NCBI GenBank assembly: GCA_039091335.1
Contig: JAWCME010000001.1
Location: forward strand, 1-64,000
Length of the DNA stretch: 64,000 bases
Direction of reading: 5' to 3'
Source: Candidatus Aenigmatarchaeota archaeon
GTDB taxonomy: Archaea > Aenigmatarchaeota > Aenigmatarchaeia > CG10238-14 > SCSR01
Part shown: positions 1-64,000 of the stretch, piece after piece
Numbering within the stretch: position 1 is the stretch's first letter
Layout of the letters: the number at the start of each line of letters is the position of its first letter
Program-made: the position numbers and the translations under genes
Notes under the pieces: model-generated
Database searches by the model: none
Seen by the model: the letters and a program-made list of their open reading frames with translations, nothing else
Told to the model about the DNA's origin: nothing

Positions 1-85
1 TTTATTCCTTAATTTTTCCTCTAGACATTCCGCTTGAGATTCAAGAAAGGGGAGAAAGCGAAAAGCATATAAAGTTTAGCAAGGA

Positions 86-185
86 CGCCGAGGGTGGGAT
101 TTGAACCCACACTCCCCAAAGGGGAACCAGCTTTCTTTCCAAAAAACTCAAGGCTGGCGCATTCGCCTGATTCTGCCACCTCGGC
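86..185 (-). tRNA. tRNA-Ser(UGA) with 14-nt intron at 37/38 (intron 133..146)
   Basis: Reverse complement gives acceptor GCCGAGG/CCTCGGC+G73, anticodon stem CCAGC/GCTGG, CT-TGA-G[TTTTTTGGAAAGAA]A, long variable arm TTCCCC-TTT-GGGGAG and T-loop TTCAAAT; no encoded CCA. Confidence 0.93.
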
Positions 186-252
186 TTCTCATCATATTTT
201 TTTCAGACCTTGAGCTAACAATTTCAATATATTAGTTTAAAAACAAAAGGTT

Positions 253-549
253 TTATTTTAAGATTTCTATTTTTCCTGATCTTGGAATGTTTAGCTGTAG
301 CTTTCCTCTAAACTCTGTGACAAATGCTCCGCTTATACTAACATTATCCCCTTCTTTAATTCTATCTATTTGCTCTTGCCACAAGCTTAGTGTAATTTCC
401 CCTGTTTCATCTTCTATGCTTGCATTTGCCACTCTTCTTCTTCCAAACTTTGTCATCACTTCCCTCTCTTCCTCTATGTTTATTACCCTACCTTCAACAG
501 AAACATTGCTCATGCCTCTTTTTATTTCATTTATTTTCATTAAATTCAC
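253..549 (-). CDS. Single OB-fold ssDNA-binding protein (SSB/RPA)
   Basis: VEGRV...DETGEITLSLW...GAFVTEFRGKLQLN OB-fold pattern. Confidence 0.85.
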   Translation of the reverse strand: MNLMKINEIKRGMSNVSVEGRVINIEEEREVMTKFGRRRVANASIEDETGEITLSLWQEQIDRIKEGDNVSISGAFVTEFRGKLQLNIPRSGKIEILK

Positions 550-758
550 AATTTCATTTTGTGTTTAAATTTAGATTTTTTTGCCTTGCTTAAAGGCCAC
601 ACATCTTCTATGAGCATATCAGGAATTTCTTCGTCCAAAACAGGATACGCCAATTTACATCTCTTACAAACTATAAACATTCCCATTTCTTCTAAACTTC
701 CACTACATTTTGGACATGCCAATATCTCGAGCAACTCTTTTGGTATAGTCATTTCCAT
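546..758 (-). CDS. Trm112-like protein
   Basis: LLEILACPKC...C..C..AYPV...IPDML signature. Confidence 0.85.
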   Translation of the reverse strand: MEMTIPKELLEILACPKCSGSLEEMGMFIVCKRCKLAYPVLDEEIPDMLIEDVWPLSKAKKSKFKHKMKL

Positions 759-794
759 CTTCTTTATTATTCTTTATTCTATCAATCTTAAATT

Positions 795-1733
795 TTAAGA
801 GATCTTAGGATATATTCCTTTCTCTAAGAAAACCCTATCAGTTCTTACAGCTGTTCCTTCTTTTTTTTCAAACATCTCCTTACTGCTCATCTTCGCAACT
901 CCTATCGCAACAAGCTCGTTTTTTAAAGAATAGATTGCAACTTTTTCTTCTGGCTTAATGCCATCCTGAATTCTTGTTATTCCAGAAACAAAAAGTGGAG
1001 AACCGGAGACAATGCTATGTATTGCTGAATCTTTCACAAACACTTTTTTCACATGCGGTATTGCAAACTCAATGGGAATCAAAATCTTTCTTATTATTTC
1101 TTCGTTTAAATCTTTTATTGCGTCGTAAACATGAATTAAAGGCACTGCATTTTCCTCAGTAAAATTCCCTACTCTTGTGCGTCTCAACTCTTTAAGGTGA
1201 GCACCAAAACCAAGAGTCATTCCCAAATCTGAACAAATCTTTCTTACATATGTTCCCGCCTCACACCCGATTTTAAACAACACATCCTTGCCGTCAATTT
1301 CTATCAAGTCGAAATAGTAAACTTTCCTTTTTCTTGGTCTTCTCGAGACTGCCGATTTTACCGGCGGCACTTGGACTATCTCTCCAATGAACTTTAAAAC
1401 AGTTCTTTTAAGTAAATTTTCATCCACTTCTTTGTGTAAATGCATCACCCCAACATACTCTTTATCTAAACCCATCAATAGTGGAATTGCTTTTGTAGCA
1501 TTCTCTATAGCTATTGGTAGGACTCCTGTAGCTGCAGGATCTAAAGTACCAGCGTGCCCTGCCTTCTTCACATTAAAAATTTCTTTTACCCAAGCCGTTA
1601 TTTGATGAGAAGTTGGACCAAAGTGTTTATCTATAACTAATATAGAAGTTTTAATCAGTTCTTTTACAGTCCTTTCCTCTGGGGGTTTTCCATAGTTTAC
1701 GTTAGTCTCTTCTTCAGACCTTATTAGCCACAT
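795..1733 (-). CDS. cbf5: H/ACA RNA-guided pseudouridine synthase Cbf5
   Basis: GPTSHQ, KAGHAGTLDP catalytic motif, GTYVR, C-terminal PUA domain; uninterrupted. Confidence 0.96.
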   Translation of the reverse strand: MWLIRSEEETNVNYGKPPEERTVKELIKTSILVIDKHFGPTSHQITAWVKEIFNVKKAGHAGTLDPAATGVLPIAIENATKAIPLLMGLDKEYVGVMHLHKEVDENLLKRTVLKFIGEIVQVPPVKSAVSRRPRKRKVYYFDLIEIDGKDVLFKIGCEAGTYVRKICSDLGMTLGFGAHLKELRRTRVGNFTEENAVPLIHVYDAIKDLNEEIIRKILIPIEFAIPHVKKVFVKDSAIHSIVSGSPLFVSGITRIQDGIKPEEKVAIYSLKNELVAIGVAKMSSKEMFEKKEGTAVRTDRVFLEKGIYPKIS

Positions 1734-1803
1734 GTTTTTTCACATTTAGTAATAGTATAAGGTTAAAACATTAACATTTCTTATTTCTCGCCTCTAACAG
1801 ATT

Positions 1804-2139
1804 CTACTTTTTTGCCGCTTTCTTTTCTTTCTTTGTCTTGGTTTTATCTGATTTAATCTCAGCAGCAGAAGGTTTTTTCAAACCAAATTTTTTAATAAGG
1901 TTTGCTTTTTCAAAAGCTTCTATAACCTCTTCTTCGCCTGCATCTTCTTTTATTTCCAGCGTATATTTGGTTGGTTCAAGGTGTTTTACATTACATCTTC
2001 TTCTTTTAACCCCAGTCAGCAATTTTGGTCCTGTTATCAAAACAAAGTTGTTGTCTATTTTTTTCAATACAACAGCATACTTTCCTCCTTCTCTTCCACC
2101 AATCTTCATCACAACCCTTCCAACTTCCAGGCTAGCCAT
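1804..2139 (-). CDS. rpl14e: 50S ribosomal protein L14e
   Basis: EVGRVVMKIGGREGG...GPKLLTGVKRRRCNVKHLEPT. Confidence 0.95.
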   Translation of the reverse strand: MASLEVGRVVMKIGGREGGKYAVVLKKIDNNFVLITGPKLLTGVKRRRCNVKHLEPTKYTLEIKEDAGEEEVIEAFEKANLIKKFGLKKPSAAEIKSDKTKTKKEKKAAKK

Positions 2140-2143
2140 ATCA

Positions 2144-2386
2144 TCACCCCAAACCCCTTGCCTTTTCTTTTAAAACCTCCCTTGCACATTTAGCACAAAA
2201 GTATCCACCAAACTTTCTTTCTGGTCTTCTTTTTGTTTTTGCAATTTTTCTTATTTGAGAAGGCGATAATCTCGGCACACCTTGCAATGGTTTTTTGCAT
2301 CTTGCGCATCTGGCAATTTTTGGCTTTTTCTTTGCTATATGAATTACTGTTTTTCCAGACGGTGTCCTTCTTTTTACCTTCTTCAT
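2144..2386 (-). CDS. rpl34e: 50S ribosomal protein L34e
   Basis: RRTPSG...CARC..PLQGV...RPERKFGGYFCAKC. Confidence 0.95.
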   Translation of the reverse strand: MKKVKRRTPSGKTVIHIAKKKPKIARCARCKKPLQGVPRLSPSQIRKIAKTKRRPERKFGGYFCAKCAREVLKEKARGLG

Positions 2387-2387
2387 T

Positions 2388-2879
2388 TCAATCACTTAAC
2401 AATTTGTTGAAAAACCAGCTGATTGCAATAGCAATCAACATATACCAATATAGCCAACTTAAGGTTGAGCCTATAATTGGTATGTTAAAAGGTGTAGCCA
2501 CAACCATTCCACTAAACTTATACTTCATCCATGGCAAAAAAATAGCAAGAATTAATATTGAAATTATCGTTGCTTTCAGTGTATGCCTTATATATTCTCT
2601 ATTCAATTTCATCATTTCTCCTAAGAACCTATTCATTTCTTCAGAATTTCCGTTTTTTTGTGCATTTATAAGATTTGCTCTAATTTCATCCATTTTGTTT
2701 TTTATTTCCTTCAAAAAATTTCTATCCACAAAAACTCTATTTAGGAAAAATGCGATAAGAGTTAATATTGTTGAAATTATTAGAAGTGAAACATGGGGTT
2801 TTAAAAGTGTTATAGGAGAAAAAACAAAATCAAATAAATTTATTACCATTGCAGTTATTTTTTCAAGCAACCTACTCAC
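2388..2879 (-). CDS. DUF106 / EMC3-Get1-Oxa1 superfamily membrane protein
   Basis: Three TM segments with coiled coil and WLYWY motif; conserved position between secY and L34e. Confidence 0.85.
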   Translation of the reverse strand: MSRLLEKITAMVINLFDFVFSPITLLKPHVSLLIISTILTLIAFFLNRVFVDRNFLKEIKNKMDEIRANLINAQKNGNSEEMNRFLGEMMKLNREYIRHTLKATIISILILAIFLPWMKYKFSGMVVATPFNIPIIGSTLSWLYWYMLIAIAISWFFNKLLSD

Positions 2880-4251
2880 CTATAATCTTTCTAATAATTG
2901 GATGAAGCTCGTCTATCTTTTGCATCCTAAATTCTTCATAATAATTATAAACTATCATCACAGTTAATAAAATTCCTGTCCCCGTACCAAGTGCTCCGGT
3001 AAAATCCGCTACGGTTGCCAAAAAACCAACAAATAATCCTCCCAAAACTGCAAGGTAGGGGATGTATTTTTTTAAAACACTTTCTATTGTTTTTTTGTCC
3101 CTTCTATAACCGGGAATTTGCATACCTATACTTTCGATTTGTTCGGCGACGCCTGCCGGGTCCATTCCAGAAGTGGATATCCAAAAGACAGAAAATATTA
3201 TACATGTTATTGACATAAAAATCATATAAGTTATTGCCCTAATAATCTCTGGAGACGAAACTGTTCCGAGTATTATGTTTTCCAAAAGATATCTTGGAGA
3301 GGTCAAATAATAAACTATGCCACTAACTACATTTCCATTTTCATCGTAACAAGCTAAAAAACTACAGTTTGTGTTTGTATCTATCCCGAATCTTCCCAGA
3401 AGCTGTAGGTAAGATATTAGCGCTGCTGCAAGTATAACTGGAATGTTGCTTGTGTAAAATAACTTCAATGTCCAGGTTCTTCCAAATCCACGCAAAAAAG
3501 AGAATGCAAGTGGAATTTCAACTCCTATGTCTTGGGCATAAACTACTATTAAAAATATTAAAATTGTTGAGAGCATTGGCAATAAGTTAATTAGTGCAAG
3601 TGAATTGTTTCCTATCCATACATAGTTTAAAAAGTTCCAAAGTTTTCCTACAAACTCTCCTGTTGGTGTTTTGAACGGGCTTATTGTTGAAATTATAATT
3701 TGACTTCCAACCCCAGCCGCTATAAAAAGGCTTATTCCTGAACCAATCCCCCATTTACTCACAAGCTCATCAAGAAGAATTACAATTATTCCTCCCATAG
3801 CAAGTTGAAATACAACAAAAACAAAAATTAGAATTCCAGGCTTAACTGGAATTGCCCCCCCCATCAGATATGCAATGCTCGTTAGAAAACAGAAGAGTAT
3901 TGCTAAAAATTTGCTCCATGTTTGGAATTTTTCTCTTGATTCTGGCTTTGACATGTCCCAGTTTATTATCTTTGAACCTATTAGCAATTGAAGAAGTATT
4001 CCAGAAGTTACTATTGGCCCTATTCCTAAAGTCATAAGGCTTCCAAACTTAGCACCAAGCAACAACTGAATTGTCATAAGATATTCAAGTTCAGGAACCT
4101 TTGCAATCCCGTATATTGTTATGTGGGAAAGCAGAAAGTACAGAATCAAAGCTATTCCTGTCCACATAATCCTTTTGTTGAGTGGTTGTTTATATTTTGG
4201 TTTCTCTACTGCTGGTAAAAATTTTGATATTTTTTCTATTGGAATCTTCAC
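2872..4251 (-). CDS. secY: Preprotein translocase subunit SecY
   Basis: GSLMTLGIGPIVT, GIGSGISLFI, YTSNIPVIL, QIPGYR, GTGILLTV. Confidence 0.97.
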   Translation of the reverse strand: MKIPIEKISKFLPAVEKPKYKQPLNKRIMWTGIALILYFLLSHITIYGIAKVPELEYLMTIQLLLGAKFGSLMTLGIGPIVTSGILLQLLIGSKIINWDMSKPESREKFQTWSKFLAILFCFLTSIAYLMGGAIPVKPGILIFVFVVFQLAMGGIIVILLDELVSKWGIGSGISLFIAAGVGSQIIISTISPFKTPTGEFVGKLWNFLNYVWIGNNSLALINLLPMLSTILIFLIVVYAQDIGVEIPLAFSFLRGFGRTWTLKLFYTSNIPVILAAALISYLQLLGRFGIDTNTNCSFLACYDENGNVVSGIVYYLTSPRYLLENIILGTVSSPEIIRAITYMIFMSITCIIFSVFWISTSGMDPAGVAEQIESIGMQIPGYRRDKKTIESVLKKYIPYLAVLGGLFVGFLATVADFTGALGTGTGILLTVMIVYNYYEEFRMQKIDELHPIIRKIIGE

Positions 4252-4303
4252 TTTATCACTTGTTTATCTTTTAAATTTGAAGATTATATTTTTTATGTAA
4301 AAA

Positions 4304-4735
4304 TTAGGACAAAAATTTTGCCTTCCCTCCAGCCCTCTCTATTTTTTCAATCGCATTCTTAGAGAAGAATTTTGCCTCAACTATTAATGGTTTGCTTATT
4401 TTTCCTGAGCCCAAAACCTTATCATATCCTAACTTCAAAACATTTACTTTTACCAAATCCCCTTCTTTTTCTGATATTTCCTTGCTTTCAATAATTTTTT
4501 CTAGCTCCCCCAGGTTTATTGATTTTGGTTTACGAAAAACTTCCTTTGGTCTTTTGAACCCAATCTTTCCAAAATGGTTTGGAGCGTATTTTACTGTATA
4601 GGTCCATTTCTGCTTGTGCATTCCAGCCATTCCTCTTCCTCCTCTTGACCCCTTCCCCCTTCTCTTCTTATGACTACCATGGTATGTTCTTCTTCCCCTG
4701 AATTTTCTATGTTTTTTTTCTTTTCTAACAACCAT
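4304..4735 (-). CDS. rpl15: 50S ribosomal protein uL15
   Basis: RGKGSRGGRGMAG...HFGKIGF...KVLGSG...KIERAGG. Confidence 0.96.
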   Translation of the reverse strand: MVVRKEKKHRKFRGRRTYHGSHKKRRGKGSRGGRGMAGMHKQKWTYTVKYAPNHFGKIGFKRPKEVFRKPKSINLGELEKIIESKEISEKEGDLVKVNVLKLGYDKVLGSGKISKPLIVEAKFFSKNAIEKIERAGGKAKFLS

Positions 4736-5191
4736 CTATATCATCCTTCTTAAAAGCTCATTTATTTCTTTCCCCCTATATCCAATGTCTCCCTTCGGAT
4801 AAAATTCCTTCAAAGATTTAAACCCTTTTGAAGGGGGGGTAAGCCTGAAAACTGGTTTAAGATTCTTTATTTCTTTCATTTTTTTCCTACCTTCAAATAT
4901 TTCTAATGCTAGCTCTTCTATTGAATTAAAGCCAAGCTCCTTTACGTTTTCCTCTGTTAGTCTTTTGCTTTCACTAATTCTTCCCCTCTTTTTTAACATT
5001 TCAAAAAAAACATTAAAATCTATCTCACCATAAGTAACAAAATTTTTCACCTTTTCAATCATCCCTTTTAAATCTTCCCTTTCTTCTAGTACAACACAAC
5101 TGTTAACTTTTTCAAGCCTTAACATTTTAAGCGTGTCCTCTATTTCCTTTTTTGTTCCAACCTTTCCTCTTATTCTTATTACCGCATACAT
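4736..5191 (-). CDS. rpl30: 50S ribosomal protein uL30 (archaeal long form)
   Basis: MYAVIRIRG...TLKMLRL...FRLTPP...GYRGKEINELLRRMI. Confidence 0.96.
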   Translation of the reverse strand: MYAVIRIRGKVGTKKEIEDTLKMLRLEKVNSCVVLEEREDLKGMIEKVKNFVTYGEIDFNVFFEMLKKRGRISESKRLTEENVKELGFNSIEELALEIFEGRKKMKEIKNLKPVFRLTPPSKGFKSLKEFYPKGDIGYRGKEINELLRRMI

Positions 5192-5242
5192 CTTTGTCTT
5201 TAATTATTAAAGAATTTAAAAATTAAAAAACAATAGTTTTGC

Positions 5243-5824
5243 GTGTACGGAATATATCTCGGAAGATTTCAACCATTTCATAAGGGTCATCTAAAAACAG
5301 ATAAAATAGCAAAGAGTCAATATGGCATTGAAGATTCTCTATTCGTTATATTCAACTACACTCCTTTTATTCCTTCTTATTCTTTTCCCTTCAGCAAAAA
5401 AGAACAAGAGGAGATGGTTAGAGCTCTTGGAATAAATACAGTATTTTTTGATATAAATTTGGAAAGTGGTTATTTAAGACATTTACTTCCACACAATTTT
5501 TTAAAAAAATGGATGGAGCTTAGAAGAATCGGTGGTAAGAATGAAAAAAGATACATAACAAGAGACAGAACAGAATTTGTTATCCTCTCCTTCCTTTTTT
5601 TACATCCACTCTACATCCCATTTGGAAAGGACGAGAGAGTTTTTAGGAGTTCAAACATAAAAAAACTAATTTGCGAAGGTAGGATAGAAGAAGTAATTGA
5701 AATGATACCAGAGAACAGAGAATACAGAAGAAAATTCTTAGAAATCGTAAAGAATAAGGATTGGAAAAAAATACCGAGGAGCGGTTATGAAATATTTGGC
5801 CTAAAAATTCCTCCTAGGATTTAG
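5243..5824 (+). CDS. Cytidylyltransferase-like (NMN adenylyltransferase-like) protein, divergent
   Basis: N-terminal GRFQPFHKGH (HxGH) motif and C-terminal RSSNIK. Confidence 0.65.
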   Translation: MYGIYLGRFQPFHKGHLKTDKIAKSQYGIEDSLFVIFNYTPFIPSYSFPFSKKEQEEMVRALGINTVFFDINLESGYLRHLLPHNFLKKWMELRRIGGKNEKRYITRDRTEFVILSFLFLHPLYIPFGKDERVFRSSNIKKLICEGRIEEVIEMIPENREYRRKFLEIVKNKDWKKIPRSGYEIFGLKIPPRI

Positions 5825-6524
5825 CTCTTTCATAAATATATAATTTTTTGAATGCATCAAATATAGCAGAAATAAGGTTTATTCTCATACCTGTATTTCC
5901 AAAACTTTTTACCCAAACGTCCTTTATTCCTGCTAACCTTAAAATTTTTTTAGATTCATCGTCAGCAACCAGACCAACTCCTTTTGGTGCAGGCATAAGT
6001 ATAACTCTAACCGAGCCCGCCTTTCCTTCGGTTTTAAAGGGTATAGAATGTTCTTCACCACAACCACATTCCCAACTTCCACATCCTCTCTTAACCCTTA
6101 TTATGTTTAGTTTAGCCTTTTTAATCGCTTTATTAATTGCATCCCTTGCCTCTGGAGCAGATGCCTTTCCTATTCCAACTAAACCATCTTCATTTCCAAC
6201 AACGACAAATGCATTCATTTTGAACCTTCTCCCAGACCTATGCATTTTTGCTGTTATTCTAATAGGAATCCTTTCAATTCCTCCGCCCTTTCCTGTTCTC
6301 CCCCCTATCATTATTATTTCATCCTTTAGGTTTGGTACAAGCTTGTCTATTATTTCAGCTTCCATTATTTTTTCCCCAGAGTTAAGTATGTCGTCGATAT
6401 TTGATATATCTCCGTTTAAAACTTTTTTTCCAAGGGTTGTTTTTGGAACCCATGCTTCTAGTGAAACTTCTGGCTTAACGGAAGGTAATTCCTCTACTTC
6501 GGCCTCTTCTGCATTCTCTACCAT
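5814..6524 (-). CDS. rps5: 30S ribosomal protein uS5
   Basis: WVPKTTLGK, VKRGCGSWECGC, PAPKGVGLV. Confidence 0.97.
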   Translation of the reverse strand: MVENAEEAEVEELPSVKPEVSLEAWVPKTTLGKKVLNGDISNIDDILNSGEKIMEAEIIDKLVPNLKDEIIMIGGRTGKGGGIERIPIRITAKMHRSGRRFKMNAFVVVGNEDGLVGIGKASAPEARDAINKAIKKAKLNIIRVKRGCGSWECGCGEEHSIPFKTEGKAGSVRVILMPAPKGVGLVADDESKKILRLAGIKDVWVKSFGNTGMRINLISAIFDAFKKLYIYERAKS

Positions 6525-6607
6525 AAAAACCACTATTTTATTTAACTACTAAACTTATATTTATAAATCCATAACATTTATAACTTGGAATTAGTTAAGG
6601 TGTTTAT

Positions 6608-6835
6608 ATGAGTTTGAACAACATTTACGAATTTGTAGAAATTTTAAAAACTACAGGAGGAAAGCCAAGGATAATAGAGAGTTGTATTGTAGTTGATGAC
6701 ATCCCAAGAGAAAAGTATAAAGGTTATAAACCTCCCCAGGTTTTTTGTTTAGAGGGAAAAATAGTAAAAAACAGCAATGTCCTTCCAAAAAGTATTAGAG
6801 AAGAATTAAAAATGAGAAATTACAAATTAGCTTAA
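6608..6835 (+). CDS. Hypothetical protein
   Basis: 75-aa ATG ORF filling the gap between rps5 and rpl18, with an upstream TTTATAA; no recognised motif. Confidence 0.5.
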   Translation: MSLNNIYEFVEILKTTGGKPRIIESCIVVDDIPREKYKGYKPPQVFCLEGKIVKNSNVLPKSIREELKMRNYKLA

Positions 6836-7353
6836 GTTGCCTTTATCTTTTCTTTTATTCTATCAAATTCTTCTGGTAATTCCTTAAATTTTTCTATGTA
6901 GCTTGATATATGAAGTCCCCTTATTCTTTCTTCATCTGGAAATACTCCCTCGCTACAATTTACTTTAAGTCCCGAATCTAACGCACCTTTCACACAAGCG
7001 TAAATCCTTGACCCTTTAGTGGAAGGATATAACCCCATATCAACAATTGCCTCTTTTATCCCTTTTTCAACTGCCCTTTTTCCTATGAGCAAACCTGTTA
7101 AGTATGCTGAAGGTAAATTGTCGCAAGCAAACCTCCAGTTTAACTTTTTTAATTCCTGTGAAGTTGCAGATACAATTGTTTTATCTCCCTCTTTTGAAAA
7201 CTCAACTATCTGGGCACGAATGTACTTCAGGGATTTCCTTATCACAAGTCTTGGTTTTTTTGAGAGTAGGAGTTTTATCCTCTTCTTATAATTTGTTTTG
7301 CCCAATCTTCTTCTTTTAAATTTCATTCTATATGTTGGTTTTGGTTTTTTCAT
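6832..7353 (-). CDS. rpl18: 50S ribosomal protein uL18
   Basis: RRRLGKTNYKKR...PRLVIRKS...NLPSAYLTGLL. Confidence 0.96.
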   Translation of the reverse strand: MKKPKPTYRMKFKRRRLGKTNYKKRIKLLLSKKPRLVIRKSLKYIRAQIVEFSKEGDKTIVSATSQELKKLNWRFACDNLPSAYLTGLLIGKRAVEKGIKEAIVDMGLYPSTKGSRIYACVKGALDSGLKVNCSEGVFPDEERIRGLHISSYIEKFKELPEEFDRIKEKIKAT

Positions 7354-7362
7354 TAAATCACA

Positions 7363-7782
7363 TTACTCTTTAATCAACCCATGCTGCTTAAGATAGGTTT
7401 TCAAGTGAGATCTGCTTCTAAATGTACCACTCTTTACCATTAAGTATAATTTCCTGTATGTTCTTTTATCTATCTTTCCTTCATCTTTCATTTCTTTCAA
7501 ATTTTTTCTAAGCGCCCTAACCGTTAATATCCATCTCTCTTTCTTTGAAAAAACCGCAAACTTTTTTCCTTTCCTTCTACCTGCTCCTTTTCTTTTTTTC
7601 CTCTCCTTTTCTTTTTTTATTTTTTCTGGCAAAACTTTTATATAACCTTTTTTAATTATCCTCCTTATGTCTGCCTTTGTTACGGCTGATTCTACTTCTT
7701 TAATTTTTGTCGGGTCAACCCATACCCTATGCTTTCCAACTTTCAATATTTTTGCAGCCATTCTTTTCTGCGTGTTCGACAT
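7363..7782 (-). CDS. rpl19e: 50S ribosomal protein L19e
   Basis: QKRMAAKILKVGKHRVWVDP...YRKLYLMVKSGTF. Confidence 0.96.
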   Translation of the reverse strand: MSNTQKRMAAKILKVGKHRVWVDPTKIKEVESAVTKADIRRIIKKGYIKVLPEKIKKEKERKKRKGAGRRKGKKFAVFSKKERWILTVRALRKNLKEMKDEGKIDKRTYRKLYLMVKSGTFRSRSHLKTYLKQHGLIKE

Positions 7783-7795
7783 ATATTTATTTTAA

Positions 7796-8647
7796 ATGAT
7801 AAAGGATAAAATAATGAAGGAGGTTGAAAATCTTTTACAAAAGGGGCCCATATTGGACAAAAATGATACCCTACCCCATATAAGGAATTTGATTAATAAG
7901 TTTTCTGTTTACGAATTACCTGTTACAGAAGGATTAAGGTTGTTGGGAACTGTGAGCATTAGGAAGATTGTTAATTTTTTGAAAAACACGAAAACAGAAA
8001 ACATTCTAGCGCAAAATTTGGTTGAAAAAAATTTTATTCGTGTTAGAATTGATTCTGAAATTAAAGAAATTGTAGAAAATTTTTTGAAAACTAAAAAATT
8101 CATTGCCTGTTTTGTTTCAGAAGATATATTATACGGGTATTTGCAAAGGTTAAAATTGTTGAATTTTTTACTTCAAACAAAAGAAAGTGTTAGTGGATTA
8201 ATTTCTAGTGACTTTGTTTCTGTTCAATTCGACGACGGAATAGAAAAACTCATAAAAGCTGTTAAAAAGGAAAAAAATGTTGTTGTTTTTAAGAACGAAA
8301 TCATAATAAATGCTTTTTCCCCCGAGGAACTTTATTCCTTACTTTTTATTGGAAATTATATTAAAAAAGTAGAAAAAGATTTTGAAACGCTAAGATCAGA
8401 CGAAAAAAGGTTTTTGAAGTTTAGGAGAAGACAGCAACTTATAAATTATCTTAAGAAAAATTATTCTTTTATCAGTATTCCTAAATTGAGAATCGGTGAA
8501 ATTTTAAAAGAAGGTAAAATAATTTCGAAAGAAGAGAGAATAGGAAATGTTGCTAGGATTATGTTAGAGATAAATAAGAGTGTCTTGCCATTGGGAGAAG
8601 GGATAATTACAGATTTAGACTTGCTAAGGTATTATTATGAAGGTTAA
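7796..8647 (+). CDS. Degenerate CBS-domain protein
   Basis: ELPV...LLGTVS and LPLGEGIITDLDLL CBS-like motifs; overlaps next CBS gene. Confidence 0.65.
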   Translation: MIKDKIMKEVENLLQKGPILDKNDTLPHIRNLINKFSVYELPVTEGLRLLGTVSIRKIVNFLKNTKTENILAQNLVEKNFIRVRIDSEIKEIVENFLKTKKFIACFVSEDILYGYLQRLKLLNFLLQTKESVSGLISSDFVSVQFDDGIEKLIKAVKKEKNVVVFKNEIIINAFSPEELYSLLFIGNYIKKVEKDFETLRSDEKRFLKFRRRQQLINYLKKNYSFISIPKLRIGEILKEGKIISKEERIGNVARIMLEINKSVLPLGEGIITDLDLLRYYYEG

Positions 8648-9428
8648 AGAAATAATGAACAAAAAACTTGTTTTTATAGACGTAGACAGAAATTTGAGGG
8701 ACGCAATGAAATTAATGGAAAGGAAAAAAATTTCTAGGCTACTTGTAAAGGACGGTAAAAAAATTGTTGGCATAATAACAGAAAGAGATATATCAGAAAG
8801 ACTTGGAAGTTGGAAAGAGAGAAGAATTTCCGACTCTCACATCCATGTATCTTCTGCTTGCACTTATGATTTAATTAAAATTGACTTAAATGAAGAAGTT
8901 AATGTTGCTGCTAAAACTATGTTGGAAAAAAGGATAAGCAGCTTAGTCGTAAGCGATGGGGAAGAAATGGTGGGAATTTTAACGAAAAGTGATTTGATAA
9001 AAGTTTTGAAGAACTCAAAAATTCCTGTTGAAAAATACATGAATAAAACAGTTTTTTCTTTGCCTTTAAATTCTAGCTTATTGCAAACAAGGAAACTTAT
9101 GATGGAAAAGGGGATAAAAAGAGTTTTAATAGTTCATGAGGGTGTAGTTGTAGGAATTGTTACTGAGAGAGATATAGCCAAAGCATTGGGCATGTTTAGA
9201 AAGGTTGTTGAAGGAAAAAATCTTGATGAAAAAATGAAGAAAATTTCTGTAGACACAATTATGTCTAAGGATGTTTTTTATGTTTCCCCTAAGCACACTC
9301 TTGGAGAAGTCGTTAAAATAATGACGGAAAATAAGATAAGTGGCTTGCCTGTTATCGAAGAAGGGAAGGTTTTAGGTATAATAACAAAAACAGATTTGAT
9401 AAGAGCAATTAGTAATTTAAAAGGTTAA
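8637..9428 (+). CDS. Four-CBS-domain protein
   Basis: Repeated VGIITERD / VGILTKSD / LGIITKTD motifs. Confidence 0.92.
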   Translation: MKVKEIMNKKLVFIDVDRNLRDAMKLMERKKISRLLVKDGKKIVGIITERDISERLGSWKERRISDSHIHVSSACTYDLIKIDLNEEVNVAAKTMLEKRISSLVVSDGEEMVGILTKSDLIKVLKNSKIPVEKYMNKTVFSLPLNSSLLQTRKLMMEKGIKRVLIVHEGVVVGIVTERDIAKALGMFRKVVEGKNLDEKMKKISVDTIMSKDVFYVSPKHTLGEVVKIMTENKISGLPVIEEGKVLGIITKTDLIRAISNLKG

Positions 9429-9439
9429 TTCCACAGTAT

Positions 9440-9784
9440 TTACGGGTTTAAAATCTTAATATTTAGTTCTTCGGCCCTTTTTAAAATTTCTTCTCTCTTC
9501 TTTTTTCCTACTGTGCTGGAAATTTTTACTGCTTCTTTTTCTGGATTAATTTTTTCCAAATCTTTAACATTGCACACCAAAATTTCCCTAAATCCAGAAG
9601 GATGAAGGTATTTCAACCTTTTTGGTGCGCCATACCCTATATTAGGCATTTTTGGTTTTCCCTTCTCCCTTCTTCTTATTTTTGAGTGCATGCCTCTTGC
9701 TTTTCTCCATTTTGCCTTTCTTAACCTCTTATAAGCTTTCCACCCCGACCTTAAAAATTTTGGTTTCTTTTTGGGGTTTACCAT
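9440..9784 (-). CDS. rpl32e: 50S ribosomal protein L32e
   Basis: KPKFLR...WRKARGMHSK...GYGAP...LHPSG. Confidence 0.96.
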   Translation of the reverse strand: MVNPKKKPKFLRSGWKAYKRLRKAKWRKARGMHSKIRRREKGKPKMPNIGYGAPKRLKYLHPSGFREILVCNVKDLEKINPEKEAVKISSTVGKKKREEILKRAEELNIKILNP

Positions 9785-9788
9785 ATAA

Positions 9789-10313
9789 TCACTCCCTAGA
9801 AACTATGTATATTCCATCAGAGAATACTCTTCTGTCATATCCTTTAATTCTTGTTGATTGTTCCAATCTGCTTGCCATCAAACCAACATCCTCTATGTTT
9901 ATACCAGATACTATTATGTCCTGCCCTTCAACTTTTATGTCTACTCCCTTAACTCTTTTTGCAACTCTTGGAACTCTTTCACCAAGAAAATTTTGTATTA
10001 AAATTTTGTCCTCTTCAATTTTTAAGTTTACTGGAAAGTGAGAATATACAACTCTTAACTTATAAACAAATCCTTTTGTTACACCCTTTATCATGTTTTT
10101 AATATGTGCTTCTATGGTACCCACCATTGCCTTAATTTTTCTTCTTTCAGATTCAGAAAAAATCCTTATTTTATTTTCCGACTTTTCTATCCTTATTTCA
10201 CTAAATCCCTTGAACTCCTTTTCCAAACTTCCTTTTGGTCCAGAGACTTTAATTTTTCTTCCTTCTATTTCGATGCTAACTCCTTCTGGCACGATAATCT
10301 CTTTTTCGTACAT
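9789..10313 (-). CDS. rpl6: 50S ribosomal protein uL6
   Basis: VSGPKG...YSHFP...NFLGER...DRRVFSDGIYI. Confidence 0.97.
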   Translation of the reverse strand: MYEKEIIVPEGVSIEIEGRKIKVSGPKGSLEKEFKGFSEIRIEKSENKIRIFSESERRKIKAMVGTIEAHIKNMIKGVTKGFVYKLRVVYSHFPVNLKIEEDKILIQNFLGERVPRVAKRVKGVDIKVEGQDIIVSGINIEDVGLMASRLEQSTRIKGYDRRVFSDGIYIVSRE

Positions 10314-10430
10314 TTCAATCCCTTATTAATTAAATTTTTCTTGTTTTAATTTTCATCTAGCTTTTTGTCCTAAGTCAAAGAGAGTTATCTGTTTAATATG
10401 TTTAATATGGGATATTTTTCCTTTTAAGCT

Positions 10431-10817
10431 TTAATATATGTAACAAAGCAGTTTTCCGCCTATATGCAACTCCTTTGCTTTTATGTGGTCCATTACACCC
10501 TTTGAAGTACTTAGAATTAAAATCCCGAATTCTCTTCTAGGCAGGAACCTTTTCTCGTATTTTTCAAACTCTTCAATTTTAACTGAAAACCTTGGTTTTA
10601 TTACATTAACATTAATTATCCTTCCTTTTAGCTCTACTCTGAACTTTCCAGATTTTCCGTCGTCTATAAATTCAAAAGCTCCTATATAGCCCCTTTTCTG
10701 CATAACTTCTAGAACAGCCTTTATAAGCTTTGAAGCATTAACTATGCATTCTTTCTTTCCCACTCTTTCAGAATTTTTTATTGCAGACAACGCATCTGCT
10801 AGCTGGTCTTGAAGCAT
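10431..10817 (-). CDS. rps8: 30S ribosomal protein uS8
   Basis: [14 protein letters not shown]...IKPRF...STSKGVM...GGKLL. Confidence 0.97.
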
Positions 10818-10864
10818 TCTTCCACCTGTGGTATAATTTTGATTTAAATTTTTAAATTAAAAAA

Positions 10865-10964
10865 TGCGCCGAGCGGGATTTGAACCCGCGTTGCAAGCTT
10901 GGAAGGCATACGCCAAAGTTCGCGTCTTAGACCTTCAGCCTTTCGTAGGCTGGACCATCGGCGC
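10865..10964 (-). tRNA. tRNA-Gly(UCC) with two non-canonical introns (D-loop, 10934..10946; 29/30, 10908..10919)
   Basis: Removing ACGAAAGGCTGAA and ACTTTGGCGTAT yields a 75-nt cloverleaf: acceptor GCGCCGA/TCGGCGC+A, anticodon stem CGAGC/GCTTG, loop CT-TCC-AA, T arm GCGGG-TTCAAAT-CCCGC. Confidence 0.92.
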
Positions 10965-11003
10965 ATTTATAGCTTTATAAATAATAAATAAAATCTTTTA
11001 AAT

Positions 11004-11144
11004 ATGTTTAAAGATGATGTGATTAAAAGAGCGATAAGAAGATTTAAAAAAATGTTTCCTTGTTCTGAGGGACTGGAAAAAGAGCTTATCCCTCTTGGTA
11101 GAGAGGAAGCAAAACCAAGGACATTAAAAAAAAGGAAAGGTTAA
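11004..11144 (+). CDS. Possible small basic protein (46 aa), not in ORF track
   Basis: ATG..TAA ORF MFKDDVIKRAIRRFKK...RKG filling the gap next to tRNA-Gly. Confidence 0.3.
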   Translation: MFKDDVIKRAIRRFKKMFPCSEGLEKELIPLGREEAKPRTLKKRKG

Positions 11145-11488
11145 CCTATATATTCTGGATGCTTTATTGGAACTTGTATAGGTCTACCCTTTGGCCTTCT
11201 TTTAAAATATTCCTTGTATGCCTCCCAAATTTTTCTTCCCTTTTCTCCATGAAGAATTTTTATTATCAACTGTCTTGGCCTGAAAGGTTGTTCTGATGTT
11301 GGGTTGTAGTCTATAAGCACAACATCTCCAGCTTTAATCTTGTCACTAATTCTTGGGTCTACTAAATATGTTATTATATTCTCGTCCCACGTTTCAACTA
11401 CAGCCTGAACAGAATTATCAGAGCTTTCAACTTCTTTTTCCTTTGGAAAAATTACTTCCAATACAATGCCTGGATGGTAGTACACCAT
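11141..11488 (-). CDS. Conserved-looking hypothetical protein (beta-rich, possible OB-like fold)
   Basis: HPGIVLEV...QAVVETWDEN...GDVVLIDY; follows the DUF355 gene. Confidence 0.65.
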   Translation of the reverse strand: MVYYHPGIVLEVIFPKEKEVESSDNSVQAVVETWDENIITYLVDPRISDKIKAGDVVLIDYNPTSEQPFRPRQLIIKILHGEKGRKIWEAYKEYFKRRPKGRPIQVPIKHPEYIG

Positions 11489-11492
11489 ATTC

Positions 11493-11984
11493 TCACAATT
11501 TATATCCAATCTTTCTTAAAAATTCTTTTCTTTCCTCAATCTCCTTTTCTTCCTCTATCCCCTTTGATTTAAACCCATCCACTACTCCAAGTATCGCCCT
11601 TCCTTGATCTGTTTCGCATATTATAACCTCTACAGGATTTGCTGTTGCACAAAATATTGAGCATACCTCTGGAACGTCCTTTAGTTTTGGTAAAATGTTT
11701 ATTGGATAAGCGTTTCTCATGAAAATTATGAAGCAGTGCCCTGCTGAAATTTTAAGTGCATTCTCTATAGCAATCTTCTTCAACTCCTCGTCGTTTCCAG
11801 AATGCCTTATCAAACATGGACCAGAAGCTTCGCAAAAAGCAAGCCCAAATTTAATGTTTGGAACAGAATTAACTAAAGCCTCGTGTATATCCTCTACACT
11901 CTTAATAAAATGGGATTGCCCAAGGATTAAATTGCAATTCTCTGGAACTTGTATTTTTATTATTTTTAACTCCATATTATTCAT
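11493..11984 (-). CDS. Adenosine-specific kinase / DUF355 family protein
   Basis: [36 protein letters not shown]. Confidence 0.92.
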
Positions 11985-12029
11985 TTTTTATTCAAAATTT
12001 AAATCTTGCTGAGGTTAAAAATAATAAAC

Positions 12030-13283
12030 ATGATTGGTTTAGTAGTAGTTTCTTCTAACATAGAAAAACAGAAAGAAGTAGGAGAAAAACTGAAAAAATT
12101 AGCAATCTCTACTTTTAATAAATTTTCAAACATAGAGTTTTTTGATTTGGTTTTTAATGAAGAAATGGCGAAAAATCTTGTAGGAAGAATTAAAAAGGAT
12201 GTTTGCGGATTAATAGTGCTTGTTGCGACTGGTGGGACTGAAAGAACAATAAGGGCTCTTGCTAAACTTAGAAAACCAATGCTTATCTTAGCAAATCCAT
12301 TTAATAATTCTCTTGCCTCATCTTTAGAAGCATATTCCAAAATTAAAGAAAAATACCGTGTAAAACTTTTCTATTCTGATTTTAATTCTGATTTTTTGCA
12401 TGAAATAAAATCTTTTTCTGAGGTGTGCGAAGTCATATCTAAACTTAAGGACTGTAAAATTGGGGTCATAGGCAAACCTTCAAAATGGCCTCTTTCTAAA
12501 AGAAACAAAAAACTCATAAGAAGGCTCGGACCAAGTTTAATACAACTAAAAATTCGAGATTTTTTAAAAGAGATTGAAAAAGTTAATGAAATAGAAGCAA
12601 ATAATTTGTTGAAGCGTTTACGCTTAGGAAAAATTAAAGTTTCTAAAAAAGAATTGATTAAAGCAATAAAAGTTTATTTGGCACTTAAAGGATTAGCGTC
12701 GAAATATAAACTTTCGGCTGTTTCTATCAAATGTTTTGATATTATGAATTACAACTATACTCCATGCCTGGGAGTGAGTTTGTGTAATGATGATAATTTA
12801 ATTGCAGGATGCGAGGCTGATCTACAAAGCATTTTAACTATGATAATTGTCTCTTTTGTTTCAAATCAACAATGTTGGATGGCAAATCCCTCGAGAATAT
12901 CTTTTGAAAAAAATACTATTTTGATAGCTCACTGCACGATTGCTACTAAAATGATTTCTGATAGCTCAAAAATAGAGTTGATTACTCACATGGAATCTGG
13001 AAGTGGTGTAGCTATAAGGGGGCCTTTAAAAAATAAGGAAATAACCCTTGTAAGACTTGGTGGAAACCTTGAGAAAATGTTGATAGCAACAGGAAAAATA
13101 GTTAAAAGCAATATGAAAGAAGAAAATGTTTGCAGAACTCAGGCCGAGGTTAAATTAAAAGGTAAAATTGAAAGATGGATTGAAAATTCTTTGGGTAACC
13201 ACCAAGTTTTGGTTTATGGTAACATCGAAAAAAAATTGATAGATTTTTGTAGATTTAAGAATATAGAAGCAATAGTAATTTAG
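12030..13283 (+). CDS. L-fucose/L-arabinose isomerase-like protein
   Basis: TGGTE, NSLASSLE, KCFD, GCEAD, AHCT, CRTQ, LGNH motifs. Confidence 0.82.
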   Translation: MIGLVVVSSNIEKQKEVGEKLKKLAISTFNKFSNIEFFDLVFNEEMAKNLVGRIKKDVCGLIVLVATGGTERTIRALAKLRKPMLILANPFNNSLASSLEAYSKIKEKYRVKLFYSDFNSDFLHEIKSFSEVCEVISKLKDCKIGVIGKPSKWPLSKRNKKLIRRLGPSLIQLKIRDFLKEIEKVNEIEANNLLKRLRLGKIKVSKKELIKAIKVYLALKGLASKYKLSAVSIKCFDIMNYNYTPCLGVSLCNDDNLIAGCEADLQSILTMIIVSFVSNQQCWMANPSRISFEKNTILIAHCTIATKMISDSSKIELITHMESGSGVAIRGPLKNKEITLVRLGGNLEKMLIATGKIVKSNMKEENVCRTQAEVKLKGKIERWIENSLGNHQVLVYGNIEKKLIDFCRFKNIEAIVI

Positions 13284-13981
13284 CTCTTTAATATTTTTAA
13301 CATAGTTTGAGCATTAGATAACATGTTTGTATTGTTATTAAAGAAGATATAAATTTTTTCCGGGCCAACCCTAAAGATTTTATCTTTTACTTCTTTCAAC
13401 TCCTTGTTAGTATAATTGTGAGAATACCATGCGTCCCTTCCATGCATTCTCAAATAAACAATTTTATTGGTAGAATAAACCTCTAAAGGAAAATCCGGTG
13501 AATCAACGCTAACCCAAGTTATTTTTAACTTAGATGCCCATTCTGTCCATTCTTCCTTAAACCAATCGAGGTTTCTTACTTCTAAAGCAAATTTTTCTTT
13601 TAGACCAGTTTTTTTAATGAATATTTCTAGTTTTGAAGAAAAACTTGATGTAATGGAAGGGGGTAATTGAAACAAGTAAAAATCAATGTTTTTTTCTAAC
13701 AATTTGAACAAGTCTTTAAACTTTTTCCAAAGCCCAAATGCCCTTTCGTTAAACTTAAATGTGTGCGTTATAAGCCTATTAACTTTAATACTCCATCTCA
13801 AAAATGGAAAAAAATTTTTTGTTTTTTTTAGCCAGGACTTTATTTGATTTGGAAAAGGGAAACGATAAAAACTTGCATTCAACTCAATTCCATTAAGTCT
13901 AGAATTCTTAAGATACCAATCAAAACTCAACTCTGGGTTCCAAGAGTAATACCACCCTGAGGTTCCTACAAATACTTCCAT
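13280..13981 (-). CDS. DUF72 family protein
   Basis: VGTSGWYY, ELNASFYR, LFQLPPS, YLRMHG, IFFNN. Confidence 0.92.
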   Translation of the reverse strand: MEVFVGTSGWYYSWNPELSFDWYLKNSRLNGIELNASFYRFPFPNQIKSWLKKTKNFFPFLRWSIKVNRLITHTFKFNERAFGLWKKFKDLFKLLEKNIDFYLFQLPPSITSSFSSKLEIFIKKTGLKEKFALEVRNLDWFKEEWTEWASKLKITWVSVDSPDFPLEVYSTNKIVYLRMHGRDAWYSHNYTNKELKEVKDKIFRVGPEKIYIFFNNNTNMLSNAQTMLKILKS

Positions 13982-14007
13982 CAATTTTAAATAATTTTTT
14001 ATTAAAC

Positions 14008-14559
14008 TTATAGACCAAGCTCTTCGTGAATCTTTTGTAAAGATTTGAGAGATATTTCAAAAAACTTCTCTTTTTGAATTCCTATATCCTCACAAAAAGT
14101 TATTCTTTCCCTGCTACATCTTCTTGCAAATGTTTTGTCCTTAAAACTTTTAATTATACTCTCTACCCTAACTTCTTCTAATTTTTTAGAAGGCATCACA
14201 AGAGCGGTTGCAATTATTAAACCTGAAACAGAGTCAGCAGCAATTAGCGCCTTTTCTATGTTTTTTTCTGGTTTTGTTCCGTTGTTTTCAAAGTTGTGTG
14301 CCTTTATCACTTTTATCAAATCTTCCCTAACCCTTTCTCTCAAAATTTCTTCAGCCAAAATCCCGTGTTTTTCTGGGCTATTTTCCGTTTTTTCAAAATC
14401 TATGTCGTGAAGAAGACCTACAATACCCCATTCTTCAATATTTTCGCCCAAAAAAGAGGCAACCCCCCTCATTATAGCCTCTACTGCAATGGAATGTTTT
14501 ATCAAATATTCTTTTTTAATATTTTGGTTCAAAAGTTCAAGTGCCTCTTCCCTTTTCAT
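14008..14559 (-). CDS. HDIG-domain phosphohydrolase
   Basis: KHSIAVE...GLLHDID...HG...AH...AADSVSG. Confidence 0.9.
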   Translation of the reverse strand: MKREEALELLNQNIKKEYLIKHSIAVEAIMRGVASFLGENIEEWGIVGLLHDIDFEKTENSPEKHGILAEEILRERVREDLIKVIKAHNFENNGTKPEKNIEKALIAADSVSGLIIATALVMPSKKLEEVRVESIIKSFKDKTFARRCSRERITFCEDIGIQKEKFFEISLKSLQKIHEELGL

Positions 14560-14568
14560 AATCTATCA

Positions 14569-15693
14569 CTAAAATTCTATGTTAGACCCAGAAATTATAC
14601 AAACTATTTTCCCTTCCAAATCTTTTTTCAATTTTAGTGCTCCACAAATACTTGCCACACCAGCAAGTTCTGCGATTATACCCTCTTTCCTTGCTAACAG
14701 CTCTCTTGTTTTTAAAAGTTCTTTATCTGTAACTACTTCTGCAATACCATTAGATTTATTTATCGCTTCCAATGCCTTTATACCATCTAACGGGTTGGGG
14801 CAGTCTATTGCAGAGGCAATTGTTCTTGATTTTTTTATTGGAGAAATATTATCCTCCCCCCTTTTCCAAGCATTTACTATAGGAGAACATCCAGAGGCCT
14901 GAATTCCAACCATTGCAGGCAAATTATCTATTAGGCCAACTTCCTTCATATCAAGAAATGCGTCCCATACGGAATAAATTAGTGTTCCGTTTCCCATTGG
15001 GCAAACCACATAATCTGGAGAAGAGAATTCAAATTGGTCTGCTATTTCAAAACCGACTGATTTCTGGCCCTCTCCTCTAAATGGATAATCTCCAACTATA
15101 TGTGCTCCAGTTTTTTTTGAGAATTTTTCGCATGCTTCTAATGCTTTTGTATAATCGCCATTTACTCTGAAAACCCTAGCACCAAGCATATTAATTTTTT
15201 TGATTTTTTGTGTAGAAACTTTTCTTGGCAAAAAAACATTAGCTTTCATTCCGGCCCTAGAAGAGTATGCTGCAATAGAAATACCCATGTTTCCTGTAGA
15301 GGCACAACAAACATCTTTGGCTTTAATCTCTACTGCTCTTGTTATTTCTACACTACTTCCCCTGTCTTTAAAACTACCGGTTGGGTTTGTTGTTTCAATT
15401 TTAAGAAACAGATTTTCAAAACCAAATTTTTCTGACCGCAATAGCTGGGTCCCACCCTCCCCAAGTGTAACTGCTTTTTTTGAATCTACCGGATAAAACA
15501 TCCAATACTTCCAATGTGTTGGTCTTTCTTTTATAAAACTCTCTTTAGATATGATTTTTTTTATTTCATCATAATCAAAAACTATATCTAAGCTTCCATA
15601 GCAAATTCTGCATCTATTAACTATCTCATTTAATTCATATTCCAAACCACATTCTTTGCAAACAATTTTTTTAGCTGTTATCAAACAATTCAA
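14569..15693 (-). CDS. thrC: Threonine synthase (PLP-dependent)
   Basis: TLGEGGT, NPTGSFKDRG, ASTGN, PMGNG. Confidence 0.88.
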   Translation of the reverse strand: MNCLITAKKIVCKECGLEYELNEIVNRCRICYGSLDIVFDYDEIKKIISKESFIKERPTHWKYWMFYPVDSKKAVTLGEGGTQLLRSEKFGFENLFLKIETTNPTGSFKDRGSSVEITRAVEIKAKDVCCASTGNMGISIAAYSSRAGMKANVFLPRKVSTQKIKKINMLGARVFRVNGDYTKALEACEKFSKKTGAHIVGDYPFRGEGQKSVGFEIADQFEFSSPDYVVCPMGNGTLIYSVWDAFLDMKEVGLIDNLPAMVGIQASGCSPIVNAWKRGEDNISPIKKSRTIASAIDCPNPLDGIKALEAINKSNGIAEVVTDKELLKTRELLARKEGIIAELAGVASICGALKLKKDLEGKIVCIISGSNIEF

Positions 15694-16190
15694 CCTATTT
15701 CCATGCTTCTTCTCATCCAGAATGCTTCTTCCTTCCCAATCTTCTTTTCTTCTATTTTTTTCTCTTCCTTCCCTTCTTCTTTTATCTCAATTCTAATGCT
15801 TTTAATTTTTTCTGCTATTCTCTTAAGTTCATCCTCAGTAATTTTAATTGGAGTAGACTCGATTAAAGGAACGTTTTCTTCATATACAGGATATATTCTG
15901 AAATGAAAGTGTGGTATTTCCTCTGAAGTTATTACTGAAATACTTATTGATTTTGGTTCTAGTGCCTGTTTTATCATTTCACTTACTATAAGTACAGACG
16001 AAAAGACTTTTTTTGATAACTCAAAGTTCTCGTCAAAAATTTTGTAATGGGTTTTTGGAATGACTATTGCCATTCCCCTTGAGCGAGGAAAAAGATCTAG
16101 AAATGCCGTTGAATTTTCGTCCTCATATATTATAAATGCGGGAATTTGTTTATTTGCTATTTTACAAAACACACAATCTTTTTGCTCCAT
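15690..16190 (-). CDS. HIT family nucleotide hydrolase
   Basis: DCVFCKI...IIYED...AFLD..P...PHFHFRI; real start is MEQKDC, the longer ORF overlaps rpl3. Confidence 0.85.
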   Translation of the reverse strand: MEQKDCVFCKIANKQIPAFIIYEDENSTAFLDLFPRSRGMAIVIPKTHYKIFDENFELSKKVFSSVLIVSEMIKQALEPKSISISVITSEEIPHFHFRIYPVYEENVPLIESTPIKITEDELKRIAEKIKSIRIEIKEEGKEEKKIEEKKIGKEEAFWMRRSMEIG

Positions 16191-16250
16191 ACTGTTAATT
16201 TTAAATGGATAGAATTTAAGTTTATTTAATTGAATTTGCAGGTGATGGGA

Positions 16251-17219
16251 ATGGTAAAGGAAGGAAATCCACGCAGAGGCTCTCTTCAGTTCTATCCAAG
16301 GAAGAGGGCAAAAAGAATTTATCCAGCCATAAAAACATATCCAAAAAGTGAAAAGGCAAGGATATTGGGTTTTGCTGGTTATAAGGCTGGAATGCTTCAT
16401 GCAATAATAATTGATAATAAAAAGAATTCTCCTACATTTGGACAAGAAATATCTGTACCAATAACTGTTTTGGATTGTCCTCCTCTTAAAGTTTTGGGTA
16501 TTAGGGTTTATGAATCTACAACAAAAGGATTTAGAGCACTAAGCGAAGCATGGACAAAAGAACTACCGAAAGATTTGAGCAGAAAATTAAAAATTAACCC
16601 AAAAGAATATAATCTGGAGAACATTGAAAAAATGATCGAAAAAATTTCTAAGGTTAGGATCATAGTAGCAACTCAGCCAAAATTGTCTGGAATTGGAAAG
16701 AAAAAACCAGAGGTTTTTGAAATAGAAGTTGGTGGAACAAATATCAAGGAAAAAATAGATTTTGCTAAATCATTGCTTGGAAAAGAGATTAGAATAGAAG
16801 ATTTTGTAAAAGATGGAGAACTTGTTGATGTCATCTCGATAACAAAGGGGAAAGGGTATGCTGGACCTGTTAAAAGGTTTGGAATAAAAATTCAGAATAG
16901 GAAGGCACATAAGAAAAGAAGACATGTTGGCACGCTCGGCCCAGAAACACCTTCTAGGGTAAGATGGACCGTACCTATGGCAGGCCAGATGGGATTTATG
17001 AGAAGAACTGAGATAAACAAAAGGGTATTGAAAGTTGGGAAAGGAGAAGAAATAACACCAAAGGGTGGATTTAAAAGATATGGAAAAGTGAAAACAAGCT
17101 ATTTGATAGTTGAAGGTTCTGTACCAGGAGAAAAAAAGAGGCTTGTCTTTATTAGAGCTCCAATAAGACCAGGAAAGATTAAATTTTTACCTACCGAGAT
17201 TAAAAAAATTGTTAGTTAG
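16251..17219 (+). CDS. rpl3: 50S ribosomal protein uL3
   Basis: PRRGSLQFYPRKRA, GYKAGM, TKGKG..GPVKRFG. Confidence 0.97.
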   Translation: MVKEGNPRRGSLQFYPRKRAKRIYPAIKTYPKSEKARILGFAGYKAGMLHAIIIDNKKNSPTFGQEISVPITVLDCPPLKVLGIRVYESTTKGFRALSEAWTKELPKDLSRKLKINPKEYNLENIEKMIEKISKVRIIVATQPKLSGIGKKKPEVFEIEVGGTNIKEKIDFAKSLLGKEIRIEDFVKDGELVDVISITKGKGYAGPVKRFGIKIQNRKAHKKRRHVGTLGPETPSRVRWTVPMAGQMGFMRRTEINKRVLKVGKGEEITPKGGFKRYGKVKTSYLIVEGSVPGEKKRLVFIRAPIRPGKIKFLPTEIKKIVS

Positions 17220-17263
17220 AAATATCTTAAATTTTTATTTATAAAACTTTAAGATATGGTAAT

Positions 17264-18079
17264 ATGAAGGTTAGTGTTCTTGGTTTAGACGGAAAGGCAA
17301 CAGAGGAAATTGAGTTGCCAAGTTTATTTAAAACACAGATTAGAGAAGATCTAATTCTCAGAGCGTTTCTTGCAACCCAAAGCAAAAAAAGACAACCTTA
17401 TGGAGTAGATGTTTTAGCAGGAAAAAGAACATCAGCGCACTATCATGGCATGAGAAGGGAGAGATTTACAATGATGGGAAGAGATATTGCAAGGATGCCA
17501 CGCATACATGGAAAAGGTGTTTCTCCAGCTTTAGCATGGAGGGCAAGATTCGTGCCTCAAGCTGTTAAAGGAAGGGCCGCACATCCGCCAAAAAAAGAAA
17601 AGATATGGGAACAGAAAATAAACAAAAAGGAAAGAAGAAAAGCAATTCAGTCAGCAATAGCAGCGACAGCATCCATAGATTATGTTAAAAAAAAACACAG
17701 GCTTGGAAAAGATATGAAACTGCCTATAGTTGTAGAGGATAAAATTCAAGAAATATCTAAAACAAAAAATCTTGTTGAATTTTTGAAAAACATTGGGCTT
17801 GAGGAAGAAATAAAAAGGGTTGAGAAGAGGAAACTAAGGGCGGGAAAAGGAAAGAGACGGGGAAGAAAATATAAAGAAGGGGTTGGACCACTAATAGTAG
17901 TAGCAGAAGATGAGGGGATAAGTAAGGCTGCAAAAAATTTAATTGGAGTAAATGTATGCAGAGTTGAAAATTTGAGCGTAGAACATCTTGCACCTGGAGG
18001 TGTCCCTGGGAGAATTTCAATATGGTCAAAAAGTGCAATAAATAAGCTTGAAAACTTTTTAAATTCTAAAAATATTTAA
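17264..18079 (+). CDS. rpl4: 50S ribosomal protein uL4
   Basis: PQAVKGRAAHPP, RAGKGKRRGRKY, HLAPGGVPGR. Confidence 0.96.
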   Translation: MKVSVLGLDGKATEEIELPSLFKTQIREDLILRAFLATQSKKRQPYGVDVLAGKRTSAHYHGMRRERFTMMGRDIARMPRIHGKGVSPALAWRARFVPQAVKGRAAHPPKKEKIWEQKINKKERRKAIQSAIAATASIDYVKKKHRLGKDMKLPIVVEDKIQEISKTKNLVEFLKNIGLEEEIKRVEKRKLRAGKGKRRGRKYKEGVGPLIVVAEDEGISKAAKNLIGVNVCRVENLSVEHLAPGGVPGRISIWSKSAINKLENFLNSKNI

Positions 18080-18097
18080 TTAATTCAAATTGATTAA

Positions 18098-18241
18098 ATG
18101 ATTGAATTTGAAAAATTTTCGAAATTTAGGACGAAGGAAGATTATACAACAAGAATAAATGTTTTTAATAAAAAAACTGAAAGTTTGAAAAAAACTTCTG
18201 AAGTCCTGAAGGAAATTTGCATTTTATTGAATAAAGAATAA
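18098..18241 (+). CDS. Possible small protein (47 aa), not in ORF track
   Basis: ATG..TAA ORF MIEFEKFSKFRTKED...LLNKE between rpl4 and rpl23. Confidence 0.25.
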   Translation: MIEFEKFSKFRTKEDYTTRINVFNKKTESLKKTSEVLKEICILLNKE

Positions 18242-18267
18242 ATTTATTATTTCATTTAATTTTGATT

Positions 18268-18528
18268 ATGGATCCATATAGTGTTTTGAAATATCCGCAT
18301 TTGACAGAAAAATCTGTTGCACTGCTTGAAAAGGAGAATAAAATAGTTTTTATAGTAGACAGGAAAGCAAACAAAAAAGAAATAAAGGAAGCCTTTGAAA
18401 AAATTTTTGAAGTTAAGGTAAAAGAAGTTAATACTTTAATAACTTCTACAGGAGAGAAGAAGGCATTCATAAAACTTGACCCGAAGTTCAAAGCAACAGA
18501 AGTAGCAACAAGACTTGGAATTGTTTAG
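18268..18528 (+). CDS. rpl23: 50S ribosomal protein uL23
   Basis: YPHLTEK...FIVDRKANKKEIK...VNTL...KKAFIKL. Confidence 0.96.
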   Translation: MDPYSVLKYPHLTEKSVALLEKENKIVFIVDRKANKKEIKEAFEKIFEVKVKEVNTLITSTGEKKAFIKLDPKFKATEVATRLGIV

Positions 18529-18580
18529 TTTATTAGCTTAGAAAAAAATTTAAATATTAAATTGGGTTTAAGTGAATAGC

Positions 18581-19282
18581 ATGGGAAAAAGAATTATTGT
18601 AAGAGCAAGAGGCAGGGGTGGTCCAAGATATAGGGCACCAAGCCATAGATATTTGGGTAGAGTTGAATATTTGCCTGTGGGGATAAGCGGAAAAGTAAAA
18701 GATATAGTTCATGATCCTGGAAGAACGGCGCCTGTAGCTATAATTAAACTTGAAAACGGAAGGGAGGTTTTACATATTGCCCCAGAAGGACTAAAAGCTG
18801 GTGATATAGTATCTTATGATGGGGATGTTTCTGTTGGAAATGTTTTGCCCTTGGAAAAAATTCCTGAAGGAACAAAGATATGCTGCATTGAAACCTATCC
18901 TGGTTCAGGACCAAAAATTTGTAGAAGTTCTGGGAGTTTTGGGATAGTTTCTGGAAGGGTTGGAAACAACATAACAGTAACATTAAGTTCCGGAAAAACA
19001 AAAATTTTAAACCCAAAATGCAGGGCCATGATAGGTATTCCGGCCGGAGGTGGAAGAACAGAAAAACCATTTGTAAAAGCAGGTAAGAGATTCTATGCGC
19101 TATCTGCAAGAGGAAAGTTATATCCAAGGGTAAAGGGTGTTGTAATGGCTCCTGTGGATCATCCGTATGGTGGAAGAAGCAAAAGGCCAAAACCATCAAA
19201 AACTGTTAGTAGGTTTGCACCACCAGGAGCCAAGGTTGGTTCTATCTCTGCTAGGAGAACAGGAAAAAGAAGGGGAGGATAA
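18581..19282 (+). CDS. rpl2: 50S ribosomal protein uL2
   Basis: MGKRI..RARGRGG, HDPGR, VDHPYGG, APPGAKVG. Confidence 0.97.
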   Translation: MGKRIIVRARGRGGPRYRAPSHRYLGRVEYLPVGISGKVKDIVHDPGRTAPVAIIKLENGREVLHIAPEGLKAGDIVSYDGDVSVGNVLPLEKIPEGTKICCIETYPGSGPKICRSSGSFGIVSGRVGNNITVTLSSGKTKILNPKCRAMIGIPAGGGRTEKPFVKAGKRFYALSARGKLYPRVKGVVMAPVDHPYGGRSKRPKPSKTVSRFAPPGAKVGSISARRTGKRRGG

Positions 19283-19683
19283 TGGTAAAAGAGTTTTTTT
19301 TCAGAGGATATTCGCTGGAAGAATTGAAAAAAATGAGCATAGAGCATTTTTCTAAACTATTACCTGCAAAATATAGAAGGAGTTTAAAGCGCGGTCTTAC
19401 TGAACAACAGAAAAAACTTTTGGAAAACATAAGAAAAAACCCGGAAAAATTCCACAAAACACATGTAAGAGACATGATAATTTTACCCGAGATGGTTGGA
19501 GCAAAAATAGGGGTTTATTTGGGAGGAAAGAAGGGAGAAACTTCAAGATGGTTTCCTCTAACTATAACACCGGAGATGATAGGTCGTAGGTTGGGTGAAT
19601 TTGTCCCGACAACAAAAAAAGTTAAACACAGTGCCCCGGGGATTGGAGCAACAAGAGGGTCTAAGTTCTTTGCAACTAAGTAA
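19282..19683 (+). CDS. rps19: 30S ribosomal protein uS19
   Basis: KTHVRDMIILPEMVG, PEMIG..LGEF, GIGATRGS. Confidence 0.96.
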   Translation: MVKEFFFRGYSLEELKKMSIEHFSKLLPAKYRRSLKRGLTEQQKKLLENIRKNPEKFHKTHVRDMIILPEMVGAKIGVYLGGKKGETSRWFPLTITPEMIGRRLGEFVPTTKKVKHSAPGIGATRGSKFFATK

Positions 19684-19735
19684 TTTTAAATTTTTCTATA
19701 TTGAAAATTTTAAAAAGAAATTAAGTGATGTTGGA

Positions 19736-20095
19736 ATGAAAAAAAGCATTTCGAAAATAAGGGACGCAAGAGTTTCACTTAAGAAATGTATTGTGATATG
19801 CAAAGAATTAAAAGGCAAAAAAATCAGTAAAGCAAAAGATTTTTTGGAAAAATTGATTAAAAAAGAAATAAGCTTAAACGGAAAATACTATACAAACCCA
19901 GCTAAAAAAATACTTGAGCTTTTAAAGAACGCTGAAGCCGATGCAAAGTTTAAGGGATTGGAATTAGAAAGAACTTTTATTAAAAATATAAAGGCCGATA
20001 AAGGGTTTACGTTCATAAGACCAAGATCAAGGTTTAGGTTAAGGGGGAGAAGAATAAAGGCAACCCATTTAACTGTTGAGTTAGAGGAAAGATAA
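19736..20095 (+). CDS. rpl22: 50S ribosomal protein uL22
   Basis: ARVSLKK...LLKNAEADA..KGL...THLTVEL; operon position. Confidence 0.92.
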   Translation: MKKSISKIRDARVSLKKCIVICKELKGKKISKAKDFLEKLIKKEISLNGKYYTNPAKKILELLKNAEADAKFKGLELERTFIKNIKADKGFTFIRPRSRFRLRGRRIKATHLTVELEER

Positions 20096-20700
20096 TGATA
20101 GAGAAAATATTTGTAAGGGAGGAAATAAGAAAATGTGAGGTAGAGGAATTTCTTGCTAAAAAATTTGAAAAAGCAGGATATAGTCATACTGAAATAACAC
20201 GTACTCCGCTTGGGATGAGAATAATAGTTTATGCTTATAAGCCTGGTCTTGTTGTTGGAAAATCTGGAAAACGGGTAAAAGAGATAACTGAAGAAATAAG
20301 AGAAAGGTTTGGGTTTGAAAACCCAATGCTTGACGTAAGGGAAGTAGAAGAACCTTTTCTTGATGCTAACATTGTTGCAAAAAGAGTTGCAAGGGCATTA
20401 GAAAGAGGGATAAATTTTAAAAAGGTTGCAAACTACTATGTTGAAAAAGTAATGGAGGCAGGAGCAATAGGAGTGCAAATAAAAATTGGTGGAAAGCTTA
20501 TGGGGGCAGAAAGGTCAAGGTTTCAAAAATTTCAGAAAGGTTTTATAGCACACTCTGGAGATTATGCAGACGTTTTTGTAGAAAAGGGATATGCACAGGC
20601 GTCAATAAAACCCGGAATCATTGGAGTTAAAGTTAAAATAATGAAAAGGGCCCCAAAAGAGCTTGTACTGGAGAAAATTAAGGAGGAAGAAAATATTTAA
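20095..20700 (+). CDS. rps3: 30S ribosomal protein uS3
   Basis: AGYS...TPLG...KPGLVVGKSG...PGIIGVKVKI. Confidence 0.96.
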   Translation: MIEKIFVREEIRKCEVEEFLAKKFEKAGYSHTEITRTPLGMRIIVYAYKPGLVVGKSGKRVKEITEEIRERFGFENPMLDVREVEEPFLDANIVAKRVARALERGINFKKVANYYVEKVMEAGAIGVQIKIGGKLMGAERSRFQKFQKGFIAHSGDYADVFVEKGYAQASIKPGIIGVKVKIMKRAPKELVLEKIKEEENI

Positions 20701-20775
20701 ATATAAAATGAAAATTTAAAAAAGGAGAAGAAATGTATATCTTCCTGAAAAATGTTGCTTCTTGTGAGGATTTAA

Positions 20776-20991
20776 ATGGCCATAATTAGAATGAAAGAGA
20801 TAAGAGAGATGAAGGAAGAAGAATTAAATAAAAGGCTTTCTGAATTAAGGTTAGAACTTATGAAAGAAATGGGAAATGTAAAGATGGGTAGACCAATTAA
20901 AAATCCTGGAAAGATTAGGGAGTTGAAGAGAGCCATTGCTAGAATTTTAACTTTAAAGAGGGAAAGAAGTAAAAATGCAAGAAATATGTAA
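20776..20991 (+). CDS. rpl29: 50S ribosomal protein uL29
   Basis: [17 protein letters not shown]. Confidence 0.95.
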
Positions 20992-21274
20992 GGTTTGTGG
21001 ATATCCGATTGAATTTTGTGTATGTAGAACAATAGAGAGGGAAGCACAAAAAATAAAAATTTCTGTAGAAGCAAGGAAGTTTGGAAAAAACATAACGGTT
21101 GTTGAGGGAATAACAGAAAATGCAAAGGAAATTGTGTCACAATTAAAACAGATGCTTGCTTGCGGTGGAACTTATAAAAATAACAAAATAGAACTGCAGG
21201 GGGACCATAGAAATAAGATTAAAGAAATATTGATGAAACTGGGATATGGAGAGAATCAAATAGAGGTAATTTAA
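20975..21274 (+). CDS. Translation initiation factor aIF1 (SUI1)
   Basis: [25 protein letters not shown]. Confidence 0.95.
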
Positions 21275-21293
21275 CCATAAAAAAATTATTAGT

Positions 21294-21572
21294 ATGATAA
21301 CCCCAAAAAATTTGGTTAGGCATGAGCTTTGTGGACTTGAAGTTAGAATTAAAAAAAGTACAGACCCCACGCAAAAAGGATTGAAAGGGAGGGTAATAGA
21401 CGAAACTTACAACACATTTAAAATTGAAACTAAAAAAGGAGAAAAGATAGTAGCAAAGAAAAACTGTGTCTTCGTTTTTATTCTTCCTAGTAAAGTTAGG
21501 GTTGAAGTTGAAGGAAAATTGTTAGTAGGAAGGCCAGAAGATAGAATAAAGAAGAAATTTCCTAGATGGTAA
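21294..21572 (+). CDS. rnp1: RNase P protein component 1 (Rpp29)
   Basis: NLVRHEL.GL...GRVIDET.NT...LVGRPEDRIK. Confidence 0.93.
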   Translation: MITPKNLVRHELCGLEVRIKKSTDPTQKGLKGRVIDETYNTFKIETKKGEKIVAKKNCVFVFILPSKVRVEVEGKLLVGRPEDRIKKKFPRW

Positions 21573-21824
21573 CTAAATGACTTCATGAATTGATCTTTTA
21601 TTTATAGTGAAAAAGATTTATTTTCAAATCACTCTATAAACTCCATCACAGTTTTTTCTACGACATTGAAATATCTAAGCCCTACGGATATGATTTAGTT
21701 GTTACTTCCATCATTGATTGTGGAACTATTGACCAAGAAATCAACCCCAAAAATATCTTCTCACAAAAATTTTAAAAATTCTGAAATTTAAAAAGTTTCT
21801 TATACATATTTAAAAAATGAGAAA

Positions 21825-22163
21825 ATGGAGAAGAGAAAAATAAGAGATATTGGTATAGAAGCAAACCCACCAGAAAGAACATGCTCAAACCCAAAATGCT
21901 GTTGGCATGGTTCAGTTAAAATTAGGGGTAAAATTATAGAAGGTGTTGTTGTTTCTTCTAAAGCGCAAAAAACAGCAATAGTTGAAAGGGAATACTTTCA
22001 CTTTATTCCAAAGTACGAAAGATATGAAAGAAGGAGGTCGAGGATACCCGCTTATAATCCTGAATGTATTTCTGCCAAAGAGGGGGATAGAGTTAGGATT
22101 GGTGAATGCAGACCTTTATCAAAAACTAAGAAATTTATAATAATAGAAGTTTTAAGAAAGTGA
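21825..22163 (+). CDS. rps17: 30S ribosomal protein uS17
   Basis: PKYERYERRRSRI, GECRPLSKTK. Confidence 0.96.
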   Translation: MEKRKIRDIGIEANPPERTCSNPKCCWHGSVKIRGKIIEGVVVSSKAQKTAIVEREYFHFIPKYERYERRRSRIPAYNPECISAKEGDRVRIGECRPLSKTKKFIIIEVLRK

Positions 22164-22168
22164 AAAAA

Positions 22169-22567
22169 ATGAAAGCTGTAAAAGCTAGGATAAAGCGTTC
22201 TATTCCTGTTGGAAGTCGTATAATTTGTGCAGATAATACCGGAGCAAAGGTATTACAAATAATTTCTGTGTTTGGATATAGGGGGGTAAGAAGAAGGTAC
22301 CCTTCTGCTGGCGTTGGGGATGTTGTTAAGTGTAGTGTCAAGGAGGGTGTCGTGAAGATGAGGAAGCAGATTGTAAATGCAGTAATAATAAGACAAAAGG
22401 CAGAGTATAGAAGAGCAAATGGAATTAGAATCAAATTTGAAGACAATGCTGGGGTAATAGTAGATGAAAATAATACACCACGTGGTACCCTGATTCGTGG
22501 TCCTGTAGCGAGAGAAGTCGTTGAGAGGTTCCCTACCATAGGAAAAATCGCTAGTGTGGTGGTTTAA
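22169..22567 (+). CDS. rpl14: 50S ribosomal protein uL14
   Basis: CADNTGAK, FEDNA, GPVARE. Confidence 0.97.
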   Translation: MKAVKARIKRSIPVGSRIICADNTGAKVLQIISVFGYRGVRRRYPSAGVGDVVKCSVKEGVVKMRKQIVNAVIIRQKAEYRRANGIRIKFEDNAGVIVDENNTPRGTLIRGPVAREVVERFPTIGKIASVVV

Positions 22568-22942
22568 ATGAAGAGACCAAAATCAAAAAAAGCGAGAAAA
22601 CAAAGAAAGTTTTTATTTAATGCCCCATTGCATGTTAGAAGGAAAATTTTGTCGGCCCATCTTTCTAAGGAGCTAAAAGAAAAATACAAAAGAAGAGCAT
22701 TTCCGATAAGAAGGGGGGATGAAGTAGAGGTTATGAGTGGGGAATTCAAAAAAAGGAAAGGAAAAGTGATAAGGGTTGATTTGAAAAAATACCATGTTTA
22801 TATTGAAGGAATAACAAGAAAAAGAACAGACGGAAGTGAAAGGCTCGTTCCATTTCATCCATCAAAACTGAAAATCACAAGTTTAAACTTAGAAGACAAG
22901 AAAAGGATGAAAATACTTGAGAGAAAGGGCATAAAATTTTAA
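22568..22942 (+). CDS. rpl24: 50S ribosomal protein uL24
   Basis: KQRK...APLH.RRK...GDEVEVM.G.FK...HPSK. Confidence 0.96.
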
Positions 22943-23000
22943 CTTTTTAATTAACCCTTTTTAAATATTGAAAAATAATTTACAATAAAAAGTTGATGGT

Positions 23001-23699
23001 ATGAAAAAAATGAAGAGGTTGGCTACACCAAAATTTTGGAAAATTCCAAAAAAGGTTGGTAAATGGGTAGTTTCTCCCATTCCTGGCCCGCATAAAAAAG
23101 CTGAATGCATGCCTTTGCTATTGATTGTTAGAGATTTATTAAAACTGTGTGAAACAGGAACTGAGACAAAAAAGATGATAAAGGCTGGCGAGGTTCTGGT
23201 CGACGGCAGAAAAAGAAAAGAACATTCTTTCCCCGTTGGATTGATGGATGTTATTTCCATTCCAAGAATAAGAAAAAACTATAGAGTTATACCTAGCAAG
23301 AAAGGCTTAGAAATTGTTGAAATAAGCGAAGAAGAGGCAAACAAAAAAATATGTAAGATAAAGAATAAGACCATTCTAAAGGGAGGTAAAATACAGCTAA
23401 ACTTACATGACGGAAGAAACTTAATCGTGGATAAAGATTTTTATAAAACCGGAGATTCTCTATTAATAGAACTTCCGAGCCAAAAAATTTTAGACCATAT
23501 AAAGCTTGATAAAGGAAATTTATGCTTGATAATAAGTGGAAAAAACTCTGGAAAAATAGGAAAAATAGAAGAGGTTGTGAAAAGAAAGAGTATGAAAGAA
23601 ACAACAAAAGTTATTTGTAATGTTGATGAAGAAAAAATTGAGGTAACAAAAGATTTCTTAATACCAATAGGAAAGGACAGTCCGTACCTGAGGTGGTAG
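23001..23699 (+). CDS. rps4e: 30S ribosomal protein S4e
   Basis: KRLATP..W...PGPH, FPVGLMDV, QLNLHDGRN. Confidence 0.96.
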   Translation: MKKMKRLATPKFWKIPKKVGKWVVSPIPGPHKKAECMPLLLIVRDLLKLCETGTETKKMIKAGEVLVDGRKRKEHSFPVGLMDVISIPRIRKNYRVIPSKKGLEIVEISEEEANKKICKIKNKTILKGGKIQLNLHDGRNLIVDKDFYKTGDSLLIELPSQKILDHIKLDKGNLCLIISGKNSGKIGKIEEVVKRKSMKETTKVICNVDEEKIEVTKDFLIPIGKDSPYLRW

Positions 23700-24205
23700 A
23701 AATAGAAAATGTGATGAAAAGAATAAGGATTGAGAAGGTTGTACTAAACATTGGTTGTGGTGGAGATCCGAACAAGATTGAAAGGGCAACAAAACTTTTG
23801 GAGTATTTGACCGGAAGAAAGGTATTCATAACAAAATCCAAGAGAAGAAGCACGTTTGGGATTGCAAGGGGAAAGCCTGTAGGAGTAATGGTCACTTTAA
23901 GAAAGGGAGAGGCCTTTAATTTTTTGAAGAATGCTTTAAAGGCAGTTGACAACAAGCTAAATAAATCACAATTTAACGACGGTAATTTTAGCTTTGGTAT
24001 AAAAGAATACATAAACATTCCAAACATTAAGTATAGGCATGATATAGGAATGCTTGGGTTGGATGTATGCGTATCTCTTGAAAGGCCTGGGTTTAGAGTA
24101 GAAAGAAGGAAGATAGAAAGAAGGAAGATAGAAAGAAGACATAGAATTAGCAAAGAAGAGACAATTAACTGGGTAAAAAACGAGTTTGGAGTTGAAGTTG
24201 TTTGA
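23693..24205 (+). CDS. rpl5: 50S ribosomal protein uL5
   Basis: IEKVVLNIG, TFGI, VTLR, GNFSFGI, GLDVCV.LERPG. Confidence 0.96.
   Translation: MVEIENVMKRIRIEKVVLNIGCGGDPNKIERATKLLEYLTGRKVFITKSKRRSTFGIARGKPVGVMVTLRKGEAFNFLKNALKAVDNKLNKSQFNDGNFSFGIKEYINIPNIKYRHDIGMLGLDVCVSLERPGFRVERRKIERRKIERRHRISKEETINWVKNEFGVEVV
24099..24138 (+). repeat. Perfect 15-bp tandem repeat (about 2.7 copies) inside rpl5
   Basis: TAGAAAGAAGGAAGA x2 + TAGAAAGAAG, encoding ERRKI-ERRKI-ERR. Confidence 0.9.
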
Positions 24206-24214
24206 GGTGGTAGC

Positions 24215-24361
24215 TTGGCTGTAAGGAAGCTTGGAAAAGGAAGGATTGTTTGTAGAAGATGTGGAAGAACTGGTGGGGTAATTAGAAAGTATGGGCTATA
24301 TTTCTGCCGGCAATGTATGAGAGAGATAGCTAGAAAGATGGGTTTTAAGAAATATTCTTAA
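24215..24361 (+). CDS. rps14: 30S ribosomal protein uS14 (zinc type), not in ORF track
   Basis: TTG start after GAGGTGG; CRRCG...[23 protein letters not shown]. Confidence 0.95.
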
Positions 24362-24385
24362 AACAAAAATTATAAAATTTATTTT

Positions 24386-25249
24386 ATGTTTGAGATTATT
24401 TCTATAATTACAGCCTTTGTGGGTTCTGGTATAGCATCTATATTTGATTTGAAAACCACTGAAATACCAGACAAAATTCCTTATGCAATGATTTTAATCG
24501 CCCTAATATTACACGGAATTCAATCAATAATTCAATGGAACTATAAACCATTTTTAAATAGTCTTATTTCTGGCATTTCATTGCTTGCTTTCGGGTTTGT
24601 TATGTATCGTTTTGGGCAGTGGGGAGGAGGTGACGCAAAAATTTTATCGGCAATTGGCTTCTTGATTCCAGAACCCCCCAGTGGGTTTTCTTCACTTCTT
24701 CTTCCATTTCCTGCAAGCTATCTAATAAACGTGTTTTTGGTGGGGTCAATTTACATGCTATTCTATGCATTTGTGTTTTCTCTAATAAACAGAAGAATAT
24801 TTTATAAATTTGTTGAAGACATAAAGGCGAGTAGGGAAGTGCTATCAATCGGATCTTTTGCTCTTCTTTTTTCCTTCCTTTTCATAAACTTTTTACTGTC
24901 GACATTTTTTAACTTGAGCTTTGATTTTATATTTTTTTTGAAGAGTTCTTTTTTGCTATTATTTCTGACTTTATTCCTTTTTACAATATGGAGATTTACA
25001 AAGGCTGTAGAAGATTTTGGTTTTAAAAAAAGGATACATGTATCAAAGCTTAAGGTTGGGGATGTGTTACTGAAATCTAAACTTTGGGAAGGAATAACAG
25101 AAAAGGAATTGAAAAAAATTAGAAGATCTGGAAAAAAATTCATTTATATAAAGGAAGGTGTTCGATTTGCACCCTCTTTTCCATTAGCATTGTTTTTCAC
25201 TCTTTTTTTTGGTGACGTCCTGCTTGTTTTTATGAAAATTTTAATGTAA
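24386..25249 (+). CDS. A24 family prepilin/prearchaellin peptidase
   Basis: SIFDLKT.EIPD, WGGGDAK (GxxD), EGVRFAP. Confidence 0.88.
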   Translation: MFEIISIITAFVGSGIASIFDLKTTEIPDKIPYAMILIALILHGIQSIIQWNYKPFLNSLISGISLLAFGFVMYRFGQWGGGDAKILSAIGFLIPEPPSGFSSLLLPFPASYLINVFLVGSIYMLFYAFVFSLINRRIFYKFVEDIKASREVLSIGSFALLFSFLFINFLLSTFFNLSFDFIFFLKSSFLLLFLTLFLFTIWRFTKAVEDFGFKKRIHVSKLKVGDVLLKSKLWEGITEKELKKIRRSGKKFIYIKEGVRFAPSFPLALFFTLFFGDVLLVFMKILM

Positions 25250-25267
25250 AAAAACAAATAATTAATT

Positions 25268-25897
25268 ATGCTAAATGGTTTTTTCAATTGGATACTGAAT
25301 CTTTTTGGTATAAGAAGGGAGATAAGACTTGGAATCTATGGTGCTACAAATGTCGGAAAAACAACCTTAGCAAATAGGATTTCTATGGATTGGACCGGAG
25401 AGCCTGTTGGAAAAACATCTGTAATCCCCCATGAAACAAGATTTGTCCAAAAAAAGGAAAAAATAGAAATAAAGGTTGATGGAAAGAAGATGATGATAAA
25501 CCTCCTTGATATGCCTGGAATTGCAACAAAGGTTGACTATAGAACCTTTTTAAAATATGGTATATCTAAAAGAGCAGCAAAGATTAGAGCAAAAGAGGCT
25601 ACTGATGGTATAATAGAAGCAATAAAATGGCTTGGAAATGTTGATACAGTGTTGGCTGTAATGGACGCCACGCAAGACCCATTAACTCAAGTTAACATAA
25701 CATTGTTAGGAAATTTGGAAGCAAGAAAAATACCTGTTATAATTGTTGCAAACAAAATAGATAAAAAGAACGCAAAACCCCAGGCAATTAGAGAGGCATT
25801 TCCTCAATATCCTGTTGTTGAAATTTCTGCATTAAAGGGAATTAACATGAATGATTTGTATCATACAATAGCAAAATATTCTAGGAGGAGAAGATGA
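25268..25897 (+). CDS. oapA: Era-like GTPase (OapA)
   Basis: GATNVGKTT, PHETR, DMPG, NKID. Confidence 0.88.
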   Translation: MLNGFFNWILNLFGIRREIRLGIYGATNVGKTTLANRISMDWTGEPVGKTSVIPHETRFVQKKEKIEIKVDGKKMMINLLDMPGIATKVDYRTFLKYGISKRAAKIRAKEATDGIIEAIKWLGNVDTVLAVMDATQDPLTQVNITLLGNLEARKIPVIIVANKIDKKNAKPQAIREAFPQYPVVEISALKGINMNDLYHTIAKYSRRRR

Positions 25898-26313
25898 AAT
25901 TAAAGAAATTAAGATTGGATTTTGTTTCTTCCTCGGTACTTGAAGGAAAAACAAAGGAGAAGAGGATAAACTTCATCTTAAACAAAGTCAAAGACGGCTC
26001 TGTGCTTGTAACAGATGCCGTTCTACACCCAGAAGAGGAAATGGACCTTATAAAAGAAACTATGAGACGTGTTGACGACGGTTTTCCTGGTATAGAAGTA
26101 TGTAGTCTGAAGAAGGAGAGAAGAGGAATTCAGTTTTTGATTGAAAACATTAATGAACAAAGGTATAAACTAATAAGATTTATAGAAAATTTAACTGGAA
26201 AGAAAAATTGGAAGCCAAACCTTAAAACAGGAATAACATTGATAGGTCCTGCAAAAATAATAAAGAGAATAAAGAAAAATCCGGATTCGTTTTCTGTTTT
26301 GGCAGAGGTATAA
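25894..26313 (+). CDS. oapB: DUF2073 family protein (OapB)
   Basis: LIKETM...FPGIE...GITLIGPA; directly follows the GTPase. Confidence 0.82.
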   Translation: MKLKKLRLDFVSSSVLEGKTKEKRINFILNKVKDGSVLVTDAVLHPEEEMDLIKETMRRVDDGFPGIEVCSLKKERRGIQFLIENINEQRYKLIRFIENLTGKKNWKPNLKTGITLIGPAKIIKRIKKNPDSFSVLAEV

Positions 26314-26315
26314 TT

Positions 26316-26735
26316 ATGCATAAATGTGTAAGATGTGGAAGCATTTATCAAGATAACGATGCTTCTATTTTAAACGGTTGTAACTGTGGCTCAATTTTCT
26401 TTCTTTACATAAAGACAGAAGGAGAAGAAATGGCGGTTGAGCAGTTGAAAAGGGAGTTGGAAGAAAGGAATACTACACTAGAAAACGAGATAAACAAAAA
26501 AATTGAGGAAAAAATATCCCAGAGAAAAATAGAAAGAGATAAAATTGTTAAGAAAAGAAGTAAGTTTAGAAGAAGTGTGTTTGGTATAGAGACTGTTAGG
26601 ATAAAAAAAGACGGTGTTTATGAAATAAACATAGATGCTTTGATGAAGAAAATGCCACTTATTGTACTTGAAAAAGGAAGAGTTTACTTAATTCATCTTC
26701 CCTCTGTTTTTGAGGCTGAGGAGCGAGAATCATAA
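26316..26735 (+). CDS. oapC: Zn-ribbon protein DUF2072 (OapC)
   Basis: HKCVRCG...ILNGCNCG..FF...IETVRI...GVYEINI. Confidence 0.82.
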   Translation: MHKCVRCGSIYQDNDASILNGCNCGSIFFLYIKTEGEEMAVEQLKRELEERNTTLENEINKKIEEKISQRKIERDKIVKKRSKFRRSVFGIETVRIKKDGVYEINIDALMKKMPLIVLEKGRVYLIHLPSVFEAEERES

Positions 26736-27107
26736 AATTCCTAGTTCTTTATCTTTTTTTACTATTTCTTTAATTTCTGGCCTCATCTCCAAAAGTGATT
26801 CAAAAAGTTCATTTTTATACTCCTTGCTTATTATTCCCTCCTCTTCTATTGTTTTCAGAAAAATGAAAGTATCAATGTTTACATTAATTCTTCTATCCTT
26901 TACAATGCATTTCTCTGAAAAAATTTTAAACCTTCTTCTACATGCTTCTGCAAGCGTACTTGCATTTATGTTATAAATTTCAGCAACAACTATTTGCTCC
27001 GGAAATACTATGTTCTGCTTTCTAGCAACCTCTTCCTTCATTTTTTTAATCATTTCCTCTATTGAACTAAAAACACACTCTTTTCTTCCACAAGGAAAAT
27101 CATTCAT
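26730..27107 (-). CDS. Hypothetical protein
   Basis: 125-aa ORF downstream of serS with GAGG upstream. Confidence 0.55.
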   Translation of the reverse strand: MNDFPCGRKECVFSSIEEMIKKMKEEVARKQNIVFPEQIVVAEIYNINASTLAEACRRRFKIFSEKCIVKDRRINVNIDTFIFLKTIEEEGIISKEYKNELFESLLEMRPEIKEIVKKDKELGIL

Positions 27108-27123
27108 TTAAATCCTCAGCAAA

Positions 27124-28641
27124 CTATTGAAATAAAAATCCGCTCGGAATTTTTTTAATTGCTTTTTTAAATTCTTTAGGCCATTTTTCAAATTCTAAAC
27201 CCTTTTGTGCCAGAAAAACAGCCATCCATCTTTCCAAACCAACTCCAGAACACCCTGTCCAAACTTCATTCCCTTTATCTGTTTTAAAATTCCACGCATC
27301 ACTAAATTTTGTACCTGCTACGGTAACGTTTTGAAACTCAAGCCACTCGCTTTTTTCTCTTGTTCCTCTCCATGGAAGCCATCCCTCAAAATCTATTGTG
27401 CCTTTTTCCTTTTCTATTTCCCCAACCTCACCGGCCTGAACCATATACCATGGGGTTATCCATACCATCCTCCATTCTATTTCCAAAATTTTGTTGAATA
27501 TTTGTTTAAACTTCTCTATGATTTGTTCCTTGATTTCTATTGCCTGCTCTTTTTTGCCCATCCATATAATTTCTATTCTATGGAACTCGCAGTCTCTCTC
27601 TATTCCATGCAACCCCCCACCTTCCCATCTGTATGATACTCCGGAATTGTCCCAAACCTTTATAGGTAGTCCCTTTTCTGGTATGGCCTTCTTTTCAAAA
27701 TACCAATAGAATGGTGGGCATTGAGAAAAACAAATTCCAAGGGTTGGAAATGTAATTTTTTCCCTTAACATTTCATAAGGTATTTTGTTGGTAACTTTAA
27801 CATAATCTGAAAAATCTTCCCAGTACTGTGGATCCATTTTTTCTGGTCTACTGACATAGAACATTGAGTTTGAAGATCCAGGAATGTGTCCTGTTCTTAA
27901 CCAAACCTCTAATGGAGTTGTTTTAGGAAGTATTACCTCTTCAAAACCAAGTGGTTTAATTACTTCTCTTTTTACAATTTGTTCCATGACCCTCATTATT
28001 TTTGTTGTTATTGGGGTATGAAGCCAAACACCAGTACTAAATCTTTTTATCCACCCAAGCCTTTCCATTTCTTCTGACGGATCCTTATCCCAAACTGGCT
28101 TTCTTTTTGGGCTTTGCCATATAAGTTCCCAGTGTTCTGATTTACCACCATAAAACTGAAGGTTTATCTTCTCTTCAACTCTACTCAAAATTCTCTCCAC
28201 ATATCTGTCCTCTATTGCTGTTGAATCAAGATTTTGAAGTCTAATTATCAATTCTTCTCCTTTCTTGAGAGAGTCTTTAAACCATGGAACCATTACTCTT
28301 ATATCCTTTTTTGGCATTCTTGCTGGAACATAGGAAATTTCATATTCTTTAATAATCATATTCCTTATTCCAACCTGCTTTTCTCCAAGCCTCTCTGCGA
28401 GGAAATTTCTAAGTCTTAACATTGCATCATGTGGCCTGAGATATCTTGTTCCTTCTATTGTTAAAAAAAGTTTTGTTCCCTCTATAGACCAGTGTACTAT
28501 CCTTGAACCTTCTTGGTCCTTTGGCACGCCTTTCCTGAAAAGTTCTGTGTTTATTTCTTTTGCAATTATGTTTGGGAGTTGTGATTCTAAGAAATCTATT
28601 GGCCTAGAAAATTCAAATACCCCTATTAGTTTAAAGTTCAT
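27124..28641 (-). CDS. serS: Seryl-tRNA synthetase, methanogen type (SerRS2)
   Basis: N-terminal RYLRPHDAMLRL, SQCPPFY, SYRWEGGGLHGIER..EFHRIE, WTGCSGVGLERW. Confidence 0.9.
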   Translation of the reverse strand: MNFKLIGVFEFSRPIDFLESQLPNIIAKEINTELFRKGVPKDQEGSRIVHWSIEGTKLFLTIEGTRYLRPHDAMLRLRNFLAERLGEKQVGIRNMIIKEYEISYVPARMPKKDIRVMVPWFKDSLKKGEELIIRLQNLDSTAIEDRYVERILSRVEEKINLQFYGGKSEHWELIWQSPKRKPVWDKDPSEEMERLGWIKRFSTGVWLHTPITTKIMRVMEQIVKREVIKPLGFEEVILPKTTPLEVWLRTGHIPGSSNSMFYVSRPEKMDPQYWEDFSDYVKVTNKIPYEMLREKITFPTLGICFSQCPPFYWYFEKKAIPEKGLPIKVWDNSGVSYRWEGGGLHGIERDCEFHRIEIIWMGKKEQAIEIKEQIIEKFKQIFNKILEIEWRMVWITPWYMVQAGEVGEIEKEKGTIDFEGWLPWRGTREKSEWLEFQNVTVAGTKFSDAWNFKTDKGNEVWTGCSGVGLERWMAVFLAQKGLEFEKWPKEFKKAIKKIPSGFLFQ

Positions 28642-28699
28642 TCTCTCACATTTTTATTGTTAATTGAAGAATTTAATTCTTTTTTTTTAAATATTTTCT

Positions 28700-29983
28700 A
28701 TGGAAACAAAATTGAAAAGGGAGCTAGAATTTTTAGAAGTAACTCTATGCGGTATTGGAATAATTCTTGGCGCAGGAATTTATGTATTAATTGGAAAGGT
28801 TATTGGTGTTGCTGGAAATGCAGCGTGGCTCTCTTTCTTTATTTCTGCTTTAATGGCCTCGCTCACTGGATTGAGTTATGCTGAACTCTCCTCAATGTTT
28901 CCAAAGGCTGGAGCAGAATATGTATATACAAAAAAGGCTTTTGGTCAAACCCTTGCATTTCTGATAGGATGGTTAATTTTATTGAGCGGAATAGTTGGCG
29001 GTGCAACTGTAGCAATGGGTTTTTCAGAATATTTTACGAGTATAATAAAATTACCAAAAATTTTGCTTTCCATTCTTGTCGTTTATTTTCTGTCTTTTAT
29101 AATTTTTTCTGGAATAAAAGAAAGCGCAAAATTTATGGTGCTTTCAACGATTTTAGAGGTTTTTGGGTTACTATTAATAATCTTTATTGGCCTACCTTTT
29201 TTTGGGTCAGTAAACTATTTTGAGTTTAACCCAGAATTTGGAATAAGCGGTATATTCTCAGGAGCAGCCCTTATATTTTTTGCATACCTTGGTTTTGAGG
29301 AAATAGTAAAACTTTCAGAGGAGACAAAAAGGGCAGAAACAATCATACCAAAGGCGTTGCTCTTCTCAATAGCAATAACAACACTGATTTATATATTGGT
29401 TGCAATTTCTGTTGTTAGCATACCCGGAATAAAATGGGATGAATTAAATAAAGCCGAAGCACCTTTAAGTCTTGCTGCTTCAAAAATATTCGGAAAAAAC
29501 GGGTTTTTGGTTGTTTGGTTTATTTCGCTTTTTTCAACGGCAAATACTTGTCTTTTCATACTTTTAGCTGCTTCACGCATTATGTATGGAATGGCAACTG
29601 AAAATACTCTACCAAAAATTTTTTCAAAGGTTCACAAAAAGAGAAAAACTCCTTATTTAGCAATACTATTTGTTGCTGTTTTATCTTCTCTCTTTACTTT
29701 GAGCGAAAATATAAAGCTTGTTGCAGGCATGACAAACTTAAGTGTATTCTTAAGTTTTTTTGTGATAAACTCTTCGCTCATCTGGCTAAGAATAAAAAGA
29801 CCTGAGATAAAAAGAAAATTTAAAATTCCGTTCAACATAGGAAGAATACCTGTTTTAACTGTTTTTTCTCTTCTGTTTTGTTCGTTCATGATATTTCAGT
29901 TAGAATTCAGCACAATTCTTTTAACGCTAGCTGTAGCATTTCCTGGTCTTTTTTACAGTTTTTTGAGGAAAAAATTCAAATGA
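28700..29983 (+). CDS. APC-family amino acid permease
   Basis: GIILGAGIY, SYAELSSMFPKAGAEY, FFAYLGFE; about 12 TM. Confidence 0.92.
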   Translation: METKLKRELEFLEVTLCGIGIILGAGIYVLIGKVIGVAGNAAWLSFFISALMASLTGLSYAELSSMFPKAGAEYVYTKKAFGQTLAFLIGWLILLSGIVGGATVAMGFSEYFTSIIKLPKILLSILVVYFLSFIIFSGIKESAKFMVLSTILEVFGLLLIIFIGLPFFGSVNYFEFNPEFGISGIFSGAALIFFAYLGFEEIVKLSEETKRAETIIPKALLFSIAITTLIYILVAISVVSIPGIKWDELNKAEAPLSLAASKIFGKNGFLVVWFISLFSTANTCLFILLAASRIMYGMATENTLPKIFSKVHKKRKTPYLAILFVAVLSSLFTLSENIKLVAGMTNLSVFLSFFVINSSLIWLRIKRPEIKRKFKIPFNIGRIPVLTVFSLLFCSFMIFQLEFSTILLTLAVAFPGLFYSFLRKKFK

Positions 29984-29984
29984 A

Positions 29985-31088
29985 CTACCTTGTTATTTGT
30001 TGTGCTCGAACGAACTCCAAAAGCTCTTTTGCTTCTCTGTTTTTTTCAAAATATCTTCTCACAGGATCAAGTATTTTTATTATCTCTTCTGCAACAGTGT
30101 TTTTTAAATCCAGTGGGTGTAGCTCACCGGCCCTAAAAGATTTCTCCAGTTCTTCATAGGAGTGAAATTCTATTGTTCCTATTCTTCTTTCAATCTCAAT
30201 TGTTTTTTTCTTTCTAAATATTATATATTTACAAATCTCAAGAATTGGGTTGTTTTTTATTTCTTTTTCAGGGCAAAATGCTCCAAGGATTTTTTTTCTG
30301 ATTTCTTCTGGAGTATCATGGATGAAAATACATGTTTTTGGTATGGATTTAGCCATTTTACTAGATATCTGTATATCCAAACTTATGTTTTCTTCAAATT
30401 TTCCCATTCTTGTTGGTCCCTGCAACCCGATTAGAAGATGATGATGAACGCATACTGGACTCCACCACCCAAGCTTCGGTCCAAGCTCATGAGAAAGTAT
30501 TGTTGCCTTTCTTTGGTCCATCCCAAGTTGACAAATGTCAACTTCTAAATAGAATGGGTCTGCTGCTTGCATTGCTGGATAGAAAAGTTGGGCAGTATAT
30601 TGCATTTCTGCCTCCCTTCTTCCCATTATTGTGGAGCATCTTATCATTCTTTCTATTGTTGTTGCTTTAGCTATAGAGATAACCTTTTTCCAATATTCTG
30701 GATCTTTTACAACATCGCTCGTCCAAACAATCTCGGCTTTTTTTAAGTCCGCTCCACACGCCTTCCAAGCTTCTATAAGATATTTTCCTGTATTTTTTAT
30801 CTTTTCCAAGTCCCCTCCCATCTTGTTGTTTATCCAGGCGAACCAGTCTGCAACAAGAAACTTGAATCTTATTCCTGCATCTAGCAAGTCTTGAAGCTTA
30901 ATGGCTCTAAGTAATCCTGAACCCAAATGAGCAATTGTGGCTGATTTAATTCAGTTTCCACTTGGCTCAAAACCATCATATGCAACTGGGCATGGATTTG
31001 TTTGCAAAAGTTCTCTTAGACCTTCTTCTGTAATTATTTCTTCTGTAGGTGGAAGTTTTATTAAATCTATTTTAGTTTCTATATCCAT
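29985..31088 (-). CDS. tyrS: Tyrosyl-tRNA synthetase, two exons (31088..30956 and 30934..29985) joined after removal of a 21-nt BHB intron
   Basis: Exon 1 MDIETKIDLIK...AYDGFEPSG is in frame with exon 2 IAHLGSG...ADWFAWIN...YPAMQAAD...LGMDQRK...KMAKS; the seven intervening codons include TGA; spliced product is 360 aa. Confidence 0.92.
30935..30955 (-). other. Putative BHB mRNA intron in tyrS (ACTGAATTAAATCAGCCACAA)
   Basis: GTGG-AA|A-CTGA-attaaa-TCAG-CCAC-AA|T: 4-bp central helix, two 3-nt bulges and a 4-bp intron stem; cutting after the second bulge nucleotide restores FEPSGIAHLG. Confidence 0.88.
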
Positions 31089-31212
31089 TTCTCTCCTCTT
31101 TATGTTGTTAACAAATTAAGAATTTAAACCTGTTGTTTTGCTTAATTCAAATGTTTCAATATCTATTATTTTTATTTAAATTTCTCATTTTTGAATTATT
31201 ATAAGTGTTAAA

Positions 31213-32472
31213 ATGATTAAACTAAATTTTCTTGGAGCAATTAGCAGTGTTGGTGCATCTGGCATATTAGTAGAGACAGAAGAAGAAAAAATTTTACTTG
31301 ACTATGGAACTAAAATTCAAGAAATTCCTCCAAAGTTTCCTTTAGCCATAGAAAAAAAACCAGACGCTATTTTTATTTCTCATTCCCATCTTGACCATGT
31401 TGGTGGGGTTCCGGTTTTTTTTACAAAAAACAATTCTTGCCCCATATACGCAACATCTATTAGCAAGCCAATTACTGAATTGCTTTTACTAGATTCGATA
31501 AAAGTTAGTAGAGAGGAAGGGATTGAGCTACCTTTTGATAAAGAAAGTGTTGATGCTACAATAAAAAATTTTTTGCCAATTAAATACGGAGAAATCGTTA
31601 AAATGAAAAAAACAAGGCTTGTGTTATTTGATGCTGGGCACATACCAGGAAGTGCTTTAATTTTCCTTGATTTTGGGAACAAAACCTTGCTTTATACTGG
31701 TGACTATAATACAAATGAAACGCGATTACTTAATGGGGCGAATCTAAACCTACCCAAAATTGATTTTTTGATAACAGAATCTACTTACAGCGATAGAAAC
31801 CATCCAAAAAGGAAGACACAAGAAAAGGAACTTGTTAAAATAATAAGTGAAACTCTTTCTGTAGATGGAATTTGTATTATTGCGTGTTTTGCTGTAGCTA
31901 GAGCACAAGAAATACTTTTGGTTTTAGATAAATATGGTATAGATTATCCTCTTTATATCGACGGTATGGCAAAAAAGGCAACAACAATAATAAACCAATA
32001 TTCTTCCTTTATCAAGGAACCCAACAGCCTAAACGACGCATTGGATAAAATAAAATATGTTGACAACAGAATGAGGAAAAAAATAGTAAGAGACCCGTGC
32101 GTAATAATTACCTCCAGTGGGATGTTATCTGGTGGTCCAATTTCATATTATATTGAAAGATTGCATGAAAAAATAAATTGCAGCTTGGTTTTAACAGGAT
32201 ACCAAGTGGAGGGTTCTCCAGGAAAAACTCTTCTAGAAACCGGAAAATATATCACAAAAAAATTGAATTTGGAAGTAAAAATGTTTGTTAAACGTCTTGA
32301 TTTTAGTTCTCATGTTGGAAGGGATGAATTATTCAAATCAATAGAAAAAATGTCACCAGAAAAAATTTTTTGTGTTCATGGTGATCATACAGAAGAGTTT
32401 GCTTCTGAGCTTAGAGAAAGGGGATTTGATGCAATAGCCCCTTTGGCGAATAACAGAGTTTTTACAATTTAA
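31213..32472 (+). CDS. MBL-fold beta-CASP ribonuclease
   Basis: SHSHLDHVG, AGHIPGS, YTGD, ESTY, GYQ, FSSH, VHG. Confidence 0.92.
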   Translation: MIKLNFLGAISSVGASGILVETEEEKILLDYGTKIQEIPPKFPLAIEKKPDAIFISHSHLDHVGGVPVFFTKNNSCPIYATSISKPITELLLLDSIKVSREEGIELPFDKESVDATIKNFLPIKYGEIVKMKKTRLVLFDAGHIPGSALIFLDFGNKTLLYTGDYNTNETRLLNGANLNLPKIDFLITESTYSDRNHPKRKTQEKELVKIISETLSVDGICIIACFAVARAQEILLVLDKYGIDYPLYIDGMAKKATTIINQYSSFIKEPNSLNDALDKIKYVDNRMRKKIVRDPCVIITSSGMLSGGPISYYIERLHEKINCSLVLTGYQVEGSPGKTLLETGKYITKKLNLEVKMFVKRLDFSSHVGRDELFKSIEKMSPEKIFCVHGDHTEEFASELRERGFDAIAPLANNRVFTI

Positions 32473-32526
32473 TTATTTACTAAAAAATAGTAACATTTAA
32501 ATAATTATCACTAATAAATAGTAACT

Positions 32527-32796
32527 ATGGGTTTAGATGAACAGATAAAAACATGCTCTTATCACTATCAAAAATGGAAGGCTCTAGCACTCTCCTCAAA
32601 AAATTCAGAGGAAAGTAGAAAATGCTTAGAAAGGGCATTTTTTTGGATTGAGCTACAAACAGCATTCATAACCTTGTTTGCAATGGAAAAAATAGGAAAG
32701 GAAGACCCAAACATAAGGTCAAAAATAATATCTGCAAAAGCAAACCTATCAAAAAGACTTGTTGAATATGCTAGGGAAATTTTAAAAGATTTGTGA
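32527..32796 (+). CDS. Hypothetical helical protein
   Basis: 89-aa ORF with upstream TTTAAATA. Confidence 0.6.
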   Translation: MGLDEQIKTCSYHYQKWKALALSSKNSEESRKCLERAFFWIELQTAFITLFAMEKIGKEDPNIRSKIISAKANLSKRLVEYAREILKDL

Positions 32797-32833
32797 GCTA
32801 ATTCTTATTTTCAAAAAATTAAATTATTATTTA

Positions 32834-34012
32834 ATGGTAGAAAAGAAAAAAAAAGTTATTTTTCTTGTAATAGATGGTTTGGCCGATCTTCCAATAGACA
32901 AAAAAACTCCTTTGAGTGAGTCGGAAAAACCTAATATGAACTATTTTGCAAAGAATGGTGTTGTTGGAGAGCTTAGGCTTGTTCCAAAAAATATTGAAGT
33001 AGCAAGCCATATAGCAAACATTTCCCTTCTTGGGTATAACCCGAAAAAATATTATCTCAAAAGGGGTCCACTAGAGGCAATTGGAGCAAATATACCATAT
33101 ACACAAGGAAACCTTGCTTTGAGATGTAACTTTGCTACTGTTGATAAAGAGTTAATAGTAAAGGATAGGAGGGCCGGAAGAAGTACTTATGGTTTGGATG
33201 AGCTTGCAAGATACATAAACGAAAACGTTAAATTAGAAGTCCCGTTTGTTCTTATGAGAACTTATGGCCATAGGGCTGTTTTAGTTATAAAGATGGATTT
33301 AAGCGACAATATAACTGACAGCGATCCAGAAGTTAGCGGAGAAAGGGTAAGAAAAATAAGCGCATTTAGCAATGATGCATTGATTTCTGCAAAGATTGTG
33401 CAAGAGTTTTTAGACAAATCACATGAAATAATAGAGTATCATCCAATAAACGCAGAAAGGATCGCAAGAGGGATTCCTCCCGCAAATTATATTTTAACAA
33501 GGGACGCTGGAAATAGGGTTTGTCAACTTCCAAGTTTTTTAAAGAAGCATGGGATAAATAAGGCTGTTTGTATAGCTGAAAACGGTGTGATGAAGGCCAC
33601 ATGTATGCTAGCTGGATTTGATTCGATAACGATAAAGGAAACTGGATTTGAAGAAGGATTAAAACTTGTTTTTGATAACATAGAAACTTCTTTGCCCGAG
33701 TATGATTTTGTATATGCACATATCAAAGGTGTTGATGAATCAGCACATGACGGAAAGTTTGAAGAAAAAAAGGAAAGGATTGAAAGAATAGATGAGATGC
33801 TTGAAGATTTTAAAAATTTTAAGGGAATTCTTGTCATAACTTGCGATCACATAACATCTTGTGAAAAGAAAAGCCATACTCATGGTCCTGTGCCTGTCCT
33901 CGTTTTTGGAAAGGGCAAAGATAGAATAAAAACTTTTGACGAGTTTTCTGTTAAAAATGGGAAGCTTAGAAATATTACTGGGAAGGAACTAATGGAATAC
34001 ATCTTCAAATAG
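32834..34012 (+). CDS. apgM: BPG-independent phosphoglycerate mutase (ApgM type)
   Basis: IDGLAD...TPL, RGPLEA.G, RCNFAT, DRRAGR, HIKGVDESAHDG, TCDH. Confidence 0.9.
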   Translation: MVEKKKKVIFLVIDGLADLPIDKKTPLSESEKPNMNYFAKNGVVGELRLVPKNIEVASHIANISLLGYNPKKYYLKRGPLEAIGANIPYTQGNLALRCNFATVDKELIVKDRRAGRSTYGLDELARYINENVKLEVPFVLMRTYGHRAVLVIKMDLSDNITDSDPEVSGERVRKISAFSNDALISAKIVQEFLDKSHEIIEYHPINAERIARGIPPANYILTRDAGNRVCQLPSFLKKHGINKAVCIAENGVMKATCMLAGFDSITIKETGFEEGLKLVFDNIETSLPEYDFVYAHIKGVDESAHDGKFEEKKERIERIDEMLEDFKNFKGILVITCDHITSCEKKSHTHGPVPVLVFGKGKDRIKTFDEFSVKNGKLRNITGKELMEYIFK

Positions 34013-34050
34013 TTAAATCTAAATTAAACAGAAAAATAATTAATTAAAGA

Positions 34051-35223
34051 ATGATTGTAAGAGATTTGAAAATTAGGGAGATATTCGCAACTAACTCCCA
34101 GAGAACAATCGAAATAGAAATAGAAACACCAAAAGGTACAGTCAGGAGTTCTGTACCGATAGGAACGAGTAGGGGTATTCATGAAGTCGTTTTTCTAAGT
34201 GTTGAGGATGTGATAAGAAAGTTTCTACTTATAAAAAAACATTTTATTTCAGATTTTATTGACCAAGAAGATGTTGATTCTACATTGAGGATAATAGACA
34301 AAACACCAAACTTTAAGGAAATAGGAGGAAATTTAGCTATAGCCATATCTTCTGCTTTTCTTAAAGCCTTTGCATTAGACGAGGGTAAAGATGTTTTTGA
34401 ATTCCTGCTCAAAGGAGAGGTAAAGATACCAAAACCGATTTGCAATGTTGTTGGAGGATGGGCAGGAACAGGAGCTAGTGACATACAGGAATATTTGCTT
34501 TTACCGGTACATCAAACCTCATTCCTTGAGAATATTAAAAAGATTTCTGATTGTTACATAAAAATAGGAAAAGAATTGAAAGAAAAAGACAGAACATTTG
34601 TTTTTGCAAAAAATTTAGAATCTGCGTGGGTAACTTCTCTGTCCGTAGAAAAAACTCTTGATATAATCCACAAAATTGCAAACGAAAACCTATTAAGAAT
34701 TGGGTTAGACGTTGCGGCGTCTCAGCTTTGGGACGGAAGTTTTTATGTTTATTCGGGTTCAGGAAAAAAATACAATAGAACTGAACAAATATCTTTTTTA
34801 GAGGATTTGGTGAATAGGTATAAAATACTCTATATAGAAGATCCATTTCATGAAGAAGATCTTATAGGCTTTAGCACACTTACACATAGACTTAGCCCAA
34901 GAATAGTTTGCGGGGATGATATATACGCTACAAACCTAAAAAGACTTAAAATTGGAATAGAACACAAAGCAACAAATGCAATAATAATTAAACCAAACCA
35001 GGTTGGAACAATAAGTGACGTGATTAATGTTGTGAAGGAAGCTAAGAAGAATAAAATACTAACCGTTGTCTCACATAGATCAGGGGAGACAGAGGACACT
35101 CTTATATGTCATTTGGCCGTTGGTCTTGGTTGCGACTATATAAAACTTGGGATAAGTGGAGAAAGAACAGTAAAAATAAACGAGATGATAAGGATAGAAG
35201 AAAAAATAACAAAAGAATCATAG
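34051..35223 (+). CDS. eno: Enolase (divergent)
   Basis: IGGN, GLDVAAS, IEDPF, GDD, IKPNQVG, SHRSGETED. Confidence 0.9.
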   Translation: MIVRDLKIREIFATNSQRTIEIEIETPKGTVRSSVPIGTSRGIHEVVFLSVEDVIRKFLLIKKHFISDFIDQEDVDSTLRIIDKTPNFKEIGGNLAIAISSAFLKAFALDEGKDVFEFLLKGEVKIPKPICNVVGGWAGTGASDIQEYLLLPVHQTSFLENIKKISDCYIKIGKELKEKDRTFVFAKNLESAWVTSLSVEKTLDIIHKIANENLLRIGLDVAASQLWDGSFYVYSGSGKKYNRTEQISFLEDLVNRYKILYIEDPFHEEDLIGFSTLTHRLSPRIVCGDDIYATNLKRLKIGIEHKATNAIIIKPNQVGTISDVINVVKEAKKNKILTVVSHRSGETEDTLICHLAVGLGCDYIKLGISGERTVKINEMIRIEEKITKES

Positions 35224-35251
35224 CTAATTATTTACAAAATAAAATTATTTT

Positions 35252-37903
35252 GTGAAAAAGGACTGGCATACAAGAAGAATAAATGAATTATTCCAATACC
35301 TATATACTTCTGAAGAGGGGTTGAGCGAAAAAGAAGCTAAAGAAAGATTGAAAAAATTTGGTACAAACGAAATAATAAGGAAGAAAAGGTTTTCCTCAAT
35401 TTTAATTTTTTTTAGGCAGTTTAAAAGCTTTCTTGTATTTTTGTTGATAGCTGCGGCAACAATATCTTTTTTGTTGGGAAAAAAAGATGATGGTATAATT
35501 ATCTCTGCTGTAATTTTCATCAACACAGTAATAGGGTTTTTACAAGAATATAAGGCAGAAAAAACAATGGAAGCAATTAAAAATTTGACAGTACAAAAAA
35601 CTAGGGTAATAAGAGAAGGAAAGGAAAAAATTATTCCGTCAAAGTTTCTTGTTCCTGGAGATATTATAGTGGTGGAAGAGGGAAACAAAATTCCGGCAGA
35701 TTCGAGAATTATTGAAAGTATAAATTTAATGGTAGACGAATCGGCATTAACAGGAGAATCTATACCTGTTGAGAAGGAAGCAAAGATTTTGGATGACATT
35801 CCTTTACAAGAAAGGAAGAATATGCTGTTTCTTGGGACAATGGTCGTATACGGGAGAGGAAAGGCCGTTGTTGTGGACACAGGAATGCAGACAGAGCTTG
35901 GAAGAATTGCGGGAATGATAGAGACAGAGGAAAAACAAACCCCATTGCAAGCTAGGATTGAAGAATTGGGGAAATGGCTTGTTTTTATAGCAGTCTTTTT
36001 TTCTTCGCTTATATTTTTATTTGGAGTGATTGCGAAGAAAGAGCTTTATCAACTTTTTTTCACAGCAATTGCACTATCCGTTTCTGCCGTCCCAGAAGGA
36101 TTGCCTGCCGTGGTGACAATTACATTAGCATTGGGTGTTAATAGAATGAGCAAAAAAAATGCAATAATAAGGAAGATTTCAGCAGTAGAAACTCTAGGGT
36201 GCACTACAGTAATAGCTACTGATAAAACAGGAACAATAACAAGCAATGAAATGACTGTAAGAAAGATTTTTGTTAAAAATAAAACTGTAGAGGTTAGTGG
36301 GATTGGTTTTGAACCTTATGGAGATTTTTATGTTGAAGGTAAAAAGATAAATCCAAGAGAAGATTCTTCATTAAACTTAATTTTAGAAGCTTGTGTACTT
36401 TGTAATAGTGCATCAATATTAAGAAATGGAAATTGGCTGTTTCTTGGAGACCCAATGGATAGGGCGCTTCTCGTTTTATCTGCAAAGGCTGGTATATGGA
36501 AGAATGAACTTGAAAAAAAATACGAAAAGGTTGTAGAAATACCTTTTTCCTCTGAAAGAAAGTTGATGGTCGTTGTTTATTCAAAAAAAGATGAGAGTTT
36601 TATATACGTAAAAGGTGTTCCAGAAAAAATTCTAGAAATTTGTAGTTTTGTTCATGAAGAGGGCAAAATGACACCAAAAAGAAGAAAAGAGTTGGATGAA
36701 GAGATAAGAAAAATGGCTAGGGACGGATTAAGAGTAATAGGAATTGCATATAAAAAGGTTAGTGGAAAAGTTTTTTCTACAAAAGAAGTGGATATAAAAG
36801 ATTTGGCTTTTCTTGGGTTTTTAGGAATGCAAGACCCTCCTAGAGAAAACATAAGAGAGGCCATTGAAAAATGTAACCAGGCTGGAATAAGAGTTATTAT
36901 GCTAACAGGAGACCACAAGGAGACAGCATCCAAAATAGCAAAAGAGGTTGGAATATTAGAAAGTGAAAAAATAGTCACAGGAAATGAACTTGATAAAATG
37001 AGTGAAGAGGAAATTAAAGATGTAGTCGGGAAAGTAAATGTATATGCAAGGGTTTTGCCGGAACATAAGCTAAAAATAGTTAGGTCCTTGAGGGAAAGAG
37101 GAGAAATTGTGGCTGTTACTGGTGATGGTGTGAACGATGCTCCTGCTTTAAAAGAGGCTGATCTTGGTATAGCAATGGGAATTAGGGGAACTGATGTAGC
37201 AAAAGAGGCAAGCGATATAATATTAACAGATGACAACTTTATAACCATTGTTTCTGCAGTTGAAGAAGGAAGAAAAATTTATGATAATATAAGAAAATCC
37301 TTAAGATATGCTTTATCTGTAAACTTTAGTGAAATATTTTTGATATTAACATCCATATTGGTTGGTCTTCCATTACCATTACTTCCAATTCAAATACTTT
37401 GGCTAAACCTTATAACAGACACTCTTCCTGCCCTGTCTTTGTCTGTAGAAAAGGGAGATGAGTATATATTAAAAAGAAAACCAAGAAACCCAAAGGAATC
37501 TATTTTTCATGGAATGACTGTTTTTATGATTGCTGCTGGCTCACTTTGCTTTCTAGTTGAATTTTTTGTTTTTGTTTTTCAATTATACAGGTCTGTTTCG
37601 TTTACATATACAGAAATAGCAAAGGCAAGAACGATGTGCCTTAGCGTTGCTGTGATGTTTGAACTATTCTTTGTTTTCAACTGCAGGTTAGAAAGGGGTT
37701 CTATCTTTAAAACAAACCCATTTTCAAACAAATATTTATTGGTCTCAGTCATAATTTCATTTTTATTGCACTTATCAATAATCTATTTCCCACCCTTCAG
37801 TCATTTTCTTAATACAGTTCCATTGGGATTGAATGAATTTGTTTTGATTGTTTTGCTATCATCTTTATCGCTTATTCTTTCTCCTTCTGTTTTCTTGTAT
37901 TAA
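35252..37903 (+). CDS. P-type ATPase, type IIA (Ca2+-transporting-like)
   Basis: LTGES, VPEGLP, DKTGT, KGVPE, TGDGVNDAPAL, WLNLITD. Confidence 0.94.
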   Translation: MKKDWHTRRINELFQYLYTSEEGLSEKEAKERLKKFGTNEIIRKKRFSSILIFFRQFKSFLVFLLIAAATISFLLGKKDDGIIISAVIFINTVIGFLQEYKAEKTMEAIKNLTVQKTRVIREGKEKIIPSKFLVPGDIIVVEEGNKIPADSRIIESINLMVDESALTGESIPVEKEAKILDDIPLQERKNMLFLGTMVVYGRGKAVVVDTGMQTELGRIAGMIETEEKQTPLQARIEELGKWLVFIAVFFSSLIFLFGVIAKKELYQLFFTAIALSVSAVPEGLPAVVTITLALGVNRMSKKNAIIRKISAVETLGCTTVIATDKTGTITSNEMTVRKIFVKNKTVEVSGIGFEPYGDFYVEGKKINPREDSSLNLILEACVLCNSASILRNGNWLFLGDPMDRALLVLSAKAGIWKNELEKKYEKVVEIPFSSERKLMVVVYSKKDESFIYVKGVPEKILEICSFVHEEGKMTPKRRKELDEEIRKMARDGLRVIGIAYKKVSGKVFSTKEVDIKDLAFLGFLGMQDPPRENIREAIEKCNQAGIRVIMLTGDHKETASKIAKEVGILESEKIVTGNELDKMSEEEIKDVVGKVNVYARVLPEHKLKIVRSLRERGEIVAVTGDGVNDAPALKEADLGIAMGIRGTDVAKEASDIILTDDNFITIVSAVEEGRKIYDNIRKSLRYALSVNFSEIFLILTSILVGLPLPLLPIQILWLNLITDTLPALSLSVEKGDEYILKRKPRNPKESIFHGMTVFMIAAGSLCFLVEFFVFVFQLYRSVSFTYTEIAKARTMCLSVAVMFELFFVFNCRLERGSIFKTNPFSNKYLLVSVIISFLLHLSIIYFPPFSHFLNTVPLGLNEFVLIVLLSSLSLILSPSVFLY

Positions 37904-37935
37904 ATAAGAAATTGTAAAAAAATAAATAGAATTTA

Positions 37936-38895
37936 ATGGAGCTCATATTTCAGATTTTAATCTTTTTTACCTCCATCATAATACTTTCAGTAGGTAGCAA
38001 TGTAGTTGTTAAATCAGCTGAAAAATTTGCAAGAATAACAAAACTTGGAGATTTGGTTATTGGTTTTATAGTTTTGTCCATAGTAACAACAACACCAGAA
38101 CTTGCCATCTCATTTTCATCCATTACCTCTGGTGACATAGAAATACTAATTAGTAATCTTTTTGGCTCTAATATTACTGTAATCTCATTGGTTATTGGAA
38201 TTGCTTCCATAGTTTCTCCTATAACAATTGTAATAAGGAGGAAAGAATTGAAATCTTTGTCTTTAATGGTTTTTCTTTCCTCACTCCTTTCTTTGATGTT
38301 TTTTTGGTTAGGAGAAATCGGAAAGTTTGTTGGAATATTCCTAATTTCAACGTTCTTTTACTTTTCTTACTATTCTGTGAAGAAAAAAGTTACGATTCAG
38401 GAAATAAAGGAAGAGCTTAATACAGGAAAAATATATTCAACAGCTCTTACTCTCTGCTTAGGAATTTTTATTGTGATGATAAGTGCTAGGTTTGTTGTTA
38501 TTTCTACTTCTAACATAGCTGACATAACAGGAATAAAAGAATCTGTCATAGGAGCTACTATAATATCCTTTGGGTGTTCAATACCAGAGTTCTCTATAAC
38601 AGTTACCGCGGCAAAGAAGAAAAAGATAAACTTGGCGCTTGGAACTGCAATGGGGTCTTGCTTGACAAGACTTACGCTTGTTCTTGGTGTATCACTACTT
38701 TTGATTCCTTTTATTATAGATGTAACTATATTCTCAACCTTAATAACATTTTGCCTTCTTTCAACCATATTGCTATGGCATTTTATTGGGGACGGAAAAA
38801 TACAAATAAAAGAAGGTTTAATTCTTCTCTTGATCTATGTATTTTTCATTCTCACAACATGCGGTGTTCAAATTTCTATGTTTGTTGGTACTTAA
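37936..38895 (+). CDS. Na+/Ca2+ antiporter (CaCA family)
   Basis: Alpha repeats TTTPEL..GSN and GCSIPEF..GS; about 10 TM. Confidence 0.87.
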   Translation: MELIFQILIFFTSIIILSVGSNVVVKSAEKFARITKLGDLVIGFIVLSIVTTTPELAISFSSITSGDIEILISNLFGSNITVISLVIGIASIVSPITIVIRRKELKSLSLMVFLSSLLSLMFFWLGEIGKFVGIFLISTFFYFSYYSVKKKVTIQEIKEELNTGKIYSTALTLCLGIFIVMISARFVVISTSNIADITGIKESVIGATIISFGCSIPEFSITVTAAKKKKINLALGTAMGSCLTRLTLVLGVSLLLIPFIIDVTIFSTLITFCLLSTILLWHFIGDGKIQIKEGLILLLIYVFFILTTCGVQISMFVGT

Positions 38896-39783
38896 AACTT
38901 TTAGAAATTCATCAATCTTTAAAAATTTATCAGTGGTGAAGCCAGCAGCAAATTTATGTCCACCACCACCAAACTTTCTGGCGATATCGTATACATTCTT
39001 TCCTGTGTGAGTTCTCAATTCTATCTTAGAGCTTATTCTATAAGGCAGGGTTTTCTTGTGAATTATTACTGCTACAAAGTCAAATGGCGCTTTTTCATGC
39101 TCTAGAAGTTTGTTAGAAACGATGTAGATTGGTATTTGAAATGTTGTTTCATAAACAGCTATTTTATTTCCATTAATCTCAAATGTTTTAACATTTTCTA
39201 ATATTTTTTCTTCAATTCTTTTTTTCCAATCATAGTATTCATTCAAAAGTTCTGCCAAGTTTTGGTCAGATTCAAATGATTCAATCCTATGAAATGTTAG
39301 TGTTTTTGAAATGCTTCTTAACTTTGAAATTAAGTACGAGCCAGAATACTTCCATTTTACTGCAGCCACCAAATCCCTGAAAAAGGAAGCGGAATCGCTA
39401 TTAATATTAGAAGTATCTATCTCGTTTGCTATTTCAACAAGCTCCGAATTTATCTCAAAATGTTTAGCAACAAGTTGCGCAGTACTTGGTGAGTTTTCCA
39501 AAAAAACCTCAACATTTTTTGGTATTTCTTTTATTTGCCATTCATGGTGGTCTATCCAAACAGCCTTTTCGTACAAAGAGGAAAGCAAAATTGTTTTTTC
39601 GTCTGCAGCTATGTCAAAGATGTAAAGTATTTTACCATTAACTCCAATTAAAGAGGAGCATAGTACATCTTTAAGTTTTGTAGAAGATGAAAAATAGATT
39701 CTTTTTGGGAGAAACTTCTTCATAAAAAGACTCAGAGAAATTATTCCATCTGCATCTCCGTGTGTTATAGCAGTAATCTCCAT
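38818..39783 (-). CDS. DHH/DHHA1 phosphoesterase
   Basis: HGDADG, FDIA, WIDHH, GGGHKFAAG. Confidence 0.87.
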   Translation of the reverse strand: MEITAITHGDADGIISLSLFMKKFLPKRIYFSSSTKLKDVLCSSLIGVNGKILYIFDIAADEKTILLSSLYEKAVWIDHHEWQIKEIPKNVEVFLENSPSTAQLVAKHFEINSELVEIANEIDTSNINSDSASFFRDLVAAVKWKYSGSYLISKLRSISKTLTFHRIESFESDQNLAELLNEYYDWKKRIEEKILENVKTFEINGNKIAVYETTFQIPIYIVSNKLLEHEKAPFDFVAVIIHKKTLPYRISSKIELRTHTGKNVYDIARKFGGGGHKFAAGFTTDKFLKIDEFLKVLSTNKHRNLNTACCENEKYIDQEKN

Positions 39784-39885
39784 ATTTTTAACTTAAAAAT
39801 TAAATTAAAATTCTTTATTGAATTCTTGTCTTTTATAGTTTAAAAAATTAGAGAAAATATGTAATAAAGTTTGTAAAATAATTAT

Positions 39886-40917
39886 ATGATACTGATTGAC
39901 GGGAAGGAAGCGGGGGGACAAGTTTTAAGAACTGCTGTTGGACTTTCTGCTATAACAAACAAGCCAATTAAAGTAATTAACATTCGTGGGGCAAGGGGTG
40001 ATGGTGGACTCAAAACCCAACATTTAGAAGGAATATTGGCAGTTGGTAATTTGTGCAATGCTAAAATAAAAGGGGCTGTTTTGGGATCAAAAGAGTTGGA
40101 GTTTATTCCTGGACGCATAGAGCCAAAACAATTAAATATAAAAATTTCTACCGCAGGTTCTATTGGGCTTCTTTTTCAATCGTTACAAACTATTTCTGGT
40201 TTTTGCGGTGAAGATATAAAAATAAATGTGTATGGTGGATCAACATCATCTGCATGGAGTCCCACACTACATTATATTCAAAACGTATTCCTTCCAATTG
40301 CAAACAAAATGGGGTTTTCTGCTGAAATAAAAATAATAAAAGAGGGGTTTTATCCAAAGGGTGGGGCAGAAGTAAAAATGATTATTCATCCCATTAAAAA
40401 GTTAACTCCAATAAAATTGACTGAAAGAGGGAAGATTAAAAATATAAGAGGAATTTCAATAGTCGGTTCTTTACCAAAACATGTTGCTGAAAGACAAAAT
40501 GAGTATGCAATAAAGGTTTTAAAGGAACACGGTTTTGATAATATAAATATATCGTATCAATTAGTTAGTACACTCTCTCCAGGAACTTCTATTACAATTT
40601 GGGCTGAATGTGAAAATTCCATAATTGGAGCAGACAACATAGGAAGAAGGGGGGTAAGGGCCGAGAAAATAGGGGAAGAATGTGCAAAAGAATTAATTGC
40701 ATCCTTAGAATCAAAAGCTGCTTTAGACAAATATATGGCAGACCAGATTTTGGTATTTTTATCTCTAGCAGACGGAGAGTCTGAAATAAGGGTTGAAGAA
40801 ATAACAGAGCATGTTAGAACAAACATTAAAGTAATTGAGCAAATTGTTGGAGTAAGATTTTATGTTGATGAAGATGAAAAAACAATTAGGGTCATAGGAA
40901 TAGGTTTGATGGGATAA
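39886..40917 (+). CDS. rtcA: RNA 3'-terminal phosphate cyclase
   Basis: GGQVLRTA, GLKTQHL, TAGS, GFYPKGG, ADQ, TEHVRTN. Confidence 0.94.
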   Translation: MILIDGKEAGGQVLRTAVGLSAITNKPIKVINIRGARGDGGLKTQHLEGILAVGNLCNAKIKGAVLGSKELEFIPGRIEPKQLNIKISTAGSIGLLFQSLQTISGFCGEDIKINVYGGSTSSAWSPTLHYIQNVFLPIANKMGFSAEIKIIKEGFYPKGGAEVKMIIHPIKKLTPIKLTERGKIKNIRGISIVGSLPKHVAERQNEYAIKVLKEHGFDNINISYQLVSTLSPGTSITIWAECENSIIGADNIGRRGVRAEKIGEECAKELIASLESKAALDKYMADQILVFLSLADGESEIRVEEITEHVRTNIKVIEQIVGVRFYVDEDEKTIRVIGIGLMG

Positions 40918-40931
40918 AAAAAAGGGAAAAT

Positions 40932-41237
40932 CTAAATTTTTTCAACCTTTTCTTTTCTTAATATTATCTTTGCCATCAAGAAGACGACAAAAGCTATTAT
41001 TACAAAGTTTATAAGGGATGAAAGAAAAGCTCCAGCCCTTATTACTATTGGTCCTATGTTTAATGTCGCTGCTTTCCAATCTTCTCCTGGTAGTAATGGG
41101 GTTATAAGTGGCATTATTATATCGTTAACAAGCGACTGAATTAATGCTGTTATTGCAACACCCATAATAAATGCTATTGCTAAAGGCAAAACTTTATATT
41201 CTCTCAAGAAATCCATAAATTCTCTCAACAACCCCAT
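40932..41237 (-). CDS. mscL: Large-conductance mechanosensitive channel family protein
   Basis: EFMDFL...LAIAFIMG...SLVNDIIMPLI...GAFLSSLINFVIIAF. Confidence 0.9.
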   Translation of the reverse strand: MGLLREFMDFLREYKVLPLAIAFIMGVAITALIQSLVNDIIMPLITPLLPGEDWKAATLNIGPIVIRAGAFLSSLINFVIIAFVVFLMAKIILRKEKVEKI

Positions 41238-41422
41238 TTTATCACTGTATTATTTTTAAAAAATAAGTTTAAATAATTTAATCTAAAAAAATTAAACTCT
41301 ACTAATAAACGAAAAGTTTTTAAATCCTTGAAACTAAGAAATAAAATACGCTTTTATGTTTGGTTAATTATCTATGGAATTTAGTTAATTAGTTAGCTCT
41401 GGAGGTAAACAAAAAATGTCGT

Positions 41423-41980
41423 GTGATGAAAATGAAGAAAGAGCTGCTAGTGGTAATGCTAGCCAGCATACTCTCATCAATTGGAGCAGGAATATTTGGT
41501 CCTGTTTACTTATTATACTATCAAAAGATTGGGGGGTATTCGGAAATTTCAATGGCTTTCGGGATATTTTGGATTGCTTTGGCCTTGATGGAAATACCTT
41601 TTGGCTATCTTTCTGACAGATTTGATAGAAAAATTTTCATAATTATTGGTGGTATTTTAACTTCTTTTGTATCTTTGTTTTACATTTTTATTAAAACGGT
41701 ATTTGAGCTCTACCTTTTAGAATTTTTAAGCGGAGTAGCTACGTCTATACAAAAACCTTCACTTCAATCCCTAATCTCAGAAATGGCTTCAAAAAAAGAA
41801 AGAGGGAAAATTTTTGGTTTATTCAGTTCTACTGTGAACCTTTCTTATGGCGTTGCTTCTCTGCTTTCTGGAATTCTAATAGGAATTTTTGGAATTAGCT
41901 CAATTTTTATTGTTTCTTCGCTTTTCCAACTCACTTCTACACTCATCGCTTTTAAAATTAGAAAATATGCTTTTGAATAG
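41423..41980 (+). CDS. Half-size (6-TM) MFS-like transporter
   Basis: MFS motif A GYLSDRFDRK and ERGKIFG; 185 aa only. Confidence 0.75.
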   Translation: MMKMKKELLVVMLASILSSIGAGIFGPVYLLYYQKIGGYSEISMAFGIFWIALALMEIPFGYLSDRFDRKIFIIIGGILTSFVSLFYIFIKTVFELYLLEFLSGVATSIQKPSLQSLISEMASKKERGKIFGLFSSTVNLSYGVASLLSGILIGIFGISSIFIVSSLFQLTSTLIAFKIRKYAFE

Positions 41981-42023
41981 AATTAAAGATTAGAAATTTA
42001 AACGTAAGCTATAATCTAAAAAT

Positions 42024-42317
42024 ATGGAACATGAGATAAAAGAGATAAGAAAATTTGGGGAAGGATTATTTTTAGAAGATGGTTCTTTCGTGCCTTATGG
42101 AAAAATATCATTGCGCTATGAAAAATACTGTCTTGGGGAATATGATGTTAGTAGTGTCGCTGAAAATCTTAATCTTTTTTTAGAAGAAGCAAAAAAATTA
42201 ATAAATTCTAGAAGAGAAAGTTATGTTTTTCTATCCTCCCAGGGCTGCATCCCATTCTATTTGGTTCCGTTGAGAGAGGAGTTAATTTCCCTAGCGAACA
42301 AACACTTTAAAAAATAA
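42024..42317 (+). CDS. Hypothetical protein
   Basis: 97-aa ORF with upstream TTTAAA. Confidence 0.5.
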   Translation: MEHEIKEIRKFGEGLFLEDGSFVPYGKISLRYEKYCLGEYDVSSVAENLNLFLEEAKKLINSRRESYVFLSSQGCIPFYLVPLREELISLANKHFKK

Positions 42318-42358
42318 AATTTTTATTTCAGTGTTCTTTAAAAAATAATTTAGATAGC

Positions 42359-42460
42359 GTGGAAGAAATAAAAGCAAGAATTTGCCCATACTGTAAGAAG
42401 AATGTTTACATATACTATGATAAGCATATATTAGTATGCAAATTCAAAAACAGAAGTTAA
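42359..42460 (+). CDS. Possible zinc-finger microprotein (33 aa), not in ORF track
   Basis: GTG..TAA ORF MEEIKARICPYCKKNVYIYYDKHILVCKFKNRS with CPxC...H...C. Confidence 0.4.
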   Translation: MEEIKARICPYCKKNVYIYYDKHILVCKFKNRS

Positions 42461-42467
42461 TTAAAAA

Positions 42468-43832
42468 TTATTTCAACATCTTTAAATCTTCTAAAATCTG
42501 GGCTGCCCTTTTTGTATCAAGGAATAGATTTTTAACCTTTTCTATGTCCTCAATTTCTATCTTAGACTTTCTTCCTTCAGCTACTATCTTAGCAGGGGCC
42601 AAAAGTTGGATAACATACCTTAAAGATGTTTTTTCTCCAAGCTCAGCCAAATAGTCTAGCACATTAGTGTCCAATTCAATTTTTTCCTCCTTTGCCCTAA
42701 TTTTCAGAATTTCCTTTATTTCTTCCTTCGTATATGGTTTGGTTGTAATTATGAGTACCCTATCTAAAAGATCGAGCGGAAGGCCAAAATAAGATTTTAT
42801 ATCAGTTCCTCTAATTGTTGTAATGCCCCTGTTTGTTGCTAAAATTAAAATAGGTGCTAACTCAGACTCTATAGCGCGATTTAAGAATGATATTGATTCT
42901 ATGTCTAGCATCGAACATTCGTCAACAAAAAGTATTCCTGGTAGCAATTCGCATTTGCCTTCCTGAACAAGTGTTTTTATATATTCATCAACCTCTTTTC
43001 TTACTTCTGGCTCTATTTCTTTGCTTTCCTTACCTCCAAAAAATAAGCTGAATATATCTCCACCTTGTCTGCTATTTGCAACATCAAGAGTGTGAAGAGT
43101 TACAGGATAAACAAACTCCTTTTCTTTGAAAACCCTTCCTCTCGGAACTTCTAATAGTTGGGTTGATGCCAGATCGAGCTTTTTCTCTTCTGCACTTTCC
43201 TTGCTCTTCCCAAGCTTAACTATTCTCCCCCCATCAACATCAATTTGAACTATGTCTCCTGTTTCTATTCCTTGTTGAATTAATTGAATTGCAAAGCTTT
43301 GATCCATTGTTAATTTTTTGCTTTCATCTTTTGTAGCGATTTTTATGGTTGCGCCAACAGGAATTTTTTGATATGGGTTGTATGGATGTTGAGAAGTTTC
43401 TATGTTTATTTCTTTTATCTCTCCCTCATATATTTTCCTCATTTCATGAATCCTTGCGCCTATCGCCTTTCTTAGAGTTTGTGTTAAGAATTCTGTTTTT
43501 TTCATTTCTATTGAAAATATTTCGCTTGCGGTTAGGTTAACAAATGGTACATCTTTTCCCAATTCTTTTGCTATTGCAATGCCAATGGCACTTTTCCCGC
43601 TTCCGGGTGGGCCTGCTAATAATACCGCTCTTCCAGCAAACTTACCCTCTTTTATCAGCTTTACAACCAGCCCAGCCGCTTCCCTTGCTTCTATTTGCCC
43701 AACCATTCCTTGTGCTACTGGTTTTGCTTTATGCCCGTCTAAACCAAGTCCTTGAATGTGAGAATGTGCAGCTATCCTTTCCCATTCTTGAAGAGATTCG
43801 GGAATTTCGGCTATTTCAGCCATTTCCCTCAC
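42468..43832 (-). CDS. RuvB-like AAA+ ATPase (TIP49/RUVBL family)
   Basis: AHSHIQGLGL, GMVGQ, GPPGSGKS, PGILFVDE, ATNRG, LPLDLLDR, SLRY. Confidence 0.95.
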   Translation of the reverse strand: MREMAEIAEIPESLQEWERIAAHSHIQGLGLDGHKAKPVAQGMVGQIEAREAAGLVVKLIKEGKFAGRAVLLAGPPGSGKSAIGIAIAKELGKDVPFVNLTASEIFSIEMKKTEFLTQTLRKAIGARIHEMRKIYEGEIKEINIETSQHPYNPYQKIPVGATIKIATKDESKKLTMDQSFAIQLIQQGIETGDIVQIDVDGGRIVKLGKSKESAEEKKLDLASTQLLEVPRGRVFKEKEFVYPVTLHTLDVANSRQGGDIFSLFFGGKESKEIEPEVRKEVDEYIKTLVQEGKCELLPGILFVDECSMLDIESISFLNRAIESELAPILILATNRGITTIRGTDIKSYFGLPLDLLDRVLIITTKPYTKEEIKEILKIRAKEEKIELDTNVLDYLAELGEKTSLRYVIQLLAPAKIVAEGRKSKIEIEDIEKVKNLFLDTKRAAQILEDLKMLK

Positions 43833-44440
43833 CTCTCAATCTCTATTTTTAGAATATTATTCTTAAATTCTTTACTCACAGAGGCATTTGGTGGAATTGG
43901 AATTAATTTAAAATAAGCTTTGTCGTCAACAAATGCTTTAACTTCAATGCTCTGTTCAAGTCTTTTGACTTCTAAGTTTTCTGGTTTTACATCTGGCAGC
44001 TTGATTTTAATTATTTGTTTTCTTCCTATATTTTCAATCTTCGTTTCTGGTTCTTCTGTTATTTTTGGTACTCTTATTTTTTCTTCCTTTTCTCCAATCT
44101 CTTCTATTGCTGGTTTAATTCCCAACCTTCTTTTTATTTCTGGCTCAACTTTTTTGTATTCTCCTGTTGTTTTTATCTCAACCTTTGGTTCCCTCCCTCC
44201 CATAGAATGGATTGTTATACTTATACCAGAAGAAGGAAACCCCCTTCTTCTAGGTAGTTTAAAAAGACTAGAAGCAAAAAATTTATCTATGTTTCTCATT
44301 TCTTTTTCTATTTCCTCTGATAGGTCAAATATGTCTCTTTCTTCTGCCAATTCCTCTCCACAAGACGGGCAGAACCGCCAATTCGACTTTACTTTTTCCC
44401 CGCAATTTGGACATCTTTTTTTTTCGAACATTTTTGTCAT
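43829..44440 (-). CDS. Zn-ribbon plus C-terminal Hsp20/CS-like domain protein
   Basis: CPNCG...FCPSCG; C-terminal EPET...IKLPDV...SIEVKA...YFKLIPIP...ILKIEI. Confidence 0.78.
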   Translation of the reverse strand: MTKMFEKKRCPNCGEKVKSNWRFCPSCGEELAEERDIFDLSEEIEKEMRNIDKFFASSLFKLPRRRGFPSSGISITIHSMGGREPKVEIKTTGEYKKVEPEIKRRLGIKPAIEEIGEKEEKIRVPKITEEPETKIENIGRKQIIKIKLPDVKPENLEVKRLEQSIEVKAFVDDKAYFKLIPIPPNASVSKEFKNNILKIEIER

Positions 44441-44444
44441 TATT

Positions 44445-44894
44445 TTATTCTACTTTTATTTCTTTTATTTTCTTTGATGTCTTTAACTTCTTGGCTCTTA
44501 TCTCCAGCACACCATTTTCGTAGCTTGCCTTTGCTGTGTCAGGATTAACTTCTGTGGGTAAGCTAAAATACCTTCTCATAGCCCCTGCTCTTCTTTCGGC
44601 CTTAAAGAATGTTTCTGTTTTTTCTCTTTTCTCTTCTTTTTTTTGCGCTGTTATTTCCATGCTATTTTCTGTAACATTAACTTTTATTTCACCCCTTTCA
44701 AATCCTGGCAAATCTGCCCTTACTATCACTTCATCTTCTGTTTCACTTATATCAACAGGAAAATATCTCCACCTTATTGGCTCTATTACTTCTTCACTTA
44801 TTGGCTCCCAGACTCCCCTCCACATTCCTCTCATTAGCCTGTGAATTCTCCTATGTAATTTTTCAATTTCATCAAATGGATCCTCCCATATCAT
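44445..44894 (-). CDS. Small heat-shock protein Hsp20
   Basis: PVDISE...ADLPG...LPTEV...ASYENGVLEI; C-terminal IKV. Confidence 0.94.
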   Translation of the reverse strand: MIWEDPFDEIEKLHRRIHRLMRGMWRGVWEPISEEVIEPIRWRYFPVDISETEDEVIVRADLPGFERGEIKVNVTENSMEITAQKKEEKREKTETFFKAERRAGAMRRYFSLPTEVNPDTAKASYENGVLEIRAKKLKTSKKIKEIKVE

Positions 44895-44903
44895 TCTCTC
44901 ACC

Positions 44904-44927
44904 ATTTAGTGTTTAAATAAACTAAAT
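44904..44927. promoter_or_regulatory. Inverted repeat (candidate operator) upstream of hsp20
   Basis: ATTTAGT-N10-ACTAAAT between a TTTAAATA box (about 44939-44946) and the hsp20 start. Confidence 0.4.
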
Positions 44928-45015
44928 ATTTATTCTTATTTAAATAGTTTTCTGTTGTTGGTTATTTGAGAAGAAATTTAAAATTAATTTATTTTTTAGT
45001 ATAAGATAATTAAAT

Positions 45016-45174
45016 ATGGTAAGTTTTGTTTTTATGATTTTTGGGATATTGGATCTAGTTGCGGGACTGTTTCTTTTTTTTAGCCCCACATTTCTTCCGG
45101 AAATATCAAAATTTTTTGCTTTAGCACTTATAGGAAAAGGTATATGGACTATAATTACAAGTTTTGCTTCCTAG
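45016..45174 (+). CDS. Small two-TM membrane protein (52 aa), not in ORF track
   Basis: MVSFVFMIFGILDLVAGLFLFF...ALALIGKGIWTI; two hydrophobic helices. Confidence 0.6.
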   Translation: MVSFVFMIFGILDLVAGLFLFFSPTFLPEISKFFALALIGKGIWTIITSFAS

Positions 45175-45425
45175 TATGAAACCAGCCTAATTATTTCTTC
45201 GAGCAAAAAGTGGCAATTGAGCGGAGAGTATTTTGCGTTTCTCACTTCTTCCTTTACTTCTTTTAAACAATTTTCTGCTTGCCTGTTGTAGGGAAATGTA
45301 GAAAGTGAAATTGAAAAAACCCTTCTCCTTAGCGTATCGTTTTTCTTGCTATCAAATCCTCCATATACCAATCTTAAACATTCATCGCTTATCCTTTTAA
45401 TATTTTCTATACTGTACTCAGACAT
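45171..45425 (-). CDS. Hypothetical protein
   Basis: 84-aa ORF downstream of rps27e. Confidence 0.5.
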   Translation of the reverse strand: MSEYSIENIKRISDECLRLVYGGFDSKKNDTLRRRVFSISLSTFPYNRQAENCLKEVKEEVRNAKYSPLNCHFLLEEIIRLVSY

Positions 45426-45458
45426 ATAATTAAGAAATTTTATATTAAATTTAAATTC

Positions 45459-45647
45459 TTAACTTAAAACCTGAAGGATTTTACATTTTACAGAAGCCTC
45501 TCCACCACTAGGTTTTAAAAGAACTTCTCCACAAACCAAACATTTAACAGTTGTTGATGCCTTGCTAAAAACTATCTGCTCATTTTTACACTTTTTACAA
45601 GCAACCTTGAGAAACCTAGAGTTTGGCGCTGAAATTACTGTTTTCAT
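45459..45647 (-). CDS. rps27e: 30S ribosomal protein S27e
   Basis: SRFLKVACKKC.NEQIVF...VKCLVCG..L.KPSGG. Confidence 0.95.
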   Translation of the reverse strand: MKTVISAPNSRFLKVACKKCKNEQIVFSKASTTVKCLVCGEVLLKPSGGEASVKCKILQVLS

Positions 45648-45683
45648 TTTATTCAATTTATTTGCAAAATTTAAATTTTTTAT

Positions 45684-45965
45684 CTAAACTTTTTTTATTT
45701 CAAATTTTTTTGCTCTCCATCCCCTTCCTCTTGTATGTTTTTTTCCACACTTCAAACACTTAAATCTCAAATCAACTCTCTTTACTGCCTTCTCATAATC
45801 AGGCTTACTTTTTGGAAATGAAGTATAGCCCTTTAGTTTTCTCAAAAATCTTCTTTGTCCAACTGCTAAGCTTCTCCTCTGTCTTTTTTTTCCAATTTCA
45901 ACCTCATGTAACTGATGTGACTTGCAATACGGACAATAGACATTTATTTTTTTGGGAAATTTCAT
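45684..45965 (-). CDS. rpl44e: 50S ribosomal protein L44e
   Basis: MKFPK...YCPYCKSH...[11 protein letters not shown]. Confidence 0.95.
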
Positions 45966-46498
45966 CTACTCACCTTTAACTCCTCAACTATTCCTTTTTC
46001 AATCAAAACTTTAACATTTTCCTCCGGAAGTTTAACTATATCCCCCTTTTTAAATGGGCCATATGTTTTTTCATCTATTCCGATGAATTCCGGGAAGTCC
46101 TCTTTAAAGACGACTAACCCTATGGTTTCTTCTTCTAAAGATAGAATTGAAGTTAAACATTTATTTCTTCTCTCTTTTATTAAATTAACTAAACTTTCAA
46201 AGAATTTTCTCTCCTCTTCAGTCAAATTTTCTGGTGGAATGTTTGTTCTTGCTGCTATCAGGGCAGAATTTAATATTTTCCTTTCTCTTCTATTAAAAAT
46301 ATCTTCTACAAGCCTCTCAACACTTTTTATTTCTAACGCAATTTTTCTGTCTTCCATAGTTTCTGTTATCTTTTTTTTCTGCTGAATGTAAGAACTAACC
46401 CTTTTATAGAAATCTTCTGGTAGCTTTGTAAGTTTTGAAGAGCTTTGTTCTTCAATCTGAACCTTTCTTATGAACTCGAATGTTATGGTTTCTTCCAT
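45962..46498 (-). CDS. GINS subunit (Gins15/Gins51-like)
   Basis: [27 protein letters not shown]...[13 protein letters not shown]. Confidence 0.88.
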
Positions 46499-46538
46499 TT
46501 TCTCACTATATATAGGTAGTGAAGGTTTATTTAAGGAA

Positions 46539-47813
46539 TTATTTTTTCTTTTTTAACTTTTTGAATGGATAGTTAATTGGGTTTTTTATACCAACACATA
46601 TTTCGTCTGGATTGCAAACTCCAATGCTCTTATAAAACAAATCATTATCACAATTTGGTGGCAGTAAGTTTCTACTCTGCCTAAAATGCCATCTTAACTG
46701 TGTCCTTAGATAGTTTGCTCTTAACGGAGGATAGTTTTTTTCATTCCACTCAAAAATTTTCTTTTCCATTTTTTCCAAATCCCAGCCCATGTTCCTTAAG
46801 AAATTAATCAATACAAAAACGCTTCTTTTTCTTCCATCTTGAAGTCCCTTTAAAATCAAAGAAACACAAGGCGGAAAAAGATTTTCGGATATCTCTCTCA
46901 TCTTTATTGTTTTTTTCGGTTTTGTTATTTCTTCTTTCAATTCAACCTTTTGCTTTAAGGCCCAATCTAGAGCCTCTATTATTAAAGCCTCTGCATCGTG
47001 CAACTTAACCTTTTGTATCAAAAACTTCTCTTCGACCTTAACCTTTTCTGGTAATGCATCTTCTTTCTCAAACCTATCTATTCTTTCAGGTTTTATTGGA
47101 AGGCTAACGAGTAAAGTAGTTTCATGCAAAGAATACGGCAATCGAAATAGGTGTCTTGAACCAAAAACATCTATATTTACTATTTTAAATGGTTCTATTC
47201 CTTCCTCTCCAGCTATTTTGTTAAGCGGCTTCTTAATCCTTCTAGCTATATTTATAGGATTATCTAGCATGAGCATTTCTTCTTTAAGTGGCTCTTTGAT
47301 ATACCATTTTATATACTCTATAATTTTTTGTAGTAAATGCGGATAAAGTGTTTGAAATGGCTGCATGTTTATTTTTTCAGGGATTGATTCTGAACAAATT
47401 CCAATGTGAAAAGATTTCCCACCAGTAAACTTACATGAATAATTCACAACACCATGGTCCTTTAATCCTTCTATTATTTGTTTAGTAACTATTTTTGCAA
47501 TCTCAAAATCTGAAACATCGATGTCTATGAATATGTCCCAACCTATTCTTAAACTGTCCAGCTCTTCTTTTACCATGCCAACATCAAGTTTCATGGGCTG
47601 AGCCCATCTTTCAACACTTCCGTGAAATGCAACAACACCCTCAGAAACAGCCTGTAGTATGTCTTGTGAATACTGTATTATATCTGGGCGTCTTCCAAAC
47701 CTTCCGTCCTTGTAAACAGAGACAACCTCCCTATTTTTTCCCACCTCTAATAAAGCCTTTTGTACACTTTCTCTAGAATACCAATTCAAAATTTTTTTAT
47801 ATGTTTCCGACAT
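46539..47813 (-). CDS. Fused DNA primase (PriS catalytic domain + PriL Fe-S C-terminal domain)
   Basis: GWDIFIDID, KFTGGKSFH, RHLFRLPYSL, then FPPCV...DGRKR...PPNC...C.PDEIC...KNP. Confidence 0.88.
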   Translation of the reverse strand: MSETYKKILNWYSRESVQKALLEVGKNREVVSVYKDGRFGRRPDIIQYSQDILQAVSEGVVAFHGSVERWAQPMKLDVGMVKEELDSLRIGWDIFIDIDVSDFEIAKIVTKQIIEGLKDHGVVNYSCKFTGGKSFHIGICSESIPEKINMQPFQTLYPHLLQKIIEYIKWYIKEPLKEEMLMLDNPINIARRIKKPLNKIAGEEGIEPFKIVNIDVFGSRHLFRLPYSLHETTLLVSLPIKPERIDRFEKEDALPEKVKVEEKFLIQKVKLHDAEALIIEALDWALKQKVELKEEITKPKKTIKMREISENLFPPCVSLILKGLQDGRKRSVFVLINFLRNMGWDLEKMEKKIFEWNEKNYPPLRANYLRTQLRWHFRQSRNLLPPNCDNDLFYKSIGVCNPDEICVGIKNPINYPFKKLKKKK

Positions 47814-47909
47814 GTTATAACCACTTAAACATTTTATTGATTGTTTAAAAGATTTAATAAGTTATTACACTCAACTAACTTTAAAAATTAAAAAAATAAA
47901 ATTAATTTA

Positions 47910-48515
47910 ATGATGGATATTGTTAATTCTATTTCATCTTTTTTGATAGAAATTTTTCCAAAACTTTTGGCTGCAGTTGCTTTTCTTTTGCTTGGATGGT
48001 TGCTTGGGATTGTAATCGGAAGGGTTATAAAGGAATTAATGATAAAACTCAAAATAGACCAAAGGATATTTAGAGAAAAAAGAGTTGGATTCAAACCAAG
48101 TAATTTTTTCCCCACGCTTTTTAGTTGGACTGTTTACCTCCTTTTCATATGGGTGGCTGTTGATATACTTGGAATTCAAGTATTGAGAGAAGCTATGCAA
48201 ACAATAGTAATGGAATTTCTGCCTGGTATGATAAAAGCGGTTATTATAGTAGTAGTTGGTTATATAGTTGGTGAATATATAAAGAGACAGGTTGAGTTGA
48301 CAAAAGTGGAGTATTCAAAAATGCTTGGAAACATTGTTTTTTGGCTAATAATCTATATCTCGGTTGCAACAGCACTGCCATTGATAGGAATAAATCCAAC
48401 ACTTCTAAATAACATATTGTTGATAATAGGCATAGCGATAGCTATTGGGCTTGGACTGAAAGATGTTGTGAGAGAAATTTCAAAAAAATATATAGAGAAA
48501 AGTAAAAAAGGTTAA
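47910..48515 (+). CDS. Conserved TM-helix repeat membrane protein (CmpX/MscS TM-like)
   Basis: Two repeats PKLLAA..LLLGW / PGMIKA..VVGY; AIGLGLKD. Confidence 0.75.
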   Translation: MMDIVNSISSFLIEIFPKLLAAVAFLLLGWLLGIVIGRVIKELMIKLKIDQRIFREKRVGFKPSNFFPTLFSWTVYLLFIWVAVDILGIQVLREAMQTIVMEFLPGMIKAVIIVVVGYIVGEYIKRQVELTKVEYSKMLGNIVFWLIIYISVATALPLIGINPTLLNNILLIIGIAIAIGLGLKDVVREISKKYIEKSKKG

Positions 48516-49462
48516 AAATCTGTAATTTGTTTTTGCTCATTTTTTTGAAGAGCCGTTGCTTTAATTCCAAGTCTTCTTTCTATTTCCATTGCGAGCTCTT
48601 TTGCAAAGCCATGAACGCAACATACTCTTTCCGGCCCAACCTTTTCAACAAATTTTAAAAGTTGATTAAAGTCGCAATGGTCTGACATAGGAAACCCTTT
48701 AACACCAAAATCTCTTATAACACTCCATCCTGTAACTATGCATTTTCTAGTTCTACTTTTTTTTGTCAAAACTGCAACATGCATCGGAACAACAAAAAAA
48801 TCTGTTTTTTGCTCCTCAAAAAATTCTAGGTTTGAACCAAAACTATTGTAAATTTCGCAATATTTTCTTATACTACTTGAAACACTGGGAACAATTCCCT
48901 CCTTATTTAATAGTTTCACCACTTCTTGAGATTTTCCAACAGTATATCCCCCTATCATCACAGAAAGACCTGCATCATTCTGTTCCAAAACCCAATCAAT
49001 AATACTTTTTCTCACCTCTTTTATCGAAGGAAAAACAAAGGTTGGCAAGCCATAAGTTGATTCTAATATTAAGGTATCCGCTCTTTTAATTTCAATTTTC
49101 TTTCCTGTAAGACCCTTTGAAATCTTGAAATCTCCAGTATATAAAATTGAATTACTTTCCGTCTCTATAAGGGTTTGAGTCGATCCAAGGATATGCCCAG
49201 AGCTTATTAACCTTACAGAAAACCCATCAAACTCTATCTTTTCATTTTCCCTAACTATGTTTGCCTCAAATTCAGGGTTTCTTATTTTTATAAGTTCATA
49301 TGTTTCTTGAGTGCAGTATGGTTTTTTTATTATTACCTGGGGGGAATGGTCTGAATGAGCATGTGAAATAAAAGAAATAAAATCAGATATTTTTGGGTCC
49401 AAAAGTATTGTTTGATTTCCAATTTTTATTCCTATTCCATTTCCGAGAGAAAAAACAACCAT
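48512..49462 (-). CDS. MBL-fold beta-CASP nuclease (ligase-associated exonuclease-like)
   Basis: SHAHSDH, SGHILGS, YTGD, ESTYGLP.FVFP, GKSQE, TGW, SDHCDF, VHG. Confidence 0.88.
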   Translation of the reverse strand: MVVFSLGNGIGIKIGNQTILLDPKISDFISFISHAHSDHSPQVIIKKPYCTQETYELIKIRNPEFEANIVRENEKIEFDGFSVRLISSGHILGSTQTLIETESNSILYTGDFKISKGLTGKKIEIKRADTLILESTYGLPTFVFPSIKEVRKSIIDWVLEQNDAGLSVMIGGYTVGKSQEVVKLLNKEGIVPSVSSSIRKYCEIYNSFGSNLEFFEEQKTDFFVVPMHVAVLTKKSRTRKCIVTGWSVIRDFGVKGFPMSDHCDFNQLLKFVEKVGPERVCCVHGFAKELAMEIERRLGIKATALQKNEQKQITDF

Positions 49463-49471
49463 ATTAATTAT

Positions 49472-49720
49472 TTATTTTTTCATCTTCTTTATTTCTGACC
49501 TTAGACTTGGTACTTTAATCCATAGATTACAATTACTACACTTAAAACCGAATGGTTTTTTCCATGTTTCAAATTTTTTCTCTGAATAACTACACTCTGG
49601 GCAGGTGTATTCTACCATCGCCCTTGTTTCTCCCTTCAAAACAACAACTCTTACCCTTCCTTTGTTTTCACCAGAAGAGTTTTGTAGAATTCTTGTAGTA
49701 ATATATTGAATGTTAGACAT
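49472..49720 (-). CDS. Small Zn-finger hypothetical protein
   Basis: YTCPEC...FKCSNC; directly downstream of rpl40e. Confidence 0.7.
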   Translation of the reverse strand: MSNIQYITTRILQNSSGENKGRVRVVVLKGETRAMVEYTCPECSYSEKKFETWKKPFGFKCSNCNLWIKVPSLRSEIKKMKK

Positions 49721-49724
49721 TTCA

Positions 49725-49895
49725 TCACTTCGGTCTTCTTTTCGGTCTTAGGTCTGTTGATTTACACTTCCTGCATCTAACCTTTCCTTCTCTTACTTTT
49801 GCTGGGTCTGCTCTAATCTTGGCCTTGCATCTTCTACAAACAAAAACCCTGAAAAAAAGTCTTTGCATCGCCTCTGGCTGAAGCTTTTTTACCAT
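49725..49895 (-). CDS. rpl40e: 50S ribosomal protein L40e, not in ORF track
   Basis: MVKKLQPEAMQRLFFRVFVCRRCKAKIR...RCRKCKSTDLRPKRR. Confidence 0.88.
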   Translation of the reverse strand: MVKKLQPEAMQRLFFRVFVCRRCKAKIRADPAKVREGKVRCRKCKSTDLRPKRRPK

Positions 49896-49994
49896 AAAAT
49901 CACTTATCTATTTTTATTAAAATTAATTTTTTAATTTAAGAATTATGGATTAAGTTTAAATATTAATAAAAACAATTTTTCATCTTGATTTGAA

Positions 49995-50573
49995 ATGATA
50001 AAAAAGGAGATTAGAATACTGGGTTTTGATGACGGTGCCTTTGCTCCTAGGGATGATGCAAATGTCCCTCTTATTGGAGTTATATTTAGGGGTGGGGAAT
50101 TTTTAGATGGAGCACTTAAGACTGAAGTAAAAATAGATGGAAACGATGCTACTGAAAAAATAATAAATATTGTAAACTCTTCTCGCCACAAACAACAACT
50201 TAAAGTTATAATGTTTGATGGTGTTACTGTTGGAGGATTTAATGTGATCGACATAAAGGAGGTAAATGAGAAAACTGGGATACCAGTAATTGTAATTAAT
50301 AGAAAGTTGCCGGACATAAACAAAGTTAGGAATGCACTTAAAAATTTTGATGATTTTGAAAGGAGATGGAATTCTATTTTAAATGCAGGAAAAATAAAGG
50401 AATGTAGGATAAAAAACAAAAAAGTTTATTATCAATTAATTGGGTTAGACGACAAAGACGCAAAAGAAATAATTAGATTGAGTTCTACTAGAAGCTTTAT
50501 TCCAGAGCCATTAAGAATAGCTCATATAATTGCGACCGCAATAGCAAAAGGTGAAAGTTCGGGGAGGGCATAA
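49995..50573 (+). CDS. DUF99 family (endonuclease V-like) protein
   Basis: RILGFDD, DGNDAT, DGVTVGGFNVID, PEPLRIAH. Confidence 0.9.
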   Translation: MIKKEIRILGFDDGAFAPRDDANVPLIGVIFRGGEFLDGALKTEVKIDGNDATEKIINIVNSSRHKQQLKVIMFDGVTVGGFNVIDIKEVNEKTGIPVIVINRKLPDINKVRNALKNFDDFERRWNSILNAGKIKECRIKNKKVYYQLIGLDDKDAKEIIRLSSTRSFIPEPLRIAHIIATAIAKGESSGRA

Positions 50574-50575
50574 AA

Positions 50576-51103
50576 ATGAATGTGTATATTAAAAAATTGC
50601 TATCTAGCTTTGTTGGTTATGTGTTTTATGCTATGCTTGGATTACTTATAGCAATACTCATCAATCAGGTTTTATGCTTTGCATTAACCACAGAGTTTCC
50701 AGTGGTTGCGGTTCTAACTTCATCTATGCAGCATGACGAGCTTACCGAAGAAAATCATTATGGTTTTCTTGAAAAAAAGTTTGGATACAATAGAAGCTAT
50801 ATAAATTCTTGGCCCATAGCAAACGGTTTTTATATTGGAGATATGCCAATAGTAATGGGAAGTAAAGAATACTATGTTGGGGATGTTGTGGTCTATTCCA
50901 TACCAAACCAAAAAACTCCAATAATTCATAGAATAATCAAGATTAATGAAGATGGCACATTTATGTTAAAAGGAGATCATAATCCATCCCCACTTCCATT
51001 TGAATTGAACATAAAAAAGGAACAGATACATGGAAAAGTAATCTTTGTAGTTCCAAAATTGGGGTGGTTTAAGGTTTTGTTTTCATGGATAGTTGGTGGT
51101 TGA
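50576..51103 (+). CDS. Signal peptidase I (Sec11 type)
   Basis: VLTSSM, GD, PIIHR, KGDHN. Confidence 0.88.
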   Translation: MNVYIKKLLSSFVGYVFYAMLGLLIAILINQVLCFALTTEFPVVAVLTSSMQHDELTEENHYGFLEKKFGYNRSYINSWPIANGFYIGDMPIVMGSKEYYVGDVVVYSIPNQKTPIIHRIIKINEDGTFMLKGDHNPSPLPFELNIKKEQIHGKVIFVVPKLGWFKVLFSWIVGG

Positions 51104-51433
51104 TTGAAATTTTGTGAAAAATGTGGAAATTTGTTGATAATAGAAAATAGAAGAGGAACTGTTTTTCTTGTATGTAGAAAATGCGGTTGGAAGACAAAGC
51201 AGAAAAGTGAAAAAATAACTATAACTGAATTTTTAAAGGAGGGTGAAAAGAAGGTTGTAATTATGGGGAAGGACGAAGGCATAGCCGAATTACCAAAAAC
51301 TAAGATAATGTGTCCAAAATGTGAAAATATGGAAGCATATTGGTGGATGCAACAAACAAGGGCTGCTGACGAGCCCCCCACTTTATTTTATAAATGTACT
51401 CGCTGTGGCTATTCTTGGAGAAGTTATGGATAA
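51104..51433 (+). CDS. tfs: Transcription factor S
   Basis: FCEKCG...CPKC...QTRAADEPPT.FYKC. Confidence 0.95.
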   Translation: MKFCEKCGNLLIIENRRGTVFLVCRKCGWKTKQKSEKITITEFLKEGEKKVVIMGKDEGIAELPKTKIMCPKCENMEAYWWMQQTRAADEPPTLFYKCTRCGYSWRSYG

Positions 51434-51465
51434 ATTTTTAAACCCAGACGAAGAATTAATTCTTG

Positions 51466-51774
51466 ATGTTTAATAACTACAAACCAAAAAAAATTTGTGA
51501 AATAAGTCCAAACGACATAAAAGTATCGTTAATTGGAAGGATAGTTGAAGTTAGCGATAACGGTTTTGTTCTTGATGACGGAACTGGTAGAGCAGAAATA
51601 TTTTCTGAACTCAATTTGGAAGAAAATAGGTTTGTTAGGGTTTTTTGCTCGATTATTGAAAATAAGTTAAATGCAGATATTATTCAAAGATTGGAAGGAA
51701 ATTTAAATTTATTTAAGAAAGTAGAAGAATTATATAAAAGGTGGGAATCTAATGTTCAGGGCAACTTTGTCTGA
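51466..51774 (+). CDS. Small OB-fold protein (RPA small-subunit-like)
   Basis: KVSLIGRIV...FVLDDGTG...VRVF. Confidence 0.75.
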   Translation: MFNNYKPKKICEISPNDIKVSLIGRIVEVSDNGFVLDDGTGRAEIFSELNLEENRFVRVFCSIIENKLNADIIQRLEGNLNLFKKVEELYKRWESNVQGNFV

Positions 51775-52501
51775 TACAACTCTATTTACAGATTCTATAT
51801 CAACGATATCAGAACTTATAGATGAGGGTGTTTTTAAAATCTCAAAGGATGGAATAAGTTTTATTGCAGCGGACAGAGCAATGGTGGCTGTTGTTGATTT
51901 TAAATTTTTGGCAACAGCGTTTGAGGAGTTTGAGGTAGACCAAGAATATATGATTGGGCTAAACATTCCAAATCTTCTTTCTGTTCTGAGAAGAGCTGGG
52001 GCAGGAGATAAAATAAGCTTAAACTTGAAAGAAGGTAAACTAGAAATAATAATCGAAGGTAAATCAAAAAGAAGGTTTTTAATTCCTTTATTAGATATAA
52101 CACAGGAGGAAATACCACAAATAGATCAACTTGAGTTTTCCTCTAAAGCTGAAGTTTCTTCTGAAATTATAAAAAATGGGATAGAAGACGCTGAGATAGT
52201 GTCTGACTGCGTTTTAATTGAGGGGTCTCCTTCGAAATTTGGTATGAAGGCCGAGGGAGATATAAGCTCTTCGCAACTAGAACTGGAGAAAGGAAGTAAT
52301 GAATTAATTGAATTAAAATGCAGTACTGAAACAAAAGCAAGATATCCAATAGACTATTTGAAAAAAATGATAAAGGGTACAAAACTCGCTGATTCTGTTG
52401 TTATAGAGTGGGGAGAGGATTATCCTATGAAAATGACTTTTAAAGTAATAGACAAGCTTGTTTTATCTATTGTCCTAGCACCAAGGGTTATAGAGGAGTA
52501 A
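51752..52501 (+). CDS. pcn: DNA sliding clamp PCNA
   Basis: LIDEG.F, AADRAMVA, YPIDYL, DYPMKM, LAPRV. Confidence 0.96.
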   Translation: MFRATLSDTTLFTDSISTISELIDEGVFKISKDGISFIAADRAMVAVVDFKFLATAFEEFEVDQEYMIGLNIPNLLSVLRRAGAGDKISLNLKEGKLEIIIEGKSKRRFLIPLLDITQEEIPQIDQLEFSSKAEVSSEIIKNGIEDAEIVSDCVLIEGSPSKFGMKAEGDISSSQLELEKGSNELIELKCSTETKARYPIDYLKKMIKGTKLADSVVIEWGEDYPMKMTFKVIDKLVLSIVLAPRVIEE

Positions 52502-53276
52502 TTTTTTTAAACAAGCTTAAAATATTACTTAAAAAGGAAGTTCTAGACCCTATACCAGTAAGCTTAGACGCTATTTTCATAAAACTTATAGAAGCTTTTG
52601 AATAAGGTTTGTATAAAATTATTGGAATTCCTTGCGCTGCACTATCCATTAAATTTTCGTCAAAGGGAATTGTTCCAAGAACAGGAACTCCAAAAAAATC
52701 TTCTGCAACCTCTTTTCTAAGCTCAAATTTTTTATTTCTTACCATGTTTAAAATTATGTGAAATTTTTTTTGTCCGAGTTGTGACGCAAACTCAGCACAT
52801 CTTGTCATATCATAAACATTTGGTATTGTTGGAGTAGTAACAAAAATTATTTCCTCAGAGGCTTTTAAAACAGAAATTGCGTCTTTGCCCAACCCGGGGG
52901 CAGAATCAAGAAGAATGAAATCGTATTCTTCAATCTGAGATAGTCTTTCTATATATTTTTTCAACCCATTAATCTCAACCTTTATCACATCTTTTAACTC
53001 TTTTGAGCATGGAATAAACATTACTCCATTTTGATATATTGGAGCAAACCTTATGTCAACTTCATTTCTTAAAACGTCGTTTAATGTTATAGAATAGTTT
53101 TTAACTCCAAGATAGTATGCAAGATGGGGTGAAGTTATATTGCAGTCAATGATAATAACTTTTTTATTTAATTTTGACAGTGCTATGCCTAAGTTTGACG
53201 CCACCGTTGTTTTACCAACACCACCCTTTCCTGAAACAATCCCAATAATTCTTGTCAATTTCCCACTGTTTGTCAA
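52488..53276 (-). CDS. MinD/ParA family ATPase
   Basis: SGKGGVGKTT, DSAPG, IPFD. Confidence 0.9.
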   Translation of the reverse strand: MTNSGKLTRIIGIVSGKGGVGKTTVASNLGIALSKLNKKVIIIDCNITSPHLAYYLGVKNYSITLNDVLRNEVDIRFAPIYQNGVMFIPCSKELKDVIKVEINGLKKYIERLSQIEEYDFILLDSAPGLGKDAISVLKASEEIIFVTTPTIPNVYDMTRCAEFASQLGQKKFHIILNMVRNKKFELRKEVAEDFFGVPVLGTIPFDENLMDSAAQGIPIILYKPYSKASISFMKIASKLTGIGSRTSFLSNILSLFKKITPL

Positions 53277-53501
53277 TTAACTAACTATAGTTAAAATAGA
53301 TAAAAATTAAAATTTAAGTTTTATTTAATTCTTTTTTGAGCTAACTTATACCACTTCGTTTTTCAGACAAGAGAAACTACAGAATAATAACAGGACTCGT
53401 TGGTGATAACAGATCCTTTTAACTTGTTTTTAAAGGATGAAAGTATATATTCTGGATACTGAGTGTACAATAGCAGCTATTACCTACAGGTTCTTTTTCA
53501 C

Positions 53502-53903
53502 CTATTTATATCTTTGTTTTAGAATGAAAATATACTTCATAGGCATAAAGGCCTCTAAGTCGCTTTGATAGGAACATTTTGTGCACTTATATCCAATAAT
53601 TATATCCTTCTTCATCAAATTCTTAACCTTTATCTCTTCTATGGAAGAATCACAAATTGGGCATTTTTCTATTTTTTGTAACTTTATTGTTTTTTTTGTT
53701 TTTGCCTTAACTTCAACTTCCGGTAAAAGTAAAGCGATTCTCTTTACCCTAATTGGAGAAAGTATGTATTCCTTGTTTTCTTTCTTAAGCCTTCTTAAAA
53801 CGAGATTACACAGCTCTTCCTGCGTATCAACTCTTATTCTACTTCTAATAACGTTTTTTATTTCTTCAGCAACCCTACTAGCTGGCGGAATTTTACTTTC
53901 CAT
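53502..53903 (-). CDS. Hypothetical protein with C-terminal Zn ribbon
   Basis: CPIC...YKCTKCSY...PMKYIF. Confidence 0.72.
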   Translation of the reverse strand: MESKIPPASRVAEEIKNVIRSRIRVDTQEELCNLVLRRLKKENKEYILSPIRVKRIALLLPEVEVKAKTKKTIKLQKIEKCPICDSSIEEIKVKNLMKKDIIIGYKCTKCSYQSDLEAFMPMKYIFILKQRYK

Positions 53904-54041
53904 CTCAATAAGAATTTATAAAAGTAGGATTTAAGTTTAACATAACAGTTATATTTTACAATTACATATACTTTAAAAAATGAAGAAAGGATGTTAATAG
54001 AAATTAAATTTTATAACTTTCAAAATAATACTATCTTACAT

Positions 54042-54153
54042 GCCGAGGTGGCAGAATCAGGTAATGCGCAGCCCTGGAGTTTTTAGAAAGGCTGTGTCCC
54101 TCTGGGACGTCTGGGTTCAAATCCCAGCCTATGGTAATACCAGCTGAACGGCG
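54042..54153 (+). tRNA. tRNA-Ser(GGA) with 9-nt intron at 37/38 (54080..54088) and 18-nt BHB intron at 68/69 (54131..54148)
   Basis: GCCGAGG pairs with CCT[ATGGTAATACCAGCTGAA]CGGC+G; anticodon stem CAGCC/GGCTG; CT-GGA-G[TTTTTAGAA]A; variable arm GTCCC-TCT-GGGAC; TTTTATAA box at 54009-54016. Confidence 0.92.
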
Positions 54154-54288
54154 CCTTTGAACCCGGAGTCTCGTGTTTCTTTGATAGATAGGTTTAAATA
54201 GTCATGAAAGAATTTAAAAAATAGGAGGTCTGATAGAAAAATCTATTTCTGAACTTGAATTATTTAATAGGTAAAAGGAGGTTGTAGA

Positions 54289-54555
54289 ATGCCAAGGTTT
54301 GAAAGAAGGGGATTTAAAAAATTTGGAAGAATTGATATACCGAAACCGATAAAAGAGGGGGAAGAATATGATGTTGAAATAAATGAGGTCGGTTCTAGGG
54401 GTGATGGAATAGCAAGAATTAAAAATTTTGTTGTTTTTGTCCCAAATACAAAGAGGGGTGATAAAACACATATAAAAATAAAAGAAGTTAAAAATAGATT
54501 TGCGATAGGTGAAAAGATAGAGCTTAGAGAGGAAACAGTGTCCCCTAAAGAATAG
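54289..54555 (+). CDS. Single TRAM-domain RNA-binding protein
   Basis: PIKEGEEYDVEI..VGSRGDGIARI..FVVFVP. Confidence 0.92.
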   Translation: MPRFERRGFKKFGRIDIPKPIKEGEEYDVEINEVGSRGDGIARIKNFVVFVPNTKRGDKTHIKIKEVKNRFAIGEKIELREETVSPKE

Positions 54556-54620
54556 GGTACTTGAATCCCATTTTTAAATTTTTTAGTTATGTGTTTTAAA
54601 TGAAAAGCTAATAATTAATT

Positions 54621-55445
54621 ATGTTTGTAACAAAGTTTGATGGAAGAAAAGAAATTTTTCAAAAAGAAAAGATTATAAGAACTTGCTTAAGAATGCGTGC
54701 AACAAGAGAGCAAGCCGAGTATGTTGCAGAAAAAATAGAAACTAAAGCTTATGATGGAATTCCAACAAAAAAAATTCTTGAGTTGATTTTTTTCTATCTT
54801 AAAAAATTTAGACCAGAAATATCGTATCATATTGACTTAAGAAAATCAATCTCCCTTCTAAGACCAAAACCAGATTTTGAAATATTTGTTCAACTATTAC
54901 TTAAAGCACTTGGCTATGAAGTAATTCCAAATCAGATTGTAAGAGGGATATGTGTAGAACATGAAATAGACGCAATTGCCAAAATGGGGAAAGAAACTAT
55001 TTTTGTTGAGGTAAAACACCATTTGAATCCGCATACCTATACCGGGGTTGACGTTTGCCTAGAAACTTTTGCTAGAATGGAAGATTTAAGAGAAGGGTAT
55101 TTGAAGGGAATAAACAAAATTAAATTTGATTATGCCCTTATCGTATGTAATACAAAATTTTCTGAATATGCAAAAAATTATTCTTTGTGCAAAAACATAA
55201 AACTTTTAGGCTGGAACTTTCCCGAAGGCCGGGGACTAGAACAAATAATCATTGAAAAAAAACTTTATCCAATAACCTTTTTAAAGGAGTTGGACCCTGA
55301 CACAGAGAAAAAAATTGCTGATAGCGGAATAGTTTTGTTAAAACAAATGGCCGAGATTGGCTTGAATGAACTATACAAAAGAACTGGGGTATCAAAGAGC
55401 AAAATAAATAGATTTAGGGAAAAGGCCATTCAAATATTAGACTAA
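54621..55445 (+). CDS. ATP-cone plus PD-(D/E)xK (Mrr-like) domain protein
   Basis: VTKFDGRKE.F..EKI (ATP cone); HEIDAI...VEVKHH; CNTKFS; LYPIT. Confidence 0.83.
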   Translation: MFVTKFDGRKEIFQKEKIIRTCLRMRATREQAEYVAEKIETKAYDGIPTKKILELIFFYLKKFRPEISYHIDLRKSISLLRPKPDFEIFVQLLLKALGYEVIPNQIVRGICVEHEIDAIAKMGKETIFVEVKHHLNPHTYTGVDVCLETFARMEDLREGYLKGINKIKFDYALIVCNTKFSEYAKNYSLCKNIKLLGWNFPEGRGLEQIIIEKKLYPITFLKELDPDTEKKIADSGIVLLKQMAEIGLNELYKRTGVSKSKINRFREKAIQILD

Positions 55446-56195
55446 GTTTATCATCTTACTAAACTCTTTTGCATTTTCAAGCATAAAGATATTATTAAAA
55501 AAGAGAAATGCCTTTTCAACACTTTTTAAATTTTTAATTCTTTTTTTTAACTCCACTAACTCTTTTTTATTATATTTATAATTGTAGTTAATTCCCCCCT
55601 TTTCGTAACTTCCGTGCAACCTAAAATATGCTATTTTTTTCTTTGAAAAATAAAGCGGGTCTTCTTTTAAGGGGTCTACACAAGAAATCAGATCAAATTT
55701 TTTACATAAATTTTTAAATTCTTCCTTGCTCCATCCCCTTAACTCTAGTGCAATAGAAATTTCGTCTTTTTCAATTTCTGAAAAAAATTTCTCTGCATTT
55801 TTTAAGTTTTCTTCATTTTCTTTAAAGCTTGCAGGCAATTGGATCAGACAAACTGGAGAATTTAAAATTTTACAAATTTCTAAAGTTTGATTCCAAAAAC
55901 AAAAAACCTCTTTTGTTGGCATTAAAAACCCGACTTTATCTTTAATTCTTTCTAAATCCTTTATTCCACTTCTTCTCCACGTTGGACTTGAGACAGGATG
56001 TGTTATTCCTTGAAAACACTTTAAACAAAAAATAAAATCTTTGGGCGCCATTTTTCTCCATTTTTGAGCTGTTTTTAATTGGGGAAGTTTATAAAACGTT
56101 GATTGAACCTCAACAACACGAAACTCTTGAAAATATTTTTTAATTCCACCTGGAAAACCACAACAACCTACTTTTATTTGCATCTTATTTTTCAC
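55437..56195 (-). CDS. DUF72 family protein (second paralog)
   Basis: VGCCGF, VEVQSTFY, QLPASF, ELRG, VDP, YFRLHG, FFNN. Confidence 0.9.
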   Translation of the reverse strand: MKNKMQIKVGCCGFPGGIKKYFQEFRVVEVQSTFYKLPQLKTAQKWRKMAPKDFIFCLKCFQGITHPVSSPTWRRSGIKDLERIKDKVGFLMPTKEVFCFWNQTLEICKILNSPVCLIQLPASFKENEENLKNAEKFFSEIEKDEISIALELRGWSKEEFKNLCKKFDLISCVDPLKEDPLYFSKKKIAYFRLHGSYEKGGINYNYKYNKKELVELKKRIKNLKSVEKAFLFFNNIFMLENAKEFSKMINLV

Positions 56196-56285
56196 CTAAA
56201 GATGATGTCCTCTACTCTTGCCTTATAATTTTATAAGAGAATCACAAAAAATAAACCTTAAAAAATACATATAATATGCGATTTC

Positions 56286-58982
56286 ATGATAAGTTACGTT
56301 AATGTAAAAAAATTCAAACCAGATGAGAAAGTCTTATCACTACTTAGACCTTATGTTAAAGAATGGTTTAAAAGAAACTTTAAAGAATTGCTACTACACC
56401 AAAAATTTTCCGTAGAATTAATTAAAAGAGGGGAAAATATATTAGTTACCGCACCTACTGGAAGTGGAAAAACTTTGGCAGCCTTTCTATCGATACTTGA
56501 TGAGCTTTTTTATCTTGGGGAAAAAGGAAAACTAGAGGATATGGTGTATTGTGTATATATTAGCCCTCTTAAGGCATTAATAAATGACGTAAATCGCAAT
56601 TTACTTATACCATTACAAGAAATAAGAGAAATTGCAAAAGAAGAAGGAATAGAATTACCTGAAGTAAGGGCTGCAGTTAGAACTGGTGATGTTCCTGCGC
56701 ACGAAAAACAAAAACAACTAAAATTACCTCCGCACATAATTTGCACTACCCCAGAAACAATTTCAATTGTTCTTAGTAGCATAAAATTTAGAGAAAAATT
56801 CAGAGATGTAAAATGGGTTGTTGTTGATGAAATCCATGAAATAGCAAATTCAAAAAGAGGTGTTCATTTATCCCTAAGTCTTGAAAGATTGCAGTATTTT
56901 GTGGGAAAAAACATAGTGAGGATTGGATTAGGAGCAACATTAGAACCATTAAAAGAAATTGCAAGATTTTTAGTCGGATACGATAACGGAAAAGAAAGGA
57001 AGTGCAAAATTGTAGATGCGAGGTTCGTTAAACCTTTGGACATACGAGTGCTTTCCCCTGTCAAGAACATCCTATATACTCCAGCAGAAGTAACTACAAA
57101 CGCCATGTATAAGCTTCTTAATAATTTGATAAAACAACATAGAACAACACTTGTTTTTACTAACACAAGAAGTGGGACAGAAAGGGTTGTTCATCATTTA
57201 AAACAAATGTTTCCAGAGACTTATACCGAAGATGACATTGGGGCGCATCATTCATCAGTATCAAGAGAAATAAGATTGGATCTAGAAAATAAGTTGAAAC
57301 AGGGACTATTGAAAACCATAATTTCTAGCACAAGTCTTGAGCTAGGAATTGACATTGGATATATTGATTTGGTTATCCAACTTGGGTCTCCCAAAAGTAT
57401 TTCTCGTTGCGTTCAAAGAATTGGGCGTGCTGGGCACAAATTGCATGAAACCTCAAAAGGAAGAATAGTTTGCATGGATAGAGACGATTTAGTTGAGACT
57501 ACGGTAATGGTAAAAAAAGCTTATGAATATTTCTTAGATAAAATCCAAATACCACAAAACTGTCTTGATGTTTTAGCTCAACATATAATGGGAATGAGCT
57601 TGGAACAAAAATGGAATGTGAAAGATGCATTTAATTTAATAAAAAATTCTTATTGTTATCGCAATTTAGACTTTAATTCTTTTCTTTCTGTTTTAGAATT
57701 TTTATCTGGAAGCTATCATAGTTTGGAAGAACAAAAAGTATATGGTAAGATTTGGTTTGACCAGAAAAACATGATGTTTGGAAGAAGAGGAAAATATGCA
57801 AGGGTAATTTATTCTTTAAATATCGGAACAATCCCAGATGAAGTAAAAATAAAGGTTAGAACTTTAGACGGAAAATACATTGGGTCTATAGAAGAAGGGT
57901 TCTTACAAAGGCTTTTGCCTGGAGATGTTTTTGTTTTGGCTGGAAAAACTTATGAATTCAAAAAAGCAAGACAAGCTACTGCCCTTGTGGTCCCAGTAAA
58001 AGAAAAAAGACCAACAGTGCCTGCATGGTTTTCTGAAATGCTTCCTTTGAGCTTTGAGCTAGCATTAAAAATTCAAGAGTTTAGAGGAAAAATGTTTGAA
58101 TTAGTAAAAAATAAGAGAAAGAAAGAAGTAATAGAATGGCTTTTAAACAATTATTATCTTGATAGGTGGAGTGCAAACTCGATTTATGAATATTTTCTAT
58201 GGGAATATAGGTTTTTGAAATGTTTGGGAGCAAAAAGAGTTCCCGATGAAAAAACAATTCTGGTAGAAAATTACATAGATGAAAAAGGAAACCAAAACAT
58301 AATATTCCATACTTTATTTGGAAGAAGAATAAACGATACAATATCAAGGGCTCTTGGTTATTTAATTACAAAAAAACTGAAAAAATCTGTTGGTTTAACA
58401 ATTAGCGACAATGGATTTGTTATATCAATTCCATCTGAAAGTTTTGGTTCAGGGTGGCTTGATATTTTAACCCTTAAATCAAGGACGAAAAAAATGGGAT
58501 TTAATAGAATTGAACCAAAAAAAATTGTTAAACTTTTAAAAAGTTACGAGCTGGAAAAAATTTTAAGAAAGGCCTTAAGACAGACTGAACTAATCAAAAG
58601 AAGGTTTAGACATTGTGCTACTCGAAGCCTAATGATTCTAAGAAATTATAAGGGGTATGAGATAAGAGTTGCAAGACAGCAGTTCAATGCTGATAGACTA
58701 CTAAGGGTTTGTGAAAAATTTGAAAAATTTCCTGTTGTCGAAGAAACCTATCGAGAGGTAATGCAAGATTTTATGGATTTAGAGCATGCCAAAAAGATTT
58801 TAAAGAAAATAGAAATGGGGAAAATAAAGTATGAATTTTTGCCTGAGAGCAATGCTCCTTCTCCTTTCGCACATTCGCTAATAGTATTAGGAGAGTCTGA
58901 TGTAGTTCTTATGGAAGATAGAAAAAGACTATTACTTGAACTGCACAAAAAAGTTATGGAAAGGGTGGGTGAAACTGATTAA
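56286..58982 (+). CDS. lhr: ATP-dependent helicase Lhr (core)
   Basis: APTGSGKT, SPLKAL, DEIH, AHHSS, SLELGIDIG, QRIGRAGH. Confidence 0.94.
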   Translation: MISYVNVKKFKPDEKVLSLLRPYVKEWFKRNFKELLLHQKFSVELIKRGENILVTAPTGSGKTLAAFLSILDELFYLGEKGKLEDMVYCVYISPLKALINDVNRNLLIPLQEIREIAKEEGIELPEVRAAVRTGDVPAHEKQKQLKLPPHIICTTPETISIVLSSIKFREKFRDVKWVVVDEIHEIANSKRGVHLSLSLERLQYFVGKNIVRIGLGATLEPLKEIARFLVGYDNGKERKCKIVDARFVKPLDIRVLSPVKNILYTPAEVTTNAMYKLLNNLIKQHRTTLVFTNTRSGTERVVHHLKQMFPETYTEDDIGAHHSSVSREIRLDLENKLKQGLLKTIISSTSLELGIDIGYIDLVIQLGSPKSISRCVQRIGRAGHKLHETSKGRIVCMDRDDLVETTVMVKKAYEYFLDKIQIPQNCLDVLAQHIMGMSLEQKWNVKDAFNLIKNSYCYRNLDFNSFLSVLEFLSGSYHSLEEQKVYGKIWFDQKNMMFGRRGKYARVIYSLNIGTIPDEVKIKVRTLDGKYIGSIEEGFLQRLLPGDVFVLAGKTYEFKKARQATALVVPVKEKRPTVPAWFSEMLPLSFELALKIQEFRGKMFELVKNKRKKEVIEWLLNNYYLDRWSANSIYEYFLWEYRFLKCLGAKRVPDEKTILVENYIDEKGNQNIIFHTLFGRRINDTISRALGYLITKKLKKSVGLTISDNGFVISIPSESFGSGWLDILTLKSRTKKMGFNRIEPKKIVKLLKSYELEKILRKALRQTELIKRRFRHCATRSLMILRNYKGYEIRVARQQFNADRLLRVCEKFEKFPVVEETYREVMQDFMDLEHAKKILKKIEMGKIKYEFLPESNAPSPFAHSLIVLGESDVVLMEDRKRLLLELHKKVMERVGETD

Positions 58983-59730
58983 AGAAATAGAAATTTTAAA
59001 AGGGATAAAAACAATAAATGGTTTTCCGGTAATTTTAATAGAAAGGCTTGATGCCATAGCTATAGCAGATATTCATTTGGGTTATGAGCTTGCCCTGGCT
59101 GAGGAGGGAATTTTTGTTCCTCAAACTCAACTAAAAGAAATTTTAAAAGATTTGAGGGGGGTTTTTAAGAAAACAAAAGTTAAAAATTTGATAATAGTTG
59201 GAGATGTGAAGCATGAGTTTGGTGAGGCGTCTGCCCAAGAATGGAGAGAGGTAAGAGAGTTAGTAGAATTCTTAAGAAAAAAAGTTAAAAAAATAATTCT
59301 TGTTAGAGGAAACCACGATAATTATTTATTAAATATAATTTCTAAACTTGGAATAGATCTGTATGACCCATACTACTTCTCTAACGGAATTTGTTTTATT
59401 CATGGTCACAAAAAAACAAAACTTCCTAACTTTGAAATTTTAATAATTGCACATGAACATCCAAGCCTTGTTTTGAGAAGTGGTTACGACAGAGTAAAAG
59501 TACCGTGCATACTTGCAGGAAAAACAAAGGAAAGAAAGGATTTTATTTGCTTACCTGCTATATCTCCACTTGCTTATGGGACTGATGTAAATATAATTTC
59601 ATTAGAAGAAATTCTTTCTCCAATCTTAAGAGAAGATACGGATTTTTACAATCTAACCCCAATTGTGTTGGATAAGGAAATTGGAACTCTAAAATTTCCA
59701 AAAATCAAGGATATATTAAGCCTTAGGTAA
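58969..59730 (+). CDS. Lhr-associated metallophosphoesterase
   Basis: ADIHLGYE, GDVKH, RGNHD, HGH, HEHP. Confidence 0.9.
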   Translation: MKLIKEIEILKGIKTINGFPVILIERLDAIAIADIHLGYELALAEEGIFVPQTQLKEILKDLRGVFKKTKVKNLIIVGDVKHEFGEASAQEWREVRELVEFLRKKVKKIILVRGNHDNYLLNIISKLGIDLYDPYYFSNGICFIHGHKKTKLPNFEILIIAHEHPSLVLRSGYDRVKVPCILAGKTKERKDFICLPAISPLAYGTDVNIISLEEILSPILREDTDFYNLTPIVLDKEIGTLKFPKIKDILSLR

Positions 59731-59763
59731 AAAGCTCAAAAATATATTATACAAATTCTTATT

Positions 59764-60228
59764 ATGGAAGATATAAAATACAAAACATCTAGAGTATCTT
59801 ATATTCCAAATTACGTCCTTACTATTCTACTTATAACCTTTATTTCTCTAATTTACTTGAATTTTGGTGGCGGAACTTTTTTTGTTTTGTTACTGTGCCC
59901 ATCCTTTTTTATAATTTTTTTCTTAGTATTTGAAGCGGAGTTCGAGAAAATTTTTAGGGAATATAGAATAACAGAAGACGGAATAACAAAAATAGAGGGA
60001 GTATTATCAAAAAAAAGTACTACAATTCCTTACTTGAATGTATCAGACGTAAGGCTTTACAAAAGCGTTTTGGGAAGAATGTTCAAATATGGAGATGTTG
60101 AAATAAAAGGCTATAATGAAGAGATAAAAATGAGGGGAATCAGAAATCCTGAATGGTTGTATGAAAGAATAAAAGAGAAGATATCATCAGCAACAGGGCG
60201 TTTGAAAGAAGGAAGAGAGAAATCTTAA
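59764..60228 (+). CDS. Membrane-anchored bacterial PH-domain protein
   Basis: Two TM helices then YRIT...GVLSK...IPY...LGRMFKYGDV. Confidence 0.8.
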   Translation: MEDIKYKTSRVSYIPNYVLTILLITFISLIYLNFGGGTFFVLLLCPSFFIIFFLVFEAEFEKIFREYRITEDGITKIEGVLSKKSTTIPYLNVSDVRLYKSVLGRMFKYGDVEIKGYNEEIKMRGIRNPEWLYERIKEKISSATGRLKEGREKS

Positions 60229-60254
60229 TCTTTCAATATAGTTTAATAAGAGTT

Positions 60255-61556
60255 GTGATAATTTTGATTAACGAAAAAACGTTCTTTATAAAAACATATG
60301 GATGTACAAGCAACAAATCAGATTCAGAAATAATGATCGCCCTACTCGAAAAAAACGGTTATAGAAGAACAAAACTGAATGAAGCAAGATACTTAATTTT
60401 AAACACATGTGGTGTAAAACAACAAACGGAAGAAAAAATAATCTCGGCTCTTAAAAAATTTTCAAGCTTAAATTCAAGAATAATTATAGCAGGATGTCTT
60501 CCGAGAATAAACATAGAAAGAATAAAAAAAGTTATTCCTTCTTTTTCTGCTATTATAGACACACGCTCTATTCATAGGATAGTTGAGGTAATTAAAAAAA
60601 TTGAAGAAGGAAAAAATAATTTAATATTTTTTTCAGATGAACCACCTATTAAACCAAGCATGCCAAAATCACTTACAAACCCAATTATAGGAATAATTCA
60701 AATATCCGAAGGATGTAATTTGGGTTGTAGTTATTGTTGCACAAGATTTGGAAGAGGAAGATTATATTGTTATCCAAAAGATGAAATTATAAAGGAAGCA
60801 AAACGTTTGTTAAGCATGGGATGTAAAGAGATTTACCTTACTTCTCAAGATACAGGAGCCTATAAATACGAAGATTTTACTCTTGTAGAATTAATAAATG
60901 AGATTTCAAAAATTGAAGGAAAATTTTTTGTTAGAGTTGGAATGATGAATCCTGTACACGCAAAAAGAATTTTAGATGAGTTAGTATCTTCTTATCAAAA
61001 TAAAAAAATTTTCAAGTTTTTACATTTGCCTTTAGAAAGTGGGTCAGATAATATTCTTTTAAAAATGAAGAGGGGGTATAAAGCAAATGATTTTATTAGT
61101 ATAGTAGAAAGATTTAGAGAAAAAATTCCAGAGATTACAATTAGCACAGATGTAATAGTTGGTTTTCCGGGGGAAACTGAAGATGATTTTAGCTCTACTA
61201 TCAAAATTCTGGAAAAAATCATGCCGGATATAGTTAATATTTCTAAATTTGGGCCAAGACCGGGAACAGAAGCTTCAAGAATGAAACAATTAGAAAGAAA
61301 AACCATAAATAAAAGAAGTTCACTCTTATCGGAAATTGTCAGAAAAATTTGTCTTGAAAAAAATGAGAAGTGGATAGGGTGGGAAGGTAATATAATAGTA
61401 GACGAAAAGGGAAAAAATCAAAGCTGGATAGGAAGAAACTTTGCGTATAAGCAAGTTGTTATTAATTGTAATAAAAATATATTTGGTAAGTTTGTAGATG
61501 TCAAAATAATAGGAGCTGCCCCAACTCATTTGATTGGAGAAATTGTAAAAATCTAA
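60255..61556 (+). CDS. tRNA t6A methylthiotransferase (MtaB-like radical SAM + TRAM)
   Basis: TYGC, NTC, AGC, EGCNLGCSYC, IVGFPGETE, PRPGT. Confidence 0.92.
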   Translation: MIILINEKTFFIKTYGCTSNKSDSEIMIALLEKNGYRRTKLNEARYLILNTCGVKQQTEEKIISALKKFSSLNSRIIIAGCLPRINIERIKKVIPSFSAIIDTRSIHRIVEVIKKIEEGKNNLIFFSDEPPIKPSMPKSLTNPIIGIIQISEGCNLGCSYCCTRFGRGRLYCYPKDEIIKEAKRLLSMGCKEIYLTSQDTGAYKYEDFTLVELINEISKIEGKFFVRVGMMNPVHAKRILDELVSSYQNKKIFKFLHLPLESGSDNILLKMKRGYKANDFISIVERFREKIPEITISTDVIVGFPGETEDDFSSTIKILEKIMPDIVNISKFGPRPGTEASRMKQLERKTINKRSSLLSEIVRKICLEKNEKWIGWEGNIIVDEKGKNQSWIGRNFAYKQVVINCNKNIFGKFVDVKIIGAAPTHLIGEIVKI

Positions 61557-63040
61557 GCTTTTCTTGAAAAAAATTCTTCGACTTCTTTTTTAACCATCTT
61601 ATTAACTAGCTCGCCATCAATTCTTCCCCTTGCCTCTTTCATCACAAGGCCCATCAATAGGTTTGCTGCCTGCCTAGCGTCTACTAGCCTTTCTTTGTTC
61701 TCCTTAATTTTCTCTTTTACAATTTTTGATAATTCTGATTCGGAAATAGGTGAAAGGTTTAACTCTTCAATAAGCTCTAACAAACTTTTTTCTCTCTCTA
61801 ATGCCATCTTTTCTAAAACAATAGAAATTCCCTCCTTTGCCATTTTTTTATCTTTAATTTTTTTAAACATATCAATGAACTCCTTATCTTCTATGTTTTC
61901 TACAGGAATGTTTCTCCTTTTAAGTTCTTTTAAAATGTTTGTAAAGGTGTTGGCTACAACTGTCGGTGAAATCTTTAATTTTTTCACTATTTCTTCGAAC
62001 AAATGAAAATATTTTGACCTTACAATTTGATTTGCAAGTTCATCAGAAAGTTTTAATTCTTTTTTTAATCTATATATCTTTTTATCCCAAGTTTCAGGTA
62101 ACTTTTTCTTTATTTTCAAAATCATTTCTTTTTTAATTGGTATTGGCAACAAATCTGTCTCAACATACATTCTAGCAGCTCCTGGCAATGGTCTTGTATA
62201 GCGAGTTGTTCCGTCTGGGTTTGCAGACCTTGTTTCTTCTTTAACATTCTCAAGGGAAAGTTGTCTTTGTATTTCCAACTCAATAACTTTTGCTATTAGA
62301 CCAAGCTCCTGTATTCCCTTAATCTCAACCCTTGGTCCGTTTCTTATACTAACATTAACATCTTGTCTTATACTTCCTATTTCAGTTTTAACTTTTCCTG
62401 TTGAATAGCATATAGCTCCAATTAATTTCGCTATATCTTCAATTTCCTCTGGTGTAAAATCACTTAAAATACCAGTAGCAATTTCAACCAAAGGTATCCC
62501 TAGCCTGTTTAACTTATAAGTAACTTTTTTCTCCTCTTCAGAAAATATTCCAGCAGAATCTTCTTCTAAGCTAATATGCTTTATCTCAACTTTTTTACCC
62601 TTATAGTTTATGAAACCATTAATTCCAATAATTGCTGTTCTTTGAAACCCGCATATGGCTGAGCCATCTATCAGCGTTTTTCTCATAACATGAATTTCAT
62701 CTGGTATTTTGCAATTCATTAGCAAAGCTATATTCAATGCAATCTCAAGTGCCTCTTGATTTAAATCGTGTGGTGGTTCTTCATCTGTACAAACCAAACA
62801 AACCTCATTTGGAAAAACTTGATAGTAAAAAACCCTATCTCTCGTAAATTCATATTGTGCTGCCACGTCAATTTCTCCGAGTTCACTTGCAACTGGATGT
62901 TGCTTTCTTTCTATTAGCATTATTGGATTTTTCTCTTTCATTGTTGCAAGACAATTACAAAAAAGTTTGTTTTTTGTATTTAGTTGAACATGAATCTCTA
63001 AACCACATTTCAAATTCAGTTTTTTATAATCTACTTCCAT
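61553..63040 (-). CDS. gatE: Glu-tRNA(Gln) amidotransferase subunit E (short form)
   Basis: GLEIHVQL...KLFC, DEEPPH, MRKTLIDGS, RQDVNVSI, RPLPGAARMY.ETD. Confidence 0.93.
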   Translation of the reverse strand: MEVDYKKLNLKCGLEIHVQLNTKNKLFCNCLATMKEKNPIMLIERKQHPVASELGEIDVAAQYEFTRDRVFYYQVFPNEVCLVCTDEEPPHDLNQEALEIALNIALLMNCKIPDEIHVMRKTLIDGSAICGFQRTAIIGINGFINYKGKKVEIKHISLEEDSAGIFSEEEKKVTYKLNRLGIPLVEIATGILSDFTPEEIEDIAKLIGAICYSTGKVKTEIGSIRQDVNVSIRNGPRVEIKGIQELGLIAKVIELEIQRQLSLENVKEETRSANPDGTTRYTRPLPGAARMYVETDLLPIPIKKEMILKIKKKLPETWDKKIYRLKKELKLSDELANQIVRSKYFHLFEEIVKKLKISPTVVANTFTNILKELKRRNIPVENIEDKEFIDMFKKIKDKKMAKEGISIVLEKMALEREKSLLELIEELNLSPISESELSKIVKEKIKENKERLVDARQAANLLMGLVMKEARGRIDGELVNKMVKKEVEEFFSRKA

Positions 63041-63052
63041 ATTTATCACAAA

Positions 63053-64000
63053 CTAAATAAGAAATGCCTCTACTATACTTCTATTTGAAATCTCTCCAGC
63101 AATATTTTCAAGCATCATCTTTCTTATTTTTTCCATATTTTTAGTTTTCCCCAATACCCACATCAATTTGCATAATGCGGCCTCTGGTGTCCAGTCACAG
63201 TTATGGCCAATAACACCAATTTTTTTCAGTAGTCGTCCTGCTGTATATACATTAAGATTAATTCTTCCGTAGATTGTTTGTGGTGCGATAACAACAGGAA
63301 TCCCAGAATCTATCAGTCTTTTAAGGCTAGGAACTAAACTTTTACATAATTTATTGTTTGTTGGATTTGTTGAAACATGCCCAAGACCAGTACCAGCAAT
63401 TACCACTCCGTCATAGAATTTTGCTAGATTTTCTATAAATTCTGGTTTAATTCCCGGGTGGCTATAGATTAGTGCAACATTTGGGTTTATTCTATCGTCA
63501 AGCTTAACTTCTCTGCTCCCCCTTTTTTTAAAATCATTCCTTAAATATTCTATTCTTCTTTCTAGGTACCAGACTTTTGCAAATGGTAAAACATTTATAC
63601 TTCTAAAAGTATCCCTTCTTGAAGTATGCATTTTTCTCACTTTTGTTCCTTGATGCACATAACAAAAATCGTCTGAGCTAGTACCATGCATACAAACACT
63701 TACTTCTGCTATATCGCTTTTAGCAGCCGTTATTACTGCTGATAGTAAATTCATTGCATTGTCACTCGAACCCCTATCACTACTACGCTGAGACCCAACA
63801 AAAACCACTGGGATAGGCAAATTTTGAACCATAAAACTTATAGCAGCAGAGGTATAGTGCATCGTATCCGTGCCATGCATCAAAACTATGCCATCAACTT
63901 TTTTCTTAATTTCTTTTACAACTTCCCTAGCAATTATTTTCCAGTGGTATGGAGTAATGTCTTCTGAAAACAGTTCAAAAATTTTCCTTCCATTTATATT
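63053..64000 (-). CDS. gatD: Glu-tRNA(Gln) amidotransferase subunit D (5' end outside window)
   Basis: HGTDTMHY, GSQRSSDRGSSD, KVRKMHTSRRDTF, GTGLGH; frame stays open to the window edge. Confidence 0.94.
   Translation of the reverse strand, partial: NINGRKIFELFSEDITPYHWKIIAREVVKEIKKKVDGIVLMHGTDTMHYTSAAISFMVQNLPIPVVFVGSQRSSDRGSSDNAMNLLSAVITAAKSDIAEVSVCMHGTSSDDFCYVHQGTKVRKMHTSRRDTFRSINVLPFAKVWYLERRIEYLRNDFKKRGSREVKLDDRINPNVALIYSHPGIKPEFIENLAKFYDGVVIAGTGLGHVSTNPTNNKLCKSLVPSLKRLIDSGIPVVIAPQTIYGRINLNVYTAGRLLKKIGVIGHNCDWTPEAALCKLMWVLGKTKNMEKIRKMMLENIAGEISNRSIVEAFLI

Follow-up and report, generated by a model that had tools for sequence, protein, structure and literature searches.

A short BHB-type intron in protein-coding sequence has been described for the cbf5 pre-mRNA of Crenarchaeota (Yokobori 2009, PMC2738675; PMC10485636; PMC7714728). 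In the searched literature, as far as the available portions of these sources extend, cbf5 has been for more than 20 years the only archaeal gene with a tRNA-type intron in its coding sequence (PMC7714728), and its splicing is linked in these papers to a heterotetrameric EndA. Non-canonical and multiple tRNA introns are described from Thermoproteales, Thaumarchaeota, ARMAN/DPANN and Asgard archaea (PMC5829648; PMC11291895). In Haloferax volcanii, a 46-nt BHB intron in the 5' UTR of HVO_1309 is an mRNA substrate of the splicing endonuclease (PMC7714728).

The window analyzed here is the whole stretch of 64,000 nucleotides from Candidatus Aenigmatarchaeota archaeon (GCA_039091335.1 JAWCME010000001.1:1-64000). 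The inserts found in three of its tRNA genes and in its tyrosyl-tRNA synthetase gene (tyrS) are most probably archaeal BHB introns, cut by EndA and joined by RtcB, and the genes which look broken are, judging from their sequences, very probably repaired at the RNA level.

Like the cbf5 intron, these introns have a relaxed motif, a presumed EndA cut followed by ligation, and a patchy occurrence among relatives which implies gain and loss. They differ from it in their host genes (tyrS, aIF5A, SMC and Sec61beta in the source genome, G000, and rtcB in its closest relative, G007), in affecting several genes of one genome, in their lineage (DPANN, not Crenarchaeota) and in the EndA of the family, which is a single unit of about 190 aa and not a heterotetramer. 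The tyrS intron probably works like the cbf5 intron without belonging to the same intron family. The cbf5 gene of the window (795-1733) is itself uninterrupted, with one open frame of 312 aa and all four Pfam domains. Earlier work on the crenarchaeal intron is said to include that of Watanabe in 2002 and Yoshinari in 2006. In common with the non-canonical tRNA introns of other archaea, those of the window occur several to a tRNA, lie outside position 37/38 (here in the D-loop, at 29/30 and at 68/69) and take a relaxed BHB or bulge-helix-loop form; unlike them, they are very short (9-18 nt). The HVO_1309 intron lies in an untranslated leader and leaves the reading frame uninterrupted, whereas the G000 introns split codons of functional motifs.

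Source genome and interrupted tRNA genes

G000 was found in hot-spring metagenomes. It comprises about 0.57 Mb with 33% G+C in a bin of 29 contigs, the assembly being 87% complete, and its nearest TyrRS relatives are labelled Aenigmatarchaeota (DPANN). BHB introns of 9-25 nt interrupt the majority of its tRNA genes and four or more of its protein genes. Three interrupted tRNA genes, with five introns, are located in the window:

185..86, minus strand, tRNA-Ser(UGA) gene, 100 nt with intron, 86 nt mature; Rfam tRNA 50.3 bits
146..133, minus strand, tRNA-Ser(UGA) putative intron at position 37/38, 14 nt; relaxed BHB, central helix 3/4 pairs, anticodon stem as outer helix
10964..10865, minus strand, tRNA-Gly(UCC) gene, 100 nt with two introns, 75 nt mature; Rfam, T-arm only
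10946..10934, minus strand, tRNA-Gly(UCC) putative intron 1, D-loop just 5' of G18-G19, 13 nt; helix CAGC/GCTG, AA end
10919..10908, minus strand, tRNA-Gly(UCC) putative intron 2, position 29/30 in the anticodon stem, 12 nt; helix ACGC/GCGT, AT end
54042..54153, plus strand, tRNA-Ser(GGA) gene, 112 nt with two introns; Rfam tRNA 33 bits, 3' end misaligned
54080..54088, plus strand, tRNA-Ser(GGA) putative intron 1, position 37/38, 9 nt; bulge-helix-loop form, helix CTGG/TTAG with 2 G-U pairs
54131..54148, plus strand, tRNA-Ser(GGA) putative intron 2, position 68/69 in the 3' acceptor strand, 18 nt; helix CAGC/GCTG, inner hairpin, AA end

No tRNA was detected in the window by ARAGORN at default settings. 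In its no-intron mode none was detected in the three unspliced loci, and none was valid after removal of one of two introns; removal of all five tRNA inserts gave clean Ser(tga), Gly(tcc) and Ser(gga) cloverleaves. Rfam matched two of the three tRNAs, and the third (tRNA-Gly) as a T-arm alone. The tRNA-Gly gene of G007 is intron-less and shares 92% identity over 75 nt with the predicted spliced product of G000; in the whole-length alignment the gaps are exactly 13 and 12 nt, at the two introns. The tRNA-Ser genes of G007 carry introns of about 59 nt at 37/38, versus 14 and 9 nt in G000.

Together with the tyrS insert described below, these are the six inserts of the first-pass annotation (14; 13 and 12; 9 and 18; 21 nt), all of them at the places it had given. 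Its further remarks on the insert ends, AA at the 3' end in five cases and an initial A in all four inserts not at 37/38, were also confirmed.

Common structure of the inserts

All six window inserts fit one BHB template: a 4-nt exon strand, a 5' bulge of two exon nucleotides and one intron nucleotide, an inner part, a 4-nt intron strand complementary to the exon strand, and a 3' site of two intron nucleotides and one exon nucleotide. The 2+1/2+1 arrangement of the bulges was present in six of six, and the central helix had 4/4 pairs in five, with 3/4 in tRNA-Ser(UGA). Several inserts have a weak outer or inner helix and are therefore relaxed BHB forms. The set agrees with what is required of archaeal BHB introns, whose splice sites lie in two 3-nt bulges with a 4-bp helix between them or in an accepted relaxed form such as HBh' or bulge-helix-loop. 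In the 9-nt intron of tRNA-Ser(GGA), a 5-nt loop is followed by an AA^A 3' bulge (^, boundary) adjoining the anticodon stem, the same form being obtained in the minimum-free-energy fold. Removal of the inserts restores the three tRNAs and the reading frame of tyrS. Based on random pairs of position and length (9-40) in G000, about 3.0 million samples in all, a 4/4 helix with no more than one G-U pair occurs by chance in 1.65% of pairs, and a 4/4 helix with an inner helix of at least 4 bp, as in tyrS, at 0.032%.

From this geometry a mechanism may be proposed. The 4-nt strand brought by each intron would pair with four exon bases two positions upstream of the 5' splice site, and each intron would also bring a small hairpin or loop, usually with AA preceding the 3' splice site. 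The two bulges would be the places cut by EndA, the exons then being joined by RtcB with Archease. The cutting and joining themselves we infer.

Self-splicing introns of group I and group II were ruled out, since inserts of 9-21 nt compare with a catalytic core of hundreds of nucleotides. An Rfam search of the window gave no match to an intron family.

The tyrS gene

The protein gene that holds the remaining one of the six inserts is composed as follows:

31088..29985, minus strand, tyrS gene, the single TyrRS gene
31088..30956, minus strand, exon 1, from the start codon through ...GFEPSG and the first base of the codon that follows; aligns with the TyrRS N-termini of relatives
30955..30935, minus strand, putative intron, 21 nt, inside the ATP-binding motif; in-frame TGA at 30953..30951
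30934..29985, minus strand, exon 2, from the remaining part of the ATP-binding motif through the stop codon; Pfam tRNA-synt_1b, profile positions 23-291

The structure consists of a central helix GTGG/CCAC, a 5' bulge AA^A, an inner hairpin CTGA/TCAG and a 3' site AA^T, with an outer exon-exon helix of 5 bp behind a 3x4-nt internal loop. The minimum-free-energy fold of the 56-nt region is this BHB-like structure. Removal of the insert yields ...GFEPSG-IA-HLGSG..., the ATP-binding motif as found in intron-less relatives; splicing would thus rid the message of the TGA-bearing 21 nt and leave the motif intact.

A decaying pseudogene, or a neutral TGA-bearing insertion, would give a similar picture if the BHB-like fold were a coincidence and only the tRNA inserts were real introns. 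The reduced, host-dependent genomes of DPANN archaea and the weak z-score of the tyrS fold (only -1.1 against shuffles) would agree with this, but it is very unlikely on several counts. The gene is the sole one for TyrRS in G000, the other PF00579 match being a distant paralog on contig C12, and its frame outside the insert is unbroken and shares 55-70% identity with relatives over 367 residues. The same geometry recurs in three other essential genes of G000. Homologous inserts of 20-21 nt occupy the same site in four genomes of three genera, their helices being kept by compensating changes.

Among 61 genomes (60 relatives and G000), the tyrS motif was found at 25 loci, 21 of them uninterrupted; the four with an insert at the same codon are G000 (21 nt), G034 (21 nt), G020 (20 nt) and G015 (20 nt), the last three spanning two other genera. 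In the alignment of the four sequences 98% of cells are paired, as against 23-46% with partners slid by 1-3 columns. In the central helix one pair has changed on both sides (U-A to C-G) and one from G-C to G-U; with four sequences only, the statistical weight of this covariation is low, 98 of 500 shuffles reaching the observed score. The structure is thus conserved in orthologous introns with compensating changes, on the basis of these four sequences. At least three gains or losses of the intron are needed on the TyrRS tree.

The same comparison bears on whether the ribosome copes without splicing, by reading through the TGA, recoding it or "hopping" across the 21 nt (translational bypass). 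In G000 and G034 the insert is in frame, directly after a GGA codon, and continues with a stop and a hairpin, a context which we take to be superficially like that of known bypass sites. The 20-nt inserts of G020 and G015 are out of frame and would shift it, so that read-through cannot work there, while excision at the BHB sites leaves GFEPSG-[I/M]A-HL in each of the four genomes. Read-through would moreover place seven extra residues inside the ATP-binding motif, TGA is an ordinary stop in other genes of the window (table 11), and none of the four tyrS sequences has the codon matching the take-off GGA before the landing point that programmed bypass calls for. The same geometry is found in tRNAs, which are untranslated. 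A ribosomal solution is considered highly improbable.

It is scarcely credible that the inserts are assembly or sequencing artefacts, as might be suspected of a metagenome bin in 29 contigs and of a region in which the contigs of one run (X1) end at 30905 and restart at 30954, adjoining the tyrS insert. Homologous inserts are present in independently assembled relatives, and 47-96% of the sampled words of the region were recovered in three DNA runs. Six inserts in one window, the removal of each restoring a tRNA or a frame, are also unlike assembly errors. In the contigs covering the region, from runs not on record as RNA, a 21-nt joint at tyrS was not found.

Other interrupted protein genes

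Comparison of G000 with G007 revealed three more interrupted genes, those for aIF5A (24 nt), an SMC-like ATPase (25 nt) and Sec61beta (16 nt), and the BHB template of the window fits all three. The aIF5A intron recurs at the same codon in G015 (28 nt) and G066 (29 nt), where the hairpins differ, and the rtcB gene of G007 has an intron of 29 nt. The tyrS insert is accordingly not an isolated case among protein genes, and the proposal of the first-pass annotation that tiny BHB introns have spread into mRNAs, from which further housekeeping genes of broken appearance are to be expected, holds on this comparative evidence. It had also expected in-frame introns free of stops; none was found among 86 insertion gaps against the closest relative, in which a strong BHB was restricted to the stop-containing inserts of tyrS and aIF5A.

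Among the sites occupied are, in TyrRS, the ATP-binding motif; in aIF5A, the codon for the hypusine lysine; in SMC, the codon for the Walker-A lysine; and in the G007 RtcB, a conserved Gly motif. In 7 of 70 family genomes the N-terminal piece of the SMC gene lies 1.5-1.7 kb upstream of the remainder, and in six of these seven both pieces are in one open frame of 1262-1395 aa. The large insert of G006 proved on closer analysis to be an intein with a LAGLIDADG endonuclease. The 25-nt intron of G000 is at the same Walker-A Gly-Lys^Ser site, one base off.

Splicing enzymes

RtcB and Archease are both encoded in G000. The rtcB gene, for which the first-pass annotation had proposed a search, was identified at C25:37091-37729 (E 4.6e-85), where it is cut by the contig end, and Archease at C23:23634-24044. 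The window itself contains one gene for RNA-end processing, RtcB and Archease being on other contigs:

39886..40917, plus strand, RtcA, RNA 3'-terminal phosphate cyclase; Pfam RTC and RTC_insert

A link between RtcA and the mini-introns may be supposed.

EndA was not found in the 87%-complete assembly of G000, either with Pfam PF01974 even at E<=10 or by tblastn with the EndA of relatives, and was present in all 40 relatives searched. Each of 24 same-family relatives had a PF01974 match, in open frames of about 190-236 aa, G012 having two on separate contigs. In two relatives checked in Pfam, EndA has one N-terminal and one catalytic domain, an alpha4-type layout, and larger two-domain proteins were encountered only in other families of the order. 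The broad-specificity alpha2beta2 or epsilon2 enzyme suggested by the first-pass annotation (two different subunits or a three-unit fusion) was thus not found: the same-family relatives have the single-unit form of about 190 aa.

Single-unit EndA is classically linked to strict BHB substrates. The motifs of G000 are relaxed, with a weak or missing outer helix and 3/4 pairs in tRNA-Ser(UGA), unlike such substrates. A loop-bearing alpha4 EndA is, however, reported from DPANN genomes with many disrupted tRNAs (PMC5829648).

Possible origin of the introns

Mobile elements such as endonuclease-bearing BHB introns, inteins and free-standing homing endonuclease genes are directed at DNA coding for invariant motifs. 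The mini-introns resemble homing inteins and the endonuclease-bearing rRNA introns of archaea in being inserted at DNA for highly conserved motifs; unlike them, they encode nothing, carry stops or put the reading out of frame, and are presumably eliminated from the RNA. Their placement in motif codons follows this targeting pattern. They could be remnants of a homing cycle, or immunity alleles against one, although this is rather doubtful. A BHB insert of 9-29 nt would destroy the endonuclease recognition site in DNA and be erased in RNA, and would for that reason be kept; inserts so kept would make core genes dependent on EndA and RtcB for their expression. The SMC intron beside the intein site, the tRNA-Ser introns of about 59 nt against 14 and 9 nt, and the gains or losses of the tyrS intron are compatible with such a history.

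Implications

Four protein genes with introns of this kind occur in one genome of 0.57 Mb, and at least five sites are occupied in the family. The affected genes all have core roles: they act in aminoacylation and translation, in chromosome maintenance, in secretion and in RNA ligation. Should splicing be confirmed, the processing of archaeal mRNAs by the tRNA-splicing machinery would be recurrent across a whole lineage, and gene callers, as well as completeness and metabolic inferences for DPANN archaea, would be wrongly scoring essential genes as broken. Relaxed introns of 9-25 nt combined with a single-unit EndA would then constitute natural minimal substrates by which the needs of the enzyme could be defined, and their position in motif codons, in one case at a known intein site, would allow tests of how the introns arose and spread.

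Short inserts in the tRNA genes

No tRNAs were found in the window by ARAGORN at default settings. Two Rfam matches were obtained, at 185..86 (minus strand) and 54042..54136, and tRNA-Gly(UCC) was visible to Rfam solely as a T-arm (10890..10873). The six short inserts described in the first-pass annotation, five in three tRNA genes and one in tyrS, were confirmed, and the 3' end that it assigned to tRNA-Ser(GGA), 54153, is the true one.

Inserts in the tRNA genes of the window
tRNA-Ser(UGA), position 37/38, 14 extra nt
tRNA-Gly(UCC), D-loop, 13 extra nt
tRNA-Gly(UCC), position 29/30, 12 extra nt
tRNA-Ser(GGA), position 37/38, 9 extra nt
tRNA-Ser(GGA), position 68/69, 18 extra nt

In the no-intron mode of ARAGORN the three unspliced loci yielded nothing, and deletion of one of two introns gave no valid call (in one case a malformed call whose anticodon had four bases). 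Clean cloverleaves for Ser(tga), Gly(tcc) and Ser(gga) appeared once every intron had been deleted. An intron-less tRNA-Gly(UCC) occupies the syntenic place in G007, the closest relative of the source genome (G000) with a nearly whole genome compared (TyrRS 70% identical). Over 75 nt it shares 92% identity with the predicted spliced product of G000, and its alignment with the G000 locus opens two gaps at the predicted sites, one of exactly 13 nt and one of exactly 12 nt. The five tRNA inserts are almost certainly bulge-helix-bulge (BHB) introns.

At 37/38, both tRNA-Ser genes of G007 (L096:635-779 and L099:1720-1585) carry an intron of about 59 nt in which C/D-box-like motifs (ATGATGA ... CTGA) occur. 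The introns of G000 at this position measure 14 and 9 nt, which suggests intron shrinkage or the loss of an intron-borne guide RNA. Genome-wide, 22 of the 25 Rfam tRNA matches of G000 above the gathering score exceed 78 nt, 13 of the 25 reaching at least 90 nt, so that tRNA genes in this organism are as a rule interrupted.

A single template fits all six inserts of the window. Four bases of the exon pair with four of the intron; each cut falls two bases past one of these strands, the 5' cut past that of the exon and the 3' cut past that of the intron. All four pairs of this central helix are formed in five inserts, and three of four in tRNA-Ser(UGA). The 9-nt intron of tRNA-Ser(GGA) is a bulge-helix-loop, made up of the anticodon stem, the bulge AA|A, a helix of 4 bp in which two pairs are G-U, and a loop of 5 nt. 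When positions and lengths in G000 were drawn at random, the helix criterion was satisfied in 1.65% of cases, and in 0.032% when an inner helix of at least 4 bp was added. Five of the six inserts end in AA and all four introns at sites other than 37/38 begin with A, as had been noted from the sequence.

Gene content and origin of the window

The G000 assembly, of which the window is C1:1-64000, comprises 569,737 bp in 29 contigs (87% complete; G+C approximately 33%), and DNA runs containing the region carry the label hot springs metagenome. The window carries an archaeal gene set, including ribosomal protein clusters, SecY, cbf5, PCNA, GINS and a methanogen-type SerRS. Among named records, the closest TyrRS genes come from metagenome bins labelled Candidatus Aenigmatarchaeota. 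Another gene of the window was identified as:

39886-40917, RtcA

An MFS transporter gene at 41423-41980 (plus strand; 185 aa, covering profile positions 1-169 of 347) was considered as a split gene and rejected, no second half being present downstream.

The tyrS insert

On the minus strand, the TyrRS frame extends from 31088 to 29985, with a single in-frame TGA at 30953..30951. The interrupted stretch reads ...GFEPSGN*IKSATIAHLGSG..., and the motif of uninterrupted relatives is GFEPSG followed by two residues and H[LI]. Deletion of the 21 nt at 30955..30935, which is the top-scoring repair of the alignment with the G007 protein, gives GFEPSG-IA-HLGSG. The assembly has one TyrRS gene; its other tRNA-synt_1b match, on contig C12, resembles tyrS weakly. 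The minimum-free-energy fold of the 56-nt tyrS region consists of five stacked elements:

Element 1, 5-bp outer exon-exon helix
Element 2, 3x4-nt internal loop containing the 3' splice site
Element 3, 4-bp helix GUGG/CCAC
Element 4, 3-nt AAA bulge containing the 5' splice site
Element 5, 4-bp hairpin

Judged by comparison with relatives, the tyrS insert is very probably a BHB intron. Among the runs listed for 26000-35999, none is recorded as RNA. Contigs over 16000-35999 from three DNA runs and one run labelled metatranscriptomic (probably DNA) contained no joint skipping the 21 nt, contigs being uninformative on expression. In the best DNA run (X1), contigs break off at 30905 and restart at 30954, adjoining the tyrS intron; this might reflect population variation at that spot.

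Distribution of the probable tyrS intron among relatives

Within the same family and order, each of 61 genomes (G000 and 60 relatives) had a TyrRS match, and the tyrS codon is interrupted in four of them, G000, G034, G020 and G015, which belong to three genera. Extension to all 70 genomes of the family, 66 of which had a TyrRS match, yielded no further clear interrupted tyrS; G080 was left uncounted for tyrS, its contig ending 32 nt from the site, and for aIF5A, where the contig ends at or near the site. None of 80 TyrRS loci of a wider collection was interrupted there (67 were standard, nine had in-frame variants and in four the motif was not found).

The four inserts are 21, 21, 20 and 20 nt long in the order named, so that the frame would shift in the two with 20 nt. 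They have an inner hairpin in common and are clearly homologous, and removal at the BHB sites gives GFEPSG-[I/M]A-HL in every case. The central helix is GUGG/CCAC, GCGG/CCGC, GUGG/CCAU and GCGG/CCGU in the four genomes, the changes amounting to one pair altered on both sides and one G-C/G-U exchange. In the four-sequence alignment 98% of the cells were paired, versus 23-46% after sliding the partners by 1-3 columns; a shuffle control, weak with four sequences, reached the observed score in 98 of 500 shuffles.

The four genes with the intron lie scattered over a TyrRS tree of 32 rows. Parsimony requires four changes, at least three of which are forced by well-supported branches, and the nearest neighbours of G000 on the tree, G007 and G018, are without the intron. 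The same tree interleaves families f1, f4 and f5 (G054 of f5, for example, is sister to G020 of f1), which suggests that tyrS has been exchanged among these archaea; such exchange could also move the intron.

Other interrupted protein genes

A blind genome-wide scan for BHB motifs fusing two open frames gave 71,744 raw matches versus 42,271 on the reversed sequence, and after filtering 219 and 1,049 candidates, mostly gene junctions and AT-rich chance helices. This being too noisy, a homology comparison was used, in which 1,796 G007 ORFs of at least 70 aa were searched against G000 by tblastn and 864 found a match; it is blind to introns common to both genomes and to genes lacking a G007 ortholog, and misses very short first exons. 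Beyond tyrS, three more interrupted genes of G000 were identified:

C1:83461-83484, aIF5A, 24-nt insert with in-frame TGA, inside the lysine codon of ...STSGK|HGAAK...
C23:5224-5200, minus strand, SMC-like ATPase, 25-nt frame-shifting insert, inside the Walker-A lysine codon, GPNGVGK|S
C25:27102-27117, Sec61beta (identified by Pfam on the G007 ortholog), 16-nt insert

These three inserts match the template: all four pairs of the helix are formed, and the inner hairpin has 3-5 bp. The remaining splits of G000 genes relative to G007 were rejected as introns, being runs of N (C9, C15, C2, C25:279xx, C28) or gene junctions.

The aIF5A intron recurs in G015 (28 nt) and G066 (29 nt), where it occupies the same codon and has hairpins of different sequence. 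Stops in the aIF5A genes of G001 and G032 were discounted as introns of the hypusine site, since they lie elsewhere and the site is intact in both. The reverse comparison revealed a BHB insert of 29 nt, with a hairpin of 8 bp, in rtcB of G007 (L063, on G007:C1, 9467..9439, minus strand), inside the conserved ...HFGYG|FPIGG..., where rtcB of G000 is uninterrupted. The ligase mRNA of G007 would thus need ligase to mature. A G007 gene at L056:8766-10004 (ortholog of G000 C12:45615-46853) was rejected as an intron case, its one in-frame stop being accompanied by no insertion relative to G000. With tyrS, aIF5A, SMC and Sec61beta in G000 and rtcB in G007, at least five protein-gene sites are occupied in the family.

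The in-frame insertion gaps relative to G007 numbered 86, and a strong BHB motif was present in tyrS and aIF5A only, so no stop-less hidden introns were found by the G007 comparison; the 149 weak BHB-like matches in these gaps are at chance level. The wider prediction of the first-pass annotation, that mini-introns had spread into further protein genes, including in-frame ones invisible to ORF callers, is thus supported for further interrupted genes and not for hidden in-frame introns in these 86 gaps.

Insertion sites and mobile elements

All protein-gene introns found lie in codons of invariant motifs. The SMC intron of G000 is one base from a Gly-Lys|Ser site at which, in seven of 70 family genomes, the N-terminal SMC piece lies 1.5-1.7 kb upstream of the rest; in six of these seven a single open frame, 1262-1395 aa long, takes in both pieces. 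The insert of G006 was identified by Pfam as an intein splicing domain and a LAGLIDADG endonuclease, located between the same Lys and Ser. The SMC-site loci of relatives are:

L222, G006
L223, G015

It is a speculation, and an improbable one, that the mini-introns are remnants of mobile elements or alleles with immunity against such elements. Four G007 genes (L066/C26, L065/C25, L043/C24, L048/C29) contain in-frame inserts, 336-529 aa in size, that are absent from G000; they look like inteins. A 1,335-nt insert is present in the G000 gene C26:19503-21977 and absent from G007.

Splicing machinery

G000 encodes RtcB, cut by a contig end, and Archease, the putative joining machinery, as well as RtcA. 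The tRNA-splicing endonuclease EndA was not found in the 87% complete assembly by PF01974 or by tblastn with EndA of relatives (four query ORFs, one of which, L038, was read in the wrong frame). A weak EndA match upstream of rtcB (E 0.39) was rejected, only fragmentary LAGLIDADG-like frames occurring there. The sequence upstream of rtcB (L001, G000:C25:35591-37747, approximately 540-1300) holds short broken frames only, some of which, judged by eye, look like LAGLIDADG endonuclease remnants.

EndA was found in all 40 relatives searched. All 24 of the same family have a PF01974 match, in open frames of approximately 190-236 aa (G012 has two, on separate contigs). Pfam showed a single N-terminal and a single catalytic domain in the EndA proteins of the two relatives examined, which is an alpha4-type layout. 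The expectation of an alpha2beta2 or epsilon2 enzyme was therefore not borne out, given the frame sizes in the family and the two alpha4-like proteins. In DPANN lineages whose genomes have many disrupted tRNA genes, PMC5829648 reports loop-bearing alpha4 enzymes, a pattern that fits the present family.

Comparison with known cases

According to excerpts of PMC7714728 and PMC10485636, BHB introns have been reported in a single archaeal coding sequence, cbf5 of Crenarchaeota. The former also mentions a BHB intron in the 5' UTR of HVO_1309 of Haloferax, and the latter considers further cases likely to be still undiscovered. In the literature outside subscription journals and supplementary files, no report was found of BHB introns in tyrS, aIF5A, SMC, Sec61beta, rtcB or DPANN protein genes. 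The tyrS intron would work in the same mode as the crenarchaeal cbf5 intron, but cbf5 here (795-1733, minus strand) is one uninterrupted 312-aa frame. The tyrS intron would therefore represent a new case of a BHB intron in a coding sequence, in a new lineage, and one of several within this one genome.

Follow-up and report, generated by a model that had tools for sequence, protein, structure and literature searches.

Do two introns with the same borders, lying in two different tRNA genes, record the movement of an intron between those genes? The question is raised by a 64,000-nucleotide stretch of archaeal DNA (the window), in which an intron in the D-loop of tRNA-Gly(TCC) and an intron in the acceptor stem of tRNA-Ser(GGA) are both preceded by the exon heptamer CCAGCCT, begin with A and end with GCTGAA, and are followed by G and C, respectively. 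The borders read exactly as claimed in the original prediction, which took them for a footprint of intron mobility and supposed that introns spread to any RNA offering the complement of their 3ˊ end. The spliced D-arm of the glycine tRNA and the spliced T-stem and acceptor of the serine tRNA are identical, letter for letter, to intron-less orthologues in related genomes, which fixes the boundaries of both introns. The interpretation that we favour, with a probability of roughly 60%, is that the two are ordinary mini-introns of the bulge-helix-bulge (BHB) type whose borders converged and which are likely not copies of each other, and that a separate family, shared by tRNA-Ser and tRNA-Lys, moved between CAGC sites.

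Table 1. tRNA genes of the window and their introns, with window coordinates.
Feature	Position	Strand	Details
tRNA-Gly(TCC), two mini-introns	10865..10964	-	Rfam tRNA model 25.3 bits unspliced; ARAGORN Gly(tcc) 124.1 spliced
13-nt D-loop intron of tRNA-Gly(TCC), between 17a and G18	10934..10946	-	exon CAGC pairs with intron GCTG
12-nt intron at 29/30 of tRNA-Gly(TCC)	10908..10919	-	central helix ACGC/GCGT, 4 of 4 Watson-Crick pairs
tRNA-Ser(GGA), two mini-introns	54042..54153	+	Rfam tRNA 33 bits; ARAGORN Ser(gga) 119.3 spliced
9-nt intron at canonical 37/38 of tRNA-Ser(GGA)	54080..54088	+	2 Watson-Crick and 2 G-U pairs
18-nt intron at 68/69 (acceptor stem) of tRNA-Ser(GGA)	54131..54148	+	CAGC/GCUG central helix
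tRNA-Ser(TGA)	86..185	-	CCAGCCT in anticodon stem, intron-free at that register
14-nt intron at 37/38, sole intron of tRNA-Ser(TGA)	133-146	-	

The window belongs to a 0.57-Mb metagenome-assembled genome of Aenigmatarchaeota (G000; assembly 87% complete), and the host is a DPANN archaeon of a hot spring. With default settings ARAGORN reports no tRNA in the window, and Rfam at its gathering score recovers two of the three tRNA genes there. We therefore built an intron catalogue for the whole genome by brute-force removal of candidate introns, evaluation with ARAGORN, and hand curation. Each of the 37 Rfam tRNA matches could be assigned to a gene, and 32 of the genes (86%) are disrupted, with 56 curated mini-introns between them; once spliced, each of the 32 is called as a tRNA by ARAGORN with a score of 113-127. 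The introns are 9-82 nt long (median 14 nt), a single gene may hold up to four, and the occupied sites include the D-loop, positions 30/31, 45/46 and 59/60, and the acceptor stem.

Archaeal BHB introns are cut out by EndA, and the exons are joined by RtcB. The BHB motif consists of a 4-bp central helix between two 3-nt bulges, with a cut after the second letter of each bulge. In the catalogue, the central helix joins the upstream exon to the 3ˊ part of the intron, and the cuts lie two letters beyond each helix strand. All four pairs form at the required register in 39 introns and three of four in another 12, which a filter for four of four pairs would by itself overlook; 51 of the 56 thus have at least three. 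The first letter is A in 39 of 56 introns, the last two are AA in 40, and both hold in 31, counts that are slightly inflated because, where alternative boundaries gave the same mature tRNA, the choice followed the pairing of the central helix and in several cases took note of A...AA ends, and because five of the 56 boundaries are uncertain. The collection resembles the archaeal BHB introns of Thermoproteales and Micrarchaeota (ARMAN-2) in its multiple introns, non-canonical positions and relaxed forms without one bulge, and stands apart through the very small size of its introns and their number per gene. The disrupted fraction (32/37) is near the figure of up to 87% reported for archaea with broad-specificity enzymes (PMC3239211).

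Both inserts are probably protein-spliced BHB mini-introns in a genome with introns in nearly every tRNA gene. Such an intron would open with one letter that is usually A, continue with a short loop or hairpin and then a tetramer that complements exon positions -6 to -3, and close with two letters that are usually AA. The A...AA borders would then express a lineage-wide preference of the splice bulges, and GCTG would be dictated by the exon sequence CAGC. Around the serine 68/69 intron, the local minimum-energy fold contains the CAGC/GCUG helix, the 3-nt bulge CUA and an inner helix UGGU/ACCA, which is the arrangement of a BHB motif. The glycine D-loop intron folds locally into a 6-bp hairpin (CAGCCU/AGGCUG) with a 5-nt loop. 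Its helix and 3ˊ side fit the BHB motif; because the helix is extended to 6 bp, the 5ˊ cut would fall at the loop, without a 3-nt bulge, as in the bulge-helix-loop, a known relaxed form of the splice motif (PMC5829648). The 9-nt intron of tRNA-Ser(GGA) pairs with anticodon-loop positions 32-35.

When borders are clustered across the 56 introns, all 14 letters are common to just 2 of 1540 pairs, namely the Gly/Ser pair and a pair of tRNA-Glu paralogues, so the identity exists and is uncommon when exon and intron letters are counted together. Taken by themselves, the glycine and serine introns share one leading and six trailing letters, a total of seven that is reached by 12 of the 1540 pairs and exceeded by 11. 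Their interiors have no likeness, and the high identity that marks transposition in the sense of Fujishima 2010 is absent. The original prediction carried the caution that pairing with CAGC forces GCTG and that part of the identity could be convergence; the pairing does dictate GCTG, and the A and AA ends are the genome-wide bulge consensus. The border identity probably reflects mainly the needs of the splicing enzyme, and the common exon heptamer is the one element for which this gives no explanation. On their own, identical borders say little about movement, since enzyme requirements and conserved exons generate them.

The heptamer CCAGCCT occurs six times, in three structural contexts, in the mature sequences of the 37 tRNAs. 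It is present and uninterrupted in the serine genes of eight relatives and in the glycine genes of six, and is therefore older than both introns; its presence in these two conserved, older segments, the tRNA-Gly D-loop and the tRNA-Ser T-stem/acceptor, may be due to chance. When intron sites are drawn at random, some non-homologous pair shares an exon heptamer with P=0.068, or a heptamer and the three bulge letters with P=0.024, so pure coincidence is not a comfortable explanation. The enrichment of CAGC targets expected under mobility is seen in part: exon CAGC is over-used, with introns at 5 of the 22 sites that offer it and a background of 2.2% (naive binomial 1e-4), and three of these five sites are one and the same position, 30/31, of two Lys tRNAs and one Arg tRNA.

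Related genomes point to a long history for the glycine D-loop intron. The tRNA-Gly(TCC) genes of G013, G015 and G016 also have an intron at this site, which ends in AC...GGCTGAA in each case but varies in its loop, and they lack the 12-nt intron at 29/30. Among 14 relatives the D-loop site is occupied in these three and uninterrupted in ten. Identities of single proteins (L2 and an 883-aa protein) gave conflicting answers as to the nearest relative, and a tree of 15 ribosomal proteins was used instead; it has the order G015, (G013,G016), (G000,(G118,G119)), on which one gain and one loss suffice for this intron. Its recurrence in three other genera, with site and ends unchanged, argues that the intron is old and that its ends are conserved by selection. 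Common to four genera, it is evidently not recent and appears to fit vertical descent, in which selection would hold the ends while the loop drifts.

The serine 68/69 intron has a patchy distribution. It is found in one of the 21 serine genes of relatives that were examined, and eight others have the same heptamer uninterrupted. The single case is the tRNA-Ser(TGA) gene of G013, where a homologous intron of 31 nt occupies the 68/69 site, and G000 and G013, the only two carriers, are not sisters on the ribosomal-protein tree. Contigs from two DNA runs span the serine gene with its intron and do not differ, and no contig of an intron-less variant was seen; contigs lose rare variants, and this comparison is uninformative on polymorphism. 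When metagenome contigs were scanned for an exact 16-letter string covering T-arm and intron start, none of the 80 matches listed stood in a T-arm context.

A counterpart of the serine intron also lies in another tRNA, where an intron of 82 nt occupies 30/31 of tRNA-Lys(TTT). Like the serine 68/69 intron and the 31-nt form of that intron in G013, it has the ends ATGGTRAGAGAAAA...CAGCTGAA behind exon CAGC; the family signature is ATGGTRA... at the 5ˊ side and ...CAGCTGAA at the 3ˊ side. Within G000, the Ser and Lys introns have a prefix of 5 and a suffix of 10 letters in common, tied for the top of the 1540 pairs (the next best total is 10), and 15 of the 18 letters of the serine intron equal the two ends of the Lys intron. 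Across genera, the G013 intron agrees with the Lys intron in 13 of its 15 leading letters. A count over 118 genomes gave 11 copies of the 14-mer ATGGTRAGAGAAAA and 9 of its reversed control. Just two of the 11 are non-coding; these are the start of the Lys intron in G000 and that of the Ser intron in G013, each directly after CAGCNN. A BLAST search of 70 family genomes with the 82-nt intron returned only A-rich chance matches within other sequence, leaving its middle unmatched. The long 30/31 intron of tRNA-Lys(TTT) is confined to G000, and the G118 orthologue is intron-less.

The serine 68/69 intron thus probably belongs to a small family also present at 30/31 of one tRNA-Lys(TTT). Its occurrence at both sites suggests that intron sequence was copied or exchanged between unrelated CAGC sites, and intron mobility appears better supported by the Ser/Lys pair than by the Gly/Ser pair. 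The proposed footprint of mobility therefore shifts from the Gly/Ser pair, whose common letters are mostly constrained, whose interiors are unrelated and whose glycine member is old, to the Ser/Lys pair, in which both ends are common. Transposition of tRNA introns has been described in Thermoproteales (Fujishima 2010, Mol Biol Evol, as reviewed in PMC4090602), where whole introns at least 70-80% identical are reported across tRNA types. By that measure the Gly/Ser pair would fail. The pair formed by Ser 68/69 and Lys 30/31 resembles the Thermoproteales case in having both ends in common behind one exon tetramer, and differs from it in that the likeness is limited to the ends (5+10 letters within the genome, 13/15 across genera) of introns 18, 31 and 82 nt long. 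The original prediction is partly supported, and the Ser/Lys case is probably a new example of that process.

An unlikely alternative is that a single mobile mini-intron ending in GCTGAA inserts wherever CAGC stands two letters before the cut, and that the Gly, Ser and Lys/Arg introns all descend from it with replaced interiors. It would account for 14 identical letters at unrelated positions, seen in one of 1538 non-paralogous pairs (the P=0.024 of the simulation), for the use of CAGC sites, for the family signature of the Ser and Lys introns behind CAGC and for the patchiness of the serine intron beside uninterrupted heptamers. The glycine intron fits it poorly, with an interior unlike that of the serine intron, an age exceeding that of the genus and a distribution in keeping with vertical descent; moreover, G precedes GCTGAA in all four glycine introns and CA in all three Ser/Lys introns. 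Most copies of the supposed target are also intron-free at the relevant register (17 of the 22 for CAGC, 4 of the 6 for CCAGCCT), and introns at position 30/31 of other tRNAs pair with CAAC, CGGC and CGCC, a sign that the hot spot is set by position and not by sequence.

Equally improbable in our estimation is that every intron arose locally, perhaps when a short piece of neighbouring exon was duplicated in inverted orientation and so formed the pairing helix, with all likeness, including that of Ser and Lys, due to convergence. The glycine intron holds the exact reverse complement of exon CAGCCT, giving it the fold of a plain 6-bp hairpin, and the 3ˊ tetramers of the catalogue generally suit their own exons. 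A 2026 preprint on Asgard tRNA introns likewise reports little copying between tRNA types and describes its search for a general route of arrival as unsuccessful. Convergence does not account for the 13/15 match between the G013 Ser and G000 Lys introns, whose 14-mer is elsewhere confined to coding sequence in the 118 genomes.

The idea that an intron spreads through the complement of its 3ˊ end probably fails for the Gly/Ser pair and survives in that a GCTGAA-ended intron occupies more than one kind of CAGC site; the presence of the Ser/Lys family at two such sites keeps a target rule alive. Under this rule the central helix would double as the means of target choice, and the GCTGAA family would spread to CAGC sites in tRNA genes by reversal of the EndA/RtcB reaction or by DNA microhomology, which we regard as quite unlikely. 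The sequences themselves show the anatomy, counts, conservation and common ends of the introns, from which we infer splicing, the enzyme performing it, and the direction and mechanism of the transfer between Ser and Lys. The Thermoproteales case established that tRNA introns move and did not reveal how. With 56 introns for 37 tRNA genes, the genome described here holds a compact set that is close to saturation and follows a very simple grammar, and one family at two unrelated sites with the same pairing tetramer makes target choice via the central helix testable. If true, it would give archaeal intron transposition its first insertion rule at the level of sequence.

Entry of such introns into an mRNA, also contemplated in the original prediction, found no example in the window. 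A CAGC...GCTGAA arrangement at 19899-19936 was rejected as an intron because it lies inside an intact open frame, probably that of ribosomal protein L22 judging by its place in the operon. Genome-wide, 2056 A...AA candidates would fuse two open frames upon removal, and most of these are ordinary gene junctions. The classic archaeal mRNA with an intron is that of cbf5, which here is a single uninterrupted frame of 314 aa (about 1245-1586).

A search of G000 with PF01974 gave no EndA match even at E<=10 in this 87% complete assembly. The same model detects one EndA gene each in G011, G013, G015 and G016; the frame in G013 has 199 aa. Alpha4-type enzymes that carry an extra loop are described from DPANN lineages rich in disrupted tRNA genes (Kaneta et al. 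2018, PMC5829648). The EndA of the relatives is a single protein of about 190-230 aa, in contrast to the (alpha-beta)2 and epsilon2 types.

The two introns of the focal pair, located in the D-loop of tRNA-Gly(TCC) and at position 68/69 of tRNA-Ser(GGA), carry the borders originally reported for them. At both loci, the intron is preceded by the exon heptamer CCAGCCT, starts with A, and ends with GCTGAA. Each gene contains a second intron, and removal of both introns yields a canonical tRNA-Gly(TCC) and tRNA-Ser(GGA), respectively. The spliced junctions match orthologues from relatives in which the sequence is uninterrupted, and the boundaries are therefore fixed without recourse to any motif. 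Structurally, the Ser intron folds locally into a helix, a 3-nt bulge and an inner helix, as the bulge-helix-bulge (BHB) splice motif requires. The Gly intron forms a plain 6-bp hairpin with the 5′ cut within its loop, which is a relaxed form.

Both genes reside in an assembly (G000) of 569,737 bp in 29 contigs, with ~33% G+C and 87% completeness, whose ribosomal protein L2 is nearest to those of hot-spring MAGs labelled Candidatus Aenigmatarchaeota. ARAGORN at default settings detects no tRNA in the 64-kb window, and Rfam at the gathering score yields two tRNA matches there. When the whole assembly was searched with Rfam for tRNAs, 37 matches were obtained, all of which resolve to tRNA genes. 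To catalogue introns, candidates were stripped by brute force and the products were scored by ARAGORN, followed by hand curation. As a result, 32 of the 37 detected tRNA genes (86%) were found to be interrupted by 56 mini-introns of 9-82 nt (median 14), and five have none. Seventeen introns are located at 37/38, and the remaining 39 are at sites that include the D-loop directly 5′ of G18, 26-31, 33/34, 40-46, the T-loop at 59/60, and 68/69. The 32 spliced genes all score 113-127 in ARAGORN, and five intron boundaries were flagged as uncertain. Most interrupted tRNA genes of the assembly are overlooked by default tRNA finders. One tRNA-Lys(TTT) gene holds four introns, and a tRNA with the anticodon TAT (Ile, UAU), an unusual archaeal way of reading AUA, has three.

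Coordinates of tRNA genes, introns and related features (C numbers are contigs of G000; the window lies on C1)
Feature	Location	Strand	Remark
Interrupted tRNA genes in window	86-185; 10865-10964; 54042-54153
tRNA-Gly(TCC) D-loop intron	10934-10946	minus	13 nt
tRNA-Gly(TCC) second intron	10908-10919		at 29/30
tRNA-Ser(GGA) 68/69 intron	54131-54148	plus	18 nt
tRNA-Ser(GGA) second intron	54080-54088		at 37/38
tRNA-Lys(TTT) with 82-nt intron at 30/31	C8:2293-2481		intron lies behind exon CAGC
Long Ser/Lys family members	C8:2324-2405; L010 of G013		frames of 17 and 9 codons
tRNA-Lys(TTT) with four introns	C23, about 6350-6495	minus
tRNA with anticodon TAT	C24:34931-35059
TTCAAGA introns, Thr(CGT), Pro(CGG), Arg(CCT)	C27:2696-2705; C28:2696-2707; C12:776-786
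Ala(CGC) 37/38 intron	C23:26423-26432
Genes with loop/intron pairing	C1:95264-95388; C27:403-515; C23:24121-24257; C18:588-705
tRNA-Gln(TTG), repeated acceptor heptamer	C27:12655-12672

Across the 56 introns, exon letters -6 to -3 pair with intron letters -6 to -3. All four of these central pairs form in 39 introns and three form in 12, with lower values for the five whose boundaries are uncertain. Of the 56 introns, 39 begin with A, 40 end with AA, and 31 do both, although these counts carry a slight consensus bias because, among boundaries giving the same mature tRNA, the best central helix was picked and the A...AA fit was noted for several. The 14 border letters of the focal pair consist of seven from the exon plus the intron's first letter and its last six. 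Four of these (GCTG) are dictated by pairing with CAGC. Three more (A, AA) are consensus, and the remainder is the exon heptamer.

All 14 letters are common to two of the 1540 intron pairs, namely the focal pair and two tRNA-Glu paralogues at the same position. Across the 37 mature tRNAs, CCAGCCT is found at six places: three anticodon stems, those of Pro(CGG), Ser(TGA) and Ser(CGA); two D-loops, those of Gly(TCC) and Gly(CCC); and the T-stem/acceptor of Ser(GGA). When 56 introns were set at random mature-tRNA sites in 20,000 trials, 6.8% of the trials yielded at least one non-homologous pair with a common heptamer, and in 2.4% such a pair agreed in the three bulge letters as well. The coincidence, which was spotted after the fact, is therefore improbable in nominal terms, though not extreme. 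Considering the introns alone, the focal pair is ordinary: its seven common letters (one leading and six trailing) are a total found in 12 of the 1540 pairs and exceeded in 11, and its two interiors are unrelated.

Among the tRNA-Gly(TCC) genes of 14 relatives, three (G013, G015 and G016) have a D-loop intron at exactly the same site, starting with AC and ending with GGCTGAA around differing loops; the G015 and G000 introns agree at all but one of 13 letters. The site is uninterrupted in ten relatives, and the insert of the remaining one (G032) is at another place in the D-loop. A maximum-likelihood tree built from 2349 columns of 15 ribosomal proteins separates relatives (G009,G011) from a fully supported clade of G015, (G013,G016) and (G000,(G118,G119)), the latter grouping having support of 98/99. 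One gain at the base of this clade and one loss on the G118/G119 branch explain the history of the Gly intron, which is old and has held its ends while its loop changed. Of 21 Ser genes from 17 relatives, only the tRNA-Ser(TGA) gene of G013 has an intron at 68/69 (31 nt), and eight others contain the uninterrupted heptamer. A BLAST search with the T-arm and intron of G013 against 118 genomes of the order produced alignments that enter the intron in G000 and G013 only. Because the ribosomal-protein tree does not place these two genomes as sisters, several losses or two arrivals are needed.

The shared Gly/Ser borders were originally read as a footprint of intron mobility. Although the observation stands, mobility is mostly unneeded for this pair given the bulge letters imposed by the enzyme, the forced pairing, two conserved exon segments, and an old, vertically inherited Gly intron. 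The border identity is probably chiefly convergence. The original prediction also proposed that an intron can settle where an exon complements its 3′ tetramer, which may be the case. This possible general rule gains some support from the Ser/Lys family described below, whose members are found at two different sites that are both behind exon CAGC, and from the overuse of CAGC as a helix partner, with 5 of 22 sites taken (naive P=1e-4), although three of the five represent one positional hot spot. Two observations speak against a pure sequence target: 17 of the 22 CAGC sites have no intron at that register, and introns at the 30/31 hot spot in other tRNAs are paired to CAAC, CGGC or CGCC.

The 82-nt Lys intron on C8 and the 18-nt Ser intron have five leading and ten trailing letters in common. 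This total of 15 is the highest among the 1540 pairs, jointly with the Glu paralogues, and the next best is 10. The G013 Ser intron and the Lys intron agree at 13 of 15 leading letters. The 14-mer ATGGTRAGAGAAAA occurs 11 times in the 118 genomes, compared to nine for its reversed control. Nine of the 11 occurrences are within coding sequence, and the other two are the starts of the G013 Ser and G000 Lys introns, where both copies sit immediately 3′ of CAGCNN. The 3′ end CAGCTGAA is common to all three introns (G000 Ser, G013 Ser and G000 Lys), whereas other CAGC-paired introns (Arg 30/31, a second Lys 30/31 and four Gly) have different letters 5′ of GCTGAA. The G118 orthologue of the C8 Lys gene is 74 nt and intron-less, and the Lys(CTT) genes of G013 and of another relative, G122, contain short 30/31 introns with the 3′ end GTTGAA. 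Presumably, a Lys 30/31 intron that already existed in the G000 lineage acquired Ser-type intron sequence by copying or by exchange, and the Ser copy might have shrunk afterwards. The family thus defined appears to be a small but clear-cut example of intron sequence common to unrelated sites. Its two long members both open with ATG and M-V-R-E-N before diverging, and this common start is probably meaningless.

Multiple and non-canonical BHB introns that co-vary with the type of archaeal splicing endonuclease (EndA) are well described in PMC3239211 and PMC5829648. Intron transposition between tRNA types in Thermoproteales was proposed by Fujishima et al. 2010, as related in PMC4090602 and a 2026 bioRxiv preprint. 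This preprint used Thermoproteales as a positive control and reports that copying of this kind is nearly absent from Asgard archaea. Among the matches listed for Aenigmarchaeota, tRNA and intron, no title or abstract opening concerned tRNA introns of this phylum. The EndA profile (PF01974) identifies one gene of about 190-230 aa in each of four relatives. The same profile has no match in the G000 assembly even at E<=10, and the enzyme is either encoded in the missing 13% of the genome or very divergent.

Other likenesses are found among the introns. Three tRNAs, Thr(CGT), Pro(CGG) and Arg(CCT), have TTCAAGA in their 37/38 introns, which may reflect either common ancestry or a constraint linked to C34. 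A second but weaker cross-position likeness connects the Ala(CGC) 37/38 intron with the Gly(TCC) 29/30 intron, both of which start with the seven letters ACTTTGG. For the pre-tRNAs of Met(CAT), Leu(CAA) and the two Glu(TTC), a pairing of 6-8 bp is possible between the anticodon loop and the 5′ portion of a long 37/38 or 38/39 intron, outside the standard motif register. The tRNA-Gln(TTG) gene has a 26-nt intron at 10/11, and a second copy of its 5′ acceptor heptamer lies 11 nt upstream of it. The tRNA-Ser(TGA) 37/38 introns of G119 and G118 (L318 and L322, ~60 nt) include ATGATGA and CTGA, motifs that bring a box C/D guide RNA to mind.

Follow-up and report, generated by a model that had tools for sequence, protein, structure and literature searches.

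tyrS and the 21-nt insert at its catalytic motif

The window, a contiguous 64,000-nt stretch of the 570-kb genome of a tiny hot-spring archaeon, carries on its minus strand tyrS, the gene for tyrosyl-tRNA synthetase (TyrRS), with an amino-acid permease and a beta-CASP RNase as its neighbours (Table 1). Read without interruption, the gene gives ...PVAYDGFEPSGN, the TGA, IKSAT and then IAHLGSG, all in the same frame, and taking out the 21 nt at 30955..30935 restores FEPSG-IA-HLGSG. Residues 1–45, encoded by exon 1, align to the N-termini of relatives' TyrRS (tblastn), and exon 2 matches Pfam tRNA-synt_1b (E 2.5e-41) over profile positions 23–291 of 292. The sequence-only reading of this locus had placed the insert and its frame correctly to the base: ...AYDGFEPSGN-stop is read directly from the minus strand, and excision of exactly 21 nt, with a cut after the second base of each bulge, rejoins the motif as it had proposed. 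TGA is a normal stop in this genome, where it ends 100 of the 333 ORFs of at least 200 aa. A second intact tyrS, which that reading had named, together with exclusively unspliced transcripts, as incompatible with its case, was found neither in this genome (G000) nor in four relatives with one tyrS match each (G020, G015, G085 and G067); the sole second TyrRS match in G000 (E 4.7e-5) lies in a different, 375-aa frame. No homing endonuclease gene accompanies tyrS within the window. In the relative G015, a borderline LAGLIDADG-like ORF (E 1.2e-4) lies upstream of tyrS.

Table 1. Coordinates of tyrS and of the predicted elements of its insert in the window.
Feature	Position	Strand	Description
tyrS	31088..29985	minus	ATG at 31088, TAG stop at 29987-29985
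tyrS exon 1	30956..31088	minus	encodes MDIETK...PVAYDGFEPSG and the first base of the following codon
tyrS exon 2	29985..30934	minus	...IAHLGSG... through TAG
Putative BHB-type mini-intron, 21 nt	30935..30955	minus	A-CUGA-AUUAAA-UCAG-CCAC-AA
In-frame TGA	30951..30953	minus	one codon past the predicted 5' splice site
Central helix, exonic strand GUGG	30958..30961	minus	third base of Ser codon and Gly codon; pairs with 30937-30940
Central helix, intronic strand CCAC	30937..30940	minus	fold and covariation
5' splice-site bulge AAA	30955..30957	minus	predicted cut between 30956 and 30955
Intron hairpin	30941..30954	minus	CUGA (30954-30951), 6-nt loop AUUAAA, UCAG (30944-30941)
3' splice-site bulge AAU	30934..30936	minus	predicted cut between 30935 and 30934; not a clean bulge
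Outer exon pairing, 5' strand GAGC	30965..30968	minus	Glu-Pro codons; pairs with 30929-30932 in the MFE fold
Outer exon pairing, 3' strand GCUC	30929..30932	minus	Ala-His codons

The insert folds together with the exon bases that flank it. For a 48-nt stretch the minimum free energy (MFE) fold is the proposed structure (-13.5 kcal/mol, z -3.40), an energy that none of 200 shuffles equalled. Within 71 nt of sequence these helices still form, but the folding energy is ordinary (z 0.14). The 5' bulge measures 3 nt in both the MFE and the RNAalifold structures. A gap separates the outer exon helix from the central one, and the three bases CAA (30962-30964) opposite AAU(U) place the 3' splice site in an asymmetric internal loop and make the motif a relaxed one. 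Of the bulge-helix-bulge (BHB) first proposed from the sequence, then, the central helix, the 5' bulge and the intron stem hold up and the clean 3' bulge does not, so that "relaxed bulge-helix-bulge" is the better description; we take it to be an HBh'-like relaxed form in the nomenclature of Marck and Grosjean 2003. A BHB-like shape alone is weak evidence, and the support beyond chance is comparative: a loosely set descriptor (helix of 4 bp, bulge of 3 nt, stem of 3 bp or more, 12-50 nt) matches 9,564 places on the two strands of the 570-kb genome.

Same-site inserts in relatives and their covariation

The same tyrS codon carries an insert of 20-31 nt in 9 of 371 genomes of the phylum, belonging to three families, and in four metagenome contigs. 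The pattern TTYGARCCNAGYGGAWACT matches nine of the 371 genomes, each time within tyrS, and its reversed-pattern control matches none; among metagenome contigs it matches 12, of which four are the further insert-bearing copies of tyrS. Insert lengths are 20, 21, 23, 29, 30 and 31 nt, and the frame is shifted in G020, G015, G067, G192, G184, G176, L065 and L068. All 13 intron-bearing sequences have an in-frame stop no more than three codons past the 5' splice site, and in all 13 the BHB cutting rule restores the frame and the motif ...PSG-[I/M/L]-A-H-L-[G/P].... Canonical cuts in G067 give a product (S-G-I-A-H) equal to that of the intron-less sister gene of G064.

The earlier reading had pointed to relatives' tyrS as the place to look for presence or absence of the insert and for compensatory changes, and both are seen: the insert is patchy across genomes, and its helix varies with pairing kept. 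All nine aligned sequences keep the central helix paired, pair 2 being C-G in four, U-A in four and U-G in one, and the intron stem occurs as CUGA/UCAG, CUAG/CUAG and CUGC/GCAG, two of its four pairs having changed on both sides (G-C 7 and A-U 2; A-U 5, G-C 2 and C-G 1). Pairing covers 92% of cells in this nine-sequence alignment and drops to 26-47% once the partners are offset by 1-3 columns, and the covariation score is reached by 0 of 500 shuffles. RNAalifold independently predicts the eight pairs of the central helix and the intron hairpin. A second variant, represented by four sequences of 29-31 nt, has a central helix of 3 bp plus a G.A mismatch and again U-A or C-G at the pair-2 position; the 5' bulge is AUA in all four of these and AAA in all nine sequences of the first variant. 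The inner helix has 3-4 bp, is 97% paired in the nine-sequence alignment, and two of its pairs co-vary. GAGC(C)/G(G)CUC, the outer helix, is offset, with 80.5% of cells paired in the nine sequences and no covariation, and RNAalifold does not include it. At the 3' site a correctly placed AAU, AUU, ACU or AGU faces two to three unpaired bases.

Because the host RNA is translated, the Ser-Gly codons constrain one strand of the central helix. All nine intron-bearing genes use AGY for Ser and GGA for Gly (eight counted, G067 by eye); of 48 intron-less tyrS genes, 23 use AGY and 16 use GGA. A single origin of the intron was tried on the TyrRS tree and rejected. The careful tree (53 rows) needs five changes, at least four of them forced by well-supported branches, and a quick tree (52 rows, without the long-branch rows L031, L028 and L029) needs seven, with at least five forced; partial sequences were kept out of both.

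The candidate intron, its enzymes and alternative readings

Archaeal splicing endonuclease (EndA) cuts after the second nucleotide of each bulge. In the proposed mechanism, the exonic GUGG from the Ser/Gly codons of ...EPSG would pair with CCAC at the intron's 3' end, and the 4-bp intron hairpin would stack on this central helix, leaving the AAA bulge and the AAU loop, each 3' of a central-helix strand, as the splice sites. EndA would cut past the second base of AAA and of AAU, and ligation of the exons by RtcB would create the codon AUU, giving a message for FEPSG-IA-HLGSG and a full-length class I TyrRS. The predicted spliced junction reads ...AGUGGAA joined to UUGCUCAU..., and the peptide across it would be ...FEPSGIAHLGSGLLR. 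Translation of an unspliced message would terminate at the UGA, one codon past the start of the intron, and yield only a 45-residue peptide. Cleavage, ligation and the exact cut positions are what we infer from the sequence; since A is repeated here, cuts moved by 1-2 bases yield the identical product.

RtcB is present in the host genome at C25:37091-37729, where the contig end truncates the gene (PF01139, 284.5 bits, positions 1-209 of the 426 in the profile). EndA was not found in the host assembly, either with the family model (PF01974, 0 matches) or by tblastn with six relatives' proteins (nothing below E 0.2). The assembly is only 87% complete, so this miss does not show absence of the gene; EndA was found in 40 of 40 relatives searched, including G020 and G015, and we read the missing gene as an assembly gap and infer that the organism has the enzyme. 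In family f1 the relatives carry a single EndA gene, about 190-200 aa long. The relatives' EndA is best matched by the M. jannaschii alpha4 enzyme (1a79, E 8e-33) and carries a 6-residue Lys-rich insert between FRVY and EH, collinear with the N. equitans catalytic subunit (3iey_A); this single, alpha4-like EndA of the f1 relatives is not the hetero-oligomeric (alpha-beta)2 endonuclease with a Crenarchaea-specific loop. Homotetrameric (alpha4) EndA has classically been held to be strict for canonical motifs. The pairing of a homotetramer-like enzyme in the relatives with a relaxed 3' motif is an observation that counts against the splicing reading. Loop-bearing alpha4 EndAs occur in DPANN lineages and are associated there with heavily disrupted tRNA genes, according to Kaneta et al. 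2018 (PMC5829648).

Further inserts of this kind occur in the same genome. The 16S rRNA gene has a bona fide intron of 56 nt, GGUG-AAA-(11-bp stem)-CACC-UAA, whose excision restores the universal GAAACUUAAAGGAAUUGGCGG and which has the same architecture as the tyrS element GUGG-AAA-...-CCAC-AAU. A 24-nt insert in aIF5A separates ...STSG from KHG..., at the hypusine lysine, and Pfam assigns exon 1 to IF5A-like_N and exon 2 to eIF-5a; a 25-nt insert in smc lies between ...GPNGVG and KSN..., inside Walker A, with SMC_N profile positions 2-36 in exon 1 and 38-135 in exon 2. An initial genome-wide BHB scan was far too permissive (124,509 candidates and 3,319 'rescued' frames). A stricter one gave 9,564 candidates, 253 rescued frames and 33 with A-rich bulges, and the only candidates to survive inspection and Pfam searches were tyrS, aIF5A and smc. 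Apparent BHBs before rtcB (C25:37082-37112) and ftsZ (C3:10106-10125) resemble ordinary coding or leader sequence and were dropped. When introns were allowed, ARAGORN reported just 25 tRNA genes, several with implausible introns.

The sequence-only reading had warned that annotation pipelines would miscall such a gene, and this is borne out in a relative, whose 319-aa product is listed in GenBank as tyrosine--tRNA ligase with its start at the ATG created at the 3' splice site and exon 1 missing. The same entry lends itself to a reading without splicing, in which TyrRS is made in two pieces that assemble non-covalently: an N-terminal peptide of 45 residues and, by re-initiation after the stop, a body some 313-319 residues long. 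In G020, G085, G015 and L064 the 3' end of the insert coincides exactly with an ATG that opens the downstream frame, and the stop of the first piece lies 8-20 nt upstream of it; since this ATG opens an ORF of 319 aa that GenBank accepts, genes of the 'MAH' group might conceivably yield an unspliced two-piece enzyme. In G000, however, the nearest in-frame start is a TTG at 30926 that would delete I-A-H of the catalytic motif, and the junction lacks a start codon in G067, in L065 and in the four variants of 29-31 nt. The break would moreover fall inside the most conserved active-site strand and loop, and the compensatory changes in the exon-insert helix, the constant 3-nt bulge and the likeness to the 16S rRNA intron would be left unexplained. 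We consider two separate pieces a very improbable account of the locus.

A stop or frameshift within an essential gene may also mean that tyrS is decaying through a small gene-killing insertion, or that the insert is an assembly or sequencing artefact and is absent from cells. None of the sequencing runs listed as containing this sequence is catalogued as RNA. Among public contigs from four sequencing runs that match the window, none spans 30906-30953; two of these runs are labelled metatranscriptomic, are probably DNA, and each cover about 150 nt of exon 2. Against decay or artefact, an insert interrupts the same phosphodiester bond in 13 independent sequences from different assemblies, the two exons are otherwise undamaged in open frames of 321-330 aa with no further stops, exon 1 is conserved at 64-68% identity (tblastn), and no second tyrS was found in G000 or in the four relatives. 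The chance that either applies is slight, below even that of the two-piece enzyme. We give equally little credence to translational recoding, whether by TGA read-through with a 7-residue insertion, by a frameshift or by a hop like that of phage T4 gene 60, whose bypass signal is a hairpin following a GGA codon and a stop: the tyrS hairpin, directly after a GGA codon and a stop, resembles that signal superficially, and the insert is a multiple of three with a single TGA in G000, G085, L058 and L064, but TGA often serves as an ordinary stop in this genome, the resumed frame is not preceded by a matching landing codon (GGA), the seven additional residues would sit directly before the catalytic His, inserts of 20, 23, 29 and 31 nt in close homologues would each need a different event, and the many that shift the frame cannot be explained by stop-codon read-through.

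Splicing is the reading supported on every point that sequence can address, among them restoration of frame and motif, covariation, the single-copy tyrS and the 16S rRNA parallel. The 21 nt are very probably a real and apparently undescribed relaxed-BHB mini-intron in the tyrS pre-mRNA, and the message probably must be spliced by the tRNA-splicing enzymes to yield the essential TyrRS.

Relation to known introns and implications

The precedent in a coding gene is the BHB intron in the pre-mRNA of cbf5, a pseudouridine synthase of Crenarchaeota, reportedly described by Watanabe in 2002 and by Yoshinari in 2006. Splicing of cbf5 was shown experimentally. Like tyrS, cbf5 is a coding gene with an endonuclease-type intron near a catalytic motif, patchy among relatives, and its full-length protein requires removal of the intron by the tRNA-splicing machinery, as we propose for tyrS. 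In contrast, tyrS encodes an aminoacyl-tRNA synthetase, belongs to a DPANN (Aenigmatarchaeota-type) archaeon and has a much shorter intron (20-31 nt), and whereas cbf5-type pre-mRNA splicing is linked to a heterotetramer, the EndA of the tyrS relatives is alpha4-like with a loop insert. The crenarchaeal cbf5 intron is also treated in Yokobori 2009 (PMC2738675). In the window itself cbf5 is intact, as the sequence-only reading had said, with TruB_N matching 1245-1586 (minus) in one 314-aa open frame without stops.

The non-canonical and multiple mini-introns of archaeal tRNA and rRNA genes, those of the host genome included, share with the tyrS element the 4-bp helix, three A-rich bases 3' of each strand, which at the 3' site of tyrS lie in an internal loop, and the stacked hairpin, and presumably the same enzymes act on both. 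They differ in that the tyrS host RNA is translated, splicing there competes with ribosomes, and the early in-frame stop is conserved. A BHB element processed by EndA lies in the 5' UTR of the Haloferax volcanii HVO_1309 mRNA, and Schwarz 2020 (PMC7714728) gives cbf5 as the only other mRNA example then known. HVO_1309 and, by prediction, tyrS both have an mRNA as a natural substrate of the archaeal splicing endonuclease, yet the HVO_1309 element sits in an untranslated leader and interrupts no reading frame. In eukaryotes, HAC1/XBP1 mRNA undergoes cytoplasmic splicing by Ire1 and tRNA ligase, with RtcB as the ligase in animals. There, as proposed for tyrS, a short non-spliceosomal mRNA intron is cut by a protein endonuclease and its removal alters the reading frame, but the endonuclease and the motif are different ones and HAC1/XBP1 is a regulated stress switch.

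We see the tyrS intron most likely as a neutral or selfish passenger, one that persists through efficient splicing. The host genome has several such introns (rRNA, tRNA, aIF5A, smc and tyrS), and our sequence analysis saw no sign of a regulatory role for the one in tyrS. Archaeal translation is coupled to transcription, and with a site only 133 nt from the start codon, splicing would need to be fast. The exons end 5' of the introns in GUGGAA (tyrS, in the HIGH region), GGGUAA (aIF5A), UGGUAA (smc) and GGUGAA (16S rRNA). A more speculative thought, which we hold rather unlikely, is that the tyrS intron is one copy of a spreading group of DPANN-lineage mini-introns that insert at G-G-N-A-A, a sequence abundant in glycine-rich catalytic loops, perhaps via reverse splicing or homing-like gene conversion. 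The four exon ends just given fit such a target sequence. If it were true, translation, chromosome maintenance and ribosome synthesis would hang on one endonuclease and one ligase, and the conserved early stop would be a selected fail-safe against translation of the unspliced message.

For more than 20 years cbf5 of Crenarchaeota has been cited as the sole protein gene in archaea whose coding sequence holds an intron of the endonuclease type. Our search of the literature for BHB introns in coding regions found only cbf5, and papers of 2020 and 2025 still refer to the cbf5 papers alone. Genes of this kind are truncated or split by gene callers, and for DPANN genomes this skews estimates of completeness, metabolic reconstructions and protein families. 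The 48-nt tyrS element offers a compact natural candidate substrate for asking how loop-bearing alpha4 endonucleases read relaxed motifs. With tyrS, aIF5A and smc in one genome of a different superphylum, splicing of pre-mRNA by the tRNA machinery would be broader than thought, and the synthesis of a core translation enzyme would be tied to EndA and RtcB.

Anatomy of the tyrS insert

The tyrosyl-tRNA synthetase gene (tyrS) of the source genome G000 reads in a single frame through ...PVAYDGFEPSGN, a TGA at 30953-30951 and IKSAT into IAHLGSG..., and on to its TAG (translation, minus strand). ORF callers split it into a 45-aa ORF and a 313-aa ORF beginning at TTG, the latter piece covering positions 23-291 of the 292 in the tRNA-synt_1b profile (Pfam, E 2.5e-41). 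The coordinates and bases assigned to the 21-nt insert in the sequence-only reading proved correct throughout when re-read. Exon bases GUGG upstream of the insert pair with CCAC and are directly followed by an AAA bulge, the CUGA/UCAG intron hairpin stacks on this central helix, and AAU and then exon lie 3′ of CCAC. Cuts after the second base of AAA and of AAU take out exactly 21 nt and leave the junction ...GGA-AUU-GCU-CAU..., encoding FEPSG-IA-HLGSG.

A 48-nt stretch folds exactly into the proposed shape in 51% of the ensemble (z -3.40, equalled by 0/200 shuffles), the folding energy of the 71-nt context is ordinary (z 0.14), and 9,564 sites in the 570-kb genome fit a loose definition of the shape. 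Taken alone, the shape exceeds chance only weakly; it is the comparison with relatives that carries the weight and makes the insert more than chance. The sequencing runs that contain the window DNA are hot-spring metagenomes.

Features of the source genome (G000) and its relatives, with inserts or their motifs written 5′ to 3′
Feature	Location	Strand	Length	Bases or basis
tyrS, G000	ATG at 31088, TAG at 29987-29985	-		frame translation
tyrS insert, G000	30955..30935	-	21 nt	A-CUGA-AUUAAA-UCAG-CCAC-AA
tyrS insert, G020			20 nt	GUGG-AAA-CUGA-GUUUU-UCAG-CCAU-AAU
tyrS insert, G085			21 nt	GCGG-AAA-CUGA-AAUUCU-UCAG-CCGC-AAU
tyrS insert, G015			20 nt	GCGG-AAA-CUG-AAUUCUC-CAG-CCGU-AUU
tyrS insert, G067			23 nt	GCGG-AAA-CUAG-AAUAAUAA-CUAG-CCGC-ACU
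tyrS inserts, G192 and G184			29 nt	second variant, AUA bulge
tyrS insert, G216			30 nt	second variant, AUA bulge
tyrS insert, G176			31 nt	second variant, AUA bulge
tyrS ORF, G020	L010:1483-2439	+	319 aa	begins at 3′-splice-site ATG
ORF near tyrS, G015	L014:2689-3939	+	>417 aa	divergent
endA, G006	C14:12015-12293	-
tyrS, G006	C14:9507-10445	-
cbf5, G000	1245-1586	-	314 aa	TruB_N, two adjoining matches at 1245-1586; open frame 314 aa
16S rRNA intron, G000	L048:9438-9493 = C1:93438-93493	-	56 nt	between GAA and ACUUAAAGG
aIF5A insert, G000	L047:19461-19484 = C1:83461-83484	+	24 nt	frame-restoring scan
smc insert, G000	L092:2501-2525 = C23:5200-5224	-	25 nt	frame-restoring scan
Insert-bearing tRNA gene	window 86-185	-
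Insert-bearing tRNA gene	window 54042-54136	+
Insert-bearing tRNA genes outside window	L048:7448-7550, 10808-10892, 11264-11388; L049:3468-3566

Same-site inserts, covariation and rival readings

The exon-2 protein located tyrS in 41/41 genomes, and in 65/70 at family, 105/118 at order and 293/371 at phylum level. The open frame spans 355-390 aa in nearly all of the genes found and ~321-330 aa in a few, and the shorter-frame genes, read individually, each carry an insert at precisely the identical position. A search pattern combining the exon end with the first intron bases matches 9/371 phylum genomes (five in family f1, three in f21, one in f23), its reversed control none. Run against 185,579 species genomes, a similar pattern gave eight loci, three in genomes already found and five in intron-less tyrS genes with a true Asn after PSG; a metagenome collection gave 12, four of them tyrS genes with inserts of 21, 21, 20 and 20 nt. 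The other eight metagenome loci are unrelated chance matches. The bulge cutting rule restores frame and motif in 13/13 intron-bearing genes (G000, eight other genomes and four metagenome contigs). Canonical cuts in G067 give S-G-I-A-H, identical to the intron-less sister gene in G064, and displacing the cut by one base gives Leu instead.

Presence and absence of the insert, together with the compensatory changes that the sequence-only reading had proposed to look for among relatives, are both seen. In an alignment of nine sequences 92% of cells are paired, versus 26-47% with the 3′ partners slid by 1-3 columns, and the observed covariation score was reached by 0/500 shuffles. The central helix is paired in 9/9; its second pair, whose exonic side is the silent third base of a Ser codon, is C-G in four, U-A in four and U-G in one. 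Within the intron stem, one pair is G-C in seven and A-U in two, and the next is A-U in five, G-C in two, C-G in one and unpaired in one. RNAalifold, unprompted, gives those eight pairs and a 3-nt bulge. The outer exon helix, 80.5% paired, lacks covariation and is absent from the RNAalifold prediction on these nine sequences; 2-3 unpaired bases also set it off from the central helix, which puts the 3′ splice site inside an internal loop. As such, the bulge-helix-bulge (BHB) originally proposed keeps its central helix, 5′ bulge and intron stem, while the motif as a whole is relaxed and not canonical. The Ser-Gly codons are AGY-GGA in 9/9 intron-bearing genes (G067 read by eye), with AGY in 23/48 and GGA in 16/48 intron-less genes, sequences that are related to one another; this usage matches what a GYGG-A requirement would predict.

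The sole rival with some support is an enzyme made in two pieces without splicing. An ATG falls exactly at the 3′ splice site in the 'MAH' subgroup (G020, G085, G015 and L064), and GenBank gives the 319-aa product from that ATG in G020 as tyrosine--tRNA ligase; no such start exists, however, in G000, G067, locus L065 and the four long variants, and the RNA covariation is left unexplained. Since this ORF starts at the splice site, the deposited G020 protein is without 44 exon-1 residues, which bears out, in a relative, the miscalling predicted earlier. A pseudogene or artefact would have to be squared with 13 independent copies whose exons are otherwise intact, and the second intact tyrS that would favour it is missing from the G000 assembly (29 contigs, 87% complete), where a protein search found a single tyrS and one further match (E 4.7e-5) in a separate 375-aa frame, probably trpS. 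Stop read-through or recoding sits poorly with a TGA that terminates 100/333 long G000 ORFs, and frame-shifting insert lengths exclude one recoding rule for all copies.

The insert is a real feature and, on these comparisons, very probably a spliced pre-mRNA mini-intron, which adds to an already known class. No published tyrS intron or DPANN coding-region BHB intron was found in full-text literature, a scope outside which subscription journals fall. An excerpt of Schwarz 2020 (PMC7714728) names cbf5 as the only other mRNA example beside its own 5′-UTR case, and a portion of a 2025 structural paper (PMC12397907) cites just three cbf5 papers for protein-coding introns. Whereas the known coding-region case is the cbf5 pre-mRNA, the probable G000 intron lies in tyrS, where splicing is predicted from the sequence; cbf5 in the window, unlike the classic case, has no intron and is one open frame, as had been read.

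Splicing enzymes and further inserts

The RtcB ligase gene is present in G000, cut by a contig end. The tRNA-splicing endonuclease EndA was not found in this 87% complete assembly and is present in 40/40 relatives searched, including G020 and G015. Family f1 EndA is a single gene of ~190-200 aa, with the M. jannaschii alpha4 enzyme as its closest structure by sequence (1a79, E 8e-33). Six inserted residues, rich in Lys, separate its FRVY from its EH and align gap-free with the N. equitans catalytic subunit. Several DPANN lineages have loop-bearing alpha4 EndAs, linked with many disrupted tRNA genes in an excerpt of Kaneta et al. 2018 (PMC5829648). We infer that the Lys-rich loop may allow acceptance of the relaxed 3′ site.

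In G006, endA lies ~1.5 kb upstream of tyrS on the same strand; a passage of PMC7714728 places Haloferax endA in an operon with trpS1, and the closeness in G006 may be coincidence.

A scan for frame-restoring elements in G000 recovered tyrS and two more convincing cases, both BHB-type. In aIF5A, 19.5 kb beyond the window, GGGU-AAA-GAUUG-...-CAAUC-GCCC-AAA separates ...STSG from KHG..., exon 1 matching IF5A-like_N (E 1.6e-4) and exon 2 eIF-5a (E 9.8e-5; Pfam); the Lys directly after the insert is presumably the hypusine site. In smc, UGGU-AAG-CUCAG-...-CUGAG-GCCA-AAA lies within the Walker A loop between ...GPNGVG and KSN..., with exon 1 covering SMC_N positions 2-36 and exon 2 positions 38-135. 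The 16S rRNA gene measures 1,746 nt versus a 1,478-position model. Its 56-nt insert, GGUG-AAA-(11-bp stem)-CACC-UAA, has the tyrS-insert design (fold z -3.98), and removal by the tyrS cutting rule restores the universal GAAACUUAAAGGAAUUGGCGG; at least two further inserts, of 82 and 46 nt, are present. Across tyrS, aIF5A, smc and 16S, the 5′ exon ends in G-G-N-A-A or G-N-G-A-A and the intron in AA or UA. Short inserts also occur in tRNA genes, at non-canonical positions and in both the anticodon and the variable region (e.g. 19 and 13 nt). ARAGORN recovers no more than 25 tRNA genes from the entire assembly; multiple introns probably conceal many others. The 23S gene is ~240 nt longer than its model.

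Evolution of the probable tyrS intron

In G015, 83 nt separate the intron-bearing tyrS from the divergent ORF upstream of it. Residues 263-328 of that ORF give a borderline match to a LAGLIDADG-like domain (E 1.2e-4); the ORF may encode a homing endonuclease or carry an intein, and no counterpart adjoins tyrS in the window.

A TyrRS tree of 53 sequences with five intron-bearing rows needs five changes, at least four of them forced by well-supported branches; with two intron rows added and three long branches removed, the resulting seven rows need seven changes, at least five forced. Intron-bearing rows fall in two well-supported clades, adjoining intron-less sisters (e.g. G067/G064 and G020/G114). 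The tree mixes families f1, f4 and f5 with strong support, G114 (f5), for example, being sister to G020 (f1). Frequent lateral exchange of tyrS is suggested within the group, and the distribution of the intron may reflect precise losses on several occasions, lateral movement of the intron itself, or the spread of whole tyrS alleles.

Follow-up and report, generated by a model that had tools for sequence, protein, structure and literature searches.

Archaeal pre-rRNA is processed through leader-trailer stems that carry BHB motifs cut by EndA. The presence of the BHB motif in rRNA precursors is also noted in the available portion of PMC7714728. Among tRNA genes, the non-canonical introns of Archaea have been catalogued by Marck and Grosjean (2003) and by Sugahara et al. 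(2008), as cited in the available parts of PMC4090602 and PMC3978253. The positions given for such introns reach 59/60 in the excerpted text of PMC4090602, where site 3/4 is described as "an extreme case," and the acceptor stem is named among the intron regions in the portions available of PMC3978253 and PMC12397907. The program tRNAscan-SE 2.0 extends its candidates by 60 nt in order to catch introns near the ends (PMC8450103, partial text). A second group of related systems consists of the split and permuted tRNA genes of Nanoarchaeum equitans, Caldivirga, Staphylothermus, and Thermofilum, in which sequence absent from the mature tRNA forms a helix of 12-14 bp beside the BHB and the BHB is processed before the tRNA ends mature, following the part of PMC3218864 at hand. 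Single-unit EndAs with an extra loop have been linked in DPANN to heavy disruption of tRNA genes in the text available of PMC5829648.

The tRNA-Ser(GGA) gene described here is located on the forward strand of a 64-kb window (the whole stretch of DNA analyzed), which is the first part of a 118-kb contig. The gene contains two inserts, one at the canonical site 37/38 and one of 18 nucleotides at site 68/69 in the acceptor stem. In common with the Thermoproteales-type non-canonical BHB introns, including the one at 3/4, the 68/69 insert has a strict hBHBh' at its junctions and a precursor fold unlike the cloverleaf, and, as with non-canonical archaeal BHB introns, a canonical intron is present in the same gene and processing by EndA and RtcB is presumed. 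Unlike the reviewed introns, which extend no further than 59/60 in the portions of the reviews available, the insert interrupts the acceptor stem on its 3' strand, to which the amino acid is attached, with five bases left before the 3' end. Further differences are the DPANN host, whose relatives encode a single short EndA, and a 68/69 motif that is predicted to be the best fold only in the presence of the 3' trailer.

The resemblance to the split and permuted tRNA genes extends to both properties given above, because a non-mature sequence forms a helix of similar length beside the BHB and the BHB would be processed ahead of the tRNA ends. However, the tRNA-Ser(GGA) is encoded on one unpermuted transcript, and the added helix is predicted to join its trailer to its own T arm and not two foreign flanks to each other. 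The pre-rRNA processing stems are similar in that flanking transcript builds the helix that presents the BHB to EndA, as the trailer is predicted to do here. In pre-rRNA, however, the helix is built from the two flanks, and the product is set free; the tRNA-Ser trailer is predicted to pair with part of the mature RNA, and the exons would be re-joined.

The original prediction, made from the DNA alone, had called an intron so close to the 3' end very unusual. The 59/60 limit of the reviews is in keeping with this, although the naming of the acceptor stem as an intron region in reviews tempers it, as does the reference to introns close to the 3' end in the tRNAscan-SE 2.0 methods (PMC8450103). 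The kind of intron is known, and the 68/69 site is rare and may be unreported: the review literature searched, in the parts available, makes no mention of an intron site in positions 66-72, and no description of a trailer-assisted design was found in the literature searched. The reading preferred here, which is considered quite probable, is that of a working tRNA-Ser(GGA) with two protein-spliced introns, where the 68/69 intron is presented to EndA by the trailer and splicing comes before trimming. The features of the locus are as follows.

54010 to 54016, + strand: TATA-like TTTATAA, a weak candidate for an archaeal promoter, with its center about 29 nt upstream of G1
54042 to 54153, + strand: tRNA-Ser(GGA) gene, the spliced cloverleaf of which is recognized by ARAGORN
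54042 to 54079, + strand: exon 1, positions 1-37, comprising the acceptor 5' strand GCCGAGG, the D arm, and the anticodon stem (sequence, ARAGORN)
54080 to 54088, + strand: intron 1, 9 nt, TTTTTAGAA, at the canonical site 37/38, a relaxed bulge-helix-loop with the 3' bulge AA/A in the predicted folds
54089 to 54130, + strand: exon 2, positions 38-68, comprising the anticodon stem 3' strand, the variable arm, the T arm, and C66, C67, and U68
54110 to 54121, + strand: partner of the trailer element, U48-A59, comprising one variable-region base, the T stem 5' strand, and most of the T loop
54131 to 54148, + strand: intron 2, 18 nt, site 68/69 in the acceptor stem 3' strand (sequence, folds, ARAGORN, shuffles)
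54149 to 54153, + strand: exon 3, positions 69-73, comprising CGGC and the discriminator G73 (sequence)
54156 to 54167, + strand: anti-T-arm element of the 3' trailer, UUUGAACCCGGA, starting 2 nt after G73 (duplex energy, folds)
54168 to 54172, + strand: GUCUC, an extension of the trailer helix in the minimum-energy fold and the centroid, in the genome under study only
54176 to 54182, + strand: T-rich run TTTCTTT behind the trailer element, likely an archaeal termination signal as judged from its sequence

The assembly has a size of 569,737 bp in 29 contigs with about 33% G+C and is 87% complete. The host is taken as a small DPANN archaeon of the Aenigmatarchaeota type, and the DNA runs carrying the locus are labelled hot springs metagenome. 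No RNA run was listed for the interval 53500-54700, and the contigs of four runs compared with the stretch show neither a variant nor a joint. In a metagenome bin fragmented to this degree a chimeric join inside the tRNA gene could arise from assembly or binning, but the probability of such an artefact is close to nil. The gene sits in the middle of the 118-kb contig, the DNA contigs of two runs span 53900-54300 without differences and a third run covers the region by two contigs (these runs may include the source sample), and the same architecture is present in an independent genome, that of a relative termed G013, which belongs to the same family (f1) as the genome under study (G000) and to another genus.

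In tRNA numbering G1 is 54042, C61-G65 of the T stem 3' strand are 54123-54127, C66-U68 are 54128-54130, C69-C72 are 54149-54152, and G73 is 54153. The features of a class II tRNA-Ser are present, with the anticodon GGA at 54076-54078, a long variable arm (GTCCC-TCT-GGGAC) followed by the T arm CTGGG-TTCAAAT-CCCAG, and G73, which we take to be a serine identity element. CCA is not encoded in the gene, and CCT comes after G73. The upstream TTTATAA is only suggestive, as the upstream regions are A/T-rich at all 25 tRNA genes of the genome. At the canonical site the anticodon stem CAGCC and the loop CUGGAG are followed by the 9-nt insert and then by A and GGCUG. Predicted folds show the helix of positions 32-36 pairing with intron bases together with a 3-nt bulge. 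The boundaries chosen leave the loop CUGGAGA, the same as in the intron-free Ser(GGA) gene of G013 (L271), and ARAGORN places an intron of equal length two bases earlier.

The insert at 54131-54148, ATGGTAATACCAGCTGAA, is flanked by ...CCCAGCCT on the 5' side and by CGGCG on the 3' side, and its removal leaves the acceptor stem GCCGAGG/CCUCGGC complete, with all 7 bp and G73. The original prediction of a perfect hBHBh' at 68/69 is correct at the coordinates given, with each listed element present. The h helix is formed by C61C62 (54123-54124) with G70G71 (54150-54151) and the H helix by CAGC (54125-54128) with GCUG (54143-54146), the latter strand lying within the intron. The two bulges of 3 nt each, CU/A (54129-54131) and AA/C (54147-54149), place the cut after the second base, and the remainder of the intron contains the h' hairpin with UGGU (54132-54135) paired to ACCA (54139-54142) around an AAU loop. 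All 10 pairs of the motif are Watson-Crick. The paralogous tRNA-Ser(UGA) gene at 86-185 on the reverse strand, which ends in ...CCTCGGCG, has an identical and uninterrupted acceptor stem (GCCGAGG/CCTCGGC-G), as had also been claimed, and this stem fixes the intron boundaries independently of the BHB motif.

With the boundaries fixed, a strict BHB (G-U allowed and h' of at least 3 bp) is obtained in 66 of 1,000,000 shuffles of the 18 nt; in 8 of 1,000,000 the BHB has Watson-Crick pairs throughout and an h' of 4 bp. The corresponding figures for random 18-mers of genome composition are 273 and 12 per 1,000,000. A loose scan returns 7 BHB-like sites in the 200 nt around the gene, so the motif alone is weak evidence. 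A group I or group II self-splicing intron was rejected on the basis of size, as the insert has 18 nt and a ribozyme core requires hundreds, and a scan of the window with Rfam at gathering thresholds gives two tRNA matches and nothing else. A mobile element or homing endonuclease was also rejected, since the 7 neighboring ORFs contain no homing-endonuclease family and the 18-nt sequence has no second copy in the genome when up to 2 mismatches are allowed. Six of these ORFs have a Pfam match (PCNA, a ParA-like ATPase, TRAM, an Mrr-like nuclease with an ATP-cone, DUF72, and the Lhr helicase), and the seventh has no Pfam match.

ARAGORN detects no tRNA in the unspliced gene or after removal of the 37/38 insert only. 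Removal of the 18 nt alone yields a tRNA-Ser(GGA) with a score of 109.7, and removal of both inserts raises the score to 119.3. When the window is searched, the default settings of ARAGORN give no tRNA, and the -i option gives a spurious intron of 1,641 nt. The Rfam tRNA model scores the native gene at 33.0 bits, pairs the acceptor strand with intron bases, and places a false 3' end at 54136. The expectation that tRNA finders would call the gene truncated is roughly right.

The splicing machinery of the genome is represented by RtcB, with a PF01139 match at G000:C25:37091-37729 (E 4.6e-85) that ends at the contig end; RtcB is full-length in G013. EndA was not found in the 87%-complete assembly, where there is no PF01974 match and where tblastn with the EndA of G013 (191 amino acids) as query gives no match better than E 4.8. 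EndA is present in all 25 relatives searched. The open frames around the match in family f1 are mostly 189-210 amino acids, with two of 229 and 236, which is the size of the single-unit type. The incompleteness of the assembly and the missing EndA, along with the low Rfam score of the unspliced gene, would fit a pseudogene, namely a tRNA-Ser copy disabled by an 18-nt insertion that is never removed, the working Ser(GGA) gene being located in the unassembled 13%. This explanation is regarded as very improbable, because a perfect BHB is located at the exact exon boundaries at the shuffle frequencies of 8 to 66 per 1,000,000 given above, the rest of the gene is intact as reflected in the ARAGORN score after removal of the inserts, and another genus has retained this design, with a dedicated trailer complement in both genomes. 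In addition, a BLAST search of the 87%-complete assembly turned up no further Ser(GGA) gene. The codons UCU and UCC together make up 38.5% of the serine codons in 250 long ORFs.

In the predicted fold of the precursor, the trailer element and 54110-54121 form 12 contiguous pairs, one of which is G-U, and the adjoining GUCUC (54168-54172) pairs with GGGAC (54104-54108) of the variable arm 3' strand across a one-base bulge. The equivalent element of G013, AUUUGAGCCCAG, is placed four bases behind G73 and pairs with C49-U60. In the absence of the trailer the BHB conformer of the G000 RNA has an energy of -30.3 kcal/mol compared with -37.4 kcal/mol for the best fold, a difference of about 7 kcal/mol, which agrees with the earlier statement that the BHB is incompatible with both the T stem and the acceptor stem. 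With the trailer included, the minimum-energy fold consists of the T arm/trailer helix, a small internal loop, h, a bulge, H, a second bulge, and h', and the 12-bp trailer helix continues the outer helix beyond the 2-bp h and the internal loop. This fold (71 nt) has an energy of -27.7 kcal/mol, is equal to the centroid, and has a z of -3.37 with none of 200 shuffles as good; the corresponding fold of G013 (87 nt) has an energy of -32.6 kcal/mol, is again equal to the centroid, and has a z of -5.35 with 0 of 200 shuffles as good. The 37/38 and 68/69 motifs form together when the whole G000 precursor (134 nt) is folded. As the trailer makes the BHB the minimum-energy fold, it would have to be present when the intron is cut, and the suggestion that splicing comes before end trimming, originally offered as an inference, gains support from this complement to the T arm.

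The T-arm/trailer duplex is specific to the two genes with the 68/69 intron in most of the comparisons made. The calculated energy for tRNA-Ser(GGA) is -16.8 kcal/mol and that for the G013 gene -17.8 kcal/mol, whereas the 24 remaining tRNA genes of G000 give -3.3 to -10.1 kcal/mol and relatives' Ser genes lacking the intron give -1.9 to -9.4 kcal/mol in 12 of 13 cases. The exception is the intron-free gene L007 (G035) with -16.4 kcal/mol, where the complement is supplied by a tRNA gene in convergent orientation about 50 nt downstream, indicating that such complements can have other origins. Of 100,000 shuffled trailers, 429 form at least 11 contiguous pairs with G-U counted as a pair, so the case for the trailer depends on specificity, position, and conservation jointly and not on the match by itself. 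In the alignment of G000 with G013, 42 of 42 cells are paired over the 21 modelled pairs, and slid controls are paired in 20-48%. Three of the 21 pairs differ on one side and all stay paired, with no pair changed on both sides; covariation drawn from these two sequences only is weak.

The exceptional gene L007 bears on an explanation in which the EndA-spliced intron is real and the trailer complement is not needed, being a relic that an inverted duplication or antisense tRNA fragment left behind, or else a sequence with another role such as 3'-end formation or precursor stability. This is judged unlikely, although the complement of L007 is equally strong without any intron, 14 bases of the G000 trailer (GAACCCGGAGTCTC) are identical to the antisense of the variable-region/T-arm segment of another tRNA on C23, and the local BHB alone is still favorable at -6.2 kcal/mol. 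In both G000 and G013 the element begins within 2-4 nt of G73 and addresses the same T-arm bases, but the trailer sequence around it is unrelated between the two genomes. At two paired positions the trailers of G000 and G013 have different bases, with A-U replaced by G-U at one and G-U by A-U at the other, and pairing is kept through G-U; because a G-U pair corresponds to a C-A mismatch on the other strand, the constraint acts on the sense RNA, and no tRNA was detected on the opposite strand. The shift of the BHB from an unfavorable conformer to the best fold upon addition of the trailer and the lack of such a complement at the other 24 tRNA genes also argue against a dispensable trailer.

The preferred reading of a working tRNA with a trailer-presented intron suggests the following path of maturation. 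Transcription would run through the 3' trailer as far as the T-rich run; in G013 a T6 and longer T runs are placed directly behind the trailer element. The 12-nt element is predicted from sequence and energy to capture the T stem 5' strand and T loop (U48-A59), and the T stem 3' strand freed in this way, together with C66, is predicted on the same grounds to pair with the intron to form the strict BHB. EndA would then cut at 54130/54131, after U68, and at 54148/54149, after the last intron base, and RtcB would ligate U68 to C69. The spliced RNA would refold to the cloverleaf, and since the acceptor stem and T arm would form only at this stage, RNase P, tRNase Z, and the CCA-adding enzyme would act last, in end trimming and CCA addition. 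The steps from the EndA cut onward follow the established course of archaeal tRNA splicing and are proposed on that basis. For spliced G000 RNA that still carries the trailer, the predicted best fold keeps the trailer helix, with -46.1 kcal/mol compared with about -40 kcal/mol for the cloverleaf, so refolding would need help. The spliced G013 RNA with its trailer is predicted to fold to the cloverleaf.

The gene with the 68/69 intron in G013 is a tRNA-Ser(UGA), which reads ...CCCAGCCU, an intron of 31 nt, and CGGCG, so that a homologous intron occupies site 68/69 in another genus of the family. The two introns agree in their first seven and last nine bases, H, h, and both bulges are identical as well, and the inner stem h' has 10 bp in G013 compared with 4 bp in G000. 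The genes flanking the G013 tRNA match G000:C1:236-1733, beside the intron-free Ser(UGA) of G000, which means that the intron-bearing genes of the two genomes are not orthologues. The Ser(GGA) gene of G013 itself (L271) is intron-free and differs in its acceptor stem. A BLAST search with the gene against 40 relatives gives a match in 31, and the acceptor 3' strand is uninterrupted in all 13 Ser genes of relatives that were read. The level of relationship between the two genomes is indicated by one neighboring protein of G000, which has 66% identity to that of G013 and 65-69% to those of four other genera of the family and one genus of a neighboring family; by this one protein there is no sign that G000 and G013 are especially close.

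Searches at several levels place the intron in these two genomes. The junction pattern CCTATGG..GCTGAACGGC occurs in 3 of the 118 genomes of the order, one of which (G064) was rejected because the match is not a tRNA, leaving two. In the class the junction pattern GGTTCRAATCCNNNNNNATGGT occurs in 2 of 371 genomes, G000 and G013. A covariance model of the BHB and trailer helix (R1), applied to the 70 genomes of the family at E <= 1, matches four, with strong scores only for G000 (81.9 bits) and G013 (106.7 bits) and weak matches of about 17 bits over 44-46 nt for G016 and G088. The intron and trailer design is present in 2 of the 70 family genomes. The pattern T loop..TTTGARCC occurs in 7 of the 70, where the other five genomes were discarded as uninterrupted tRNAs with a distant 8-mer at approximately the chance expectation. 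Scans of public collections with a loose pattern gave, among the 239 matches listed, only one in a tRNA context (L063), which is the same gene as that of G013.

Several of the family's Ser(GGA) and Ser(UGA) genes have the same 27 nt at their 3' end, GUCUGGGUUCAAAUCCCAGCCUCGGCG, which would make gene conversion possible, as well as re-insertion into an identical target. The origin of the two introns may lie in either of these processes or in an ancestral intron with many losses. A broader proposal, made tentatively and with slightly less than an even chance of being correct, is that acceptor-stem introns survive in archaea with a short EndA of strict specificity by use of a cis-acting "surrogate strand" in the flank, which here would be the trailer complement of the T arm, and that intron and trailer form a module mobile between tRNA-Ser genes. 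If so, the surrogate strand would unfold the tRNA, build a textbook BHB, and fix the order of maturation, with splicing first and trimming later. The identical 27-nt 3' ends would let the module move, which would explain why one genus has it in Ser(GGA) and the other in a non-orthologous Ser(UGA), and the pair would represent a small and clean case for intron movement. The trailer design could also explain how lineages with an EndA thought to need strict motifs tolerate introns at awkward positions.

Two common tools fail on a gene that serves 38.5% of the serine codons, and tRNA inventories of DPANN may be undercounted in the same way. The truncated or low-scoring tRNA matches of G000 (n = 4) and G013 (n = 5) have D-loop, T-loop, or multiple internal introns, and their acceptor stems are all intact. 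Other non-canonical introns are abundant in G000 and are located in D loops, anticodon stems, and T loops.

Non-canonical tRNA introns are unusually abundant in the source genome (G000), and many of its intron-bearing tRNA genes are mislabelled by ARAGORN. Four low-scoring or truncated Rfam tRNA matches are tRNA genes interrupted by introns in the T loop, in the D loop or at several internal sites:

G000 contig C12, 24669-24790
G000 contig C16, 338-470
G000 contig C26, 13240-13346
G000 contig C27, 2246-2390

A similar stretch of the form GCTTTGA or GGTTTGA, an A-rich segment and GATGAAAG is common to introns of different tRNA genes in G000 and in G013, a genome of the same family and another genus:

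G000 contig C18, 587-710
G000 contig C23, 24121-24257
G000 contig C1 (the contig of the window), 95263-95389
G013 loci L270, L273 and L280

This similarity suggests that an intron family is dispersed over unrelated tRNAs in the two genomes, a picture like that described for the Thermoproteales.

The tRNA-Ser(GGA) gene carries a second intron, at the canonical site:

54080-54088 of the window, a 9-nt intron at 37/38 folding into a relaxed bulge-helix-loop motif

The intron at 37/38 is 10-14 nt long in relatives compared with 9 nt in this gene, which is very short among archaeal tRNA introns, and the Ser(GGA) gene of G013 has no intron at this site.

The splicing endonuclease gene, EndA, was not found in the whole G000 assembly, which is 87% complete; EndA is present in all 25 relatives searched. 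Four genomes from neighbouring families (G025, G028, G030 and G033) instead have a frame of ∼400 amino acids with two endonuclease domains. An open reading frame starts about 470 nt 3' of tRNA-Ser(GGA), and no connection was found between it and the 68/69 intron:

54621-55445 of the window, plus strand, 274 amino acids, combining an ATP-cone and an Mrr-type restriction-endonuclease domain with an AF1548-like domain at the C terminus

The paralogous tRNA-Ser(UGA) gene (86-185, minus strand) is directly preceded by a conserved element:

about 186-220 of the window, minus strand, leader element with the pattern GCTCAAGGT-CTGA-(8 nt)-TGATGA

The same element lies 5' of the Ser(UGA) genes at four loci in relatives (L002, L003, L009 and L011) and by its sequence resembles a C/D guide RNA at its paired boxes D' and C'. 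The putative guide matches, as a complement, the anticodon loop (CCUUGAG) of the tRNA that the leader precedes, and under the 5-nt rule it would target U34. In the upstream part of the Ser(UGA) gene at L002 (G015, contig C48), an insert of ∼14 nt seems to separate the 5' strand of the acceptor stem, GCCGGGA, from TGGCAGAATC, which places it near position 7/8.
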